Source: Planctomycetota bacterium
GTDB taxonomy: Bacteria; Planctomycetota; UBA1135; UBA2386
Direction: 5' to 3'
DNA: 64,000 nt
NCBI GenBank assembly: GCA_965223545.1
Contig: OZ245006.1
Span: forward strand, 6,592,001 to 6,656,000
Shown here in pieces: positions 1 to 64,000 of the stretch. Made by a program: the position numbers and the translations under genes. Positions within the stretch are counted from its first letter, which is position 1. Each line of letters begins with the position of its first letter. Below the pieces are notes generated by a model, which had not been told where the DNA came from, searched no databases, and was given only the letters and a program-made list of their open reading frames with translations.

Positions 1-309
1 CCTCCAACACTGTCGACTTGCAGACGTTATTCGGCCCGACAAGAAGGGCGTGCCCAGGGAAGCGGACCGTGCCGTCCGCGATCCCTCGAAAGTTTTGAAT
101 CCTGACCTGTATCAGTTCCATCCGACGCCCACCTGCAGCTTTACTTGTCGGGATCGTGCACTCCAGCCCAAGTCCCGCGCTGACGGTCGCACCGCGGCGC
201 ATGCGAAGTCAAGGAGTTAGGGTGCGTTTCTCTCCCGGACAGACGACGGCCCCGCGTCACGCCGACTCTGCGAAGCACCCGTGACCCGCCGGGACTACTG
301 CTGGTGATC

Positions 310-606
310 ATGGCTAGCAAGGCGGTGCTCCCAGCAGACCTGGTCCCACTCCGCAGGTGGGCGTCAACGCTGGGAGTGCGAACCCGCGACCTTGCGGCTC
401 AGCTTGACGCCGACGGAGTGACCGTGTGGGAACCGGTTCCTGGCGCACTCAGGGTCTCGGACGCTGCGATGGGGGAGTGGCTCGAGACTCGAGAAGTCTC
501 GCGGCTTGCGATGCTGGCCGCAGCTAGGAGCCGATCAGTGCGGCGAGCTGCTCGTCCAGGCGGTGCGCGGCCCGCAGTGCTTCTTCCGCTTGGACACCAC
601 GGCTAG
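310..606 (+). CDS. Small putative excisionase/recombination directionality factor-like DNA-binding protein
   Basis: About 98 aa; the segment LVPLRRWASTLGVRTRDL...ALRVSDAAMGEWLE resembles Xis/MerR-type winged HTH proteins; convergent with the integrase. Its 3' end overlaps the duplicated integrase tail on the opposite strand. Confidence 0.45.
   Translation: MASKAVLPADLVPLRRWASTLGVRTRDLAAQLDADGVTVWEPVPGALRVSDAAMGEWLETREVSRLAMLAAARSRSVRRAARPGGARPAVLLPLGHHG
524..598 (-). repeat. Second copy of the integrase 3' end (24 codons plus TAG), direct repeat of 977-1051
   Basis: Reverse complement encodes GVQAEEALRAAHRLDEQLAALIGS*, identical to the integrase C-terminus; 7 nucleotide differences, all synonymous; 41-bp identical core (546-586 = 999-1039). 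Confidence 0.95.
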
Positions 607-637
607 GCCTCGAGTGCCCTGGAAAATGCGGGTGGGG

Positions 638-847
638 TCATCCTTGTTCAGAAGCCGCCGTTGATCGTGGACGCTGACTGCTTCGAGCATCGACCTTGCC
701 GAAGTCTGACACTCGGAGCCCATGCCTCTGGTGGATGCCGTCGTAGCACGCTTCACAAAGCGTCGCGCCGCAGCCGCATGGGATCGTGAAGTCTTCTTCA
801 ACCTTCGTCCCGCAGTCGGCGCAGAAGACCGCTGGAAGATGCCTCAT
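638..847 (-). CDS. Small Cys/His-rich putative zinc-finger (B-box-like) protein
   Basis: 69 aa with CADC-x11-CGC-x4-CEAC-x4-H-x2-H; lies between the two integrase-tail copies; no clear RBS. Confidence 0.5.
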   Translation of the reverse strand: MRHLPAVFCADCGTKVEEDFTIPCGCGATLCEACYDGIHQRHGLRVSDFGKVDARSSQRPRSTAASEQG

Positions 848-976
848 GTCAGTTCGATACTGGCTGCTTGCTGTGCCGGGAGGTGCTGTTGGTTGAGCCT
901 CCCGCGGCCCGACTCTCCACTAGTCCGGGCAGGCCCAGCGTGCTTCTTTGATTCCCGACCGACTCGCTCGCCGGTG

Positions 977-2044
977 CTACGAGCCGATCAACGCGGCCAG
1001 CTGCTCGTCCAGGCGGTGCGCGGCCCGCAGTGCTTCTTCAGCCTGGACGCCGAGGTATTTCTGGGTCGTCGTGAGGTTCGTGTGCCCCATCTGGTGCTGA
1101 ACCAGGCGGAGGTCGCCGACCTTGTTGAGCGCCGTCGCGTAGGTGCGCCGCAGCGCCCGCGCTGAAAGGCGTGGTTCCTTGAGGCGTCGCTGCCAGCGCT
1201 TCAGCACGACGGAAACGGTCGTTGCCCTCATGAAGGGCCCCCGGCCAGTGCGGGCCTTGAGACGGGCCATGACGCCAACCAGGCGCTTGCCAAAAGCGAC
1301 CTGGCGGAAGCGCCGGGCGGTTCCCTTGTGCTGCGTAATGCGAACCGTGCCGCCGTTCTCCAACAAGGTGAAGTCCGCCGCACGAACCCGCTCGCACTCG
1401 AAAGCCCTGGCACCGGTGAACGTGATGAACATGACAAGGTCGTGGTGGAGCTCGGCGTTCTGTCGCTCACTTGCGAGGATGCGTTCCGCGAAACCAACCG
1501 CTTCCTCGATCGTGAAAAACGGTCGCTCGGGCTCTCGGGTCTTCGGTCGCTCAACGCGCCGAGCCGGGTTCTCAGCTTCGGTGAAGCCGGCCACCTTGAA
1601 TACGCGGCCGAGCACGACGAGATCACCGCGGACGGTGTTCGGGCTCGCCTTGTGCTTCCGCCTGCGCTCGGCCTTGAACCCTTCGATATGGTCGGGAGTG
1701 ACGTCGAGAACAGGGGCCTCGGGGTTCAGAATCGTCGACCACCGCGCAAACTTCTGCCTGTAGCCCTTCGCCGTGACCTCGCTTCCTCCGTTCGCGAGCA
1801 GCGCCTCCACAGTCTTGTCGAAGGCCTGGGCGAGCGTGAGCTCGCCGATTCGCTGCGCCTGTTCGTGCTTTGCCTTCATGCGCTTCCACGCCTCGAAGGC
1901 TTCAGCCTGAGTGTCGAAGGCAGGACCCCAGAGCGACTTCCCGTCCACCTGGAGCTTGGGGCGCCACACCCATCCTCGGCTGAGCTTGCGCGGGTAGATC
2001 CCGACGTAGCCCGACTTTCGCCGTGGCTTTCTCGCGCTACTCAT
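977..2044 (-). CDS. Tyrosine recombinase / phage-type integrase
   Basis: N-terminal arm-binding-like domain (GIYPRK...WVWRPKLQVDGK...FDTQAEA); catalytic motifs TGAR, HKG, RALRR, MGH, TTQKY; immediately 3' of a tRNA. Start placed at ATG 2044 because the longer ORF runs into the tRNA. Confidence 0.92.
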   Translation of the reverse strand: MSSARKPRRKSGYVGIYPRKLSRGWVWRPKLQVDGKSLWGPAFDTQAEAFEAWKRMKAKHEQAQRIGELTLAQAFDKTVEALLANGGSEVTAKGYRQKFARWSTILNPEAPVLDVTPDHIEGFKAERRRKHKASPNTVRGDLVVLGRVFKVAGFTEAENPARRVERPKTREPERPFFTIEEAVGFAERILASERQNAELHHDLVMFITFTGARAFECERVRAADFTLLENGGTVRITQHKGTARRFRQVAFGKRLVGVMARLKARTGRGPFMRATTVSVVLKRWQRRLKEPRLSARALRRTYATALNKVGDLRLVQHQMGHTNLTTTQKYLGVQAEEALRAAHRLDEQLAALIGS

Positions 2045-2051
2045 GCCAGAG

Positions 2052-2091
2052 AAAGTAGCCCAGCGAGTAGCCCGCCGCTTCAAAGTAGCCC
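2052..2091 (+). promoter_or_regulatory. Putative integrase arm-type binding sites
   Basis: Direct repeats AAAGTAGCCC (2052-2061, 2082-2091) and AGTAGCCC (2066-2073) between the tRNA end and the integrase start. Confidence 0.55.
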
Positions 2092-2155
2092 GGCGGCGGC
2101 GGCGCCTGAGCGTGCCGAAGTGCGTTTCAGACGGGCACTTCTTCGCGCTCGTGTG

Positions 2156-2231
2156 TGGTGGGCAGGGGCGGATTTGAACCGCCGACCCCAGCATTTTCAG
2201 TGCTGTGCTCTACCAACTGAGCTACCTACCC
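2156..2231 (-). tRNA. tRNA-Phe(GAA)
   Basis: Reverse complement GGGTAGGTAGCTCAGTTGGTAGAGCA-CAGCA-CTGAAAA-TGCTG-GGGTCGGCGGTTCAAATCCGCCCCTGCCCACCA: 76 nt cloverleaf, GAA anticodon, encoded CCA. Confidence 0.97.
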
Positions 2232-2272
2232 GGGCCAGAGGCGCCGAAACCTAGCGCCGCCCACCCCGCAGT

Positions 2273-3232
2273 TCAAGTCGCAAGCACCCGCCGCGCCCGC
2301 CCCACATCCTCGCGAATCTGCGCCGCCAACGCCGCCGCATCCGCGAACCGCCGCTCGTCGCGCAACCGCGCCGCGAAGCACACCTCGAGCACCGCGCCGT
2401 AGACGTCGCCGTCGAAGTCGAGCACGTGCACTTCGAGCCGCGCATCCCTTTCTCCACCCCCGTCCTCGAACGTCGGCCGCACGCCCAAGTTCGCGACCGC
2501 CGCGTGGCTCTCGCCCTCGAGCAGCACGTACACCGCGTACACCCCCCCCGGCGGCAGCACATCCGTATCCGGCGCGACGTTGGCCGTCGCGAACCCCAGC
2601 CCCCGCCCGCGCCCATCCCCATGCACCACGCGCCCCAAGACCGAGGGCCAGCGTCCCAGCAAGCGATGCGCGGCCGTCAGGTCCCCGCCCAGAATCGCGC
2701 TGCGAATGCGCGTCGACGACACCGGAGCCTCGTCCACCGTGAACGGGGTCGCGACCCGGACCGCAAACCCCAGCTCCTTGCCCAGCTCTCGCATGCGCGC
2801 GGGCGTGCCGTCGCGGTCGCGGCCGAGGGCGGCGTCGTAGCCCAGCAGCAAGCCCTCGGTGTGCAGGCCGTCGCGGAGCACGGTGCGCGCGAAATCCGCG
2901 GCGGTCAGCGCGCGCAGCGCGTCGTCGAAGTCGAGCAGCAACACCCGTTCGACGCCGGCGCGGCGCAGCAGGCGCAGGCGGTGGGGGACCGACACCAGCA
3001 ACGGCGGTGCTTGGCCGCGCAACAGCGCATCCGGGTGTTCGCGAAAGGTGACCACCGTCGGCACGCCCGTCAGTTGCGACGCCATCTCGACCAGCTCGTG
3101 CAGCAGGCGTTGGTGGCCCAAGTGCACACCGTCGAAGACGCCGACGACGACGACCGAACGGGCCTCGAGGCTGTTGCGGGCGTGGGCGCGGGGCAGGGCG
3201 CCGAGCGCGTCGAGGCCTTCGATCACGCGCAT
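2273..3232 (-). CDS. ribF: Bifunctional riboflavin kinase/FAD synthetase
   Basis: GVFDGVHLGHQ, VSSTRIR, GRGRGLGFATAN, GVRPTF, LEVHVLDF, LRDERRF motifs. Confidence 0.95.
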   Translation of the reverse strand: MRVIEGLDALGALPRAHARNSLEARSVVVVGVFDGVHLGHQRLLHELVEMASQLTGVPTVVTFREHPDALLRGQAPPLLVSVPHRLRLLRRAGVERVLLLDFDDALRALTAADFARTVLRDGLHTEGLLLGYDAALGRDRDGTPARMRELGKELGFAVRVATPFTVDEAPVSSTRIRSAILGGDLTAAHRLLGRWPSVLGRVVHGDGRGRGLGFATANVAPDTDVLPPGGVYAVYVLLEGESHAAVANLGVRPTFEDGGGERDARLEVHVLDFDGDVYGAVLEVCFAARLRDERRFADAAALAAQIREDVGRARRVLAT

Positions 3233-3258
3233 CGCGGTTCTTGGCGGGGGCGCCGGGG

Positions 3259-3774
3259 TCAGGAGCTCGCCGCCTGGTAGGCGCGCTCGAGCTCGAGCAA
3301 CTTGGCCTTGACGCGGATGCGATCGGCGGGCGTCAGGCGGTCGATGAACAGCACGCCCTGCAGGTGGTCCATCTCGTGCTGGACGATGCGGGCCAAGAAG
3401 TCCTCGAGCTTGAGCGTCTGGGGGGCGCCTTCGAGGTCTTGGTACTCGATGACGATGTTCTGGAAGCGCTCGACTTCGGCGTAGATGCCGGGGAACGACA
3501 GGCAGCCCTCGTCGCCCCATTCGCGGCCCTTCTTGCTCTTGATCTTCGGGTTGACCAGGACCATCTCCTGGTCGCGGTCGGCGGCGTCGCCGCTGGGGTT
3601 GAGCACCAGGAGGCTGATCTCGAGGCCGACCTGGGGGGCCGCCAGGCCGACGCCCTGCATGCGGTACATGGCTTCCAGCATCGCCGCGGCGGTGTCGCGC
3701 AGGGTCTGGTCGAAGGCCTCCACCGGCTTGCCGCCGCGGCGCAGGACGGGGTCTGGATAGCGGACGATCTCCAT
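3259..3774 (-). CDS. def: Peptide deformylase
   Basis: GVGLAAPQVG, EGCLSFPG, QHEMDHLQG motifs. Confidence 0.97.
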   Translation of the reverse strand: MEIVRYPDPVLRRGGKPVEAFDQTLRDTAAAMLEAMYRMQGVGLAAPQVGLEISLLVLNPSGDAADRDQEMVLVNPKIKSKKGREWGDEGCLSFPGIYAEVERFQNIVIEYQDLEGAPQTLKLEDFLARIVQHEMDHLQGVLFIDRLTPADRIRVKAKLLELERAYQAASS

Positions 3775-3932
3775 GATGGGGGCCGGCGGCCGGCGCCGGT
3801 CTCGAGGGAAAGGGTGGGCTGCGGTCCGCTCTTGCGGGGCCGGGGAGCTGTCGGTACCTTGCTCCGCCCTTTGCCCGGCGTCAAGACTCGCCGACCAGCC
3901 GCCCCGCGGCGAGGCGCCGGCCGGATCCCCCT

Positions 3933-5279
3933 ATGGACCTCAGCAAGCACCTGGACAACGCCAAGGATGCGATCTCGCGCCGCAACTACAAGTTGGCGGC
4001 GCAGATTTGCAGCCAGCTGCTGAGCATCCAGCCGGACGCCGGCGAGGCGCGGACGCTGCTGCGCCAGGCGCTCTACAAGAAGGCGGAGACCAAGCCGACG
4101 CCCAAGGTCGCCGCCTGGCTCGGCGGGGGCGTCCACCTGTTGACGCTGACCCTCACCCGGGCGATGGGGCAGCACGCGGCGGCGGCGCGCGCGGCCGAGC
4201 GCTACTTGGCGCTCGATCCGCTCAGCGAGTCGGTCAACCTGCGGCTCGGCGACTCGCTGTCGCGCGCCGGCCACGACCGCTCGGCGCTGGCCGTCTACCG
4301 GGCCTACGCCGACCACCAGCCGCGCTGCGCCGAGGCCTGTCGCAACGCCGGCGCCCTGCTCTACGAAGCCGGTGAGCTCGATGCCGCGCTCGAGATGTAC
4401 GAGCGCGCGCTGCGCGTCGACCCGCGCGACCAGGAGGCGCTCAAGGCGCGCAAGAACCTCGCCGCCGAGGGCGCGCTGCGCTCCAGCGGGATCGAGCACG
4501 CGGAAAACTCGCGCGAGCTCTTGAAGAACGCCGGTGCCCAGGCGCAGCTCGAGCGCGACAGCCGTCTGCAGCTCGACAAGGACGAGATCCAGGACGAGCT
4601 CGCCAAGCTGGAAGAGGCGTTGAGCGGCGGCGATGTCGACCTCAAGACGCTGACGCGGGTCGCCGAGCTGCGGCGGATGGACGGCGACTTCGAGGGTGCA
4701 CTCGACTGTCTCGAACGCGCGCTCGAGCTCGACGCCACTCGCTCGGACTTGGCCGACCAGGCCGGTGACCTGCGGCTGCGCATCCAGGAGAAGCGCGTCG
4801 AAGAAGCGCGGGCGCGCGGCGACGAGGCCGCGCTGGCGCGCGTCGAGGGCGTGTTCGCCGAGATGCGGGTCGCCGAGTTTCGCCGGCGCATCGAGGCGCG
4901 GCCGACCGACTTCGGTCTCCGCTGCCAGCTGGGCGAGGCGCTGCTGGCCACCGGTGACGTCGACGGCGCGATCGCCGAGCTGCAGCAAGGGGTCAAGGAC
5001 CCGCGGCGCAAGAACGACGCGCGCCTCGCGCTCGCCACTGCGTTCCGCAAGAAGGGCTTGCCCGAGCTGGCCGCCAAGCAGCTCGCGGCGGCGCTCGACG
5101 ACATCGGCGACTTCGGCCAGAAGGCGCGGGGCATCATGTACGAAATGGGTTGCGTCGCCGAGGAGGCGGGGCAGCACGAGGAAGCGCTGGCTCACTTCTC
5201 GCGCGTCTTGGAGCAGGATATCGGCTACAAGGACGTCGCGCAGAAGGTGGAACAGCTCAAGGGATCCAAGTCCAGTTGA
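3933..5279 (+). CDS. Tetratricopeptide repeat protein
   Basis: 448 aa helical protein with TPR-like units (AALEMYERALRVDPRD, GALDCLERALELD, EEALAHFSRVLEQDIGYKDV). Confidence 0.85.
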   Translation: MDLSKHLDNAKDAISRRNYKLAAQICSQLLSIQPDAGEARTLLRQALYKKAETKPTPKVAAWLGGGVHLLTLTLTRAMGQHAAAARAAERYLALDPLSESVNLRLGDSLSRAGHDRSALAVYRAYADHQPRCAEACRNAGALLYEAGELDAALEMYERALRVDPRDQEALKARKNLAAEGALRSSGIEHAENSRELLKNAGAQAQLERDSRLQLDKDEIQDELAKLEEALSGGDVDLKTLTRVAELRRMDGDFEGALDCLERALELDATRSDLADQAGDLRLRIQEKRVEEARARGDEAALARVEGVFAEMRVAEFRRRIEARPTDFGLRCQLGEALLATGDVDGAIAELQQGVKDPRRKNDARLALATAFRKKGLPELAAKQLAAALDDIGDFGQKARGIMYEMGCVAEEAGQHEEALAHFSRVLEQDIGYKDVAQKVEQLKGSKSS

Positions 5280-5301
5280 AGGCAGACGAGCCAAGAATCG
5301 A

Positions 5302-5565
5302 ATGGCACACAGCAAGCAGGCGAAGAAGAGAATCCGCCAGGACGAGCGCCGGCGGTTGCGCAACAAGGCGACCGCGTCGGCGATGCGCACTCAGTTCAAG
5401 AAGCTGATGACCCAGGTCGAAGCCGGTGATCGCGAGGGCGCTGCGGCGCAACTCGGCGAGACGCTGTCGCGCATCGACAAGGCCGCCAAACGGCGGGTCA
5501 TCCACCCCAACGCCGCCGCCCGCAAGAAGGGCCAGGCGATGCGCGCCGTGCACCGGCTCGCGTAG
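5302..5565 (+). CDS. rpsT: 30S ribosomal protein S20
   Basis: MAHSKQAKKRIRQ...IDKAAKRRVIHPNAAARKK, 87 aa. Confidence 0.96.
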   Translation: MAHSKQAKKRIRQDERRRLRNKATASAMRTQFKKLMTQVEAGDREGAAAQLGETLSRIDKAAKRRVIHPNAAARKKGQAMRAVHRLA

Positions 5566-5573
5566 CTTCGACT

Positions 5574-6539
5574 CTACTGCGGCGGGCGCACGCGCTCGAC
5601 GCGGACGCCGCGCGCGCGCAGTAGCTCGATGACGTTGCCGGGGCCGCCGAGGTGGCCGGCGCCCACCGCGAAGAAGTGGCTCTGTCGCGAATGCGTGCGC
5701 GTGCGGTCGTCGATGCGGATCGCCATGCGCAGGTTGCGGCGGGTGACGACCGCGTCCACCAGCCGCCGGCGCAGCGCCTCGTCCGCCGGCAAGAATCGCA
5801 AGGCGTCGGCGGCCAGGCAGTCGGCGTCGCCGTCCAGATAGCACTGCACCAGCCGGTCGTTGGGGTTGCCCTCGCCGTCGGCGGCTTCGCGCGCGCAGTG
5901 CAGCGCCGACTGCAGCAGCGACTGGGCCTCGCTCTCGCTGAGCATGCGGAATGGCGTCAGCTGCTCTTTGACGGTTTCCAATCCCTCGCGGCGCAGCCGG
6001 AGATCGCCGGCGAGATCCCAGAGCGCGTCGTCGAGCGGCTTCACCGGGTGTTCGCTGCGCGCCAGAGGTGCGGCCATCAGCTGCAGGGCGATGGCCCATA
6101 GCTGCAGCGGCTCGACCGCCGCCAAGCTGCTCTGGCCGGCGTTCAGATGCGCTTCGAGCTCCTCGTACAGCTGCGTGGACAGCCGGTGCCGCAACGGCCG
6201 GAAATCGGCCTTCGGCATCTGCATCGCTTCCTGGATCTCCTCCTGGCTGGCCTCGTCGAGCAGGTGCTCGGTGACCAGCACGTCGGCCTGACGCAGGGCG
6301 TCCGCCGCTTCGGGTGGCAGCTTGGCGACGCGCGGGTCCGACAGGTGGATCGTGCCGAACACCCAGCTCGGGCGGCGGCCTTGGATCTTCCACAAGAGCG
6401 GCGCCCGTGGCTCCTCGGCGGCCGGCGGATCGATCGAGTCCAGCGTGATCTGCGCGGGCGCGGTGGCTCCCGAAATCAGTAGCAGGCCGAGGAGCAGCCC
6501 GGCGGCGTGCGTCTGCAGGGGCGTCGGGATGCTTGGCAT
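5574..6539 (-). CDS. TraB/GumN (TIKI-like) family protein
   Basis: Signal peptide, LLWKI...SWVFGTIH, GLETVKEQ, RN, FFAVGAGHLGG motifs. Confidence 0.88.
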   Translation of the reverse strand: MPSIPTPLQTHAAGLLLGLLLISGATAPAQITLDSIDPPAAEEPRAPLLWKIQGRRPSWVFGTIHLSDPRVAKLPPEAADALRQADVLVTEHLLDEASQEEIQEAMQMPKADFRPLRHRLSTQLYEELEAHLNAGQSSLAAVEPLQLWAIALQLMAAPLARSEHPVKPLDDALWDLAGDLRLRREGLETVKEQLTPFRMLSESEAQSLLQSALHCAREAADGEGNPNDRLVQCYLDGDADCLAADALRFLPADEALRRRLVDAVVTRRNLRMAIRIDDRTRTHSRQSHFFAVGAGHLGGPGNVIELLRARGVRVERVRPPQ

Positions 6540-6753
6540 CGGTGTCGGCAAGATGTAACCAGGCGGCGGGCGAGCCGTAAAGCCCGTATGGCCAAGCGGG
6601 GTGCGCCCGATGCGCGCGGCGGTTGCCGCCCAGGGGTCGCGGAATCCTCGGTGTAACGGGCGCTGCGGGCGGAGGTCTCTTCGGGCGAGGACGGCGGTGG
6701 TCGCGGACTTCCCGCGCCCAAACGACCGTCCATGTTCACGAAGAGGAAGAACG

Positions 6754-7215
6754 ATGAGACGTTTCTCCATGCTCGCAGGGATCCTCCTGCTCACAAGCGC
6801 TGTCTCCGCGCAGATCAACCTGACCGGCCGTGAGCTCGCGGCCACCGCCAACGGCGTCACCGTCGGCGCCGGCTGTGTGTCGTCGGCGTCCTGCCCCGGC
6901 TCGACGCTGAGCCAGCCGGGCGCCCCGCAGTTGACTCTGCGGGTGTCGGGCAAGAAGAGCAGCCCCTACGTCATCTTCTACAGCGTGTCCGGCATCGCGT
7001 GCACGCCGGCCAGCCCGGTGACCGGAGCCATGTGGCTCGTCAACCCGCAGACCCTGGTCAGCGGCACCATGCCGCTGGGCTCGCTGGCATCGGGCTGCCC
7101 TGGCGCGGCAGTGCACACCTTCAGCGCCATTTCGGGGGTCTTCTACGTGCAGGCGACGATGCTCACCCCAGGCGGGCAGTCGGTCTACACCAGCCCGATC
7201 ACCATTCAGCTGTGA
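6754..7215 (+). CDS. Secreted hypothetical protein (single beta-rich domain)
   Basis: AGAGGA RBS, signal peptide ending VSA-Q, C-terminus FYVQATMLTPGGQSVYTSPITIQL. Confidence 0.75.
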   Translation: MRRFSMLAGILLLTSAVSAQINLTGRELAATANGVTVGAGCVSSASCPGSTLSQPGAPQLTLRVSGKKSSPYVIFYSVSGIACTPASPVTGAMWLVNPQTLVSGTMPLGSLASGCPGAAVHTFSAISGVFYVQATMLTPGGQSVYTSPITIQL

Positions 7216-7368
7216 CCTCCGCCTGATGGCCGCGGGCACCGCTGGCGGCCGTGAGGAAGAAATGCCGTAACGTCGTCGTCGCGCTGGGATCTCGACGCGT
7301 CGTGGTTGCGCCGCGAGTGTCGCCGCCAGCCGATCCGCCGCTTGACTTCCAACCGACGACGACGATTC

Positions 7369-8589
7369 ATGCATCGATTTGCACGCTTCCGGCCGGCAGG
7401 CATCACGCTGCTGGGGGTGCTCACGGCCCTTTCTCCGGCGTTCCTGAGCGCGCCCGGCGCCCCGCGCGCCTGGGACCAGCTCGCGCCGCTGTCATTGCAG
7501 TGGCGCAGCACGAACAACCCGATGTGGACCTCCGACGACCCGTTGACCTCCGACGAGTTCATTTGGGTGCGGGTCAAGGGCGCGCTGGAGCACGCCGGCG
7601 TGTACGTCGAGTTGGTCGTGTTTCCCTACTTCCACCAGCCTCCGGTCGGTGTCCTCGGCTTGGAGAAGTTCGCCGGCCTGAGTGACGTCGCGCCGACGCC
7701 GCTCGTCAACATCGATCCGAGTTGGGATCCCGGCGGCACCGGCATGGTGAGTGTGCTCGAGCCGCTGGCGCTGCTCGACCTGCACGACAGCATCTGGACT
7801 GGCGATGGTGTGAATCCGCACTCCACGCCCGAGCTGGTGCACGACCGGTGCCAACCGATCTACAAGCCCGGCCAGGGTTCGGTCACCATTCGGCGCTGGC
7901 GCACCGATCACCCGTATTTCTCGCAGCCCTTCGTCGACAAGTGGGACCGTGTCCGCAGTGCTGACGACGCGCGCGAGCTCATGACGATGGAGGGGTTGAT
8001 CAAGCTCGGCATTCTGGATCGCGTGATCCACCAGGGACACAACGCGAACCCAGGCGACGTCGAGGACTTTTGGGAGTCGGACTGGTTTCGCAACCACGCG
8101 ACCGGCAACCTCGCCGCGCGAATCCAGGCGGTCTACGTCTGGACCGACGACCACGACCCGGCCAACTTCGAGAACGGGCCGGACGACGAGTTCGAGCCCG
8201 ATGGGCTGTTCGGCGTCATCAGCACGCTCGGCAGCACCGACTTCTTCCGGTTCGAGTACGCGTACACCTCCGGGGCCGGCAAGGACTACCCCTACAACTA
8301 CCCTCCGCAGGGCAACATGGGGCAGTTCTTCCAGCCCGGTGACCCCTTCGACATCCGCGCGCGAGGCATCCTGCACGACTCGTTCGCGGTGGTCGAGTTC
8401 AACGGCAGTCCGGTGATGCCGATGATCACGCCCATCCTCCCCGGCGACGACGACGACTTCCTGGCGGCGACGATCACGGTGCCCAATCGGCCGGCGGGGA
8501 CGACGTTCGCCATCACCGGACTGATCGTCGATGGTCAGCACACGGCGATTCCACCGGCTCACCAAGACTACGGCGCCATTGCGCCGTAG
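7369..8589 (+). CDS. Secreted acidic hypothetical protein
   Basis: 406 aa, signal-peptide-like N-terminus, coding-like codon usage, no family recognised. Confidence 0.75.
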   Translation: MHRFARFRPAGITLLGVLTALSPAFLSAPGAPRAWDQLAPLSLQWRSTNNPMWTSDDPLTSDEFIWVRVKGALEHAGVYVELVVFPYFHQPPVGVLGLEKFAGLSDVAPTPLVNIDPSWDPGGTGMVSVLEPLALLDLHDSIWTGDGVNPHSTPELVHDRCQPIYKPGQGSVTIRRWRTDHPYFSQPFVDKWDRVRSADDARELMTMEGLIKLGILDRVIHQGHNANPGDVEDFWESDWFRNHATGNLAARIQAVYVWTDDHDPANFENGPDDEFEPDGLFGVISTLGSTDFFRFEYAYTSGAGKDYPYNYPPQGNMGQFFQPGDPFDIRARGILHDSFAVVEFNGSPVMPMITPILPGDDDDFLAATITVPNRPAGTTFAITGLIVDGQHTAIPPAHQDYGAIAP

Positions 8590-8613
8590 TCGGTGCGCGT
8601 CGCGCTGTGCCGT

Positions 8614-11397
8614 TCACGGGCGGTCGAGCTGGTCCAGCGCGTCTGCCAACTGCGCGGCCACGGCGGCGCGCTGCTGCGTGAACCAGCGGCGGGGTGCGCC
8701 GTCGGGGAGGCGGACGGTGGCCAAGTCCGCGATGCGCAGGGCGGCGCGCCAGCTCGACGCGCGCCGCGCGAACTCGAACGCCGCCCTCAGGATGTCTGGC
8801 TGCGATGCGGCCGTCGTCTGTTGGAGCCGGTACTCGATGCCGGCGACGGTCTCGATGCCCCAGTGCAGGAGCGTGGTTTCGACGTCGGCGCCGAGGCTGT
8901 CCCGATCCAACGTCTCGGCCAAGGTCCCCAGCAGATCCGATTGTCGGCGGGCGTTGTTGGGCTCGCTCCGCAGCGCGCGGTCCAGGCGCTCCAAAGCGAC
9001 GCCCGTCCGGCCGAGCTCGTGATCGATCCGGGCCAGGGCGTGCTCGACGTAGCCGCGGGCGCGGCCGTAGCGCAGCCGGTCGAGGAGCGCGGTGCCCTCC
9101 TCGTGCAGCTCATCCAAGGAGGCTGTGGCGTCGGGGCCTCGGACCTGGCCGCGGCGAATCCGGTAGCGAAGCCAGTCGACCTGCCGGGTGAACAGCTCCC
9201 CGGTTGCGAGCTCGCGCTGGGCGGTCGCCGGGCTGTGCGCGATGGCTTGCTCGAACAGGGCGAACGCCGCCTCGCCGTCGCGGCGGATCGCGAAGGTCCA
9301 CTGTGCTCGGGCGCGCAGCAACGGAGGGTGGCGGTCGCCGAACCGGTCGGTGGCGCGGTCGAGAGTTGCCACGGCCGCTTCGGGGTCGCGCCGATGCATG
9401 TGCACCACGAAGTCCAGCGCGACTTCGAGGGGAGACCAGCGGTCGCGATCGATGCGCTGCAAAGTCGCCGCCGCGCGGTCGGTGTCGCCGGTGACCAGCC
9501 ACGAGCGGGCCAGGTTGCGGTAGAGGATGCGCGACCATGCGCTCGTCGTCGGGCCGGCGTCCAGCTCGTCGGCCATGGCCTGCAGCAGTGCGCGGGAGGC
9601 CTCGTGCTGGCCGGCGTCCTGCAGCACCGCAGCGAGGAGATAGTGGGTGCGCCTGCGGGTCGCACCGCCGCGGTCGAGGCCCGAGTCTTGCGCGGCCTCC
9701 AGCTCGGAGAGCAGCTCGTGGATCGGCCGTGAAGCCAGTCGGCAGACGGCCACGGTGAGCAGGTGCTCGTCGGCGCTCCGGCCGCCGGCCGGGGGTAGCT
9801 CCCATTCTGCGCCGGGGCCCGCGAGCCAGGCGCGCAGTGCCGCTTGGCCGCGCGGAGCGCCGCGGCCAAGCGCGGCGCATTGCTCGGCCGCCGCGAAGTC
9901 GCCGAGGAGCACGTGCGCGAAGGCCATGGCCAAGTGGGCGGCGTCCGATGTGGGCTGGGTGGCGGCCACGGCTTGCAGCTGGTGGCGCGTCACCGCGGCG
10001 TCGACCGCGTCGATCGGTTGCACGACCGTGTCCAGCAGTCGCTCGACGGCATTTGCCGCCAGCGCTCGCCGGCGCAGGGCGTCGAAGCGGTCATCGCCGG
10101 CCCACAGCGCGGTCAATCCGCGCAGAGTCTCGAGTGCGCGGTCCGGTCGGCCGTCGATGAGCGCAGTGTTTGCCCGCGCCAGCCGGTCGGCGAACAGCTG
10201 CTCGGCGCGCTGTGACTGCAGCGTCGCGGTCACGGCCGCTGCCGACAGGGCGAGCACGCCCGCGGCGATCGCAGCCGTGGTGCGCGGGTTGCGACGCGCG
10301 CGGCGCCACAGGCGCGGCAGTAGGCCGACTCCGCGCACGCGCACCGGATCACCGCGCAGGTACTGCCGGAGCTGTTGCGCCACTGCGGCCGCCGTCTGCG
10401 GCCGGTGCTCGGGGCGCTTGGCCAGCAGCGTCAGCACGATGAGGCCCAGGTCGCGGTCGGCGGGCGCCAAGCGGAGCACGGGCGGTTCTTCGAGCACGAT
10501 CCGGGTCACGAGCCGCTCGGGATCGCCCGAGACGAACGGTGGGTGGCCGGCCAGCAACTCGTACAGCGTGGCGCCGAGGCCGTACAGGTCGACGCGGGGA
10601 TCGAGTCGGGGACCGCTGCCGGTGAGCAGCTCCGGCGCCACGTACGGCAGGGTGCCCGGCACGCTCCCCGTCGTGGTGACGGTGCCGTCGGTGTGGCCGC
10701 GCGCCAGCCCGAAGTCCACCAGCACCGGCCGGTCGCCGTCGATCAGCACGTTGGAGGGTTTGACGTCGCGGTGCACGACGCCGGCGACGTGCGCGGTCTC
10801 GAGCGCTTCGGCGATGGCGGCTCCGATCTCGGCGCAGCGCCGGGGTGGCAGCGGCAGCGGTAGCTGGTGCAAGCCGGGGCCTTCGATGTAGCGCATCGCC
10901 ATGAAGGCGAAGCCCTCGGCTTCGCCGGTGGCGTAGACCGGGACGATGCCGGGGTGCTCGAGGCCGGCGGTCAGCTCGGCTGCGCGGTGGAACCGACTGC
11001 GCGTGCGGGGCTCGCTCCACTGGCCGGGTCCGATCAGCTTCAGCGCGACCGTGCGGCCCAGCGACTCCTGGCGGGCGAGGTAGACGGCACCCATTCCGCC
11101 GCGGCCGAGGAAGCGCAGTAGGCGATAGTCGTCGATGCGTTGGAGTGGCAGCGCCTCGATGGGTGGCAGCGGGGTGTCGTCACCGTCGATCGCGTGGTCG
11201 GTCGTGCTGTCCCTGGGCGCCAGGCTCTCGCGGATGATGTCCGGCTCGGCCTCGATCAGCTGCCGGACCTGCTGCTCGAGTTCCGCGTCGCCGTGACACA
11301 GCGCCAACAGGTCCGGTTGTTCGCCCGCTTCGTTGGCGAGGAACCACTGTGCCAGGATCTCCTCGGCGTTGGGCCGGGAGTCCCGGTCAGCAGTCAC
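8614..11397 (-). CDS. Hanks-type Ser/Thr protein kinase with TM segment and TPR-like C-terminus
   Basis: LGRGGMGAVY, VALK, HRDVKPSN, DFGLAR, GTLPYVAPE, DLYGLG; overlaps the upstream ECF gene. Confidence 0.95.
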   Translation of the reverse strand: MTADRDSRPNAEEILAQWFLANEAGEQPDLLALCHGDAELEQQVRQLIEAEPDIIRESLAPRDSTTDHAIDGDDTPLPPIEALPLQRIDDYRLLRFLGRGGMGAVYLARQESLGRTVALKLIGPGQWSEPRTRSRFHRAAELTAGLEHPGIVPVYATGEAEGFAFMAMRYIEGPGLHQLPLPLPPRRCAEIGAAIAEALETAHVAGVVHRDVKPSNVLIDGDRPVLVDFGLARGHTDGTVTTTGSVPGTLPYVAPELLTGSGPRLDPRVDLYGLGATLYELLAGHPPFVSGDPERLVTRIVLEEPPVLRLAPADRDLGLIVLTLLAKRPEHRPQTAAAVAQQLRQYLRGDPVRVRGVGLLPRLWRRARRNPRTTAAIAAGVLALSAAAVTATLQSQRAEQLFADRLARANTALIDGRPDRALETLRGLTALWAGDDRFDALRRRALAANAVERLLDTVVQPIDAVDAAVTRHQLQAVAATQPTSDAAHLAMAFAHVLLGDFAAAEQCAALGRGAPRGQAALRAWLAGPGAEWELPPAGGRSADEHLLTVAVCRLASRPIHELLSELEAAQDSGLDRGGATRRRTHYLLAAVLQDAGQHEASRALLQAMADELDAGPTTSAWSRILYRNLARSWLVTGDTDRAAATLQRIDRDRWSPLEVALDFVVHMHRRDPEAAVATLDRATDRFGDRHPPLLRARAQWTFAIRRDGEAAFALFEQAIAHSPATAQRELATGELFTRQVDWLRYRIRRGQVRGPDATASLDELHEEGTALLDRLRYGRARGYVEHALARIDHELGRTGVALERLDRALRSEPNNARRQSDLLGTLAETLDRDSLGADVETTLLHWGIETVAGIEYRLQQTTAASQPDILRAAFEFARRASSWRAALRIADLATVRLPDGAPRRWFTQQRAAVAAQLADALDQLDRP

Positions 11398-12049
11398 GCA
11401 CGCCTCCGTCCTGCGCCATTTGGCTGGCCAGTGCTGCCCGCGCGCGCGCCAGCAACACGCGCGAGGCGCCGACGCTGCGTCCCAGGATGCGCGCGGTGTT
11501 CTCGTGTGTCTGGTCCGGCTCCATGTGCAGCATCAGGATGCGGGCGTAGTCCTTCGGCAGGCGGTTCATCGCCTGGGCGATGCGCACCAGCTCCTCGCTG
11601 ACCACGGCCGCCGAGCTCGGGGTGCCGCCGGCCTGCGGGATCTCTCGGGCGTCCGCGCCGCCTTCCCGACCGAGGTCGCGGCGCTGGGCGCCGTGGAAGC
11701 GCAGTCGCTTGCGCAGCGTGCGGTCGAGAATGCGCAGCACCCACGCCGAGAACTCGCGTTCCGAGGTGCCGCGGAAGTCGGGCACCGTGGTCACCACGCG
11801 GAGATACGTCGACTGCAGGATGTCCGAGGGCTCGACGCGGCGTCGCATCTGCGGGCCGACGCGGTGTCGCAGCGCGCTTTCGACGCGGTCGCGGACGCGA
11901 TCGAGCAGCTCCTCGAGAGCGGCGCGGTCGCCGCTCCGGGCGCGGTCGAGCAGGTGCAACCCGCCGCGGTCGGTATCGCCTCGGTCGATGGCGCGCTCGG
12001 CGGCGTCGTGGTCGTCTGGAGGGGGGCCTTCTCGGGAGGCCTCGGTCAT
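11387..12049 (-). CDS. ECF sigma factor, kinase-associated planctomycete type
   Basis: ARSGDRAALEELL, RRRVEPSDILQ, FSAWVLRI, TPSSAA, region 4 HTH; coupled to the kinase gene. Confidence 0.9.
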   Translation of the reverse strand: MTEASREGPPPDDHDAAERAIDRGDTDRGGLHLLDRARSGDRAALEELLDRVRDRVESALRHRVGPQMRRRVEPSDILQSTYLRVVTTVPDFRGTSEREFSAWVLRILDRTLRKRLRFHGAQRRDLGREGGADAREIPQAGGTPSSAAVVSEELVRIAQAMNRLPKDYARILMLHMEPDQTHENTARILGRSVGASRVLLARARAALASQMAQDGGVRDC

Positions 12050-12174
12050 GAGGTGGGTCTTCGGGGCGGGCGTGGGGGAGCGAATCCAGGGCTCTCCGGC
12101 TTGGATGCCGGGAGCTCCCGCACGTTACAGGAGAATCCCGCCGCCGCCGATTCGGGGAGTGCCAGGATCCCCTG

Positions 12175-13695
12175 TCAGCGCACGAAGACGCGGGAGTATC
12201 GGTAGTAGGCCTCGAGGGTCAGCACCAGGACGGCGGTCGAGTACACCCGGCCGCCGTCGCTTCCCCAAGCACCGATCGGGTCCCACGACCCCTCGTAGTT
12301 GCCGTCCTGGCGCTGTGGCTTGATCACCGCAGCAGTCAGAAACTCGGACCACTTCTTCCAGTGCTGCCGGCCCATTTGGTACAGCGCGTAGGTGGCGTAG
12401 TACCAGTAGTAGTGGTCGATCTCGCCGGTGTCCGGGTCCCACACCGGGGGCTTGGCGAGGATCGTGTCCGCCGCCCGTTCCATCACCGGGTACTCCTCGG
12501 GATCCTGCCCGAGGAAGAAGCGACTCATCAGGCCGACCGCGGTCAGCGCTTCGCCTTTGGCTGCCGGGAACCTGGTCGCGTGCTCGGTGTCGTGGCGTGA
12601 AGACGGCTCGCCGCGCTTCTCGTAGCCGCACTGCCCGGTGGCGGGGTCGGTGACCTGGTCGAACCACGCCTCGCACAGCTTGAGTGCCTGGGTGTTGACG
12701 GTGAGGTCGAAGTCCTGCGCCGACTTGTAGGCCATGACCGCCCAGCCGGTGACCGAGGTGTCGTTGGCCCCCGAGCGCGGTTGGTAGCGCCACACGGCGT
12801 AGGGGTTGCGGTGCGCCTCGAGATAGTTGAGGCCCTTCTGCGCGTACTTGCGCAGCAGCTGCGACTCCGACAGGCCGTAGGCCTCGATGATGGCCAGGGT
12901 GGCGATGGCGTGGTCGTAGATGAAGTGGCTCGACGTGTCGGAGCCGAACAGGCCGTTGGCGGGCTCTTGTTGGCTGCGCAGCCAGCGCACGGCGAGCTTG
13001 ACCTGGTCCTTGTAGGGGCCGCTGCGCAGGGTCGAGCCGTCACCCAAGAACGCCAGCAGCGCCAAGCCGGTGACGCCGACGTCGTGCACCGGGTTGCCGG
13101 CGCCGTCGCACGGCTCGCCCTCGTGGTCGTGCTTGGCAAAGTCGTCGGCGTCCCAGCGGCCGTCTTCGTCCTGATGGTTCTTGAGCCACTCGAGACCGGC
13201 GACGATCGCCTTGGCGGTGTCGCGGCCCTTGGCGCCGAGCCGCGCGCGCCCGGTGCCGCGCCGGCCGAACTTGCCGCCGCCGCCGCCACCCAGTCCCAGC
13301 GCCGTGTTCCACTGATCGTTGTCGAAGGCGGACTCGACGGTCGAGTCGAGGTCGTCGAAGGTCTGGTCGGTGACCTCCTCGGTGACGATCTCCTGGTCCT
13401 GCAGGACCGGCTCGTCGGGCGTCTCGGGCTCGGGTTCGGGCTCCGGCTCCTCTTCTTCCGGTATCTCCTCCGGCGGCTTGGGCTGCTCCATCTTCACCGA
13501 TTCGTCCGTCGTCGACGGTGGAGCCGCGGGGATCAGCAGGAGCACGAAGATGACGACGCCGTGGATGAGTACCGACAGCAGCAGCCACGGCGCGTGCCGC
13601 AGCTGATCGGCCATCATCTCTTGAAAGGTCGGGGAGCTGTCCCAGATCGGCGGTGTGTGTGACTCGACCCGGTAGCTGCTGGGATCGATGGACAT
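12175..13695 (-). CDS. Membrane-anchored prenyltransferase/squalene-oxidase-repeat (alpha/alpha toroid) protein, paralog 2
   Basis: 506 aa; TM helix, Pro/Glu linker, Gly-rich stretch, QW-like repeats (LEWLKNHQDEDGRW, QRQDGNYEGSW), GGRVYSTA. Confidence 0.85.
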   Translation of the reverse strand: MSIDPSSYRVESHTPPIWDSSPTFQEMMADQLRHAPWLLLSVLIHGVVIFVLLLIPAAPPSTTDESVKMEQPKPPEEIPEEEEPEPEPEPETPDEPVLQDQEIVTEEVTDQTFDDLDSTVESAFDNDQWNTALGLGGGGGGKFGRRGTGRARLGAKGRDTAKAIVAGLEWLKNHQDEDGRWDADDFAKHDHEGEPCDGAGNPVHDVGVTGLALLAFLGDGSTLRSGPYKDQVKLAVRWLRSQQEPANGLFGSDTSSHFIYDHAIATLAIIEAYGLSESQLLRKYAQKGLNYLEAHRNPYAVWRYQPRSGANDTSVTGWAVMAYKSAQDFDLTVNTQALKLCEAWFDQVTDPATGQCGYEKRGEPSSRHDTEHATRFPAAKGEALTAVGLMSRFFLGQDPEEYPVMERAADTILAKPPVWDPDTGEIDHYYWYYATYALYQMGRQHWKKWSEFLTAAVIKPQRQDGNYEGSWDPIGAWGSDGGRVYSTAVLVLTLEAYYRYSRVFVR

Positions 13696-13834
13696 GGAGA
13701 TGCCTCGTCGCTTGGCGCAGGGTGTACGGACTCCGGCCCCTGCGCGGTGCTCCGCCGCACCGCCGTTTGCACAGCAGCCCTCGTCGCCTGACGTCCCCTA
13801 GGAACGCCCAGCGTCCCCGCCGGTTCAGAATGGG

Positions 13835-14019
13835 CGCGGCGAGACGTACGGAGTCAGGCTCGATTTTCTCGCTTGGCGGCAGCCGCCAAGCGAGAAAATC
13901 GAGCCTGACTCCGTACGTCTCGCCGCGTGCTAAGCGAGAAAATCGAGCCTGACTCCGTACGTCTCGCCGCGTGCTAAGCGAGAAAATCGAGCCTGACTCC
14001 GTACGTCTCGCCGCGTGCT
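13835..14019. repeat. 93-bp palindrome overlapping three tandem 44-bp direct repeats (REP/REPIN-like)
   Basis: Perfect 46-bp arms 13835-13880 and 13882-13927 with a 1-nt spacer; unit AAGCGAGAAAATCGAGCCTGACTCCGTACGTCTCGCCGCGTGCT exact at 13888-13931, 13932-13975, 13976-14019. Confidence 0.95.
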
Positions 14020-15539
14020 CAGCGCACGAAGACGCGCGAGTAGCGGTAGTACGCCTCGAGCGTCAGGACCAGCGTGGCCGTCGAGTAGACGCGGCCGCCG
14101 TCTTCACCCCATGCGCCGATCGGGTCCCACGAGCCGGCGAAGTTGCCGTCGTCGCGCTGGGTCTTCACCACCGCCTTGTTGATCTCCTTGGACCACTTGT
14201 TCCAGTGGTGCTTGCCCATCTGATAGAGGGCGTAGGTGGCGTAGTACCAGTAGTAGTGGTCGATGTCGCCGGTCTCTTCGTTCCAGACCGGCGGCTTGGC
14301 GAGGATCGCGTCGGCGGACTTCTCCATGATCGGCGTGGACTCGGGGTCCTGGCCCAGGAAGAAGCGGCACATCAACGCGACGGCGGTCATCGCCTCGCCG
14401 CGGTTGGCCGGGAAGCGCGTGGCGTGGTCGCCCTCGTGGCGCGACGACGGCTCGCCGCGCTTGGAGTAGCCGGCCTGGCCGGTGACCGGGTCGGTGACCT
14501 GGTCGAACCACGCCTCGCACAGCTTGAGCGCCTGCGTGTTGACGGTCAGCTTGAAGTCCTGCGCCGACTTGTACGCCATCACCGCCCAGCCGGTGACCGA
14601 CGTGTCGTTGTCGTTGTCGCGCGGCTGGTAGCGCCAGACGGCGTAGGGGTTGCGGTGCGCCTCGAGGTAGTTGAGGCCCTTCTGCGCGTACTTGCGCAGC
14701 AGCTGCGACTGCGACAGCCCGTAGGCCTCGATCATCGCCAGCGCCGCGAGTGCGTGGTCGTAGATGAAGTCGTGCGAGGCGTCGGTGCCGAACAGGCCGT
14801 TCTCCTGCTGCTGCTCGCGCAGCCAGCGGACCGCCATCTTGACCTGGTCCTTGTAGGGGCCGCTGCGCAGGGTCGAGCCGTCGCCCAAGAACGCCAGCAA
14901 CGCCAGCGCAGTGACGCCGACGTCGTGCACCGGGTTGCCGGGGCCGTCGCAGGGCTCGCCGTCCTCGTCGTGCTTGGCGAAGTCGTCGGCGTCCCACTTG
15001 CCGTCCTCGTCCTGGTGGTTCTTCAACCACTCGAGGCCCGCCTCGATCGCCTTGGCGGTGTCGCGACCGCCCTTGGCTCCCAGCTTGCCGCGGCCACCGC
15101 CGCGGCCGCCGAACTTGCCGCCGGCGCCGCCGCCGAGACCGACGGCGGTGTTCCACTGGTCGCTGTCGAAGGCCGACTCGACGGTGTCGCTGATGTCGTC
15201 GAACGTCTCCTCGGTGACCTCCTCGGTGACGATCTCCTGATCCTGCAGCACCGGCTCTTCGGGCTCCTCCTCCTCGGGCTCCTCCTCCGGCTCTTCTTCC
15301 TCCTCGATCTCCTCCGGAGGCTTGGGCTGCTCCATCTTCACCGACTCGTCGATGTTGGTCGGCGGGGCGGCGGGGATCAGCAGCAGGACGAAGATCACCA
15401 CGCCGTGGATCAGCACCGACAGCAGCAGCCACGGCGCGTGCCGCAGCTGGTCGGCCATCATCTCCTGGAAGGAGGGCTCGTTGTCCCAAATGGGAGGCGT
15501 GTGCGACTCGACGTGGTATTTGCTGGGATCGATGGACAT
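14019..15539 (-). CDS. Membrane-anchored prenyltransferase/squalene-oxidase-repeat protein, paralog 1
   Basis: 506 aa from MSIDPSKY; colinear and highly similar to 12175-13695. Confidence 0.85.
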   Translation of the reverse strand: MSIDPSKYHVESHTPPIWDNEPSFQEMMADQLRHAPWLLLSVLIHGVVIFVLLLIPAAPPTNIDESVKMEQPKPPEEIEEEEEPEEEPEEEEPEEPVLQDQEIVTEEVTEETFDDISDTVESAFDSDQWNTAVGLGGGAGGKFGGRGGGRGKLGAKGGRDTAKAIEAGLEWLKNHQDEDGKWDADDFAKHDEDGEPCDGPGNPVHDVGVTALALLAFLGDGSTLRSGPYKDQVKMAVRWLREQQQENGLFGTDASHDFIYDHALAALAMIEAYGLSQSQLLRKYAQKGLNYLEAHRNPYAVWRYQPRDNDNDTSVTGWAVMAYKSAQDFKLTVNTQALKLCEAWFDQVTDPVTGQAGYSKRGEPSSRHEGDHATRFPANRGEAMTAVALMCRFFLGQDPESTPIMEKSADAILAKPPVWNEETGDIDHYYWYYATYALYQMGKHHWNKWSKEINKAVVKTQRDDGNFAGSWDPIGAWGEDGGRVYSTATLVLTLEAYYRYSRVFVR

Positions 15540-15801
15540 GGGCCTTGGTCCTGGCGGCCTCTTTGGGGGGGCCTCGTGGGGGGATGCGACCGAGCGTCGA
15601 CGCGAAACGCCTCTCGTCAGGAGGCTTCGGTCGGGCCGGTCTCGTACCGCGGAACGCAACCGGGCAACGAGGGCAGTGGCCCGCCGGTTCAGTACGAGTT
15701 GGGCAAAGTAGCGACGCGGCGCGCCGTTGCCAAGGATCGCGCGGCGCGCTGTTTTCTGCTGTGCGCAAACCCGCGATGGCGGGGGCCGCCGGCCGCGCCG
15801 A

Positions 15802-16875
15802 TCAGCGGTAGGGCGCGCGCCGGGGAACGGCTTGGAACGCCTTCTGGCTGGCTTGGATCATCTCCTGCAGCAGCACCAGCCGGCGCTCCGCGACGAGCCA
15901 GACCTGGATCTCCTGCTGCACCGTCGGATCGTCGAACGGACGGTGCACGGCCTCGATCCGACGGGCGATGCGCAGCACCCAGGAGTTGTTGCCGACCGCG
16001 ATCGGCTCCGACACTGCACCGGCCGTGCCGTTGGTCGCGAACTGCTTGATGTAGGTCGCTCGGTCGTCGTCGGGGTGGTCGCGGACGTTGGTGCGCGGCG
16101 CCAGCGCCCGGCCGCCGAACTCGGCCGCGATGTCGGCGGCGGCCGCGTCGCGCTGCCGCCAAGCCGCGGCCGCTGCCGTGGCGCGCTCGGCGGCTGCCGC
16201 CGGGTCGTTGCCGCCGGGGAACACCACGACCTCGACGTCGGCGGCCGCCTCCTGGTGGAAGCGGTCGCGGTGGCGCTCGTAGTAGCGCCGCATCTCGGCC
16301 GGCGTGACCCAGAGCGCGCGCAGATCGCGGTAGCGCTCGGCGAAGGAGCGCTGCTCGGCGAGCTGGGCGAGGGCCGTCGTGCGGCGCTCCTCGCGCACCG
16401 TCGGCCAAGTCGTGCCCAGCAGATCGAGCTGCTGGCTGTACTTCGTCAGACTGCCGGCGTTCTCGATCTCGGCGCGCTGCTGATCGGCCAAGAACTGCTC
16501 GAACACCTGGTCGACCTGCTGTGGCGTGCTGCCGCGCTGGATGCGGGCGGCCTGCGCCATCGCCTCGGTCTGGAAGATGTTGCGCAAGAACTCGAACTCC
16601 CAGCGCTCGATCTCTTCGCGCGTCGGCCGGTGGCCCTGGCCGAGTGCACCCTGGATCCGCGCTTGGATCTCGCGGGCGATGCGGCTCTCGAGGATCGCGG
16701 TGTCGCCGACGGTGGCGGCGATCGCGTCGAGGCGGATGCCCTTGTTCCGGTCCGCCGCGGGGTCCTGGCCGGCGGGCGGCGAGGGATCCTGGGCGCGGCC
16801 GGCGAAGCCGCATCCGAGCAGCACTACGATTGCCGCGAGCGTCGCTCGCGGCGCGGTCGCTGGGCGCGCTGGCAT
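15802..16875 (-). CDS. SurA-like periplasmic chaperone/PPIase
   Basis: Signal peptide, LDAIAATVGDTAILES (SurA N-domain-like), parvulin-like GAVSEPI; downstream of mfd. Confidence 0.7.
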   Translation of the reverse strand: MPARPATAPRATLAAIVVLLGCGFAGRAQDPSPPAGQDPAADRNKGIRLDAIAATVGDTAILESRIAREIQARIQGALGQGHRPTREEIERWEFEFLRNIFQTEAMAQAARIQRGSTPQQVDQVFEQFLADQQRAEIENAGSLTKYSQQLDLLGTTWPTVREERRTTALAQLAEQRSFAERYRDLRALWVTPAEMRRYYERHRDRFHQEAAADVEVVVFPGGNDPAAAAERATAAAAAWRQRDAAAADIAAEFGGRALAPRTNVRDHPDDDRATYIKQFATNGTAGAVSEPIAVGNNSWVLRIARRIEAVHRPFDDPTVQQEIQVWLVAERRLVLLQEMIQASQKAFQAVPRRAPYR

Positions 16876-19800
16876 GATTGGCGCATCTTCTCCGCGGCGG
16901 CGGGCCCGAGCAAGGCGCGCAGCAACAACGCCAGCACCGCGTCCCCGGTCCACGGCGATCGGCCGCGGCGGCGGGGCAGCACCAGGTGGGTCTTGCCGGC
17001 TTCGACCTGGCGCACGTCGGCGAAGGCATCCAGCCAGGCGCCGCCCGGCGGCTCGCCCGGTGGGGTGCGCACGATGACGCGGTCCTCGCCGGTGAACTGC
17101 AGGCCGACCACGGCGTGGTCGATGAGCGCGTGCTTGAGCAGGAACACGCACAGCAGGTTGGTCACCGGTGCCGGCAGGGTGCCGAACCGGTCGGTGAGCG
17201 ATCGCAGACACTCGAGGGCTGCGTCGACGTGCACCGCGCCGTCGAGCTCGCGCAGGAGCTCGAGCCGCTCCTTGGGATCCTGCGCCAGCGCATCGGGCAG
17301 ATAGGCCTCGACCTGCACGTCGACGTCGACCTCGGCCACCATCGGCGCCAGCGTCTCGGCGCGCTGTGCCGCGTCGATCGCGCCGCGCAACAGCTCGCAG
17401 TACATCTCGTAGCCGACGGCGGCGATGTGGCCCGATTGCTGCGGGCCGAGCAGGTTGCCGGCGCCGCGGATCTCGAGGTCCTTCATCGCCACGGCGAAGC
17501 CGGCACCGAGGTGCGAGAACTCCTCGAGGGCTTTGAGCCGCTTGCGCGCGTCGTCACGCGGCGGGTTGGCGCGGTCGAGCAGGAGGAAGCAGTAGGCCTG
17601 GCGGTCCGAGCGGCCGACCCGGCCGCGCAGCTGGTGCAGCTCGGCCAGGCCGAAGCAGTCGGCCCGTTCGATCAGGATCGTGTTGGCGCGCGGCAGGTCG
17701 AGGCCGTTTTCGACGATCGTCGTGCTGACCAGCACGTCGAAGTCGCCGGCGACGAAGCGCCGCACGGTCTTCTCCATCTCGGTGGCGGTCATCTTGCCGT
17801 GGCCGATCGCCACCCGGGCGCCCGGGGCCAGCTCGCGCACCGTTTGCGCCGTGTGCTCGAGGGTGTCGATGCGGTTGTGGATGACGAACACTTGCCCTTC
17901 GCGGGCCAGCTCGCGCTGCAGTGCGTCGCGCAACACGACGGGATCCCAGAACAGCACGCGGGTGTCGACGTCCTGGCGGCCGGGCGGCGGCGTCGACAGC
18001 GTCGAGATGCCACGCACGCCGAGCATCGAGGCGTGCAGCGTGCGCGGAATCGGCGTCGCGCTCAGGCTGAGGACGTCGATCTCCAAGCGCAGGCGCTTGA
18101 GGTGCTCCTTGTGGCGCACGCCGAAGCGCTGCTCCTCGTCGATGATCAAGAGGCCGAGGCCGGGGATCTCGACGTCGTCGCTGAGCAGGCGATGGGTGCC
18201 GATGACGACGTCGACCGCACCGCGCGCCATGGCCGCGAGGATCTCGGTGCGCCGCTTGCCGGTGCGGTAGCGCGACAAGACCTCGGTGCGCAGACCGAGC
18301 GGCCCCAGGCGCCGCTCGAACGTCTCGCCGTGCTGTTCGGCCAGCACGGTGGTCGGCACCAGCACCGCGACCTGCCGCCCGTGGATCGCGACCTTGCAGG
18401 CGGCGCGCATCGCCACCTCGGTCTTGCCGAAGCCGACGTCGCCGCACAACAGCCGGTCGGAGATGCCGGCGTCCTCCAGGTCGGCCTTGATCTCCGCCCA
18501 CGCGCGCGCCTGATCGGGGGTGTCGGTGAACGGAAACGCGTCGAGCAGCTCGTCCTCGAGGGGATCGGCCGGATAGGGCTCGCGCTGCACGCGGGCGCGC
18601 TGGGCCATCAGGTCGAGCAGCTCGGCGGCGAGGTCGTACAGCGCCTCGCACACCTCGGCCTTGCGCTTTTGGAAGCCGCGGCCGCCGAGTCGATCCAGCT
18701 TGGGCGCCACGTCGCTGCCGGCGCCGACGTATTTCTGGATCAGATGGATCTTCGACGACGGCACCAGCAGCCGAACGTCGTTGGCGAAGCACAGCCGCAG
18801 GTGGTCCTCGACCGCCGCGCCGCGCTCGACGCGCTCGATGCCCTCGAACTGCGCGATGCCGTGCGCGGCGTGCACGACGGTGTCGCCCGGACCGAGCTCG
18901 AAGAAGCTGGCCAGCGCCTTGGTCGGCAGCACCGGTCGTTCGCGCACCCGGGTCGACTGGCCGGCGCCGGCGAACTCGACGTTGGAGATCACCGTCAGCG
19001 AAAGGTCGGGGATCCGGAAGCCCCGGCTCAGGGCACCGACCGCGAGCTGGACGTGCTCGGCGGCCAGGTCGACGTCCTTGCGCGCGAAGATCCGCGCCAG
19101 CCGCTCGCGCTCGTCCTCGTTGCGGCAGAGGATGCGGACCGCGCCCTTCTTGACACCGCGGATGCCGTTGAGCCGGCCGAGCGGGTCCGCCTCGCCACAG
19201 CCGGTCGCGCTGCCCGCCGACAGCACCTTGAAGTCGAGGTCGTGGCTCGGCAGCGACGACACGTCGAGCCGCGGGATGCGCGCGATCGAGTCGGCGAACG
19301 CTGCCAGGCGGGCCGCGCCGTCGTCGCGGTGCAGAGTGATGGCGGCGCGCTGCTCGTCGATGCGCAGCGGTTCGACCTGGACCACCAGCAGATCGGGGCG
19401 GCCCAGGTGTTCGATGGCATGGCCGGCGGCGCCGGCGTCGCGCGTGTCGGTGGAACCCAGCGGCAGGGTCACCTGCTCGAGCACGGCGAGCGACCGCTGC
19501 GTGCTCGGCTCGAAGCGTCGCACGGACTCGAGCACGTCGTCGAACAGTTCCAGGCGCAGCGCATCCGGCGCGCCGAGCGCGAAGACGTCGACGATGTCGC
19601 CGCGCACACTGATCTCGCCCGGGCCGAGCACGACTGGCACGCGGCGCAGGCCCGCGGCTTCCGCCTTCGCCAACAAAGCGGCTTGTTGCAGCGGTGCGCC
19701 CGCGCGCAGCACCAGGTCGCCTCCGCGCAGAGCAGCCGGCCGCGGCACGGGATCGATCAGTGCGGCGAGACTGGCGATCGCGGTGAACGCGTCGTTCTCG

Positions 19801-20147
19801 GAGATCGTCAACAGGGCGGCCAAGCGCTGCTGGGTCGACGACGGTTCGGATTCGCCCTGCACGTCGCGGACCTGTGCGTCGAGTCGAGTGATCGGTCGAT
19901 CGCTGAAGCTGTGCAGGTCGGCCTCGAGCGTCGCCGCGTGCTCGTCGTCGGCGCAGACGACCAGCAGCGGCCCCGGCCGGCGTTCGACGAGCGTCGCCAG
20001 CAGCAACGCGGCGCTGCCACCCCACAGACCGCCGGCCGCGCGCTGCTGTCCGCTGCGGACCGCTGCCAGCACGCGCCCGGCCTGCTCGAGCTCGGCGAAG
20101 CGCGCCCTCGGTGTGGCGGTGAGACGAGAAGTGACGGGCTCGACCAA
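16824..20147 (-). CDS. mfd: Transcription-repair coupling factor
   Basis: CarD-like domain, DRLLCGDVGFGKTEVA, IIDEEQRFG, SATPIPRT, QLRGRVGR, DLEIRGAGNLLG, TRCF C-terminus. Start codon approximate. Confidence 0.96.
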   Translation of the reverse strand: MVEPVTSRLTATPRARFAELEQAGRVLAAVRSGQQRAAGGLWGGSAALLLATLVERRPGPLLVVCADDEHAATLEADLHSFSDRPITRLDAQVRDVQGESEPSSTQQRLAALLTISENDAFTAIASLAALIDPVPRPAALRGGDLVLRAGAPLQQAALLAKAEAAGLRRVPVVLGPGEISVRGDIVDVFALGAPDALRLELFDDVLESVRRFEPSTQRSLAVLEQVTLPLGSTDTRDAGAAGHAIEHLGRPDLLVVQVEPLRIDEQRAAITLHRDDGAARLAAFADSIARIPRLDVSSLPSHDLDFKVLSAGSATGCGEADPLGRLNGIRGVKKGAVRILCRNEDERERLARIFARKDVDLAAEHVQLAVGALSRGFRIPDLSLTVISNVEFAGAGQSTRVRERPVLPTKALASFFELGPGDTVVHAAHGIAQFEGIERVERGAAVEDHLRLCFANDVRLLVPSSKIHLIQKYVGAGSDVAPKLDRLGGRGFQKRKAEVCEALYDLAAELLDLMAQRARVQREPYPADPLEDELLDAFPFTDTPDQARAWAEIKADLEDAGISDRLLCGDVGFGKTEVAMRAACKVAIHGRQVAVLVPTTVLAEQHGETFERRLGPLGLRTEVLSRYRTGKRRTEILAAMARGAVDVVIGTHRLLSDDVEIPGLGLLIIDEEQRFGVRHKEHLKRLRLEIDVLSLSATPIPRTLHASMLGVRGISTLSTPPPGRQDVDTRVLFWDPVVLRDALQRELAREGQVFVIHNRIDTLEHTAQTVRELAPGARVAIGHGKMTATEMEKTVRRFVAGDFDVLVSTTIVENGLDLPRANTILIERADCFGLAELHQLRGRVGRSDRQAYCFLLLDRANPPRDDARKRLKALEEFSHLGAGFAVAMKDLEIRGAGNLLGPQQSGHIAAVGYEMYCELLRGAIDAAQRAETLAPMVAEVDVDVQVEAYLPDALAQDPKERLELLRELDGAVHVDAALECLRSLTDRFGTLPAPVTNLLCVFLLKHALIDHAVVGLQFTGEDRVIVRTPPGEPPGGAWLDAFADVRQVEAGKTHLVLPRRRGRSPWTGDAVLALLLRALLGPAAAEKMRQSCQRAQRPRRERRSRQS

Positions 20148-20169
20148 AGGGAGGACTCCGGGTCGTGCC

Positions 20170-20922
20170 TCAGTCTTGTCCGGATTCGCGCCGGCGCTGC
20201 TGCAGCAGCTGCAGCGCGCGGGCCGCCGCCTGCTTTTCGGCGGCTTGTTTGGTGCGGCCGGAGCCGTCGGCGACGCGCTCTTCGCCCACGATCACCGTCA
20301 CGCGAAACCGCAGGTCGTGATCGGGTCCCCAGGCGTCATCCAGCTCGTAGCGCGGCTGGCCCATTTCGTGGATCTGCGCGAAGTGCAGCAGCCGGCTCTT
20401 GGCATCGCGTTCGGTCGGTCGGGGTAGGTCGTTGTCCGCGGCAAGCACGTGCCGCCGCACGAATCGGCGCGCCGGCTCGATGCCGCCGTCGATGTAGATC
20501 GCGGCGACCACCGCTTCGACGAGGTCGGCGAGGATGCGCGGCGATTGGCGGTCGCGCTCTTGCAGCCCGCGGCCGCCGACCAGGTAGCGCCCGAGCTGCA
20601 GGGAGTTCGCGACCGCGGCCAGGGGCGCGCGGCTGACGATGCGGGCGCGGCGATCGGTGAGCGCGCCCTCGGGGATCTCCGGCGTGGTGTGGAACAGGGA
20701 GTCGGCGACCAGAAAGCCGAGGATCGCGTCGCCGAGGAACTCCAGCCGCTCGTAGTTGTCCCGCCCTTCGTTGCCGGTCGAGGAATGGCACAACGCTCGC
20801 TCCAGCAGGGCGATGTCCGCGAACCGGTGGCCCAGGCGGCTGGCCAGCTGCTGCAGCTCGCGGCCGCGCGCGTCGTCGTCGGTCGGGTCGGGGGCGGTGG
20901 GGTCGGGGTCGGCGTCGTTCAC
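20170..20922 (-). CDS. rnc: Ribonuclease III
   Basis: NYERLEFLGDAIL signature, ADLVEA, C-terminal dsRBD. Confidence 0.96.
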   Translation of the reverse strand: MNDADPDPTAPDPTDDDARGRELQQLASRLGHRFADIALLERALCHSSTGNEGRDNYERLEFLGDAILGFLVADSLFHTTPEIPEGALTDRRARIVSRAPLAAVANSLQLGRYLVGGRGLQERDRQSPRILADLVEAVVAAIYIDGGIEPARRFVRRHVLAADNDLPRPTERDAKSRLLHFAQIHEMGQPRYELDDAWGPDHDLRFRVTVIVGEERVADGSGRTKQAAEKQAAARALQLLQQRRRESGQD

Positions 20923-21013
20923 GAGAACCCGTCCAAGCTACGGCGGCGCGGGGCGAAAACAGTGGCTCCTTTTGGCCGAGCCATCGCCCGGGGCCGAGGG
21001 CTGGACAGCGGCC

Positions 21014-21050
21014 TTCGAGAATGTTAGAATCTAATTCTTTAGAACTCGAA
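21014..21050. promoter_or_regulatory. AT-rich palindromic operator candidate for the BlaI-family repressor
   Basis: TCTAA-N4-TTAGA (21030-21043) overlapping AGAAT-N3-ATTCT (21026-21038) and TTCGAG...CTCGAA, just upstream of the BlaI gene. Confidence 0.55.
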
Positions 21051-21077
21051 GCGCGGTTTCCGAACAGAGCAGCGGAC

Positions 21078-21467
21078 ATGCCGAGACCCATCCACCGAGA
21101 GCCCACCGACGGTGAGCTGGAAATCCTCAACGTGCTTTGGAGCCGCGGTCCCGCCGAGCTCGGCGTGGTCTGCGATGCGCTCCGGGCGCGGCGCGAGGTG
21201 GCGACCACGACGGTCGCGACCATGCTCAAGATCATGCTCGACAAGCAGCTGGTCGAGCGCGAGCGCGGGCCGCGCGGCTACCGCTGGAGCGCGCGCGTGA
21301 CCCGCCGCGGCGCCCGCCGCGCGCTGCTCGACAAGCTGCTGGCGAACGCGTTCGGCGGCTCGGCGCAGGGGCTGTTGGTCCACCTGGTCGAGGAGGGCAA
21401 CCTGTCCATCGAGGACTGGGAGCAGGTGCGGGCGCTGCTGGATCGCGAGCCGGAGAGCCGCCAATGA
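21078..21467 (+). CDS. BlaI/MecI/CopY family repressor
   Basis: PTDGELEILNVLW, TTVATMLKIMLDKQLVER, FGGSAQGLLVHL. Confidence 0.93.
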   Translation: MPRPIHREPTDGELEILNVLWSRGPAELGVVCDALRARREVATTTVATMLKIMLDKQLVERERGPRGYRWSARVTRRGARRALLDKLLANAFGGSAQGLLVHLVEEGNLSIEDWEQVRALLDREPESRQ

Positions 21468-23059
21468 CGCCGCAAGACACGGTGGGGTGGCTGGCTTGGC
21501 TGTGGTGGAACGCCGGCTGGATCGCGATCCACGGCGTTTGGATCGCCGCCGCGATCGGCCTTCTGACGCTCGCGGTCGGCCGGCTGGCCCGGCTCGGAGC
21601 GCGCGGCCGCTACGTGCTCGCTTCGGCCGCGCTCGGCGGCCTCGCCGTCGGTCTGCCGCTCGTCGCGGCGTGGACCGCGCGCCAAGCGGACCGGCCCGCG
21701 GTGGTGGGCACGGCGCCGATCGCCGTTGCGAGGTCGGACGTGCGCGCGCCACGAGTCGCCGACGCCGCCGTCGTCGCGCCGGCATCGACGGGACGCTGGC
21801 TCGCCGTCGGGCGGCAGGCGTTTGCCTGGCTGTGGTTGTTGTCCACCGCGATCGGTTGCCTCTACATCGCTCGTGCGGTGGTGTCCGCGCGCCGCCTCTC
21901 CGCCGGCGCGCGGCCCTGCGAGGATCCCGTCGTGCACGACGGGGTGGCGCGCGCCGCGGCCGCGCTCGGTCTGCGCCGGCCGCCGCGCGTGCGCTGCAGC
22001 CCGCAGCTGAGGGGACCGGTCGTGATCGGCGTTTGGCGGCCGACGTTGCTGTTGCCGTCGTCGATGGTGACCGATTGGACAGCGGCCGATCTCGATCTCG
22101 TGCTGCTGCACGAGTGCGCGCACGTGCGGCGGCGCGATCCGTTGGCGCTGTGCCTGCAACGCGCCTGCGAGCTGTTGCTCTGGGCGCATCCGGCGGTGCG
22201 TTGGCTATCGCGCCAGATCTGTCTCGAGCGCGAGCGCTGTTGCGACGCGCTCGCCGTGCGGCACAGCGGCCGCCCGCACGCCTACGCCCGCGCGCTGGTC
22301 GCGCTGGCGTCGCCATCTCATCCAACCATCGGGCTGGCCATGGGGCGCAGCCCACTCGTGGAACGCGTAGCGTCCGTCCTCAACCAGGAGATGTCTGTGA
22401 TGCAATCCTCTCGACGTTCGATTCTCTCGATGACCGCGCTCGGCGTCCTCGGACTCGCCGCGGTCGCCGTCCGCGCACAAGATCCGGCGCCAGCTTGTCC
22501 CCGGGCCTGCTGCCGCGCCGCCGCGGAGACTCCGGCGGAGACGCCGGTCGCGACGAGTGGCGAACAAGCGCAGTGTGAGCGCGAAGAGAAGCGGCAACAG
22601 GACCAGCGCGAGGCGCTGCTCGCGTACATCAGCGCGCACGGCTTCGCGCACGGGCAGATGCCGCCAAACGTCAAGTGCTCGGACTGCCACACCGTTGGCA
22701 GCGTCGGCAGGGCCTACACGGTGCGGGCCGGTGATTCGCTGATGCGGATCGCCCGCAACGAGCTCGGAGACGCCAGATACGTCGAGCGATTGGCGAAGGC
22801 CAACGCCCTTGTCGATCCGCGACGGCTCGCGGTCGGGCAACAGCTGTGGCTGCCGCCGGTGCACGAGGCGCGCACCGAGAATCCGCTGCTGCAAGAACCG
22901 GCCGGTGGCGATCAGGCCGCGGCTTCGGCCGAGCGCGCGATCGCGCGCGACGACGAGACCGCGGTGTTGCGCGAGCGCATCACCAAGTTGGAGGAGACGG
23001 TGCGTCTGCTGCAAGAAGAGCTGGCGGCCAAGCGCCGCGGCCGTCGCAAGGGGCGTTGA
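21464..23059 (+). CDS. M56 (BlaR1-like) metallopeptidase with C-terminal CxxCH motif, LysM domain and coiled coil
   Basis: ATGA overlap with BlaI; HECAH at 22109-22123, ERERCCD; CSDCH at 22676-22690; LysM YTVRAGDSLMRIA...LAVGQQLWLP. Confidence 0.9.
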   Translation: MTPQDTVGWLAWLWWNAGWIAIHGVWIAAAIGLLTLAVGRLARLGARGRYVLASAALGGLAVGLPLVAAWTARQADRPAVVGTAPIAVARSDVRAPRVADAAVVAPASTGRWLAVGRQAFAWLWLLSTAIGCLYIARAVVSARRLSAGARPCEDPVVHDGVARAAAALGLRRPPRVRCSPQLRGPVVIGVWRPTLLLPSSMVTDWTAADLDLVLLHECAHVRRRDPLALCLQRACELLLWAHPAVRWLSRQICLERERCCDALAVRHSGRPHAYARALVALASPSHPTIGLAMGRSPLVERVASVLNQEMSVMQSSRRSILSMTALGVLGLAAVAVRAQDPAPACPRACCRAAAETPAETPVATSGEQAQCEREEKRQQDQREALLAYISAHGFAHGQMPPNVKCSDCHTVGSVGRAYTVRAGDSLMRIARNELGDARYVERLAKANALVDPRRLAVGQQLWLPPVHEARTENPLLQEPAGGDQAAASAERAIARDDETAVLRERITKLEETVRLLQEELAAKRRGRRKGR

Positions 23060-23100
23060 GATCGCCGCGCGCTGCGCTCTCCGCCGTCGTTCGCAGCCGC

Positions 23101-24912
<1,812 letters not shown>

Positions 24913-25213
24913 GGTTCGGGCCTTCAGGGCGTCGGAGAAGCGGCGGAGCATGCCGGCGGCCGGCGCCGGGAGCAAGGCCGCGATTGCGGGCTTCGCCCTG
25001 CGGGTGGTTGCCTCAGGGCTTCGCCGGAAGGAGTCGCGGATCGAGACCGCGCCCGGTGGCTGCCGTTTGGCGCCATGCCGTGGGGGCAACTGTGGGTGCG
25101 CGGCGCACCGGTCCATCTTCGCGGTTGACGGCCGCGCGCACGGCGCCGCGCCGTGGAGCACGCTTCTGCGGGGCGTCCCGGTGGTCGACCGGGGCGTCGT
25201 GTTTCGGCTTCCG

Positions 25214-26503
25214 ATGTTCGTTTTGGGGATTCCACCGTTGCGTCACTCTCTCGTCACTCTCTCCGCTCTCGCCACCCTCAGCTTCGCGCCACCGGCCTTT
25301 GCCGACGGCGATGAGAAGCTCGGTCCTGCCAGCATCGCCATCGCGCCCGGCACCGGCATCCTGGTCGCCGGAGTGGGCTTGCACAACACCCAGCCTGGCG
25401 TCGTCGATCTGACGGTCCCGGGCGGCGCGAGCGTCGTGCAGGTGCTCGCCTACTGGGAGGGGCAGGCGCGCGATGCCGCCGAGCAAGGCGACACCGACGC
25501 GATCCTGATCGGCGGCAACTTGGTCACCGGCCAGCGCATCGGCGGCCCGACCGAGTTCTTCTTCGGCGCCTGGACCTCGACCTATCGCGCCGACGTGACC
25601 GCGCTCGGACTCGTGTCGCCGGGCAGCAACTTCGTCGCCGTCGGTGGTCTCGACTTCTCGACCGCCAACAACGGCTTCGGCCTGCTGGTCGTCGTCGACG
25701 ACGGCACCGGCGCTGCCGATCTGCGCGTGCACGACGGCAACGACTGCGCCTACTTCAACTTCGCGTCGCCGCTGGATGCAACCGTGCGCCAGACCTACGA
25801 CTTCGCGCCGGCCGCCGCCGACCGCACGGCGACCTTGAGCCACTTCTTCGGCAGCGTCGGCACGCGGCGCCCCAGCGTGATCCGCGTGTTCGTGGACGGT
25901 CTGCTGGCGGACGAGGTCGTCGACGCGCTGGGTGACACCGCCGGCGACGAATGGGACGTGCTGCAGCACGACATCCTGGTGCCCGCGGGCGCGACTTCGG
26001 TGTCGGTGCAGGCCTACTCCGAGGACCTGCGCACCGGCCGCTTCGCCTGGGAGCACCCGGCGTCGCTGACCTGGGTCACCGCCGCGCTGGCGCTGCCGGT
26101 GGCGCGCACCACGGGAGGCGGCGGCGAGGGCTGCACGCCCGGCAAGTGGAAGACCAAGAAGGGGCGCGCGCGCTGGGATGGCGTCGGCACCAACGAGGTG
26201 ACCACGACGATCAAGACGTTCAACCTGTTCAACGCCACCTTCGGCGTCACCTCCGCCGAGTCCGGTCTGGCCGACAGCATCACTCTGCTCGAGGCCTTGA
26301 GCGACAACACCAACGGCGAGCTGAGCGCTCTCAACCGGCACGCGGTGGCGGGCCTGGTCAACGCCGACGCCTCGGTGGTCAACTACCGCTACACGGTCGC
26401 CGAAGTGATCCAGATCTACCTGGACGGCATCAACGGCGTGATGAGCTTGGGCGAGGCGAAGACCCTGCTCGAGACCGAGAACGAGCTCGGCTGCGAGTTC
26501 TGA
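25214..26503 (+). CDS. Secreted beta-rich hypothetical protein with GCTPGxWK C-terminal module
   Basis: Signal peptide ending AFA-D, beta-sandwich-like body, GGGGEGCTPGKWK then a helical tail. Start could be TTG 25238. Confidence 0.75.
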   Translation: MFVLGIPPLRHSLVTLSALATLSFAPPAFADGDEKLGPASIAIAPGTGILVAGVGLHNTQPGVVDLTVPGGASVVQVLAYWEGQARDAAEQGDTDAILIGGNLVTGQRIGGPTEFFFGAWTSTYRADVTALGLVSPGSNFVAVGGLDFSTANNGFGLLVVVDDGTGAADLRVHDGNDCAYFNFASPLDATVRQTYDFAPAAADRTATLSHFFGSVGTRRPSVIRVFVDGLLADEVVDALGDTAGDEWDVLQHDILVPAGATSVSVQAYSEDLRTGRFAWEHPASLTWVTAALALPVARTTGGGGEGCTPGKWKTKKGRARWDGVGTNEVTTTIKTFNLFNATFGVTSAESGLADSITLLEALSDNTNGELSALNRHAVAGLVNADASVVNYRYTVAEVIQIYLDGINGVMSLGEAKTLLETENELGCEF

Positions 26504-27280
26504 TCACCACACCACGCCCATGGTGAAGGCCACGCCGCGGAAACCGTAGGTCGTGGCCGGCATGGCAGCGTTGGTGAGCGCGCTGTCCGATTCGTCGACG
26601 TCGGTGCGGCTCCACAGGTAGCTCGCGCCGCCGAAGAAGCGCGCCGCGCGGAACCGCAGGCCGGTTTCGAAGCCGTAGAGCACGGCGTCCGTGTCGAACG
26701 AGTCGTCGACGCCGCCGGACTCGACGTCGACGTAGGCCGCGCCGGCGCCGATGTGGCCGGTGAAGAACGCGCTCAGCGCGGTGCGGTCGCGGCGGAACAG
26801 GTCGAACTCGGGTTCGACCTCGAAGCGCGCGGCAAACGTGGTGTAGTCGCTGCTGCCCGGGCTGGTGTCGAAGTCGGTGACGTCGATTTGAGGACCGACG
26901 CGCACGCCGACGTGGCCGCGCGGTCCCGCGGGGAAACGGCCGGAGAAGTGGCCGTAGAAGTTGATGCGGTCGACGCTGGTGCCGAACTCGTCGTCGTCGC
27001 TGGTGGTGCGCTCGATGCGCACGCCGCCGCCGGCGGAACGGCCGAACTCGGCGGAGAAACGCACCGTGCGCGCATCCGGGTCGGTGTCGGGGCCGGGGCG
27101 ATCGATGGCGAACTCGCCCGGCGCGATCGCCATCGTGATCACCCCGCGGCGCGCGTCTTGCTCGGCGTGCGCGCGGGCGCGGGGCGACTGTTGGCTCGCC
27201 TCGAGGGGGATCGAGCAGCCTGTGGCGGCAGCGGTGAGGGTGACTGTGGCGATGCGGTAGACGCGGCGGGTTGGGAGCAC
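26504..27280 (-). CDS. Putative outer-membrane beta-barrel protein with lipoprotein-like signal
   Basis: TLTAAATG-C lipobox-like site, alternating beta strands, terminal GVAFTMGVVW. Start uncertain. Confidence 0.6.
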   Translation of the reverse strand: MLPTRRVYRIATVTLTAAATGCSIPLEASQQSPRARAHAEQDARRGVITMAIAPGEFAIDRPGPDTDPDARTVRFSAEFGRSAGGGVRIERTTSDDDEFGTSVDRINFYGHFSGRFPAGPRGHVGVRVGPQIDVTDFDTSPGSSDYTTFAARFEVEPEFDLFRRDRTALSAFFTGHIGAGAAYVDVESGGVDDSFDTDAVLYGFETGLRFRAARFFGGASYLWSRTDVDESDSALTNAAMPATTYGFRGVAFTMGVVW

Positions 27281-27352
27281 GAGTGGCCTCCGTGGCTGGA
27301 CGGGGGCCTCAATCGAACGGCGCGCCATCGCCGTGGGCAAGAGCCCGGACGC

Positions 27353-29050
27353 TTACTGCCCGTCGATGATCAAGGCGTTCGCGACGCGCCATTGGCCGGG
27401 CGCGTCCTCGACGATCGCCTGCAGCGTGAGCTGCACCGCCGCCGGCAGCGGCGGGAACCCGTAGACCTGTGGGCCGGTGCCGACGCTCCAGATCGCAGCC
27501 GGCGGGAAGCACAGCGTGCCCGCGCCGAGCGGCAGGTTGGTGGCCATTGCGAAGGTGGGCACGCCGACGAAGCCGAGAATCGCCGAGGTGGCGGGCTGCG
27601 GGTTGGAGGGTGGGTTGTCCAGCCGGATGGTGAGCGGCGCGCCGCGCGGCAGCACGACGCGTCGATCGACCCACCCGTCGTCACCATTGATCGTGAGGAG
27701 TCGGAATGGGCCGCCGTTGCCGACCCCGGCGCTGCCCTCGGCGCACGCGCCGGCGAGATGGGGAGTGGCGAGCGGCCCGAGGTGGAATACCCGCACCATG
27801 CCGGCGTCGAGACCGTTGTTGTCGTTCTTGCGGGCGCCGACCAGGAGGTCGGCGCGGCCGTCGCCGTTGAGGTCGCCGATCCGCGCCAGTTTGCGGCCGA
27901 AGACGTCGTTGTGGCGGTCGCCGCCCATCTCGTGCAACAACGAGCCGTCGGCACCGGACCAGACGCGGACGTAGCCCGGTGCGTTGGCGGGTTGCAGCAC
28001 CTGGCACGCTCCCACCGCGAGGTCGTCGTGGCCGTCACCGTCGACGTCGCCGATGCCAGCCACCGCGATCCCGTACCAGTCGTTCGTGCTGATACCGGAG
28101 AACGTGTGCAGTACGCTGTGATCGCTGCCCGAGCGGACACTGGCGTAGCCGGCGCCCACCGGCGTGGCCGTGGTGAACTGGTATTGGCTGGCGCCGACGA
28201 TGAGATCGGGGAGTCCGTCGCGATCGACGTCGCCGGCGGGGTCGACGAAGATGCCGTAGTTGTCGCCGGCGCGCGCGCCGGCCGAGCCCTGCAGGATCGT
28301 TCCGCTCTGGCCGGAGACCACGGCGACGTAGCCGATGCCGGCTCCGAATACCTGCGGCGCGCCGACCGCGTAGTCCGCCCGCGCGTCGCCATCGATGTCG
28401 CCCAGCGCGCTCACCGCCGCGCCGAAGCGGTCGTCGGCGAACAGGCCGAACAGGGTGGTCAGCACGCTGCCGTCGCGGCCGGAGAAGACCCGGGCATAAC
28501 CGCGGTCGTTGCCGGCCACGTCGGCGCCCGGCGCGCCGACCAAGACGTCGTCGTGACCGTCACCGTCGGTGTCGCCGGCGCTCGCCACCGAGCTGCCCAA
28601 CTCGTCGCCGGCGGCGATGCCGACGAACGTGTGCAGGACGCTGCCGTCGCGGCCGGAGAACACCCGCGCCGCGCCACTGTCGGCGCCCGCGCCGTCGTGG
28701 AACGGCGCGCCGACGACCAGATCGCCGACTCCGTCGCCGTCGACGTCACCAGCCTCGCGCACCGAGGTGCCGAACTGGTCGCCGGCGGCGTCGCCGTCGA
28801 AGCGGTAGAGCACGCTGCCGTCCGCGCCCGAGAACACGGTGACCCGGCCGGAGTCGGCGCCGGCGAAGTCGGCGCGCACCGCGGCCGCCATGAAATCCGG
28901 CACGCCGTCGCCGTCGAGATCGCCGACGCCCGCCACCGACGAGCCGAAGCGGTCGTCGGGTGCGTCGCCGTTGATGGTGGCGTACGGGTTCTGTCCGCTG
29001 AGGGCGGGCGTCAGGGCGAGGAGGGCGAGCGCGAGCCTCGGTGGGTGCAT
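27353..29050 (-). CDS. Secreted FG-GAP (integrin-alpha) repeat beta-propeller protein
   Basis: Seven FG...GDxDGDGxxD...GA repeats, signal peptide, extra C-terminal beta domain. Confidence 0.92.
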   Translation of the reverse strand: MHPPRLALALLALTPALSGQNPYATINGDAPDDRFGSSVAGVGDLDGDGVPDFMAAAVRADFAGADSGRVTVFSGADGSVLYRFDGDAAGDQFGTSVREAGDVDGDGVGDLVVGAPFHDGAGADSGAARVFSGRDGSVLHTFVGIAAGDELGSSVASAGDTDGDGHDDVLVGAPGADVAGNDRGYARVFSGRDGSVLTTLFGLFADDRFGAAVSALGDIDGDARADYAVGAPQVFGAGIGYVAVVSGQSGTILQGSAGARAGDNYGIFVDPAGDVDRDGLPDLIVGASQYQFTTATPVGAGYASVRSGSDHSVLHTFSGISTNDWYGIAVAGIGDVDGDGHDDLAVGACQVLQPANAPGYVRVWSGADGSLLHEMGGDRHNDVFGRKLARIGDLNGDGRADLLVGARKNDNNGLDAGMVRVFHLGPLATPHLAGACAEGSAGVGNGGPFRLLTINGDDGWVDRRVVLPRGAPLTIRLDNPPSNPQPATSAILGFVGVPTFAMATNLPLGAGTLCFPPAAIWSVGTGPQVYGFPPLPAAVQLTLQAIVEDAPGQWRVANALIIDGQ

Positions 29051-29153
29051 GGGGACCTCGGAGCCGTTGTGATGGGCGGCGGGGGCCGCCTCGAGCGAGC
29101 GGTTGCCTACGCCGCGCGCGCCCTTCGGTTGCGGGGACTTCTCCCGGGCAGGG

Positions 29154-30389
29154 CTATCGCTGCCAGAGGATCTGCGCCAAGCCCAGCTTGCCGGCCGCGA
29201 ACCCGCCTTCGCAGTACGCCAGATAGAACTCCTGGGCGCGGAGGAATCGCTCGCCGTAGCCCCGGGCACGCAGCGCGAGCCGGTGTGTGTGGAGATTGTC
29301 CCGCCACTGCCGCAAAGTGCGGGCGTAGTGCGGGCCGAAGTCGCGCAGCGCGTGGATGCGCAGCCGCGAGCCGCGCGTCGCGGCCTGCGCGAGCGCCGTC
29401 ACCGAGGGGATGAAGCTGCCCGGAAACACGTGGCGTTTGATGAAGTCGACGCGCTGGCGCGCGGCCTCGTAGTCCCGGTCTCGGATCGTGATCGCCTGCA
29501 TCGCCATGCTGCCCCCGGGTGCGAGCAGGCGGTCACAGCAGGCGAAGAACCGGGGCAGGTATTGGTGGCCGACGGCCTCGACCATCTCCACCGAGACGAT
29601 CTTGTCGTAGCGGCCGGCGACGTCGCGGTAGTCCTGCAGGCGCACCTCGACGCGGTGGTCGAGGCCGGCGCGGGCGACGCGCCGTCGCGCCAGGTCGTGC
29701 TGCGCCGCGGACAGCGTGATGGTCGTCACCCGACAGCCGAAGCGGCCCGCGGCATGCACCGCGAGGCTGCCCCAGCCGGTGCCGATCTCGAGCAGATGGT
29801 CGGTGGGGCGCAGCCGGAGCAGACGGCACAGGCGCTCGAGCTTGGCGGTTTGCGCGTCGTGCAGGGTCGTGTCGGCGGTGGCGAACAGCGCGCAGGAGTA
29901 GGTCATCGACTCGTCCAGCAGCAGTTCGAAGTAGTCGTTGCCGACGTCGTAGTGTGCGGCGATGTTGGCGCGGCTGCCCGCCCGGCTGTTGCGGCGCAGG
30001 GCGTGGCGCAGCCGGCGCAAAGGTGCGGCCAGGGTGACGGCGCCGCGATCCAAGCGTGACAGCGTCGCCGGCCGGCGCGCCAGGGCGGTGGTCAGGGCGG
30101 CCAGATCGCGACAGTGCCAGAGGCCGTCGACGAAGGCCTCGGCCGCTCCGAGCGTGCCGCCGCACAAGACGCGTCGATAGAACGCGGGATCCTCGATCTC
30201 CAGCGAGAGGCGGGCGGGTCCACGCCCCAGCACCCAGCTCCGGCCGCTGAAGTGCTCACGCAGCTCGATGCCGTCGCCGTCGATCGCGCGGGCGCGGCGC
30301 AACAAGACGGAGCGCGCCAGCCGGGCGGCCGGCGGTGGGTGGGTCGCCGCAGCGGCCGAGGGTGCGCGTTGCGTCCCGAACTCGGTCAC
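29154..30389 (-). CDS. Cyclopropane-fatty-acyl synthase family methyltransferase (UfaM/UfaA1-like)
   Basis: NIAAHYDVGND, MTYSCA, LEIGTGWG, SVEMVEAVG, FIKRHVFPG, YLAYCEGGF; GTGA overlap with the upstream gene. Confidence 0.92.
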   Translation of the reverse strand: MTEFGTQRAPSAAAATHPPPAARLARSVLLRRARAIDGDGIELREHFSGRSWVLGRGPARLSLEIEDPAFYRRVLCGGTLGAAEAFVDGLWHCRDLAALTTALARRPATLSRLDRGAVTLAAPLRRLRHALRRNSRAGSRANIAAHYDVGNDYFELLLDESMTYSCALFATADTTLHDAQTAKLERLCRLLRLRPTDHLLEIGTGWGSLAVHAAGRFGCRVTTITLSAAQHDLARRRVARAGLDHRVEVRLQDYRDVAGRYDKIVSVEMVEAVGHQYLPRFFACCDRLLAPGGSMAMQAITIRDRDYEAARQRVDFIKRHVFPGSFIPSVTALAQAATRGSRLRIHALRDFGPHYARTLRQWRDNLHTHRLALRARGYGERFLRAQEFYLAYCEGGFAAGKLGLAQILWQR

Positions 30390-31186
30390 GGTGGGCTCCC
30401 CGATGCGGTGGACGGGTGCGGGTTTCGGTGCACGGGCACGCGCTTCAACCAAAGGCGGAGCGCCTGCCAGTGGATGCCGAACGTGATCTTGGCGGTCATC
30501 CACGGATGCCGCGTGAGCGCTCTCGCCAGACTGCCGCCGGTGATCGGCTGCCGTCGCAGCGCGAGCGTCGTGTCGAGCACCAGTTGGCTTTCCGAGTGGC
30601 ACCGCATGTGCACGCCGAGCCGGGTCCCCGGCGTGCCGAATCGCCAGTCGTAGTCCTGACGCATGCTCAGAAACGGCGAGACGTGGAACTCCTTGTCGAA
30701 GCGACGACGAAGGTTCGCAGCGCTGTCGCCCGCGGGCCGGTCGACGGCGTAGTCGTGCCGTTGCTGCCACGGCGTGTTGGTGATTTCGGCGAGGACGGTC
30801 TGCAGGGACTCATCTCGGTCGAAGCAGTAGTAGAACGTCACCGGGTTGAAGCAGTAGCCCCAGTAGCGCGGTTGGGTCAGCATCCTGATCGGCCCGCGCG
30901 GCCGCCGGCCGGTGTGCTCCTCGACGCGACGAGAGACGGCCTCGCGCAACGGCAGGTCGTGGGGCGCCAGGTAGTCGCGGCGCCGGATCCAAGCCGGGGC
31001 CGGCTTCTCGGTCGACCACAGCCACCGGTCATCGAAGACGCGCTCCAGTTCGTCGAGGTCCAGGTAGACCGCGAACAGCGCGTAGCGGAACTCGTGCCGC
31101 ACCGGCCGGTGGCGTCGGTGGCGCACGCAGCCGCGGTAGATCGCGCTGTGCCGGCCCGCGGCGGCGGAGAGGGGCGCCGTGCTCAC
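30386..31186 (-). CDS. DUF1365 family protein (UfaO-like)
   Basis: HRRHRP, FNPVTFYYC, AEITNTPW, KEFHVSPF, IHWQALRLWLK. Confidence 0.9.
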   Translation of the reverse strand: MSTAPLSAAAGRHSAIYRGCVRHRRHRPVRHEFRYALFAVYLDLDELERVFDDRWLWSTEKPAPAWIRRRDYLAPHDLPLREAVSRRVEEHTGRRPRGPIRMLTQPRYWGYCFNPVTFYYCFDRDESLQTVLAEITNTPWQQRHDYAVDRPAGDSAANLRRRFDKEFHVSPFLSMRQDYDWRFGTPGTRLGVHMRCHSESQLVLDTTLALRRQPITGGSLARALTRHPWMTAKITFGIHWQALRLWLKRVPVHRNPHPSTASGSPP

Positions 31187-32499
31187 GCGGCGTCTCCCTC
31201 CGCCAGCGGCACCTCGTCGACGCCCAGGGCGCGGCAGACCGCGAGGGCCGCGCGCACTCCGTCCTCGTGAAAGCCGTAGCCGCACCACGCACCGCAAAGC
31301 CAGACGCCGCCGCCGCCGTTGATCCGCGGCAAGAGCGCGCGCTGCCGCAGGCCGTCCACGGTGAACACCGGGTGCGCGTAGCGCGCGCGATGCAACACTC
31401 TGTCGGCGGCGATGCCCTCCGCTCGGTTGAGCGTGACGCAGAACCGCACCGGTGCCGAGAGCTGCTGCAACCGGGTCAGGTCGTAGGTCACGGTGGCGTG
31501 GTCGGCGCCTTCGTGCAGGTGGTAGTTCCAGGCAGCGCGCGCTGCCTGGCGGCGTGGCAGCATCCGCTCGTCGACGTGCAGCACCGCGTCGTTCTCCTGA
31601 TAGGGCACGGCAGCGAGGACCCGCTGTTCGCTGGCCGACGGGTCGGCCAGCAGCGCGAGCGAGCGGTCGCTGTGAGTGGCGAGCACGGCGGCGTCGAAGT
31701 CGCGCGGCCCCCGCGCCGTGTGCACGCGGACGCCGCGCGCCTGCCGCTGCACGCGCGTCACCGGCGTGGATAGCAGGAGCTCGCCGCGGAAGCGCTGCAG
31801 GAGCGCGTCAACGTAGGTCTTGGCGCCGCCGCGCACGACGTGCCAGGTCGGCCGGCCGCGCACCGCGAGCATGCCGTGGTTGTGAAAGAAGCGGACCACG
31901 AAGGAGATCGGCATCGCCCGCATCTGATCCGCCCGCGCCGACCAGATCGCCGACCCCATCGGCAGCAGATAGTGTGAGCCGAAGGCGCGGCCGAATCCGG
32001 CCTCGCGGAGGTAGTCGTCCACGGTGAGGCCGTCGCCGCCGCCGCGCAGCAGGGCGGGGGCCTCGCGGTGAAACCGGTGGATGTCGCCCAGCATGCCGTA
32101 GAACCACGGCCGCACGAGATTGCGACGTTGCGCGAACAGCCCGCGCAGCCCGCTGCCGCAGTACTCCACACCGGTGCGCTCGCAGCGCACGCTGAAGCTC
32201 ATCTCGCTCGGTTGGCTGAGCACTGCCAGCTCGTCGAGCAGGCCGCGGAAGCGCGGATAGGTGCGGTCGTTGAAGACGATGAAGCCAGTGTCGATCGCGT
32301 AGCGCTCACCGGCCCAACGCACCGCCACGGTGTTGGTGTGGCCACCCAGCCTGGGTGCTGCCTCGATCAGGGTGACGCGATACCGGCGCTGCAGATAGTG
32401 CGCGCACACGAGGCCACTGACGCCGGCGCCGACGACGGCGATCGCAGCGCCGGCGGGCGGCACAGTGGTGGCATGCGGGTGTTGGCCGGGGAGGTGCAC
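31183..32499 (-). CDS. FAD-dependent oxidoreductase/desaturase (UfaD-like)
   Basis: IAVVGAGVSGL, RLGGHTNT, DTGFIVFNDRTYP, GAWCGYGFHEDG. Start may be GTG 32463. Confidence 0.9.
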   Translation of the reverse strand: MHLPGQHPHATTVPPAGAAIAVVGAGVSGLVCAHYLQRRYRVTLIEAAPRLGGHTNTVAVRWAGERYAIDTGFIVFNDRTYPRFRGLLDELAVLSQPSEMSFSVRCERTGVEYCGSGLRGLFAQRRNLVRPWFYGMLGDIHRFHREAPALLRGGGDGLTVDDYLREAGFGRAFGSHYLLPMGSAIWSARADQMRAMPISFVVRFFHNHGMLAVRGRPTWHVVRGGAKTYVDALLQRFRGELLLSTPVTRVQRQARGVRVHTARGPRDFDAAVLATHSDRSLALLADPSASEQRVLAAVPYQENDAVLHVDERMLPRRQAARAAWNYHLHEGADHATVTYDLTRLQQLSAPVRFCVTLNRAEGIAADRVLHRARYAHPVFTVDGLRQRALLPRINGGGGVWLCGAWCGYGFHEDGVRAALAVCRALGVDEVPLAEGDAA

Positions 32500-32529
32500 G
32501 GTTCCAAAGCTGGGCTCGTGCCCGGAGCG

Positions 32530-32556
32530 TTCGCCCTGGACGTGGCGGCGGTTGCA
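32530..32556 (-). promoter_or_regulatory. ECF-type promoter TGCAACC-N16-CGAA for the leftward operon
   Basis: Matches the motifs at 32580-32605 and 35634-35660. Confidence 0.65.
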
Positions 32557-32579
32557 GCAAAAAAACAGCGGGCGCCCGC

Positions 32580-32605
32580 TGCATCCGCGCGCCCGCTCCG
32601 ACGAA
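32580..32605 (+). promoter_or_regulatory. ECF-type promoter TGCATCC-N15-CGAA for the DUF1295 operon
   Basis: Same motif, 9 nt before GTG 32615. Confidence 0.6.
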
Positions 32606-32614
32606 AGGCAGGTC

Positions 32615-33439
32615 GTGGCAGACGGAATCACGCTGCAACCACCTCCCTGGATCCTCCTTCTCCACGTCTGGCTGGCGGGTGTGGTGGTCATGGCGTTGCT
32701 GTGGTGGCGGCAGCTGCGCACCGGCGACGCCACCGTCGTCGACGTGGCTTGGAGCGCGCTACTCGGTGGTGCTGCGCTCTACTACTGCTGGCGTAGCGAT
32801 GGCGCGCCGGCCCAGCGGTGGCTCGTCGTAGGTGTCGGCGGCCTCTGGTCGGCGCGTCTGACGTGGCACCTTGCCGCTGACCGGCTCGGCGGCGAGGAGG
32901 ACGGCCGCTACCGCGCCCTGCGCCGCCACTGGGGGGCCGGCGCGCCCCTCCACTTCGCCTGGTTCTTTCAGCTGCAGGCCGCGGCGGCGGCCGTGCTCTC
33001 GGTTCCGTTCTTGCTGGCGGCGGCCAACCCGCACCCGCTGAGTGCGGTGCAGGGCGCGGGGGTTGGGCTCGTCGTTCTGGGCGTTGCCGGTGAATCGGTC
33101 GCCGACGCTCAGCTGGCGCGCTTCCGGCGCGATCCGGCGTCGCGTGGCCGGGCGTGCCGGAGTGGGCTGTGGCGCTACAGTCGGCATCCGAACTACTTCT
33201 TCGAGTGGGTCGTGTGGTGCGGTTTCGCCGTGCTCGCGCTGCCGGCTCCGTACGGGGTGGTCGCGCTGCTCGCGCCGGTCGTCATGTACGTCTTGGTGCG
33301 TTGGGTGAGCGGCATCCCGCACACCGAGGCCCAGGCGCTGCGGTCGCGCGGCGACGACTATCGCGCGTATCAGGCCGAGACCAACGCGTTCTTCCCCGGG
33401 CCGGCGCGCGGCGGCCCGACTGCCGAGGCAGCTTCGTGA
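32615..33439 (+). CDS. DUF1295 (steroid 5-alpha-reductase-like) membrane protein
   Basis: [48 protein letters not shown]. Confidence 0.9.
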
Positions 33440-34464
33440 GCGTCGCCATGGGCTTGCTGGAGCGCGGCCTTCTGCCGGATTGGGTGGTGCGTGCCGGCAT
33501 TCGCCAGCGATTGCGACGGCGGCTCCGTCGCGAGCAGAGTGGAGGCATCGAGGCCCAGCAGCAGGGGATTTCGGCGTGGATCCACGAACTCGACCACAGT
33601 CCGATTGCCGTGGGAGTCGAGGCCGCGAACCGCCAGCACTACGAGGTGACGCCCGCGTTCTTCGCTTCCGTGCTCGGCCCGCGCATGAAGTACAGCTGCG
33701 GGCTGTGGTCGGACGACCATGCCGACCTCGGCCGTGCCGAGGAGGCGATGCTCGACCTCACCGCGAAGCGCGGTCTGCTGGTCGATGGCATGGACGTCCT
33801 CGACCTGGGCTGCGGCTGGGGCTCGCTGTCGCTGTGGATCGCGGAGCACTACCCGCGGTGCCGCGTGCTGGCGGTCTCCAACTCGGCCGCCCAGCGGCAG
33901 TGGATCGAGCAGCGGCGGGCGGAGGTCGGGGCCACGAACCTCGAGGTCGTCACCTGCGACGTCAGTACGTTCGAGGTCGACCGGCGTTTCGACCGGGTGT
34001 TCTCGGTCGAGATGTTCGAGCACCTGCGCAACTATCGCGAGCTGCTGCGCCGCGTTGCCGGCATGCTCGCCGACGACGGCCGGCTGTTCGTGCACGTCTT
34101 CGCCCATCGCGAGCTGGCCTATCCGTTCGAGGCGGCGCGCGACGACGACTGGATGGCGCGCGAGTTCTTCACCGGGGGACAGATGCCCGCGGATCGGCTG
34201 TTGCTCTACTTTCAGGATCACCTGCAGATCGAGCAGCACTGGCGCGTCGACGGTCGGCACTACCAGCGAACGGCGGAGGCGTGGTTGCAGAACCTCGATC
34301 GCAACCGCGCCGCGCTGCGGCCGATCCTGGCCGAGGTCTACGGCGAGCGCGGCGCGCGGATGGAGCACGCCTGGCGGACCTTCTTCATGGCGTGCGCCGA
34401 GCTCTGGGGTTATCGCTCGGGGCAGGAGTGGCACGTGTCCCACTACCGTTTCCGCCGCCGGTGA
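33436..34464 (+). CDS. Second Cfa-like SAM-dependent methyltransferase
   Basis: [50 protein letters not shown]. Confidence 0.9.
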
Positions 34465-34499
34465 GCACGCGGTCGTGAGCCCGCGGTGGGCGTGGCCGA

Positions 34500-35558
34500 T
34501 CACCTCTGCACCAGCGTCGTCCCGGCGGCGACCGCGTCGGCGGGGTCGGTGGCCATCGCGTCGGCGCCGACGCGGCGCCAGAGGTCGGCCACCGCCAGGT
34601 AGGGCGGGCCGCCGACGAGGATCGGAAGGGCCTTCGTGTCGGTCGCCGAGCGCACCGCCGCGATGAGATCGGCAGTGGCCGACAGGTGCAGGGTCATCGT
34701 GGTGGAGACTGCCAGTAGGTCCGCTTCGAAGTGCTGCACGGCCGCGGCGACGTCGAGGCCGGGGATGCCGGTGCCGACGTGCACGGCCGTCCAGCCGTCC
34801 AGCTCGAATGCGTCCTTGATCATGCGGATTCCGAGCTCGTGCAGGTTGCCGGTCGCCGCCACGGTGAGTACGCGGCGGCCGCAACCGGGCTGGCACGGCG
34901 CCGCGTTGCGAATCGCGGCCATCGCGCGCTCGACCACGTGCGAGGCGTAGTGCTCTTCGGCGGTGTGGACCTCCGCCATCTGCCACATCCGTCCGATCTC
35001 GCTCTGTACCAACGTCAGGACTTCGTGGGCCCTTGCCACTGGCAAACCGTCCGCGACCGCGTCGCGCAGGATCGCGACGGCGTCGTCGGCCCGGGTCTCG
35101 AGCGCGGCGAGCAAGAAGGGGCGCGCGAGTGCGGTGATCTGGGTGTCCGGCGCCAGCAGGCTCGGCAGCTGCGCGGGTGCTGCGGCCAGAGATGCTGCCG
35201 CAGCGCGGGCTGCTTCCGCGGCCCGCTGCGCGACCTCGGCGGGCAGCGTCCGGGCCAAGCGCACCGCGATGCCCTCGAGGGTCATCGCCAAGTACTCGGC
35301 AGGCACGTCGCGCGCGGCCTGTGCCACCTTGTCCCACGCGGCTTGTCGCGACAGCAGAACGGGGCAGTCGGCGGCCACCGCTTCGGCGGTGAACAGCAGG
35401 CGCGTGGCGACGTCGTCGTGCGGATCGGCGAAGGCGCGCGGCACATCGCGATCGATCAGCTCCGGACGCCGTGTGCGCATCCAGTCGACGACGGCGGCTG
35501 CGTGCGCGCGCTGGCCCGCGCGAATCAGCTGCGCCGCGAACCTGCCATTCGGATCCAT
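34500..35558 (-). CDS. Cobalamin-binding domain protein without DNA-binding domain; helical N-terminal domain
   Basis: Cap motif W-x9-EH (WQMAEVHTAEEH), GNLHELG, LLAVS, ILVGG. Confidence 0.85.
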   Translation of the reverse strand: MDPNGRFAAQLIRAGQRAHAAAVVDWMRTRRPELIDRDVPRAFADPHDDVATRLLFTAEAVAADCPVLLSRQAAWDKVAQAARDVPAEYLAMTLEGIAVRLARTLPAEVAQRAAEAARAAAASLAAAPAQLPSLLAPDTQITALARPFLLAALETRADDAVAILRDAVADGLPVARAHEVLTLVQSEIGRMWQMAEVHTAEEHYASHVVERAMAAIRNAAPCQPGCGRRVLTVAATGNLHELGIRMIKDAFELDGWTAVHVGTGIPGLDVAAAVQHFEADLLAVSTTMTLHLSATADLIAAVRSATDTKALPILVGGPPYLAVADLWRRVGADAMATDPADAVAAGTTLVQR

Positions 35559-35633
35559 CGACCCGGTGTAGCACGCGGCGCGTCGAGCCCGCAACCGATT
35601 TGGGGGGGTGTCAGGATCGATGCCGGCGAAACC

Positions 35634-35660
35634 TGCATCCGCGCCGCCGTCGCTGGCGAA
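35634..35660 (+). promoter_or_regulatory. ECF-type promoter TGCATCC-N16-CGAA for fasciclin and possibly sigma/anti-sigma
   Basis: Third copy of the motif, 13 nt upstream of ATG 35674. Confidence 0.65.
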
Positions 35661-35673
35661 CCCCTTGTCGACC

Positions 35674-36591
35674 ATGAAACACTCACCTCTCTTGCTCGCT
35701 GGAGCGACGTTCTTGTTCTCGATCACCGGCAACGCGCAGAGCTCCTGCACGGATGGCACAGGACACAAGTCCGGAGACCTGGTGGAGGTGGCGACCAAGG
35801 CCGGCTCCTTCGGTACTCTGGTCGCCGCGCTCGAGGCCGCAGACCTGGTCGAGACGCTGCGCGGCGACGCGCACTTCACAGTCTTCGCGCCGACCGATGC
35901 CGCGTTCGAGCGTCTCGGCCGCGATACCGTGCACCAGCTGCTGCAGCCCCAGAACCGCGATCGCTTGCGCGCGATCCTCACCTATCACGTCGTCCCCGGA
36001 TCGGTGGATTCGAAGCACGTCGTGGCGGCCAAGGAGCTGCACACGGTCAACGGCGCGGCGCTCGCCGTGCACGCCGGCGACGAGGTGCGCGTTGGCGGGG
36101 CCAAGGTCCTCAAGGTCGACATCGCCGCCAGCAATGGGACCATCCACGTCATCGACCACGTGCTGACACCGCCGGAGGCCCCTGCCGACCTCATCGACGT
36201 CGCTCAGCGGGCCGGCAACTTCGGCACGCTGATCACGGCGGCGCGTGCCGCCGGTCTCGATGCCGCGTTGCGCGGCGACGGACCGTTCACCGTCCTCGCC
36301 CCGACCGATGCCGCATTTGCCCAACTCGGTGAAGAGCAGATCGGTGCGCTCTTGAAGCCGGAGAACATCGAGCGGTTGCAGGCAATCCTCAAGCTTCACG
36401 TCGTTGCCGGTGGGTTGAGCGCGCGCGACGCCGTGCGCGCCGGCAAGGCAGAGACGCTGCAGGGTGGCAAGGTCGCCTTCGAGATCGTCGATGGGCAGCT
36501 GCGCGCCGGCGGTGCGGCGGTGATCCGCAACGACCTGCAAGCCAGCAACGGCGTCATCCACGTCATCGACACGGTCTTGCTGCCCGAGTGA
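35674..36591 (+). CDS. Secreted double fasciclin (FAS1) domain protein
   Basis: Two FTVxAPTDAAF ... NGxIHVIDxVL domains, signal peptide. Confidence 0.95.
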   Translation: MKHSPLLLAGATFLFSITGNAQSSCTDGTGHKSGDLVEVATKAGSFGTLVAALEAADLVETLRGDAHFTVFAPTDAAFERLGRDTVHQLLQPQNRDRLRAILTYHVVPGSVDSKHVVAAKELHTVNGAALAVHAGDEVRVGGAKVLKVDIAASNGTIHVIDHVLTPPEAPADLIDVAQRAGNFGTLITAARAAGLDAALRGDGPFTVLAPTDAAFAQLGEEQIGALLKPENIERLQAILKLHVVAGGLSARDAVRAGKAETLQGGKVAFEIVDGQLRAGGAAVIRNDLQASNGVIHVIDTVLLPE

Positions 36592-36690
36592 CCGCGCGGC
36601 GGAACCGTGCCCATCGCCGCCCGAAGCACGGCGTGCTTGAGACCGGGTTGGCCTCGTCATCTAATGCCCGCACCGTGCCTCGGGCCCAGT

Positions 36691-37254
36691 ATGAGTGACG
36701 ATCTGCTGCCGAAGGTTGCCGCCGGTGATGCCGCCGCCGTCGAGCAGTGCCTGCGCCGCTACAGCGGTCGCGTGTGGGCACTGGCGCTGCGCGCCTGTGC
36801 GGATGCGCAAGATGCCGAGGATGTCGTGCAGGAGATCTTTGTCGAGCTCTGGCGGTCGGCGGCGCGCTTCGACGCGGGCGTGGCTTCCGAGCTGACCTTC
36901 GTGCTCACCATCGCACGCCGGCGGTTGGTCGACCGCGTCCGCCGCCGCGGCCGCCGCCCGGTGGTCGAGAGCTTGGAGTCGGGCGGACCGGCGGCCGAGG
37001 CCGATGACCACGGCGGAATGGCCAACCTCGAGCAGTCGGACGAGCTGACTCGCGCCCGTGGCGCGCTGCAGCAGCTGCGGCCCGAGCAGCGCCGGGTATT
37101 GGAGATGGCCCTGGTCGATGGGCACACCCATCAGGAGATCGCGGCGCACATCGGCATCCCGCTGGGCACGGTCAAGAGTCACGCACGGCGGGGACTGATG
37201 CGAGTGCGTGAAATGCTCGGCGTGGACCGCTCCGAGCCGGGAGGTGCGCGATGA
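36691..37254 (+). CDS. ECF sigma factor (SigK-like)
   Basis: DAEDVVQEIFVELWRSAARFD, THQEIA...PLGTVKSHARRG. Confidence 0.92.
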   Translation: MSDDLLPKVAAGDAAAVEQCLRRYSGRVWALALRACADAQDAEDVVQEIFVELWRSAARFDAGVASELTFVLTIARRRLVDRVRRRGRRPVVESLESGGPAAEADDHGGMANLEQSDELTRARGALQQLRPEQRRVLEMALVDGHTHQEIAAHIGIPLGTVKSHARRGLMRVREMLGVDRSEPGGAR

Positions 37255-38048
37255 GTGGGCACCGGGACGACGATCTCCAGGCTCAGCTGCTCGATGCGGC
37301 AGTGTTCGCTCACGATGCAGCCGTGGGTGAAGCAGCCGAGCGCGCCGCCCTCGCCGCGGGCGACGCGGCGCGCCAGCACATGGCGGAGTGGGAGGGCTGC
37401 GCCGCCTTGGTCGCGGGCGCGATGGTCGAGTCCGCGGTGGAGCCGGTGCCGAGCCACTTGTGGCAGCGCCTGCGCGGTGACGCGATGGCCGCGGTGGCCG
37501 AGCTGCAGCAAGTCCAGCCTCGACAGCGGGACATCGCCGATGCGGCGCCAGCGTCGCCGCGCACTGCGCTGCGCTGGTTCTCGTGGGCGGCGATCGTCAC
37601 CGCCACTGCGGTGCTCGCTTGGTCGATGGGGGCGCGCCGGGCCGCGCCGCAGTCGCCGCAGGTCGAGCGTGCCGCGATGCTGGCGGCGGAGCCCGACCTG
37701 ACCCCCCTCGACTGGGGTGCCGGACCCAACCCGGCCGGTGCCGGGATCAGCGGGGACGTGGTCTGGTCCGTGCGCGAGCAGCGCGGATTCCTGCGGCTGA
37801 GAGGCCTGCGCAGCAACGATCCCGCGCGCGCCCAGTACCAGCTTTGGATCGTCGACGCCGCGCGCGGCATGCCGCCGGTGGACGGCGGCGTGTTCGACGT
37901 TCCCGCCGGCGGCGGGGAGCTGGTCGTGCCGATCGACGCAAAGTTGTCGATCGCCGAGGCCCAGCTGTTCGTCATCACCGAAGAACCGCCGGGTGGAGTG
38001 GTCGTCTCCGAGCGCGGCGATCGCGTCGTCGCCGTCGCCGGCGGCTGA
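37251..38048 (+). CDS. RskA-family anti-sigma factor
   Basis: ATGA overlap, TM helix, QYQLW, FVITEEPPGG. Confidence 0.88.
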   Translation: MSGHRDDDLQAQLLDAAVFAHDAAVGEAAERAALAAGDAARQHMAEWEGCAALVAGAMVESAVEPVPSHLWQRLRGDAMAAVAELQQVQPRQRDIADAAPASPRTALRWFSWAAIVTATAVLAWSMGARRAAPQSPQVERAAMLAAEPDLTPLDWGAGPNPAGAGISGDVVWSVREQRGFLRLRGLRSNDPARAQYQLWIVDAARGMPPVDGGVFDVPAGGGELVVPIDAKLSIAEAQLFVITEEPPGGVVVSERGDRVVAVAGG

Positions 38049-38118
38049 GGGGCGTGCGCGACGCCGTGGCGAAATCGGCTGTTCGAATAACCCGCTGGCT
38101 CTAGAGTTAGCGGCGATC

Positions 38119-39114
38119 ATGAGTATTCGCAACAAACTGCGCCCGCTGCGCCGCGGCTCGGGCCCCAGCCCGCGGATCATCGGGGCCGTGGCGCTGGGGT
38201 TGTTCGTGGTGGCCGGTTTCCTGTCGGCCTACTACACCATCCCGGCGGAGTCCGAGGGCGTCGTGCTCCGGTTCGGCCGTTACACCAAGACGGTTCCGTC
38301 GGGCCTGCACTTCAAGATTCCGTTCGGGGTCGACGTCGTCGAAGTCGTGCCGGTCAAGCGGCAGCTCAAGCAGGAGTTCGGCTTCGCCACCCCCGGTGCC
38401 ACCAACCCGTGGCAGCACAGCGGTCGCAACGAGTGGAACGACGAGAAGGCGATGGTGACCGGCGACCTCAACGCCGCGCTGGTCGAGTGGGTCGTCCAGT
38501 ACCGCATCGAGCGGCCCGAGCACTACTTGTTCAAGGTGCGCAACGCCGACGCGACGCTGCGCGATGCCTCGGAGAGCGTGATGCGGGAGGTGGTTGGCGA
38601 TCGCACCGTGGACGAGGTGATCACCATCGGTCGCCAGGGCATCGAGGACGAGGCCCTGCAGCGGCTGCAGACGCTGGTCGCCAGCTACGAGATGGGGATC
38701 CGCATCGACCAGGTGCAGCTCAAGAACGTCAACCCGCCGGAGCGAGTGCAGGCGTCGTTCAACTTGGTCAACCAGGCGCAGCAGGAGCGCGAGCGGTCGA
38801 TCAACATCGCGAACGGTGAGTACAACAAGTCGATCCCGCGTGCCCGGGGCGAGGCGGACCAGCAGATCCGCGCCGCCGAGGGCTATGCCAAGAAGCGCAT
38901 CAACGAGGCCGAGGGTGACGTCGCGGCGTTTCTCGCGCTGTTGACGGAGTTCAACAAGGCGCCCGAGGTGACGCGGCGGCGCATCTACTTGGAGACGATG
39001 GGCGAGGTTCTGGCCAACGTGCGCCACAAGGTCATCGTCGATGAGAACACCAAGGGCCTGCTGCCGCTGCTCAATCTCGGCGGGGTCGGGTCGCAGCCAG
39101 GAGGGCAACAGTGA
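38119..39114 (+). CDS. hflK: FtsH modulator HflK
   Basis: GVVLRFG, MVTGDLN, IPRARGEA, APEVTRRRIYLETM. Confidence 0.93.
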   Translation: MSIRNKLRPLRRGSGPSPRIIGAVALGLFVVAGFLSAYYTIPAESEGVVLRFGRYTKTVPSGLHFKIPFGVDVVEVVPVKRQLKQEFGFATPGATNPWQHSGRNEWNDEKAMVTGDLNAALVEWVVQYRIERPEHYLFKVRNADATLRDASESVMREVVGDRTVDEVITIGRQGIEDEALQRLQTLVASYEMGIRIDQVQLKNVNPPERVQASFNLVNQAQQERERSINIANGEYNKSIPRARGEADQQIRAAEGYAKKRINEAEGDVAAFLALLTEFNKAPEVTRRRIYLETMGEVLANVRHKVIVDENTKGLLPLLNLGGVGSQPGGQQ

Positions 39115-40103
39115 TGCGTGCTCGAACTCCTCTGATCATCGCGGCGATCGTCGCGTTCGCGTTGCTGTTCATCGTCTCCGGCGGCGTCTACACGGTGCAC
39201 GAGACCCAGCAGGTGATCGTCACCCAGTTCGGCAAGCCGGTCGGCGAACCGGTGACCGAGGCCGGCATGCACTTCAAGATCCCGTTCGTGCAGGAGGTGA
39301 ACCGCATCGACAAGCGGATCCTGGAGTGGGACGGGCAGCGCACCGAGATGCCGACCAAGGACAAGCTCTACATCTCGGTCGACACCTACGGTCGCTGGCG
39401 GATCACGGATCCGCTCGAGTACTTCTTGCTCCTGCGTGACGAGCGCAGCGCGCAATCGCGGCTCGAAGACATTCTCGGCAGCGAGACCCGCAACGCGATT
39501 GCCAAGCACGACCTTGTCGAGGTCGTGCGCACCGACAAGGACCGCCAGCCGGAGCGCGACGAGACGCTGGCGGCGGCGACCACGGGCGGTTCCTCGGGCA
39601 GCCAGGTCGGGAACCTGCAATCGATCAGCAAGGGCCGGAAGATGATCGAGCGGGAGATCCAGGCCGCGGCCCGCGCCAAGCTGGCCCAGTTCGGCATCGA
39701 GCTGCTCGACGTGCGCTTCAAGCGCATCAACTACAACCAGAGCGTGGTCGAGAAGATCTACGACCGCATGGAGACCGAGCGCCAGCAGATCGCCTCGCGC
39801 TTCCGCTCCGAGGGCGAGGGCGAGGCTGCGAAGATCCTCGGCAACAAGGAGCGCGATCTCAGCGAGATCGAATCGGAGGCCTACCGCTCGGTGCAGACGA
39901 TCCGCGGCGAGGCCGATGCGCGCGCCACCGAGATCTACGCCAACGCCTACGACCAGAGCCCGGAGGCCCGTGCGCTGTACGAGTTCGTCAAGACGATGGA
40001 CACGCTCAAGCGCGTCGTCGGCGAAGACAGCACGATCGTCTTCTCCACCGACGGCGACCTGTTCAAGTTCTTGAACCGAGCCGCCGGCGGCGACGGCGAG
40101 TAG
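39111..40103 (+). CDS. hflC: FtsH modulator HflC
   Basis: VIVTQFGKP, DVRFKRI, RMETERQQIA, RGEADA. Confidence 0.93.
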   Translation: MMRARTPLIIAAIVAFALLFIVSGGVYTVHETQQVIVTQFGKPVGEPVTEAGMHFKIPFVQEVNRIDKRILEWDGQRTEMPTKDKLYISVDTYGRWRITDPLEYFLLLRDERSAQSRLEDILGSETRNAIAKHDLVEVVRTDKDRQPERDETLAAATTGGSSGSQVGNLQSISKGRKMIEREIQAAARAKLAQFGIELLDVRFKRINYNQSVVEKIYDRMETERQQIASRFRSEGEGEAAKILGNKERDLSEIESEAYRSVQTIRGEADARATEIYANAYDQSPEARALYEFVKTMDTLKRVVGEDSTIVFSTDGDLFKFLNRAAGGDGE

Positions 40104-40122
40104 TGCGGCGCGGCCGCCGCGC

Positions 40123-41256
40123 TCAGTTGAGGCAGCGGCGGCTGTTGCGGAACGCGATGATCGTGTTGCGCGAGCCCGCACTGAACGTGTTCGCGCAGGT
40201 GATGAACGCGTTCATCGTGAAGCGTCGGCAGCTGCAGTGGCCGGCGTTCCAGGTGTGGCCGAGCTCATGCGCCGACAGGTCGGTGGCGCAGGAGAAGTTG
40301 TTGTTGAAGTCGGACTGCACCACGCTGAAGCCGTAGTTGAGGTTGCACACGGTGCCGAGATAGGCGATGCCGATGGTGCCACCGGAGATGTCCTTGCCGG
40401 TGAACATCTGCACCACGTCGCGCGGCCCGCTGACGTTGCGCCACGCGCGGCGCACCTCGGCGAGCATGCGGGTGGCCCGCCTGCTCTTGTATGGATCGCT
40501 CGAGTTCGAGCGGATGATGACCCTGCCCAACACGTGCGTGATTCCGACCTCGTTCTGGTACTGCCGGTTCATCGTGTTGATGACGCTTTCGATGCGGGCC
40601 CGCGTGTTGCTTCCCCATCGCCGGTAGTACTCGTAGTCCGTGTCGATGCCGAGCTCGGCAGTTCCGGCGGTACGCGCCGTGGACGAGGAGGGACCGCCCA
40701 CTCCGGCATCCTGCGGCGCGATGCGCAGGCTGTTGTCCGTGCCGCAAGAATGCGCGCCCATGATCACGTCGCGGGTCTGGTACAGTGCGTGCCATTCGCT
40801 GCCCGCGCGGACGCCCAGTGGCGCCACGGGCTGGATCCAGTAGTCATCACCCTGTCCGCCGATGACGCGTGCCCAAAGGCCGCCCATCATCCAGGAACCG
40901 GCGACCTCGCTGTTCGGGTCGCCGACCACGGTGCCCCGGTAGGTGCGGACCGGCTCGGGCGGCAATGGCACCAGGCTGCCGTCGTCGCGCTGCTCGAAGG
41001 CGGCGTAGTTCGGACCGCGCACCGAATACGGCTGCAGCGACAGCACGATCGGGTCGGCGCCGGTGTCGATGGCGACCACGAGGGGGGTGCCGACCGTTCC
41101 GAGCTTGCGCACCATCGCGAGGTGCGCATCGCGGACCGAGAGGGCCTGCTCCACCTGGTCGCGGACCTCAGGTCCGGGGACGGACTGCGTGGCGGTGGGC
41201 GCGCACAGCGCACCGGCGAGGGCGAGGGAGAGAAGAGACGAGGTTCGCGTCAGCAT
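40123..41256 (-). CDS. Secreted M12/reprolysin-like zinc metallopeptidase
   Basis: Signal peptide, prodomain with cysteine-switch-like SCG, HELGHTWNAGH, Met-turn FTMN. Confidence 0.88.
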   Translation of the reverse strand: MLTRTSSLLSLALAGALCAPTATQSVPGPEVRDQVEQALSVRDAHLAMVRKLGTVGTPLVVAIDTGADPIVLSLQPYSVRGPNYAAFEQRDDGSLVPLPPEPVRTYRGTVVGDPNSEVAGSWMMGGLWARVIGGQGDDYWIQPVAPLGVRAGSEWHALYQTRDVIMGAHSCGTDNSLRIAPQDAGVGGPSSSTARTAGTAELGIDTDYEYYRRWGSNTRARIESVINTMNRQYQNEVGITHVLGRVIIRSNSSDPYKSRRATRMLAEVRRAWRNVSGPRDVVQMFTGKDISGGTIGIAYLGTVCNLNYGFSVVQSDFNNNFSCATDLSAHELGHTWNAGHCSCRRFTMNAFITCANTFSAGSRNTIIAFRNSRRCLN

Positions 41257-41578
41257 GGGGACGTCCTTTTCGGGATCGTGAGTGCGACTGTCTTGGCAGG
41301 AGCCGCAATGCGGCCCTGAGCATAGAGTGTCGAACTCTGCCCGTCGCGGAATTGGCAGCACGGCGGTGGAACTCCGGCCGGTGCCGCCCCGCCTCTAGAA
41401 CTTTCCCGAGTTGCCCGTGTCGTTCGGCACGGCCTCCGCGTTCGTCCATCGTTCGACAATCCGCTCGTCCTCGAGCCTGAAGATGTCGAAGACCGCGTGG
41501 GCCTGCGCGCCGATGTCTACCTTGCTGTATGTCACGACGAAGTTGCCCTGGCCAACGAGTCGAAAGACCTCGCAGTAC

Positions 41579-41777
41579 CTCAGCGCGGCCGGGGCCGCAA
41601 CCAAACACGGATGCCGCTCTTGCCGGAGCGGGTTGGAAGGCCGGACACATCCGCCGCCGCGCTGAGCCAGGAGGCACTGTCTCTCCGAGCCTCCGGCGCG
41701 GCGGCGTTGTCGCCATGGCAGCGACGTCGCCTCGAAAATGTTGTCGAAGCTCGAAGATTCGAGGCGCCGGAGGCTCA
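41579..41777 (-). mobile_element. TGAG-bounded two-hairpin element, copy A (in frame within a CDS)
   Basis: Homologous to 53346-53547 and 60396-60596; TGAG direct repeats 195 bp apart. Confidence 0.85.
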
Positions 41778-42297
41778 CCGCGTCACCGGGTGTGCCGCAG
41801 CCACTCAGTCGTGCGGTCCAGGCGCTCGCGTTGTGTCCCACCCCAGGCTCGTGCTGGATCAGGTCCTCGGCGACGAAGTCTGCGATGCGGTCCAGAGCCC
41901 GGCCCACGAGTACCTCGGCGGCGAACTCGGCGACGACGGCCTTGTTTCGGTCCGTGCTCTCCAGATCGAGGGTCTGGGTTGGCCCGTCCGCCTGCGATGC
42001 GTCCTCCCACGGAGCGATGACGTCCCAGTGTTCGACGATGAGGTCGTTCTCGTCGGTGTCGAACAAGTCGGTGGTCAGCCACCGCGCTTGACCCTGATTC
42101 AGGATTTGGCCGACGTGGCAGAACACGTACCGGCCATCCTCGATGGCGCGGATGACTCGAATGTCCCGGTGGGGGGTGCGCTGCACGAACGGCTCGAAGA
42201 ACGCGACGAAGCCTTCGACGCCATCGGCGACTCCGGTCGAGTGCTGCGTGTAGCGGGCACCGGTGTACTTCGTGACGGCCTCGCGAACGTTGCCGTC

Positions 42298-43543
42298 AAA
42301 ACTGCAGCCCTTCCGTGGGCCTGGCTAGCTGAGAGACGCTGACCGAGACGTAACCGGAGCCCTCTTCCGAGTCACTGGAAGTGACGCAGGGCCAACTGCG
42401 CAACGGTGCCCTTTTGGTCCCCCCCGCGTTGTGTCTCGGAGGTCGCCGATGTTCGTTCCCCCGCGTTGCCCCAACTCAGCTTGCCCGCACAACCGCAGCC
42501 CGCGGCCCGGCTTCTTCGTACGCCGTGGCTACTACTACCCCAAGTGCCGCGCCCAAGGCGTGCCGCGCTTTCGCTGCCGCCATTGCCGGCAGGGCTTCTC
42601 GCGGCAGACGTTCCGCATGGATTACCGCGACCACAAGCCCGACCGCAACGCCTGGATCGTCATGTTGCTCTGCTCTGGCCTGGGCCTGCGACAGACCGCA
42701 CGCCTCACCGGGCTCACGGCGCGCAACACCGAGATGAAGTTCCGCAAGATCGGTCGCCACGTCCGCCGCCTGAACAACAACTTACGGGGTGACCTGCCGG
42801 TCGGCTCGAGCTTGCAGTTCGACGAACTCGAGAGCTACGAGGGCCGCCGCAACACGCGGCCCCTGACGCTGCCTGTCTTGATCGAGCGCGGGAGCCGCTT
42901 CATCCTCGCAGCGCGGTCGGCCCCGATCCGCCCCGGTGGCCCCAAACCGGCTGCGCGCCGGCGAGCGATAGAGGCCGACGCGCGGCGGTTTGGCCGGCGG
43001 CCGTCGCGGTCGCGCGCGGCAACGCGCAATGCGCTGTGCCGGGGCGCGCGCGCTTGCACTCGGTTGACCACCGTGTTGCTCGAAACGGACGAGAAAACGA
43101 CCTACTCAGGACTCGCGAGGGGCATTTTCGGCGCGCGGCTCGAGCACCGGCGAACACCAAGCACGCTGCCGCGCGAGACCTGGAATCCGCTGTTCGCGAT
43201 CAACCATACCGAGGCAATGGCGCGCGACCTCAACGGTCGTCTGCGGCGCGAGTCCTGGCTGGTCAGCAAGAAGCGCTGTTTCCTCAACCTGCAGCTGCAC
43301 ATCTACACCGCGTACCGCAACTTCACGCGACCGCGCTTCAACTTCGACCGAGACACGCCGGCGATGCTGGTTGGCTGGCTGCCCCAGAAGTTGCGGCTGA
43401 ACCAGGTGCTATCCTGGCGCCAGGACTGGGGCACGCGCAGCGGCCATCCGCTGGATCGAAACGCAAAACCGATCGAGAACTTCCTGAAGAGCTCTGCCTG
43501 ACTTTCTTGCGGCCGTGCCGGACCACGGAAGGGCTGCAGTTCG
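42298..43543 (+). mobile_element. IS1-family-like insertion sequence, 1246 bp
   Basis: 19-bp perfect IR AACTGCAGCCCTTCCGTGG (42300-42318, 43523-43541); 9-bp TSD GTTGCCGTC (42289-42297, 43544-43552). Confidence 0.93.
42449..43501 (+). CDS. IS1-like transposase (Zn ribbon, HTH and DDE in one ORF)
   Basis: GGAGG RBS; CPNSAC...RFRCRHC, GLRQTARLTG HTH, QFDE, ETDE. Confidence 0.85.
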   Translation: MFVPPRCPNSACPHNRSPRPGFFVRRGYYYPKCRAQGVPRFRCRHCRQGFSRQTFRMDYRDHKPDRNAWIVMLLCSGLGLRQTARLTGLTARNTEMKFRKIGRHVRRLNNNLRGDLPVGSSLQFDELESYEGRRNTRPLTLPVLIERGSRFILAARSAPIRPGGPKPAARRRAIEADARRFGRRPSRSRAATRNALCRGARACTRLTTVLLETDEKTTYSGLARGIFGARLEHRRTPSTLPRETWNPLFAINHTEAMARDLNGRLRRESWLVSKKRCFLNLQLHIYTAYRNFTRPRFNFDRDTPAMLVGWLPQKLRLNQVLSWRQDWGTRSGHPLDRNAKPIENFLKSSA

Positions 43544-43729
43544 GTTGCCGTCGCGGATTCCCGACATGTAGAGAGCAATCGCGTGATCGAGCTTGCGGGT
43601 CACAGCGTTCTCCAACGGGCTTCGGGTGAGGGGAGGCGGTGGGCGAGATCCGCGCTGGATTCGCAATAGACAGGGAGCCCGAAGTGCGTGCATAATACAC
43701 GGAGTTGGCTCCCGTGACCCAGGCGGCGT

Positions 43730-44179
43730 ATGACGGTGCGGATCGACCCGAGAGCATCACCGGGATTTCTTGTGGGGCGCGTCGCCCACGAGCTGAAGCT
43801 CAAGGTTCAGGCATTCCTCGATGCCGATGGCATTGCGCAGTCGGCCGAAGAGATCAGTATCCTGACCGTGCTGGCGCACTTGCAGCGACCGCATCGGATG
43901 AGGCCGCTTGGGCGTCTGCTCGGCAGAGATCCGACCACCGTCAGTCGTCAAGTGGCGAGCCTCGAGCGAGCGGGTCTGGTCCGGCGCTCGTCGTCCCCTG
44001 GCGATCGTCGAGCCGTCCAGGTTGACTTGACGCGCCGTGGTGCACTGTTGGTCGAGCGCACGATGCCCCGGACTCTGGCGCTCCGACGCCAGGCCTTACA
44101 GGGCCTCGCGAACGAGGACCGCGAGACACTCGTCAGATCCCTGCAACGCATGTTGCACAACCTTCGCGCGCAGGAGTGA
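43730..44179 (+). CDS. MarR family regulator
   Basis: DPTTVSRQVASLERAGLVRR...DRRAVQVDLTRRG; divergent from the SnoaL gene. Confidence 0.92.
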   Translation: MTVRIDPRASPGFLVGRVAHELKLKVQAFLDADGIAQSAEEISILTVLAHLQRPHRMRPLGRLLGRDPTTVSRQVASLERAGLVRRSSSPGDRRAVQVDLTRRGALLVERTMPRTLALRRQALQGLANEDRETLVRSLQRMLHNLRAQE

Positions 44180-44508
44180 CTCGAGTGTCAACGCTGAAGA
44201 TCTTCGTCGCGGTAGCCTTCTTCGCAGCGGGTGGAGCCAAGCTGGCGACCGCGAAGCCGCTCCTCGACCAATTCCGCGAGTTCGGCCTTCCGCGTGTGGC
44301 GATGTATGTGGTCGGTGCGCTGGAGATCGCCGGCGCCATCGGCTTGTTCGTCGAGGGGGTCGCTCCGTGGGCAGCGCTTGGGCTGACGGCTTTGATGGTG
44401 GGAGCCGTTGCCAACCATCTCAAGGCGAAGCACGCGTTCGGCAAGTGCGCGCCTTCGGCCGTGCTCGCGGTGCTGACGGCTGTCCTGGTTCTGATGCTCT
44501 GGGAGTGA
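44176..44508 (+). CDS. DoxX family membrane protein
   Basis: FFAAGGAKL, VGALEIAGAIGL, MVGAVANH. Confidence 0.85.
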   Translation: MTRVSTLKIFVAVAFFAAGGAKLATAKPLLDQFREFGLPRVAMYVVGALEIAGAIGLFVEGVAPWAALGLTALMVGAVANHLKAKHAFGKCAPSAVLAVLTAVLVLMLWE

Positions 44509-44566
44509 CCGCCGAGCGTACCCGTCGGGGAGCGCGAGAGCGGCAGGCTGCGTCGGCGCACATGGC

Positions 44567-45055
44567 CTATCCACGAGCCAGCAAGCGCAGGCGGCGCAAG
44601 TGCTCGGCCCAGGTCTCGCCGAGGCTCCGCAGGAAGGGCGTGACGTCGGCGCCGTGGCGCACCGGATGGTCGGGGCGCAAGCTGGCCCAGCCGCGGTGCT
44701 CGACGGTGACCTTGGTCGCCTCGGCAGCTGCATCGGTCGGGTGGAAGGTGACGTCGACCACCGTTTCCTCGTCTTCGGCGAAGTTCGGTCCCCGCCAGCT
44801 GAAGGTCAGTCGCTCACCCGGCACCCACACGCGGATCGTGCCGACCACGTAGAGCTCGGGCGTCTGGCCGTCGGCGTAGGCCTCGACGAGTCGGCCGCCC
44901 ACGCCTGGCTCGAACCGCAGCCGTCCATCGCGGCCGGGGCTGAACTGGTAGGCAGGGCCGCGCTTCCACCACAGTCCGATCTCTTGGGTGAACAGATCGA
45001 ACGCGGCCGGCGGCGCGAGGGGTACGGTGGTCGAAACGCGCGCGAAGTCGCTCAC
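44567..45055 (-). CDS. SRPBCC/AHSA1-like protein
   Basis: AFDLFTQEIGLWW, EPGVGGRLVE, VWVPGERLTFSW, TKVTVEHRGW. Confidence 0.85.
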   Translation of the reverse strand: MSDFARVSTTVPLAPPAAFDLFTQEIGLWWKRGPAYQFSPGRDGRLRFEPGVGGRLVEAYADGQTPELYVVGTIRVWVPGERLTFSWRGPNFAEDEETVVDVTFHPTDAAAEATKVTVEHRGWASLRPDHPVRHGADVTPFLRSLGETWAEHLRRLRLLARG

Positions 45056-45402
45056 TTTCGTTGCCGGCGTGCATGCGCCGCGAATGCGTTCAGCTGGTCG
45101 CTCCAGAACGCTTCGACTTGGTCGAGCCAGGCGCGCAGGGCGACGAATGGTTCGCGTCGTAACCGGAACACGCGCACGCGGGCGTCGTCCGCGATGCGGT
45201 CGGCGGAGGCGACTCCAGCTGCGCACAGCACCTTGAGGTGGCGGCTGATCGCGGCCGGCGGCTTGCCGAGCAGGTCTGCCAGCTCGCCGGCGCGGAGGGG
45301 GCGCCGGCGAAGGTGTTGGATCAGTGCCCGGCGCGTCGGATCGCCCAACACGGTGAACAGGTCGTGGACTTGGTCCCGGTCTCGCGAGCGCAGTCGCGTC
45401 AT
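45052..45402 (-). CDS. ArsR/SmtB family regulator
   Basis: LGDPTRRALI, AISRHLKVL, FWSDQL. Confidence 0.9.
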   Translation of the reverse strand: MTRLRSRDRDQVHDLFTVLGDPTRRALIQHLRRRPLRAGELADLLGKPPAAISRHLKVLCAAGVASADRIADDARVRVFRLRREPFVALRAWLDQVEAFWSDQLNAFAAHARRQRK

Positions 45403-45836
45403 GTGCTGCGGTGCTCGGCGGCGCGGCGGCGCATCTCTTCGGGGTCTACGTCTTCGATGTGGGTGGCGACCCACCAGAAGTTGCCTTGTCGATCGCTTAC
45501 CCCAGCGCTGCGGTCGCCGTAGAACTGGTCGGTAGGCGGGTAGATGGTCTGTGCGCCCTGCGCCAGCGCGCGTTCGTAGACCGCGTCGACGTCTTCGACG
45601 TACACGTACAGCGAGCTGGGGATCGGCTTCCACTGATCGCGGGCCTGGCCCAGCATCACCACCGAGTCGCCGATGCGGATCTCGGCGTGCGCGATCTCGC
45701 CACCCGGGAGCTCGATCAGCTCGTGCTCCACCGCGCCGAAGACGTCGCGGGTGAAGGCGATGGTGGCCCGGATGTCGGGGACGATCACGTACGGCGTGAC
45801 GGTGTTGTAGCCGTCGGGGATGGGGGAGACGGTCAT
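45399..45836 (-). CDS. VOC/glyoxalase (PhnB-like) protein
   Basis: PDGYNTVTPY, HAEIRIGDSVVM, DQFYGDRSAGVSD. Confidence 0.9.
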   Translation of the reverse strand: MTVSPIPDGYNTVTPYVIVPDIRATIAFTRDVFGAVEHELIELPGGEIAHAEIRIGDSVVMLGQARDQWKPIPSSLYVYVEDVDAVYERALAQGAQTIYPPTDQFYGDRSAGVSDRQGNFWWVATHIEDVDPEEMRRRAAEHRST

Positions 45837-45856
45837 GGGAGCGGAGGGTAAACTAA

Positions 45857-45872
45857 TTGACAATATTGTCAA
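45857..45872. promoter_or_regulatory. Perfect 16-bp palindrome, likely ArsR operator
   Basis: TTGACAATATTGTCAA, 20 nt upstream of the VOC-ArsR-SRPBCC operon. Confidence 0.7.
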
Positions 45873-45945
45873 ATATTGATGCGGAAAGAAAATTGAGCGG
45901 ATCAGTCCGTGGTTGGCGTCGCCGGCGCCGTTTAGGCTGCGCGGC

Positions 45946-47325
45946 ATGCATGCGTCGGCGCTGGCACCCCTGCTGTGGGTGGTGGTCTCGGTCTCGTTGT
46001 GCGGCGCCGCGCCGTGCGCCCAGCATCCGCGGGTGTTGTTCCTGACGCACTCGGCGGGATTCGAGCACGCCGTGGTCAAGCGCGTGCAGAAGGGCCGCGC
46101 CGCGGTGGCCGAGAAGGCGTTGAGCGACGCAGCCCGCGGCCAATTCGAGGTGGTCGCGAGCCAGGACTGCGGTGTGATCAACGCCCGGGATCTCGCGACC
46201 TTCGACGCGGTGGTGTTCTACACCACCGGCGAGCTGCCGATCGACGAGGTGGGTCGGGCGGCCCTGCTCGACTACGTGCGTGGCGGGGGCGCGTTCGTCG
46301 GTGTGCACTCCGCGACCGACACGTTCTACCAGTGGCCGGAGTACGGTGCGCTGCTGGGTGCCTACTTCGACGGCCACCCGTGGAACCAGGCGGTCGCCGT
46401 GCAGGTCGAGCACCCGCGCCATCCCGCCACCGCGCACTTGGGCGCGACCTGGCGGGTCGCCGACGAGATCTACCAGTTCAAGCAGTGGACCCGCGCCGAC
46501 CACACGGTCTTGCTCAGCCTCGCGCCGGAGGGGGCGGACTTGTCGCGGGGCAAGCGCGCCGACCGCGACTACCCGCTGGCGTGGTGTCACGACGTCGGCG
46601 AGGGGCGTGTGTTCTACACCGCGCTCGGCCACCGTCTCGCGCTGTGGGGGGACCGCGTGTTCTTGCATCACTTGCTCGGCGGCATTCGCTGGGCGATTGG
46701 CGACGAACGCGTGTTGGGCCGGGCTCCAGAGGGAGCCACCGTGCTGCTCGGTGCCGCGCTCCAGCCGAACGCCTGGCAACATCCCGACGGCGAGCCAGTG
46801 CGCTGGCGAGCCGTCGGAGACGGTGACGACCGCGGCCTCGAGGTCGTGCCGAAGGCCGGCAGCATCGTCACCAGGCAGGCCTTTGGCGACTTCCGGCTGC
46901 ACGTCGAGTTCCGCGTGCCGCGAGAATCCGCGGCGGACCGCGGCCAGGCCCGCGGCAACAGCGGCGTCTACCTGCAGCGCCGCTACGAGGTGCAGATCCT
47001 CGACTCGCACGGCCAAGAGCCGCGGGCCGATGGCTGCGGCGCGCTCTACCGCCAACGCGCGCCGGCGCGCAATGCGAGCCGCCCGCCCGAGGAGTGGCAG
47101 AGCTACGACATTTGGTTTTCGGCCGCGCGCTTCGACGAGGCCGGCGAGAAGCTGGAGGACGCGCGCATCACCGTGCTGCACAACGGTTGGCTGATCCACG
47201 ACGACGTTGCGCTACCCGACAAAACCGGCGCTGGCCGGTCGGAGGGCCCTGAGCCCGGCCCGATCCTCCTGCAGGACCACGGCGACCCGGTGCGGTTCCG
47301 CAACGTGTGGATCGAGCCGATGTAG
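45946..47325 (+). CDS. ThuA-like domain plus DUF1080 fusion, secreted
   Basis: GFEH, FVGVHSATD, FDGHPW, GRVFYTALGH; FGDFRLHVEF, GNSGVY, YEVQILD, LQDHG...FRNVWI. Confidence 0.88.
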   Translation: MHASALAPLLWVVVSVSLCGAAPCAQHPRVLFLTHSAGFEHAVVKRVQKGRAAVAEKALSDAARGQFEVVASQDCGVINARDLATFDAVVFYTTGELPIDEVGRAALLDYVRGGGAFVGVHSATDTFYQWPEYGALLGAYFDGHPWNQAVAVQVEHPRHPATAHLGATWRVADEIYQFKQWTRADHTVLLSLAPEGADLSRGKRADRDYPLAWCHDVGEGRVFYTALGHRLALWGDRVFLHHLLGGIRWAIGDERVLGRAPEGATVLLGAALQPNAWQHPDGEPVRWRAVGDGDDRGLEVVPKAGSIVTRQAFGDFRLHVEFRVPRESAADRGQARGNSGVYLQRRYEVQILDSHGQEPRADGCGALYRQRAPARNASRPPEEWQSYDIWFSAARFDEAGEKLEDARITVLHNGWLIHDDVALPDKTGAGRSEGPEPGPILLQDHGDPVRFRNVWIEPM

Positions 47326-47343
47326 GCGAGCGGCGCCGTCGTT

Positions 47344-48846
47344 TCAGCGCCCGGCCTGGGCGGGCGCGCGCAGCTCGAGGCAATGCAGCTCCTCCTGCGA
47401 GCGCATCAGCAAGAGGCCGCCGGCCAACGCCATCGGCGCCCACATCCGGTAGTCACGGCGCAGGTTCTCGGTGCCGAACACGTTGGCCTCCGCCAGCTGG
47501 TGGTAGCGCTCGGGGTCGGGCGCGACCGAGCGGAGCACCCCGCTGTGGCCGTCCTGGATGTAGAGCACACCGCCGGCCGCCAGCGCATTGCCGCGGCCGA
47601 AGAACGGTTCCGCCCCCGTGCGCCACCGCTCGTTGCCGGCGAGGTCCAGGCACAACAGCCCGCCCTCGCCGTGTCGCGAGCGGTGGGTGTTGAAGTTCTC
47701 GTTGACCAGCACGTAGAGGTGGTCGTCGAGCAGGATCGGCGGGTGGATGTGCGAGCCGCGCGAGTTGCGGAACAGCTCGCGCACCGCGAACGCGTCGTCC
47801 TCGCCGCGCGTCACCTCGATCATCAGTGAGCCCGAGCGGTAGCCGCCGGTGAGGAACACGCGGGTCTCGTCGATCTGCAGCGGCGGGCAGACCGGCTGCC
47901 AGCAGAAGTACAGATCCGTGCTCCACAGCGGCGCGCCGCTGCGCACGTCGAAGCTCGCGACCGAGCCGACGCCGTCCTTGAAGCGGCTGCTGGTGAGGCC
48001 TCCGCCCGACGAGCGGCCGCTGCGTGCGCCCTCCTCGCGCGCGCGCTCCCAGCGGCGCCGGCGCTCGGCGAGCTCTTCCGCGGTCGGTGCGCTCCGGTTC
48101 TCGCCACCGCGGGAGAACATGTTCGGCCCGCCCACCGGAACACCCTTGGCCGACAAGAACACGATCTGCGCCGTGCCACCGAGGTCCATGAGCGTCGGCG
48201 TCGAGTGCGAGGTGCCGAGGTCGCCGGTGCGCCACACCTCCTCGCCGGTGTGCCGGTTCAGGGCGACCAAGCCCGCATCCTTCGCCATCGGTGTGACGAT
48301 CAGCAGGTCCTCGAACAGCACGGGTGACGCGACGAAGCCGTAGCCCGGGGTGACGCCGTCGAAGTCGTCGACCAAGTGCACGCTCCACACCGCTTCGCGG
48401 CTCTCGCGGTCGATGCAGTGCACGTGCCCGAACGCCCCGGTGACGTAGACGTGCCCTTCCGTGACCGCGGGCACGGAGCGCGAGCCCATGTAATCGAAGC
48501 GGCCGGGTGCCTCGTGCCGCCATCGCCAGAGCTCTGCTCCGCTCTCCAGGTCGAGCACGCGCAGCAGGTCGGCCTCCGCCTGGATGCGGTCGAACACGAA
48601 CACCTCGCCGTCGCGCACCGCGGCGCCGCCGTAGCCGGGCCCGAGCTCCGCCGTCCACAGGGTGGCGGGGCCGGCGTCGGGCCATCGCGCGGCGAGGCCG
48701 GTCTCGGTCGAAGTGCTGTTTCCGGCGGGACCGAGGTAGCACGGCCAGTCCGCCGCCGCGTCCTGGGCCAGGCCGGATGCGGCGCCGAGACCGCCGAAGA
48801 GGAACGCCGCGGCCAGCGGCCGCAGGGGGGCGGTCGGAGCGTGCAT
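47344..48846 (-). CDS. PQQ-binding-like (BamB-like) beta-propeller protein
   Basis: DWPCYLGP, repeated LDxxSGxELW blades, WAPMALAGG. Confidence 0.88.
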   Translation of the reverse strand: MHAPTAPLRPLAAAFLFGGLGAASGLAQDAAADWPCYLGPAGNSTSTETGLAARWPDAGPATLWTAELGPGYGGAAVRDGEVFVFDRIQAEADLLRVLDLESGAELWRWRHEAPGRFDYMGSRSVPAVTEGHVYVTGAFGHVHCIDRESREAVWSVHLVDDFDGVTPGYGFVASPVLFEDLLIVTPMAKDAGLVALNRHTGEEVWRTGDLGTSHSTPTLMDLGGTAQIVFLSAKGVPVGGPNMFSRGGENRSAPTAEELAERRRRWERAREEGARSGRSSGGGLTSSRFKDGVGSVASFDVRSGAPLWSTDLYFCWQPVCPPLQIDETRVFLTGGYRSGSLMIEVTRGEDDAFAVRELFRNSRGSHIHPPILLDDHLYVLVNENFNTHRSRHGEGGLLCLDLAGNERWRTGAEPFFGRGNALAAGGVLYIQDGHSGVLRSVAPDPERYHQLAEANVFGTENLRRDYRMWAPMALAGGLLLMRSQEELHCLELRAPAQAGR

Positions 48847-48887
48847 GGGCTTGGAGCTTACGCCCGAAGCGTCTCCCGTGCCGCGCC

Positions 48888-49463
48888 TCAGATCCCTTTG
48901 AACTCCTCGAAGCTCTGTCCGCTGGCCATGAACACCAGCGATGCAGCCAGCAGCCCCAACCCCACGACTGCGGCCAGCCCGACCAAGCCCCAGCCGAGCC
49001 ACGCTCGACGGTGGCTTTGGTATGCGATGTTGATCAGTCCCTGGATCGCCAGCGGCCAGTTGTAGGGGCCGAGTGCGAGCACCGTGAGAACGGTCCACCC
49101 GTTGAGGGCTGCCGCCGTGCGTCGGGACTGCGGCGAGCACGACGACGCGCGCAGGGTGTGGGAGACGAGCCACCACGAGGGAGCTGCCAGCGCGATTCCG
49201 ATGCCGTAGAGCGCGAGTAGAGAGCCATCTCGCAGAGTGCCCAGAGCCAGCTTCGTGGTGACCGCAAGCAAGTGACCGAAGGCCATGGTGCCGATGGTGA
49301 CGCCGTAGAACAGGTTCATGGCGGCGAGCAATCGCTGCCGGAGCGGGACCCCGGAGCGCTGGCGGTACCACAGAGAAAGCGCCGCCGCGACCAGGGCGGC
49401 GCCGAGGGATACCGGCATCCACCGGCTCTCGTCGACAATCCACTGCAGCACTCGATCGATCAC
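48888..49463 (-). CDS. Hypothetical multi-pass membrane protein
   Basis: About 5-6 hydrophobic segments; GTGA overlap with the TetR gene. Confidence 0.75.
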   Translation of the reverse strand: MIDRVLQWIVDESRWMPVSLGAALVAAALSLWYRQRSGVPLRQRLLAAMNLFYGVTIGTMAFGHLLAVTTKLALGTLRDGSLLALYGIGIALAAPSWWLVSHTLRASSCSPQSRRTAAALNGWTVLTVLALGPYNWPLAIQGLINIAYQSHRRAWLGWGLVGLAAVVGLGLLAASLVFMASGQSFEEFKGI

Positions 49464-50128
49464 GTTGGCCTCCGGGAATCAGGGTCCATGGTTGGCAAGG
49501 CTGCGTCCGCGCCGCCGGAGTGCGAGACTTCGAGCAGCGAGCGCTTCGTCAAGCGGATCAGGTGCGCCGTCGCTCCGGCTGCGCTGTGGTCCAGCAACAG
49601 CTGATCGAAGGTCACGAAGCCGGTCACGAGGTGCAGAGTCGTGGCGGCCTCGCGAGCGCTGACCGCCGGCGGCACCACGCCGGCGCGTTTGGCGCGGCGC
49701 GCCAAGCGCGTCAGCCGACCGCGCCGGTCCGCTTCGTAGCCGGCGACGAGCTCGCCGACCTCCTGGTCCAGCTGTGCCAAGGCCAGGGTCCGACGGATCG
49801 CGCCCGGCATCACTGCCCAAGCGCGGCAGCTCTCGCGGACGACCGCGAGGACCGCTGCCGCCGGGTCGGGCAAGTCCAGCGCCCGCAGCACCGAGTCGAA
49901 GCCGATGCGGCGTCCCTGGTCGACGAACACGCTCGACAACAGCTCCCGGCGCGAGCCCAGGGCGTTGTAGATCGTGGCGCGGCTGACGCCGGCTTCGGCC
50001 GCGACCTCCTGCACGGTCAGGCGGCCGCCGTCCGGGCGGTCGAGCAGGTCGTGGGCGGCCTGCACGATCCGCGTGCGCGTCGCCGCGGCGGACTGCTGCC
50101 GCGCCCGCATGACGTAGCTGCGAGCCAT
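49460..50128 (-). CDS. TetR/AcrR family regulator
   Basis: TRTRIVQAA...LTVQEVAAEAGVSRATIY. Confidence 0.92.
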   Translation of the reverse strand: MARSYVMRARQQSAAATRTRIVQAAHDLLDRPDGGRLTVQEVAAEAGVSRATIYNALGSRRELLSSVFVDQGRRIGFDSVLRALDLPDPAAAVLAVVRESCRAWAVMPGAIRRTLALAQLDQEVGELVAGYEADRRGRLTRLARRAKRAGVVPPAVSAREAATTLHLVTGFVTFDQLLLDHSAAGATAHLIRLTKRSLLEVSHSGGADAALPTMDPDSRRPT

Positions 50129-50135
50129 CGGCGTC

Positions 50136-50164
50136 AGTATCATATTGGATGGACATGGTGTCAA
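50136..50164 (-). promoter_or_regulatory. Sigma70 promoter with overlapping operator candidate for TetR
   Basis: TTGACA-N17-GATACT on the minus strand; imperfect palindrome TGGACA-TGG-TGTCAA at 50150-50164. Confidence 0.7.
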
Positions 50165-50290
50165 GTCAATGGCGAGGGAACCCAGCTCGCTGCCCGAGCG
50201 CCAAGAAACGTGCTCCGCGCCGCGGGAATCCGTACGCGGATCCGCGAGCGAGCTGCGTTCCGGTCGGTAGGCCCAGCAGGAGTCGATGCC

Positions 50291-51388
50291 ATGAATCGGA
50301 CCAGAACCCATCTCTTTGCTTCCGTCGCCGCTCTCGCCGCCTCCCTGAGTGGGCAGACGACGACGACTTTGCCGGCCGCGATCACCTCTTATGGCGTGCC
50401 GTGTCCGGCGACGCTGAGCGCGACCGACGCGGTCGTCGGAGCCAAGCACAGACTCGACTTCAGCATCCGGAACGCGATCCCGGGGATGCCGGTGGCGCTC
50501 CTCATCGGCACGACACGAGTCGCGCTGTCCTTGCCGGGCGGCTGCCAGCTGCTGACGAGCCCGACGGCGCGGGTCGATCTGGTGGCGGACGGCGCCGGCG
50601 CTGCGGGGGTATCGCTCGGCTTGCCCGGGACTCTGATGGGGCGGTTCCTCGCCCAGGCGATTCCGTACGAGCCGCTGACCGGGATCATCCGCGCAAGCAA
50701 TGGCCTGGCGCTCGGGTTTCCGGGGCAGCTGCGCATCGATGGCGTGACGCCGCTCGATGGCAAGGAGGGCGACCTCATCACCATCCGCGGGTCGGGCTTC
50801 GACCCCAACCCCGCCAACAACTGCGTGTTCGTTGCCGATCAGGGGGCGATGGCAACGGTGGTGAGCGCGTCTCCGACCAAGCTGGTGGCGCGCGTCGGGT
50901 TGGTGGCGGCTACCCGTAGCGGCGATGTCGGCGTCATGGTCGGAACCGGCCGTGCGCTGTCGTCACAAAGGCTCACGTTTGCCGGGATCACGGCGACCAC
51001 GAGCGGCTGCATCTTCACGGGCACCGCTGCCGCCACCGCCGGTGTCCAGTTCAAGCTGGCTGCCAGCTTGCGCAACACTGTGGCGGCGCGCACGAGCACC
51101 GGGGGCGCCGCGGGCGTGGCCTTGCATCTGCCCATTCCAGTGCTGGGGGCGGCGAGTACGTTGCAGGTCGAGCCCTACACTCGGAACGTGCCGGGCCAAC
51201 ACTCGGATCTGGCGGGCACCACCGTCTTTCCCGCCGGCACCGACAGCGCTCGAGCGGCGCAGTGGCTGGTGGGTTACTACAACCGCTTCCTGCCGCAGCA
51301 CGCGGCCACGGCTGTCGGCAACGTCGTGACCCTGCGCTCGACCGGAGCGCCGCTCGCGGCAGCCGGTGGCGCGCTCCGCGCCCAATAG
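50291..51388 (+). CDS. Secreted protein with recurring beta domain and an IPT/TIG domain
   Basis: AGGAG RBS, signal peptide, IDGVTPLDGKEGDLITIRGSGF...VVSASPTKLVARV. Confidence 0.8.
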   Translation: MNRTRTHLFASVAALAASLSGQTTTTLPAAITSYGVPCPATLSATDAVVGAKHRLDFSIRNAIPGMPVALLIGTTRVALSLPGGCQLLTSPTARVDLVADGAGAAGVSLGLPGTLMGRFLAQAIPYEPLTGIIRASNGLALGFPGQLRIDGVTPLDGKEGDLITIRGSGFDPNPANNCVFVADQGAMATVVSASPTKLVARVGLVAATRSGDVGVMVGTGRALSSQRLTFAGITATTSGCIFTGTAAATAGVQFKLAASLRNTVAARTSTGGAAGVALHLPIPVLGAASTLQVEPYTRNVPGQHSDLAGTTVFPAGTDSARAAQWLVGYYNRFLPQHAATAVGNVVTLRSTGAPLAAAGGALRAQ

Positions 51389-51529
51389 GCCGCTGCGGAA
51401 CAGAGAGGCACCGCGGCCGGCATGTGCTCGATCGGTGCGAAATGTCCGGAACACGCAGCGGCGCTGACGAGTATTTGGCGCGCCGCGTTCCCCCCGCTGG
51501 CGCTCTCGTGCTTGGATAGCACTCGACCA

Positions 51530-52579
51530 ATGCCAGTGACTCCCGCTCTCGCGGCGCCGCGCGCCGCCGTTGTTCTGTTCCTCTCCGCCGCGCTGTCCGC
51601 CCAGGCACCGTGCCCCGATCCGACGACCGTCGACGACTTCGAGGGCGGGCTCAACCGCGCCGGCTGGAGCTTCGGCGTGACCGTGCCCGACCGCATCGAA
51701 GAAGTCGGCGGCAATCCCGGCGCCTGGCTGCGCAACTCCGGCATCGTCTCCTTTGCGCCGATCCTGACCAGCGACCCCAGTCGTCCGGGACCGTGGTCGG
51801 GCGATTTCCGCGCCAACGGCGTGCAGCGCATCGCGTTCGATGCCCGCACCGACGCCCGCGGCTTTGGCCAACCGCGCGGCTTCACCATGACTCTGCTGTT
51901 GCGCGACACCAAGGGGACGCCGGATGCGTCGGATGACGACTACGCGTATGCGGCCGCTGGCGAAGTGCCACAGATCGGTGCCGGGTGGCAGCGCTACGAC
52001 ATCGCCGTACCGAGCGATTCGACCGCGGCCGTGCCGCCCGGTTGGCAGGGTGGCTGGGCCGGCGGCCTGGGCTTCCGGCCCGGTGTCGACTGGAACGACC
52101 TGATCCGCAACGTGGACCGCGTCGAGATGTGGTGGATCGACCCGACGTTCTTCGCGATCATCACCAACTGGGACGTCGGCGTCGACAACATCACCTTCGA
52201 GCAGACCGGCGGGGCGCGCACGACCGTGCGCAACGGCAGCGGCGTCAACCCGCAGATCCTGACGGTGCGCACGCCGCCGTCGCTGGGTGGCCGCTGGACG
52301 CTGGACCTCGACTGCAGCGTGGCGGGCTCCGGCGTGGGTGTGCTGATGGGCTCCGGCCCGAGTGCGCCGCTGGCGACACCGTTCGGCGAGTTCCTCATCG
52401 ATCCGGTGGCCGCGGTGTTGCTCGACTCCGGCGGCACGGTGGCGGGATTGGTGCGGTTCCACGTCAGCGTGCCGGCGTTGCCGGCGCTCTGCGGCGCCCG
52501 CTTGTCGGTGCAGGCGGGGTGTGGCACAGCGACGACCGTGGTCTTGACCAACGCCATCGACGCGGTGGCCGGCAGCTGA
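51530..52579 (+). CDS. Secreted hypothetical protein with recurring C-terminal beta domain
   Basis: Signal ending LSA-Q, jelly-roll-like body (DDFE...GVDNITF), tail VPALPALCGARLSVQAG...LTNAIDAV. Confidence 0.8.
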   Translation: MPVTPALAAPRAAVVLFLSAALSAQAPCPDPTTVDDFEGGLNRAGWSFGVTVPDRIEEVGGNPGAWLRNSGIVSFAPILTSDPSRPGPWSGDFRANGVQRIAFDARTDARGFGQPRGFTMTLLLRDTKGTPDASDDDYAYAAAGEVPQIGAGWQRYDIAVPSDSTAAVPPGWQGGWAGGLGFRPGVDWNDLIRNVDRVEMWWIDPTFFAIITNWDVGVDNITFEQTGGARTTVRNGSGVNPQILTVRTPPSLGGRWTLDLDCSVAGSGVGVLMGSGPSAPLATPFGEFLIDPVAAVLLDSGGTVAGLVRFHVSVPALPALCGARLSVQAGCGTATTVVLTNAIDAVAGS

Positions 52580-52637
52580 CGCCGCCCGGCGTGTGCTTGC
52601 CCCGGCGGCAGTTCCGGCCCACACTCTGCCGCTGCCG

Positions 52638-53348
52638 ATGGCTGCCAAGCACTTTGCCGTTCTGCCGCGGACGATGGGTCGTTGCGGCTCGACGTGGCTC
52701 TGCGATCTGATCGACTCGCATCCCGCCGTCACCTGCCTCGGTGAGGTGTTCAACCCCGGCGAGGCCGCATACTACGGCGCGTTCGCCGATGCCGCCGGCC
52801 CACAGCGCGATGCCGCGGCGCTGTTCGCGGCGATCGAGGCGGCGCGGCCCGGCGCGGCCGCCTACGGCTTCAAGGCGTTCCGCGAGGACCTCGAGACCGA
52901 CGCGCTGCGGCGGATCCTGGCGCATCTGGACGCGGTGGTGTTCATCGAGCGCAAGAACCTCACCCGGGCACTGGTCTCCGAGTTGCACGCCCGCGCGACC
53001 AAGCGCTGGCACTTGCGCGCCGGCGCCGAGCTGCCCGAGGGCTTCTTCGAGCAGCGCATCGAGGTCGACGTCGAGCAGGCCCGCAACCGCCTGCGCAACG
53101 CCGTCGAGACCGGCAGGATCCTCGCCGAGATGGTGGACTCCGCCGGGGTCGCGGCCGTGCGCATCGAATACGAGCAGCTGGTCGCGGCGACCCAAGGCAC
53201 GATGGACGGCGTGTTCGGCGTGCTCGGCGTCGCGCCGCACGCGGTGACGTCGCGGTTTCGCAAGATGCACCAGGGCGTCGACTTCGTCGCCAACCTGGAT
53301 GCCGTCAACGCTGCTTTGGGCGACGAGTTTGGCCAGCTCGAACCCTGA
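52638..53348 (+). CDS. Sulfotransferase-like (Stf0-type) protein
   Basis: GRCGSTWL...SHP PAPS-binding loop, GFK, ERKNLTRALVS, IEYEQL. Confidence 0.75.
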   Translation: MAAKHFAVLPRTMGRCGSTWLCDLIDSHPAVTCLGEVFNPGEAAYYGAFADAAGPQRDAAALFAAIEAARPGAAAYGFKAFREDLETDALRRILAHLDAVVFIERKNLTRALVSELHARATKRWHLRAGAELPEGFFEQRIEVDVEQARNRLRNAVETGRILAEMVDSAGVAAVRIEYEQLVAATQGTMDGVFGVLGVAPHAVTSRFRKMHQGVDFVANLDAVNAALGDEFGQLEP

Positions 53349-53547
53349 GCCTCCGGCGCCTCGAATCTTCGAGCGGCGACAACATTTTCGAGGCAACGCC
53401 GCTGCCATGGCAAAGTCGCCGCCGCGCCGGAGGCTCGGAGAGACAGTGCCTCCTGGCTCAGCGCGGCTGCCGGCGACCGCGGGACCCGCGACCGACGCTC
53501 GGGTCGCGGAATGCTCCGTGTTTGGTTGCGGCCGTGGCCGCGCTGAG
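53346..53547 (+). mobile_element. TGAG-bounded two-hairpin element, copy B (starts at a stop codon)
   Basis: TGAG repeats 198 bp apart; left half near-identical to copy A, right half closest to copy C. Confidence 0.85.
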
Positions 53548-53558
53548 CGCCCCGCGGC

Positions 53559-55013
53559 TCAGGCGAGGATCGGCCGGATCAACGAGCCGTGGACGTCCGT
53601 GAGCCGGTAGTGCCGGCCCTGGTAGCGAAACGTCAGCCGCTCGTGGTCGATGCCGAGCAGGTGCAACACCGTGGCGTGCAGATCGTGCACGTGGACCGGG
53701 TCCTCGGCGACGTTGTAGCCCAGGGTGTCGGTCTTGCCGTAGGTGATGCCCGGCTGGATGCCGCCGCCTGCCATCCACATGGTGAAGCAGCGCGGGTGGT
53801 GGTCGCGGCCGTAGGAGCGGGGATCGTACTTGCCCTGGCAGTACGCGGTGCGGCCGAACTCACCACCCCAGATCACCAGGGTGTCGTCGAGCAAACCGCG
53901 CCGCTCGAGGTCGGCGATCAGCGCCGCCTGCGGCTGGTCGGTCATCCGGCACTGCTCGCGGATCTCGCGCGGCAGGTTGCCGTGCGCGTCCCAGCCGCGG
54001 TGGTAGAGCTGGATGAAGCGCACGTCGCGCTCGGCCAGGCGGCGCGCCAGCAGGCAATTGGCGGCGAAGCTGCCCGGCTTGTGGACATCGGGACCGTACA
54101 GCGCCAGCGTCTCGTCGCTCTCGTCGCGCAGGTCGGTCAGCTCGGGCACCGACATCTGCATGCGGAAGGCCATCTCCGCCTGGCTGATCCGCGCCAAGAC
54201 CTCGGTGTCGCCGGTGCGCTCGAAGGTGCGTTGGTCGAGCGTGGCGATGGCGTCGAGTAGGCGCCGGCGGTCCGCCCGTCGGACGCCTCTCGGGTTGTCG
54301 AGGAACAGCACCGCGTTGTCGCCCGAACGGAAGCGGACGCCTTGGTGCTCGCTCGGCAGAAAGCCGCTCCCCCAAAGGCGTGCCGACAGCGCCTGCATGT
54401 TGCCGAACCCCTGGCTGATGAGGACGACGAACGCGGGCAGGTCGCGGTTGGCGGCGCCGAGCCCGTAGCTGAGCCAGGCGCCCATCGACGGCCGTCCCGG
54501 GATCTGGCTGCCGGTCTGCATGAACGTCACGCCGGGCTCGTGGTTGATGGCCTCGGTGTGTACCGAGTGCAGAAAGCACAGCTTGTCGGCGATCCGGCCG
54601 GTGTAGGGGTAGAGCTCGCTGACCCAGGCGCCGTCTTGCTGGTTGGGGTGACGGGTGAACTCGAACATCGAGGGCACCAGCGGCAGGCTGTCTTGACCGC
54701 TGGTCATGCCGGTGATGCGCTGGTTGTTGTAGACCTCCGGCATCTTGCGCAGGTCTTCGCCGGCGCGGTCGCGCAGCGCGGGTTTGTAGTCGAACAAGTC
54801 GAGCTGGGAGGGGCCGCCCATCATGTGCAGATAGATGACCCGGCGCGCGCGGGGGGCGTGGTGGGGTGGCGCCTCAGTGCCGCGCGCATGCGCGGGGGCG
54901 CCGCCCAGCTGGGACAGCGCGCCGCAGCCCAGTGCGGTCGACAGGCTGCCGCCGGCGCGGCGGAAGAACTGGCGGCGGTTGAGATTGCTCAGGTAGCGTT
55001 CGAGGGGGTCCAT
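53559..55013 (-). CDS. DUF1501 family protein with Tat-like signal
   Basis: NRRQFF, GGPSQLDLFDYKP, GWDAH, WGGEFGRT, GRDHHP. Confidence 0.93.
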   Translation of the reverse strand: MDPLERYLSNLNRRQFFRRAGGSLSTALGCGALSQLGGAPAHARGTEAPPHHAPRARRVIYLHMMGGPSQLDLFDYKPALRDRAGEDLRKMPEVYNNQRITGMTSGQDSLPLVPSMFEFTRHPNQQDGAWVSELYPYTGRIADKLCFLHSVHTEAINHEPGVTFMQTGSQIPGRPSMGAWLSYGLGAANRDLPAFVVLISQGFGNMQALSARLWGSGFLPSEHQGVRFRSGDNAVLFLDNPRGVRRADRRRLLDAIATLDQRTFERTGDTEVLARISQAEMAFRMQMSVPELTDLRDESDETLALYGPDVHKPGSFAANCLLARRLAERDVRFIQLYHRGWDAHGNLPREIREQCRMTDQPQAALIADLERRGLLDDTLVIWGGEFGRTAYCQGKYDPRSYGRDHHPRCFTMWMAGGGIQPGITYGKTDTLGYNVAEDPVHVHDLHATVLHLLGIDHERLTFRYQGRHYRLTDVHGSLIRPILA

Positions 55014-55030
55014 GGGCGTCCGGTGTGCGG

Positions 55031-58000
55031 TCAGCTGCGCACGAGAGTGTCGTCGAGGCTGAGAATGGCGCTGGCGATCAGCATCCACGGCGCCAGCTCG
55101 GTGGCGGGAACAGCGTCGGTACGCGGTGCCTCGCCGGTGGCCAGCACCGCCTCCGCATCCTCGGGCGCCGCCGCGTAGCGCGTGCGCAGCGCGGCCAGCG
55201 CGCTGGTCAGCGCCTGCAGGTCGGCCACCGCCGGGGTTCGCCCCGTGCAGCGCCGGTACATCGCCCGAAGGCGGTCGCCGTCGCCGCGGTGCTCGGCCAG
55301 CGTGCGTTGTGCCAGCACGCGCGCCGCCTCGGTGAACTGCTCGTCGTTCCACAGCACGAGGGACTGCAGCGGCGTGTTCGTCGTCGCGCGCTGCACGACG
55401 CAGAACTCGCGCGTCGGCGCGTCGAAGATCGCCATCTGCGGGTTGGGCGAGGTCCGCTTCCAGAAGGTGTAGAGGCTGCGGCGGTGCAGGGCCGTGCCGT
55501 GGTCGCGCTCGAACACGCGGGTGTTCGAGCTGGCGCCGATCGACACCTCCTTCCACAGCCCCTCGGGCTGGTACGGCTTGACGCTGGGGCCGCCGATCAG
55601 AGGTTGCAGGAGACCTGCGGCAAACAGAGCCTGATCGCGGATCAGCTCGCCCGCGAGCCGCCGGCGCGGAAAGTAGGCCAGCCAGCGGTTGTCCGGGTCG
55701 ATGGCGCGCGCTTCGGTGCGCACGCGGGAGGACTGCTTGTAGGTCGCCGAGTTCACCATGCGCCGCAGCATCGCCTTTTGGTCCCAGCCGGATTCGACGA
55801 AGCGGTGCGCGAGCCAGTCGAGCAGGGCGAGATGGCTGGGCCAGTCGCTCTGCATGCCGAAGTTCTCGCTGGTCTTGACGATGCCCGTGCCGAACAGCAG
55901 CTGCCACAACCGGTTGACACGGACCCGGGCGGTGAGTGGGTGATCGGCGCGCGTCAGCCAACGGGCAAAGCCGAGGCGGTTCTTCGGTGCCGCCGCCGGC
56001 AGAGCGGCGCCCAGCACCGAGGGCGGCCGGCGCTCGACGGGGCGGTTCTCGTCGGCGAGGTCGTAGCGTCCGCGGGTCAGCACGTGCGCCGGTCGCGGCG
56101 TGTCGAGCTCGGCCATCACCAGCACCGGCACCGCCTCCGCCTCGATGGCGGCCAGCGCTTGCTCGGCCTCTCGGCGCCGATCGTCGAGGGCGGCGTAGGT
56201 CGGCGACCGGTGTCGCGCCCAGGCGCGCGCGCAGCGTTCGCCCAGCGCGGCGTCGCGCCGGTCCGGCGCCAGCAGGGTGGCCGGTGCCAGCGCCAGCGGC
56301 GCCGCATCGGCCTGCTCGATCCGGCTGGTGAAGCCGCCCGGTCCGCCGTTGTTGACCACCTTGCAGACCAGCGTGCTCTCGCCGGCCGGCAGCGCGAGCT
56401 CGACTCGATCTTGGTCCGGGGCCGCGCCGCGCATGACCTTGTTTTCGAAGACGCGCGCACCGTTGAGGTAGACCGCCACGGCGTCGTCACTGCCGAGCGA
56501 CAGGGTGACTGTCCGCGGCGTCGGCGCGCGCAGCGTGCGACCGATGTAGAACGCCGCCCGCTCGCCGCGGAGGCGGTGCACGGGACCGTCTTCGAAGTCG
56601 GGCTTGTGCGTCCAGCGGCGCTCGCCGAAGCGGGCCTCGCGGTCGATGTGCGTCACCTCTTGTGGACCGTGCTCGGTGCGCCACACGGTCTCGAAGTCCT
56701 CGCCGGAGAATGGACCGGCGAGCCACCAGTCACTGGCCACCAGGGGGAACTCCGCCGACGGGTCGCGCACGGCGCGGCCCAAGGTGACCCGCGGCCGCCC
56801 GATGATGTGCTGTCCGTACTGGCTGTGATAGACGAGCTCGACGATGACGCGCGTGCCCCCTTCGAAGCCGAACGGCGTGCGCGCGCGGAGGATGGCGGTG
56901 CGGGTCTCGATGTGCTCGTGGCCGGCCAGCGCCCAGCCGTGCGCGTCGGGATCGAGCGCATTGTGCACGTCGAAGTCACCGTTGGCCTGTTCGTGGTCGG
57001 CCCACGCCCAGGCGAACTCGATCTCCTGCCGGCGGTCGGGATCGTCGCGGCCCACCGCGGTGGCGCGGACGTGCGACAGCACGGCGTTGCCGTGGCTGGC
57101 GAGGCTGAGGCTGCCCTTGGGCAGGGCGGGGTCGGTCAGCGCTTCCAGGCACAGCAAGTCGAGGCCGACCGCGTCGGTGTCGAGCACCAACGTGTGGGTG
57201 TCCTTGGCCGGCGGATCGTCCGCCGCGGCGCGCACCGAGCCGTCGTCGAGCACCGTCATGCGGCGACCGGCCGCCGACTTGGCCTCGATCACCGGAGCGT
57301 GCACCCAGGAGACGCCGAGCCGCTCGCGCAGCGCGCGCCCGGCGGCGACGTGCTCGGCCTCGACGGTGGGCGCCGCGGCCGCCAGCTCCGCCAGCCGAGC
57401 CTCGAGTGCCTCGCTTGCCGCAGCTGCACGCTCCTCGAGCCCCGGCGGCCGGTAGTCGAGCCGGGCCGGGTAGGCACGGGCCTGCTCGAACTCGGCGGGG
57501 TAGACGCCGCGCTCATCCACCGAGTTGAAGAACGCGTACAGCGAGTAGTAGTCCTCTTGGCTGAACGGGTCGTACTTGTGGTCGTGGCAGCGCGCGCAGG
57601 CGACGGTCAACGCCATGAACACCGTGCTCACCGTTTCGATGCGATCGCACACCGCCTCGACGCGGTACTCGGCGTCGAGCGCGCCCCCCTCGTCGTTGAT
57701 GTTGTGCATCCGGCAAAAGCCCGACGCGATGCGCTGCGCGGTGGTCGCGTCCTCGAGTAGATCGCCGGCCAGCTGCTCGGTGGCGAACTGATCGAACGGC
57801 AGATTTTGGTTGAACGCGTCGATGACCCAATCGCGGTACGGCCAGGCGGTGCGCACGTTGTCGTGGTGGAAGCCGTTGGTGTCGGCGTAGCGCGCGCCGT
57901 CGAGCCACTCGTAGGCCATCCGCTCGCCGTAGTGCGGCGACGCCAACAGTCGCTCGACCAGCTGCTCGTAGGCGTCGGCCGCCGGGTCGTCGACGAAGGC

Positions 58001-58579
58001 CTCGATCTCCTCCGGCGTCGGTGGCAGGCCGGTCAGGTCGAGGCTGACGCGCCGGATCAGCGTCTCGCGGTCGGCCTGTGGCGACAGGCCGAGACCGCGG
58101 CGCTCGAGCGCGTCGAGCACGAACCGATCGAGCGCGCTCGGCGCGGCGTCGGGATCAGCGACGCGAGGGGGTGCCGTGTCCACCGGTGGGGTGAACGCCC
58201 AGTGCTCGGCGAACGGCGCACCCTCGTCGATCCAGCGGGCCAACAGGGCGCGCTCTTCGGCCGACAGCGACAGCCCCGAGCTCGGCGGCGGCATGCGCTG
58301 GCGAGGATCATCGCTGCGGATGCGCCGCACCAGCGCGGAGCGATGCGCGGCGCCCGGCACGACGGCGGCGCCACCTTCGCGGGCGGCGAGCATCCCCTCG
58401 CGGGTGTCCAGGCGGAGATCGGCTTTGCGCGCGCGCGCGTCGAAGCCGTGGCAGGTGAAGCAACGGTCGGCGAGCAGTGGCCGGATGTCGCGGTTGAAGT
58501 CGACCGGCGCTTGGGCGGCGGTGGGCGCGGCGGCGAGGCCGGCGGTGATGGCGGTGACGGCGAGGACGAGGCGGCGCAT
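55031..58579 (-). CDS. Planctomycete cytochrome c plus DUF1549/DUF1553 protein
   Basis: FNRDIRPLLADRCFTCHG, LIRRVSLDLTGLPP, CARCHDHKYDP, RRSLY, TNTPLQSL. Confidence 0.93.
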   Translation of the reverse strand: MRRLVLAVTAITAGLAAAPTAAQAPVDFNRDIRPLLADRCFTCHGFDARARKADLRLDTREGMLAAREGGAAVVPGAAHRSALVRRIRSDDPRQRMPPPSSGLSLSAEERALLARWIDEGAPFAEHWAFTPPVDTAPPRVADPDAAPSALDRFVLDALERRGLGLSPQADRETLIRRVSLDLTGLPPTPEEIEAFVDDPAADAYEQLVERLLASPHYGERMAYEWLDGARYADTNGFHHDNVRTAWPYRDWVIDAFNQNLPFDQFATEQLAGDLLEDATTAQRIASGFCRMHNINDEGGALDAEYRVEAVCDRIETVSTVFMALTVACARCHDHKYDPFSQEDYYSLYAFFNSVDERGVYPAEFEQARAYPARLDYRPPGLEERAAAASEALEARLAELAAAAPTVEAEHVAAGRALRERLGVSWVHAPVIEAKSAAGRRMTVLDDGSVRAAADDPPAKDTHTLVLDTDAVGLDLLCLEALTDPALPKGSLSLASHGNAVLSHVRATAVGRDDPDRRQEIEFAWAWADHEQANGDFDVHNALDPDAHGWALAGHEHIETRTAILRARTPFGFEGGTRVIVELVYHSQYGQHIIGRPRVTLGRAVRDPSAEFPLVASDWWLAGPFSGEDFETVWRTEHGPQEVTHIDREARFGERRWTHKPDFEDGPVHRLRGERAAFYIGRTLRAPTPRTVTLSLGSDDAVAVYLNGARVFENKVMRGAAPDQDRVELALPAGESTLVCKVVNNGGPGGFTSRIEQADAAPLALAPATLLAPDRRDAALGERCARAWARHRSPTYAALDDRRREAEQALAAIEAEAVPVLVMAELDTPRPAHVLTRGRYDLADENRPVERRPPSVLGAALPAAAPKNRLGFARWLTRADHPLTARVRVNRLWQLLFGTGIVKTSENFGMQSDWPSHLALLDWLAHRFVESGWDQKAMLRRMVNSATYKQSSRVRTEARAIDPDNRWLAYFPRRRLAGELIRDQALFAAGLLQPLIGGPSVKPYQPEGLWKEVSIGASSNTRVFERDHGTALHRRSLYTFWKRTSPNPQMAIFDAPTREFCVVQRATTNTPLQSLVLWNDEQFTEAARVLAQRTLAEHRGDGDRLRAMYRRCTGRTPAVADLQALTSALAALRTRYAAAPEDAEAVLATGEAPRTDAVPATELAPWMLIASAILSLDDTLVRS

Positions 58580-58630
58580 GGACGTCGCGCATCATAGCGG
58601 GTCGCCCCGCGCGCGCCGTGACCGGTTCGG

Positions 58631-60400
58631 TCAGCCGTGGGCCAGCATGCGCGCGTAGCACCCATCCGCCCGCGCCAGCTGCTCGTGCGTGCCGCGCTCG
58701 ACGATGCGGCCGTCCTGCATGACGAGAATGCGATCGGCGCGGCGCACCGTCGACAGGCGGTGGGCGACCACCAGCGCGGTGCGGTGCTGCAGGACGCGGC
58801 GCAGTCCTGATTGGATCGTGGCCTCGCTGTCGCTGTCGATGCTGGCGGTGGCCTCGTCGAGGATCAGCAGGTCGGGGTCGTGCACCAGCGCGCGGGCGAA
58901 CGACAGCAGCTGCCGCTGCCCGACGCTGAGAGTGGCGCCGCGCTCCTGCACCGGCGCTCGCAGGCCGCCGGGGATCGCCGCGACGATGTCGTCGGCGCCG
59001 ACCGCCGCCAGCGCCTGCCACGCGCGGTCTTCGTCGATGCTGTCGTCGAACAAGCGCAGATTGTCGAGGATCGTGCCGCTGAAGAGTACGACCTCCTGCG
59101 GCACTACGGCGACGCGCCGCCGCAGGCCGTTGAGATCGAGAGTCGGCAGCGGCGCTCCGTCGAGCAGGACGCGGCCGGCGGTGGGGTCGTCGAGCCGGGA
59201 GGCCAGCGCCAGCACGGTGCTCTTGCCCGCACCGGTCGGGCCGACCAGGGCGACGTTCTCGCCGGGGCGGACCTCGAACGAGACGTCGTGCAGGACGCGG
59301 CGGTCGCTGCCGTAGGCGAACGAGACCGCGTCGAACGTCAGGTGTGCGGCCGCGCGCGGCTGCGCCTTGGGCTCCGCCGGTGGCGCCGGGTGGCGGGGTT
59401 CGTCGAGGATCGCGAACAGGCGCTCGCAACTCGACATCGCGCTCTGCAGCACGTTGTACTTCTCGCCGAGCTCGCGGATCGGCTCGGTGAGCCGGTTGTA
59501 GTACAGCCAGAACTGGACGAATGCGCCGGTGCTGAGCGCGCCGTGCAGGATGTCGTGGGTGCCGATGGCGAGGATCGCCACCTGACCGAGGCGCAGGCTG
59601 CCGTCGACCAGCGCGACGAATAGGGCGAACTGCGCCACCGTGCGCAGCCACGCGTCGCGGGTGGTGTGGTTGTGGGCGGTATAGCGGTCGGCGACGCGCT
59701 GCTCCGCGGTAAACAGCTTGGCCACCCGCACGCCACCGATCGCCTCGGCGGCGTAGCCGTTCTGCGCGCCGAGTGCGTGCCGCACCGCGCGGTAGGTCAG
59801 CCGCACGCCAGCGCGGAAACGCAGGCTGATACCGATCAACAGCGGCGTCAGCAGGACGGTGACCAGCGCCAGCCAAGCGTCGATCCAGAACAGCACGGCG
59901 AGGGTGCCGAAGATCTTCAGCAGGTCGAACAGCGCCTGCAGGACGCCGGTCGAGATCAGCTCGTTGAGGTTCTCGACGTCGGCGGTGACGCGGGTCACCA
60001 GGCGGCCGGCGGCGTGCCGGTCGTGGAAGCGCGGGCTCACCGACAACAGGTGTTCGAACAGCGCGCAGCGCATATCGCGGATGACGCGTTGGCCGGCCTT
60101 GGCGGTGAGCATGGCGTAGCCGAAGCCGAGGGCGACTGCCGCGAGCGTGACGGCTGCGTAGGCCAGCGCCAGAGTGGTCAGGCCCTGCAGCGCGTCGGGC
60201 GCGCCGCCGACCGCGGCGGCGATGGGGCCGTCGATGGCGCGGCGCACCAGGTAGGGGCCGACGACCTCCAGGCCGAACGACACCAGCAGGATCAGCAGGC
60301 TGACGGCGAACGCGCGCCGGTAGGGGCGGACGAACGGCCACAACCGTCGCAGATGACGCAGCTCGAAGGTGCCCTCGTCACTGTCGGGCCGGGTGCTCAT
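58631..60400 (-). CDS. ABC exporter half-transporter (MdlB-like)
   Basis: TMD plus GPTGAGKST, LSVGQRQ, LILDEAT, VAHR. Confidence 0.93.
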   Translation of the reverse strand: MSTRPDSDEGTFELRHLRRLWPFVRPYRRAFAVSLLILLVSFGLEVVGPYLVRRAIDGPIAAAVGGAPDALQGLTTLALAYAAVTLAAVALGFGYAMLTAKAGQRVIRDMRCALFEHLLSVSPRFHDRHAAGRLVTRVTADVENLNELISTGVLQALFDLLKIFGTLAVLFWIDAWLALVTVLLTPLLIGISLRFRAGVRLTYRAVRHALGAQNGYAAEAIGGVRVAKLFTAEQRVADRYTAHNHTTRDAWLRTVAQFALFVALVDGSLRLGQVAILAIGTHDILHGALSTGAFVQFWLYYNRLTEPIRELGEKYNVLQSAMSSCERLFAILDEPRHPAPPAEPKAQPRAAAHLTFDAVSFAYGSDRRVLHDVSFEVRPGENVALVGPTGAGKSTVLALASRLDDPTAGRVLLDGAPLPTLDLNGLRRRVAVVPQEVVLFSGTILDNLRLFDDSIDEDRAWQALAAVGADDIVAAIPGGLRAPVQERGATLSVGQRQLLSFARALVHDPDLLILDEATASIDSDSEATIQSGLRRVLQHRTALVVAHRLSTVRRADRILVMQDGRIVERGTHEQLARADGCYARMLAHG

Positions 60401-60596
60401 CGCGGCCACCGCCGCAAACACGGAGCGATCCGCGACTCGAGCGTTGGTCGCAGATCCCGCGGTCGCCGGCGGCCGCGCTGAGCGCAGACGCCAGTGTTGC
60501 TTTCGAGCCTCCGGGAGTTGCGTTGTCGAATTTCCAGCGGCATCGAGCCTTCGGAAAGGCTGTCGCCGCGCGAAGATCCTCGGCCCCGGATGCTCA
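60396..60596 (-). mobile_element. TGAG-bounded two-hairpin element, copy C (between the ABC genes)
   Basis: Diverged homolog of copies A and B; TGAG repeats 197 bp apart, coinciding with the upstream stop and downstream start. Confidence 0.8.
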
Positions 60597-62339
60597 TTCG
60601 AGTTGGTCCCGCGCCCGGTCGCGCTGCAGGGCGGCGATCGCCGCGTACTGGCCGCCGCGGCGCAGCAGCTCTTCGTGCGTGCCGCGCTCGACGATGCGGC
60701 CACCGTCCAGCACCAGGATCTCGTCGGCGGCGGCGACCGCCGACAGTCGGTGGCTGGCGATGATGCGCGTCTGGGCCGGCCGGTGGATACGCAATCGGTC
60801 GAGGATCCTGGCCTCGGTGCGGTGGTCGACCGCCGACAGCGTGTCGTCGAGCACCAGCACCGGACGGTCGGCCGCGAGCGCGCGCGCCAGCGAGACGCGC
60901 TGCTTCTGTCCGCCCGACAGCGTCACTCCGCGTTCGCCGACGATGCTGTCGAGGCCCTGAGGGTAGGCGTCGAGGTCCTGGTCGACCGCGCTGGTGTGCA
61001 CCGCGGCGGCGACGGCCGCGGGGTCGCCGCCGCCGAACGCGATGTTGTCGCGCACGGCGTCGCCGAACAGGAACGGATCCTGCGGGGCGCAGGCGAATGC
61101 GCTGCGCACCGTGTCGCGCCGCAAGCGCAGCACGTCCTCGCCGTCGAGGAAGACAGTCCCCGGCGGCGGACGGTAGAGCAAGGTCAGCAGCGCCAACAGA
61201 GTCGACTTGCCGGAGCCGATGCTGCCGACCAAGCCCAGGGTCTGCCCCGGTTGCAGCCGAAGGTCGATTCCAGCCAATGCCGGCCGCGGGCTGTCGGGGT
61301 ACGTATACGACAGGTCGCGCACCTCGAGTGCGCCGCGAACGCGGAGCTCGAGCTCGCCGTCCTGTTCGGGTGTGGCTTGCAGCAGCTCGTCGATCCGCGC
61401 CGCGGCGGCGAACGCGCGCTGCACTACCGCCGCGATCCAGCTCGCTGCCAGCAGCGGCCAGACGACGATGCTGGTGAGGCCCAAGAACTGCACCAGCTCG
61501 CCGACGGTCAGCCGCCCCGCCATCGCTTCCCGGGCGCCGAAGACCAACACGGCAAGCACGACGAGCTCGCGGCTGGTGTGGATCAGCAGGTTGATCCACG
61601 CCCGCACGCGGGCGAGGCCGACGTTGTGGCCGAGATACGCATCGGCCAGCTGTCGCATCGCCTCGGCCTCGATCGGTGCGCGGCCGAAGGTCAGCAGCAC
61701 GCGCACTCCGCCGAAGTCCTCGGCGGCGCGCTGCGAGATCGCACCGATGGCTTCCTGGGCTGCGGTGCTGTGCCGGTGCAGGCGCGGCAACAAGATCGCG
61801 AGACCGCCGAGCAAGATGCCGAACGACAGCGTCGCGGCCAGGCAGACCGACGCCGACAGCGAGGCCATCAGGTAGATCGCGCCCGGCACGACGACCAGCG
61901 ACGCGCCGCCGTGCAGCAGCGCGGGGCCGACGACGAAGCGCACCAGCTCGACGTCTTGGGTGAAGCGGCTGATCACGTCGCCGGTGCGGGCGCGGTCGAA
62001 CCAGGTCGCCGGCAGCCGCAACAACCGGTGCATCAGCCGGTCCTTGAGCGTCGCCTCGGCGCCGCGCGATGCGTCGATCAACAGCCGCCGCGCAGTGTAG
62101 CGCAGTCCCGCCTCGGCGATCCCGCAGAGCCCCACGGCGGCCGCCAGCTCCAGCAGCGTGCGCCAGCGCGGCCCGATCGCCCCGTCCGACGCGGCCAGGT
62201 CGACGGCGTGTCCGACCAGCATCGGGATCGCCAGCAGCGCCGCCGCGGCGGCGGGCACGCAGACGAGGCCGAGCGCGACCCGCGCGCGGTGTGGTCGCAG
62301 TAAGGCCTGCGCCAGGCGGAACAGTGGGGGCACGGTCAC
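60594..62339 (-). CDS. ABC exporter half-transporter (MdlA-like, degenerate Walker B)
   Basis: GSIGSGKST, LSGGQKQR, LVLDD. Confidence 0.92.
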   Translation of the reverse strand: MTVPPLFRLAQALLRPHRARVALGLVCVPAAAAALLAIPMLVGHAVDLAASDGAIGPRWRTLLELAAAVGLCGIAEAGLRYTARRLLIDASRGAEATLKDRLMHRLLRLPATWFDRARTGDVISRFTQDVELVRFVVGPALLHGGASLVVVPGAIYLMASLSASVCLAATLSFGILLGGLAILLPRLHRHSTAAQEAIGAISQRAAEDFGGVRVLLTFGRAPIEAEAMRQLADAYLGHNVGLARVRAWINLLIHTSRELVVLAVLVFGAREAMAGRLTVGELVQFLGLTSIVVWPLLAASWIAAVVQRAFAAAARIDELLQATPEQDGELELRVRGALEVRDLSYTYPDSPRPALAGIDLRLQPGQTLGLVGSIGSGKSTLLALLTLLYRPPPGTVFLDGEDVLRLRRDTVRSAFACAPQDPFLFGDAVRDNIAFGGGDPAAVAAAVHTSAVDQDLDAYPQGLDSIVGERGVTLSGGQKQRVSLARALAADRPVLVLDDTLSAVDHRTEARILDRLRIHRPAQTRIIASHRLSAVAAADEILVLDGGRIVERGTHEELLRRGGQYAAIAALQRDRARDQLE

Positions 62340-62414
62340 CGTCTTGTTGTCGCGGTTCGGGCCGCCAAAGTCGACAGCGGCGGGGGGGCGCCGGCGCCGG
62401 CGCCACGGTGCGCG

Positions 62415-64000
62415 TCAGCCGCCGTTCACCTCGAGCCAGCGGCGCTTGGCGGCGGCCAGCGACGCATCGTCCAGCGTCGCCTCGATGGTCATTTCGTCGA
62501 TCTCGACCAGGTGGGGCGCGTGCAGCCAGAAGAACAGCATGCCCTGCTGTGGCAGCGTGGTCCCGCGCAGATTGCCTCGATCCTTGCGGCCGATGCGCGT
62601 GGTGAAGGTCTCCCCGGCGTGGTGGTACTCCACGGTGTAGGTGTCGCCGGCGACGAGCACGGGCCGGTCATCGGCATTGCGCACCGTTGCACCGCGCCGC
62701 GGCAAGACATTGCCGAAGAGGTCGATGCCGATGAAGTTGCCCTTGCCGTCATCGCACACGCCGGCGATGAAGGTGGTCTCACCGCCGAGCCGCAGCTGGA
62801 AGCGAACCTGGAAGGGTGCGGCGAACGGCAGCCGCAGACGCACGCACGTCGTGCCCAGGATCGACAGCGTGCCGGACTCCGCGGTGATGCTCGTGCTGAG
62901 CGGGTCCTCCCCGGCGAGGATCACGGTCCTGGGGTAGCCCTCGACCGCCTCGAAGTCTTCGCTTCCTCCGCCGGCGAAATCCCAGCGCAGCCGCACGCGG
63001 TCGCCATCGAGCCGTTCGACGTCCGCCGCCACGCCGAGGCAGCGCGGGTCGACGGGGTCGAAGGCGCGCGCCACCAGCGCGCGCTGCAGCTGCTTCAGTG
63101 GCTGCTCGCGCTCGGCCACCAGCGCGAGGTCGGCATGGCGCCTGCGCAAGCCGCTGACCTCGTCCACCAGCGCCATCGCCGCCGCGGCCTCCTCGGGCAG
63201 CGGCCCCGTGCTGAACTGCGCCAGGCTCTCCGCAACCGTGGCCAGCGTCCGATAGTGCCCGGCGGCCGCCAGGTCGTCCTTCAGCGCGCGGCTGTCGGCG
63301 TCGCCATCGCATCGGGCGGCGGCGGCCGCCGCGTCGCCATCCTGCAGGTACAGCAGGTAGGGCGGCAGCCAGTCGGGAGTCGGCTTCTTGGCGCGCTTGG
63401 CTTCGCGGACGAGGTCGTCGGCGTCGAAGTCGCGCAGCGACACCTGGTAGTCCCGTCCGCCGCGCTCGAGGTGGATCACGCCGTCTTCGATGCGCACCAC
63501 GTTGCCGCGCACCGGGCGCGCTTCGGTCTCCACCCGGATGAACTGGCCTTTGCTCAGGATCTCGCTGCGCAGCTGATACACCGTCTGTAAGCGGCGCAGG
63601 GCGCGCTGCACGCGGGCCTTGGCTTCGCCGTCGGGCGGCGCCAGCCTGCGCAGCCGCGTCGCCGCGGGTTGGAAGGCGCCGCGCCCCGCCTCGGCCAGAG
63701 CCAGCGCCAGCTCGGCTTCCCACTCGTGGTCCTTCAGCTGGAACGCGTCGAGGTCGGGCGGGACCACGTCCAGCGTGTCGTCGGCCGCATCGCCGGCGGT
63801 GGCCTCGGTGACCTCGCCGCCGTCCGCCGCTGGATCGTCCGGATCGCGCAGCGGACCGACGCTGCGCAGGGTCGGTGCCGATGGCAGCTCCTGATCCGGC
63901 CGCGCGGCGGTGTACTGCGCGCGCACGTAGGCGACGAACTCCCGGTCGAGGTCGGCCAGTGCGACGCCGCCGAGGGCCTCGGTGAACGCTGCGACGCCGT
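62415..64000 (-). CDS. Hypothetical protein, 5' end probably outside the window
   Basis: Long open frame reaching the window edge; acidic linker, helical middle, beta-rich C-terminus. Confidence 0.65.
   Translation of the reverse strand, partial: GVAAFTEALGGVALADLDREFVAYVRAQYTAARPDQELPSAPTLRSVGPLRDPDDPAADGGEVTEATAGDAADDTLDVVPPDLDAFQLKDHEWEAELALALAEAGRGAFQPAATRLRRLAPPDGEAKARVQRALRRLQTVYQLRSEILSKGQFIRVETEARPVRGNVVRIEDGVIHLERGGRDYQVSLRDFDADDLVREAKRAKKPTPDWLPPYLLYLQDGDAAAAAARCDGDADSRALKDDLAAAGHYRTLATVAESLAQFSTGPLPEEAAAAMALVDEVSGLRRRHADLALVAEREQPLKQLQRALVARAFDPVDPRCLGVAADVERLDGDRVRLRWDFAGGGSEDFEAVEGYPRTVILAGEDPLSTSITAESGTLSILGTTCVRLRLPFAAPFQVRFQLRLGGETTFIAGVCDDGKGNFIGIDLFGNVLPRRGATVRNADDRPVLVAGDTYTVEYHHAGETFTTRIGRKDRGNLRGTTLPQQGMLFFWLHAPHLVEIDEMTIEATLDDASLAAAKRRWLEVNGG

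Follow-up and report, generated by a model that had tools for sequence, protein, structure and literature searches.

A gene-less two-hairpin repeat family at TGAG sites in a Planctomycetota genome as a probable long REP/BIME-like variant

Three related sequences lie in a 64,000-nt stretch of a Planctomycetota genome (the window), each with TGAG at either end, and raise the question of what kind of element they belong to and how it reaches its sites. A preliminary description, made from the letters of the window, had located them with correct coordinates, strands and lengths (199, 202 and 201 nt for copies A, B and C) and had read them as a mobile two-hairpin element that inserts at TGAG, points the same way as the gene it meets and apparently spares that gene's translation. 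The copies, their parts and the genes around them are:

41579..41777, minus strand: copy A, full element with both TGAG, 199 nt (net insertion 195 nt), in frame within a SnoaL/NTF2 gene
41687..41694, minus strand: hairpin 1 foot of copy A, GGAGGCTC; on the opposite strand GAG stands 5' of the hairpin; putative guide, judging from the covariation of foot and site
41657..41666, minus strand: 5' arm of hairpin 2 of copy A, CTCAGCGCGG; its partner is the right end of the element
53346..53547, plus strand: copy B, 202 nt; the TGA at its left end doubles as stop codon of a sulfotransferase-like gene
53429..53436, plus strand: hairpin 1 foot of copy B
53457..53466, plus strand: 5' arm of hairpin 2 of copy B
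60396..60596, minus strand: copy C, 201 nt, at the ATGA stop/start overlap of two ABC transporter genes
60505..60512, minus strand: hairpin 1 foot of copy C
60473..60482, minus strand: 5' arm of hairpin 2 of copy C
41395..42299, minus strand: host gene of copy A, a tandem SnoaL/NTF2 protein whose first ~20 codons are severed by an IS
42300..43541, plus strand: unrelated IS1-like element (context), interrupting the gene that hosts copy A
52593..53348, plus strand: sulfotransferase-like gene, ending in the TGA that forms the left junction of copy B
60594..62339, minus strand: ABC transporter gene upstream of copy C, ending in the TGA that forms the left junction of that copy
58631..60400, minus strand: ABC transporter gene downstream of copy C; its start ATG lies inside the right end of copy C

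Three copies and a genome-wide family

The three copies have a mean column identity of 79% (flanks included). Copy B is predicted to fold into two long hairpins with a small one in the linker between them (z=-5.4; none of 200 shuffles is as stable) and copies A and C fold alike, which bears out the two-hairpin layout proposed earlier. The empty site postulated for copy A also stood, as the element together with one TGAG forms a segment absent from 6 of 6 aligned homologues. Copies B and C are placed on TGA stop codons, and a convergent DUF1501 gene ends 11 nt beyond copy B. Copy C is atypical in its 5' end TGAGCATCC and its 3' end GCGATGAG, the latter supplying the ATG of the downstream ABC transporter gene. 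Overlooked in the preliminary description was the IS that interrupts the gene carrying copy A; because it cuts off the first ~20 codons, this SnoaL/NTF2 gene is likely a pseudogene.

Across the genome the family comprises 129 full-length copies at 162 loci with unrelated flanks, in agreement with the non-autonomous mobile element proposed from the window, and the TGAG site holds at 120 of the 129 left and 122 of the 129 right ends. Each unit is gene-less and consists of two hairpins of ~90 nt, with compensatory changes in 11 of 28 predicted pairs; the junction motif recurs at its centre in reverse complement, interrupted by a linker of ~20 nt. The copies are recent (median nearest-neighbour identity 97%), form arrays of 2-6 units, often head to tail, at 42 loci, and have a unit length divisible by 3 in 100 of 129 cases, while units of 184, 187 and 188 nt also occur among relatives. 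With 87 loci in one orientation and 75 in the other (p=0.39), no bias by replichore or towards the lagging-strand template is apparent. Rfam, named earlier as a check, left the element unmatched at the gathering threshold and returned one tRNA alone for the 64-kb window; nothing found favours the separate structured RNA family that had been offered as another reading.

Relatives are present in at least 7 other genomes of the same family, and 7 genomes can be called element-rich, with at least 20 matches to the right-end pattern (55 in G085 and 33 in G087, whose assemblies are 85% and 88% complete). A pattern search of metagenomes gave 63 loci, just 5 of them full or near-full relatives, whereas distant blastn against a plasmid collection gave no match and a pattern search of viral contigs gave 0 matches. 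The covariance model used was sequence-only and missed most of the divergent relatives.

Insertion point and hairpin foot

Terminal inverted repeats are lacking, as had been stated, and the two ends of the element are not complementary to each other; the simple direct repeat claimed alongside, however, does not extend to the relative in G017, where TGAG stands at 11 of 14 outer left ends, whereas TAGG or TCGG predominates at right ends and array junctions. Because this relative combines TGAG on the left with a TAGG or TCGG of its own on the right, the terminal TGAGs are not a target duplication. When interior motifs are used to fix the element ends, the four positions of TGAG (1-4) are mismatched 11, 10, 7 and 0 times among 103 outer left ends and 2, 1, 4 and 5 times among 80 outer right ends (Fisher p=0.002), and never among 55 inner junctions. 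The junction letters would place the crossover at TGA|G, or C|T on the other strand, although decay from outside could mimic this asymmetry. C|T is also the cut described for TnpA-REP (PMC8266576). The base before the tetramer (-1) is C in 52% of cases in this genome, A at 4 of 4 loci in G009 and mixed in metagenome copies, and a rule by which it follows the hairpin 2 arm (CTCAT with ATGAG at the 4 of 4 G009 loci) was dropped, as metagenome copies with CTCAG have A, A and C.

Assembled contigs of sequencing runs were also searched for rearranged forms. Joints skipping copies B and C, as expected of an empty allele, were absent among the best-supported joints listed for contigs of runs X1, X2, X5 and X6, as were joints skipping one intragenic copy among those listed for X1-X4; contigs drop rare forms, and the same limit applies to circle forms, of which the contigs held none.

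Comparison of relatives indicates that the landing tetramer changes in step with three letters of the hairpin 1 foot inside the element, the counts being of related copies and hence of non-independent samples. In G018, copies with foot CTC are found at TGAG 22 times and at TGGG 0 times, and those with foot CCC 12 times at each (p=8.6e-5); in G017, foot CTC goes with TGAG in 11 copies and with TGGG in none. Foot CCC accompanies TGGG in 14 copies and TGAG in 0 in G066, whose sole CTC copy has TGAG, and TGGG in 5 and TGAG in 2 copies in G029. G085 has 6 copies with CCC and TGGG, none of this foot with TGAG, and one copy (L500, read by eye) with CTC and TGAG; G087, where the foot parser misread 3 of 11 copies, has CCC with TGGG in 4, with TAGG in 2 and with TGAG in no copy. 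On the opposite strand the foot tetranucleotide reads CGAG here and GGAG or GGGG in relatives.

Based on this covariation, the target is likely chosen by base-pairing with the hairpin 1 foot. The letters match the guide rule described in vitro for TnpA-REP, by which GTAG goes with CT and GTGG with CC, and a change of GTAG to GTGG shifted cleavage by TnpA-Mb to CC (PMC8266576). The one-sidedness of the G018 counts would fit G-T wobble on the opposite strand, with GGG reading both CC and CT and GAG reading CT alone. Against such guidance stands the relative's own right end in G017 (C|C on the opposite strand), which mismatches its AG foot.

Gene ends and translation

The element shows a preference for gene ends, whichever way it points. 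Per 1000 TGAG sites, 17 are occupied at stop codons; within 60 nt beyond the end of a gene the figures are 15 (antisense) and 8 (sense), against 4 elsewhere between genes and 0.3 within genes. Of the 61 clean loci, 54 coincide with stop codons or are intergenic. The orientation shared with the gene in the window is not kept genome-wide, where copies point either way. Targeting of stop codons was considered and rejected: relative to intergenic sites as a whole the effect is marked (OR 3.1, p=9e-5), but it disappears when other gene-end TGAG sites are the comparison (p=0.73). Relatives landing at TGGG have no link to stop codons and spread equally well. Stop codons seem to be targeted because TGA, the stop codon used most in this genome (4543 of 5955 predicted genes), is part of TGAG, and because intragenic insertions are likely purged. 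A general restoration of start codons was dropped as well, with an ATGAG end at 2 of the 11 loci that have A at -1 and ATG regained at 1 of 4 stop and start overlaps.

At the remaining 7 of the 61 clean loci, a predicted gene spans the site once the element and one TGAG are removed; 4 of these intragenic copies truncate the gene and 3 keep the frame, one of them in an IS-broken gene. In the sense direction each of the three frames is open in 86-100% of copies, with a chance of ~0.1 for all three. Sparing of translation as a designed property did not survive these counts, as most intragenic copies (4 of 7) disrupt the gene they lie in and that of copy A is already split by the IS; it is mostly a by-product.

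Known repeats, candidate enzymes and routes of movement

We read the family as a new, long, REP/BIME-like form, gene-less, non-autonomous and mobile. It shares with REP, REPIN and BIME repeats and their TnpA-REP (RAYT) enzymes the high-copy hairpins at gene ends and tandem arrays (as described in PMC8266576, PMC3116915, PMC3733652 and 10.1101/279083), the foot tetranucleotide 5' of a hairpin, the C|T junction and the paired change of an AG to a GG foot with CT to CC (PMC8266576), and the role of landing pad for IS110 (PMC1525189). Alternating inverted units with linkers in tandem are a further likeness, here seen at the 42 multi-unit loci. It differs in its longer hairpins (~90 nt compared to 20-50 nt), in a foot of CGAG, GGAG or GGGG instead of GTAG or GTGG, in being a whole two-hairpin unit with exact ends and a 4-base site, and in that this genome yielded no REPtron, the arrangement in which the repeat flanks a tnpA-REP gene. 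Elements of the IS200/IS605 family insert 3' of a target tetramer, whereas the crossover here would lie inside it; a lagging-strand bias is absent and no autonomous tnpA/tnpB IS with the same ends was found. Common to these elements, their miniature derivatives (PATE) and the present family are the lack of inverted repeats and of target duplication and, as is likely here, a guide at a hairpin that pairs DNA to DNA with the target (PMC8266576). The bcr1 repeat of the Bacillus cereus group comes close, with ~155 nt, two independent stem-loops, compensatory changes, a short direct repeat at its ends and no known enzyme in its published descriptions (PMC3184786, PMC6542083), which set it apart by a TTTAT motif and another phylum; in contrast, the apparent direct repeat of the present element proves not to be a duplication, and its site covaries with an internal foot. 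Among the analogues named in the preliminary description, REPIN/RAYT and IS200/IS605 hold. With Rickettsia palindromic elements the family shares an occasional in-frame insertion that lengthens a protein by ~65 residues, but nearly half of those elements lie in genes (PMC10969869), whereas here 3 of 61 clean loci keep the frame and 4 break it. MITEs of the usual kind have terminal inverted repeats and a target duplication, both absent here.

We consider it probable, though well short of certain, that the element is a long REP/BIME relative that inserts at TGA|G without duplication, at a site guided by its foot, and that an HUH transposase of RAYT/TnpA-like type, provided in trans, moves it in single-stranded form. 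On the opposite strand the unit would read cut site C|TCA, hairpin 2, linker, foot tetranucleotide, hairpin 1 and again C|TCA; we infer that a putative transposase cuts both C|T sites, and that a circle may be released and pasted at a new C|TCA. Because the target would survive insertion intact, later copies could stack head to tail. Folding energy favours neither strand, and a crude count of 68 G-T against 14 A-C pairs in hairpin 2, on the strand as read, points against the opposite strand as the active one.

This genome gave no gene for a cognate enzyme flanked by the element; from each of 14 Y1 hits it is 4.8-70 kb to the nearest copy. One 232-aa Y1 family has 12 intact copies and an upstream repeat of its own with a GCTGAG/CTCAGC axis, as in the element. 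In G018 the sole Y1 gene found has an element copy 3 nt before its ATG, and in G017 one copy adjoins a Y1 gene; around the Y1 loci no element sequence was seen beyond such single copies. The 232-aa type occurs in 4 of the 7 element-rich genomes and a long RAYT type in 2 of 7. All Y1 hits fall below the NCBIfam RAYT cut-off, and PDB searches gave no match for the 232-aa protein and a non-significant TnpA-REP match for the long type (E=0.32). The 232-aa Y1, long RAYT-like and IS91-like proteins each fail to co-occur fully with the element. A long version with the same ends enclosing a transposase, which had been proposed as a search, was not found in this genome, where 5 pairs of left and right ends within 12 kb enclose other ISs or a 425-nt insert.

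We regard it as unlikely that the same self-guided element is moved in trans by something other than a Y1/RAYT enzyme, be it a Y2 HUH protein of the IS91-like kind or a host enzyme not recognised so far. That reading would accommodate G085 and G087, two element-rich relatives in which no Y1 gene was detected (no PF01797 hit; assemblies 85% and 88% complete), and PF04986 hits are present in 6 of the 7 element-rich genomes; but this profile is common anyway (52 of 91 genomes) and not found in G085, 11 scanned IS91-like loci had no element sequence nearby, and loss of the RAYT gene with persistence of its repeats has been described (PMC3733652). Bolder, and likewise unlikely, would be natural retargeting between TGAG and TGGG, several times over, by a one-base hairpin change, with spread in some genomes free of Y1/RAYT through an undescribed guide-reading single-strand recombinase.

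It is very unlikely that the element is a non-autonomous IS110 derivative whose hairpins act as a bridge-like RNA and which recombines through a two-base core. IS110 elements lack inverted repeats, occur as tandem copies and have internal sequence that covaries with the target, all traits of the present element; the genome holds three IS110 families, and in the flanks there is a faint likeness to the junction (-3 C, -1 C, +3 T, +4 C). Yet the ends in G017 have only the last G in common, leaving no two-base core, core positions vary at the outer ends in this genome, site specificity extends over ~4-5 bases, and no long version encloses a cognate transposase. The genome-wide profile matched IS110 flanks alone, where the element serves as target: two of the families insert at fixed points in it, one having the same junction motif in all 11 copies (10 in recognisable element copies) and the other in 4 of 4. 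Insertion and copying of a structured transcript by the reverse transcriptase of a resident group II intron, present in 14 copies, is about as improbable. Intron homing also inserts at a single point without duplication and pairs with the flank, and the sense strand of hairpin 2 has more G-U than A-C pairs; however, the 200-nt element has no recognisable ribozyme and no Rfam match, its ends misfit the GUGYG...AY rule of group II introns, and near gene ends antisense insertions are as frequent per site as sense ones. We give equally little credence to a domesticated structured RNA or terminator-like gene-end element with host-selected sense orientation and open frames. The compensatory changes, the open sense frames and the prevalence of lengths in multiples of 3 speak for it, whereas the unrelated flanks, the recent copies, the relatives' units of other lengths and the rarity of frame-keeping insertions speak against it, and a DNA substrate predicts covariation equally.

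How REP-type repeats spread remains to be elucidated (PMC8266576); the fuzzy ends of REPs and their site of two bases are part of the difficulty. In the present family the ends are exact, the site has four bases, empty sites can be reconstructed and guide variants occur naturally within one genome. This gives apparent support from within a genome for a guide rule demonstrated in vitro until now, and a convenient substrate in the search for the enzyme. 'Stop-codon targeting' by repeats of this kind, moreover, can be coincidental, a product of the site's sequence together with selection.

The element, its copies and its relatives

The element is a gene-less two-hairpin repeat of about 200 nt, whose three copies were verified in the window with the layout claimed in the preliminary description:

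41579..41777, minus strand, copy A, in a SnoaL/NTF2 gene
53346..53547, plus strand, copy B
60396..60596, minus strand, copy C, at the ATGA stop/start overlap of two ABC transporter genes

Copy B is predicted to fold into two long hairpins with a short linker hairpin between them (z=-5.4). An Rfam query, as the preliminary description had proposed, returned no match for the element. The source genome (8.1 Mb, 70% GC, two contigs) was searched with a profile built on 128 blastn copies, which gave 230 matches, or 225 once overlapping antisense self-hits were removed, with 129 full-length copies and 162 loci. Arrays of 2-6 units, with one TGAG in common between units, make up 42 of the 162 loci, and units of 195, 198 and 201 nt arise by recombination of left and right halves. 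Among the 129 full-length copies there are 124 distinct sequences (median nearest-neighbour identity 97%), and TGAG is found at 120 of the left ends and 122 of the right ends.

Related families were reached stepwise, from one genome to the next, in other genomes of the same family (G009, G017 with 68 matches, G018 with 66, G066 with 48, G029, G085 and G087); related copies were also found in a Planctomycetota MAG (L009) and at five metagenome loci. The right-end pattern has matches in 23 of 91 family genomes, with at least 20 matches in 7 of those, and unit length ranges from about 141 to 201 nt. Some G029 copies (L381, L383) carry an additional hairpin-rich segment of about 100 nt nested within hairpin 2.

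Ends, crossover and the foot of hairpin 1

The ends had been described as direct TGAG repeats and TGAG does stand at both ends of most copies, but the repeat is not a simple one: in G017 the outer left ends carry TGAG in 11 of 14 cases, whereas TAGG or TCGG predominates at right ends and array junctions. The apparent direct repeat therefore consists of a single site from the host and an end that belongs to the element, without duplication. In line with a host origin of the left tetramer, 21 of the 30 TGAG ends in G018 terminate an open, GC3-rich frame, as against 0 of 10 TGGG ends. In the source genome, base 4 of the tetramer is invariant across 103 outer left ends, yet among 80 outer right ends it is the base that varies most (p=0.002). 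This asymmetry places the crossover at TGA|G (C|TCA when read on the opposite strand); outside-in decay could mimic part of this pattern.

The landing site, TGAG or TGGG, appears to pair with the foot triplet of hairpin 1, CTC or CCC, as judged from outer left ends of fetched loci rather than all copies. Where both foot variants are present (G018), CTC occurs with TGAG 22 times and never with TGGG, and CCC 12 times with each (p=8.6e-5). Foot CCC goes with TGGG in 14 cases and TGAG in none in G066, and with TGGG in 5 and TGAG in 2 in G029; foot CTC goes with TGAG in 11 and TGGG in none in G017, and the pairing in G085 and G087 agrees with the other genomes. Against reading the foot as a guide stand the kinship of the copies, which are thus not independent, the possibility of two enzymes in G018, a right end in G017 that is mismatched to its own foot, and the folding of both strands, which favoured neither. 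Viewed on the opposite strand, the foot is CGAG, GGAG or GGGG, lying 5' of a hairpin, and the site is CT or CC. Corneloup et al. (PMC8266576) place TnpA-REP cleavage at C|T and report that a change of GTAG to GTGG in one system shifts the cut to CC. That CCC tolerates TGAG but CTC does not tolerate TGGG would fit G-T wobble on the opposite strand.

Genomic location and host genes

Genes were called with a custom hexamer model on a copy of the contig from which 61 clean loci had been excised (5955 genes, 89% coding), and context was analyzed for these 61, the other 101 loci, which are without an intact end, being excluded. The clean loci lie on TGA stop codons (27), in intergenic DNA (27) or inside genes (7). 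Occupancy, counted per 1000 TGAG sites, rises from 0.3 inside genes and 4 in the remaining intergenic DNA to 17 at stop codons; up to 60 nt past a gene end it is 15 antisense and 8 sense, and between two close gene ends it reaches 46. Occupancy of stop codons is no different from that of other gene-end sites (p=0.73), and the loci show no replichore bias.

The proposed sparing of host translation is not supported as a designed property: of the seven intragenic copies three keep the frame and four truncate the gene. Copy A contributes 65 codons where homologues have zero, in a gene already cut off from its start by an IS1-like element (42300-43541); copy C remakes the ATG at its stop/start overlap, and three other element-bearing overlaps do not. 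Together with the occupancy pattern, these broken hosts indicate that sparing is mostly a matter of where copies survive, not of design.

The IS1-like element breaks the SnoaL gene about 20 codons past its start and is apparently bordered by a 9-bp target duplication; it has about 11 genome copies, one of them within an element copy (G000:C1:66011-67469, on contig C1 of the source genome). An antisense two-unit array (G000:C1:2181858-2182254) adds 131 in-frame codons to an FG-GAP-like protein, directly behind its signal-peptide-like start. The left end is ATGAG in all 4 G009 loci (L010-L013, L093), at least 3 of which lie at apparent stop/start overlaps, with both codons preserved by the element's own end.

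Candidate enzymes, other mobile elements and classification

The source genome has 14 matches to the Y1 class of HUH transposases (PF01797): a 232-aa type accounts for 12 of them, and the other two are long RAYT-like genes. A reversed fragment lies upstream of one, but the element flanks none of the 14. Genes of the 232-aa type have a tandem two-hairpin repeat of their own, built on the same GCTGAG/CTCAGC axis, and in G017 the upstream repeat of this type starts in 12 of 12 cases behind a tetramer whose last base is G. Two associations were noticed post hoc: an element copy lies 3 nt upstream of the ATG of the sole Y1 gene of G018, and another lies just past the stop of one Y1 gene of G017. 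Among the 91 genomes, the 232-aa type occurs in 38, the long type in 22 and IS91-like proteins (PF04986) in 52; none covers all element-rich genomes, and a PF01797 search of element-rich G085 and G087 gave no match. The 232-aa family itself (G000:C1:7214121-7214819 and 11 other loci, L015; 94-97% identical), with upstream repeats of about 260-350 nt and homologues that form head-to-tail arrays in G017, shows the behaviour of a mobile relative of RAYTs. A group II intron in 14 copies (G000:C1:7636774-7638921 and 13 others) lies mostly within hairpin repeats upstream of 232-aa genes.

REPs are known IS targets (PMC1525189). A 515-aa IS110 shares one junction motif in hairpin 2 across 11 of 11 copies, 10 of them in recognisable element copies, and 4 of 4 copies of a second IS110 occupy the CT in the foot of hairpin 1. 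Two element copies (G000:C1:537270-537479 and 611310-611519) have an extra ATACC at the 515-aa IS110 insertion point, which looks like a 5-base footprint of imprecise excision via AT microhomology (two exact cases). A short GTAC-tagged REPIN-like family, separate from the element, lies beside long RAYT-like genes (G000:C1:6109325-6109402, 5038490-5038570, 3914571). A third IS110, which has a frame of 461 aa and 23 Pfam hits, uses this REPIN-like family as its target.

The element falls outside REPs both by size and by the GTAG test. We found no published description of the family in the open literature, where REP tables in supplements may list related repeats. The element is real and recently mobile, and probably works like a REP/BIME substrate of guide-directed single-strand transposition; as far as the open literature goes, it is a previously undescribed variant among REP/BIME-like repeats.
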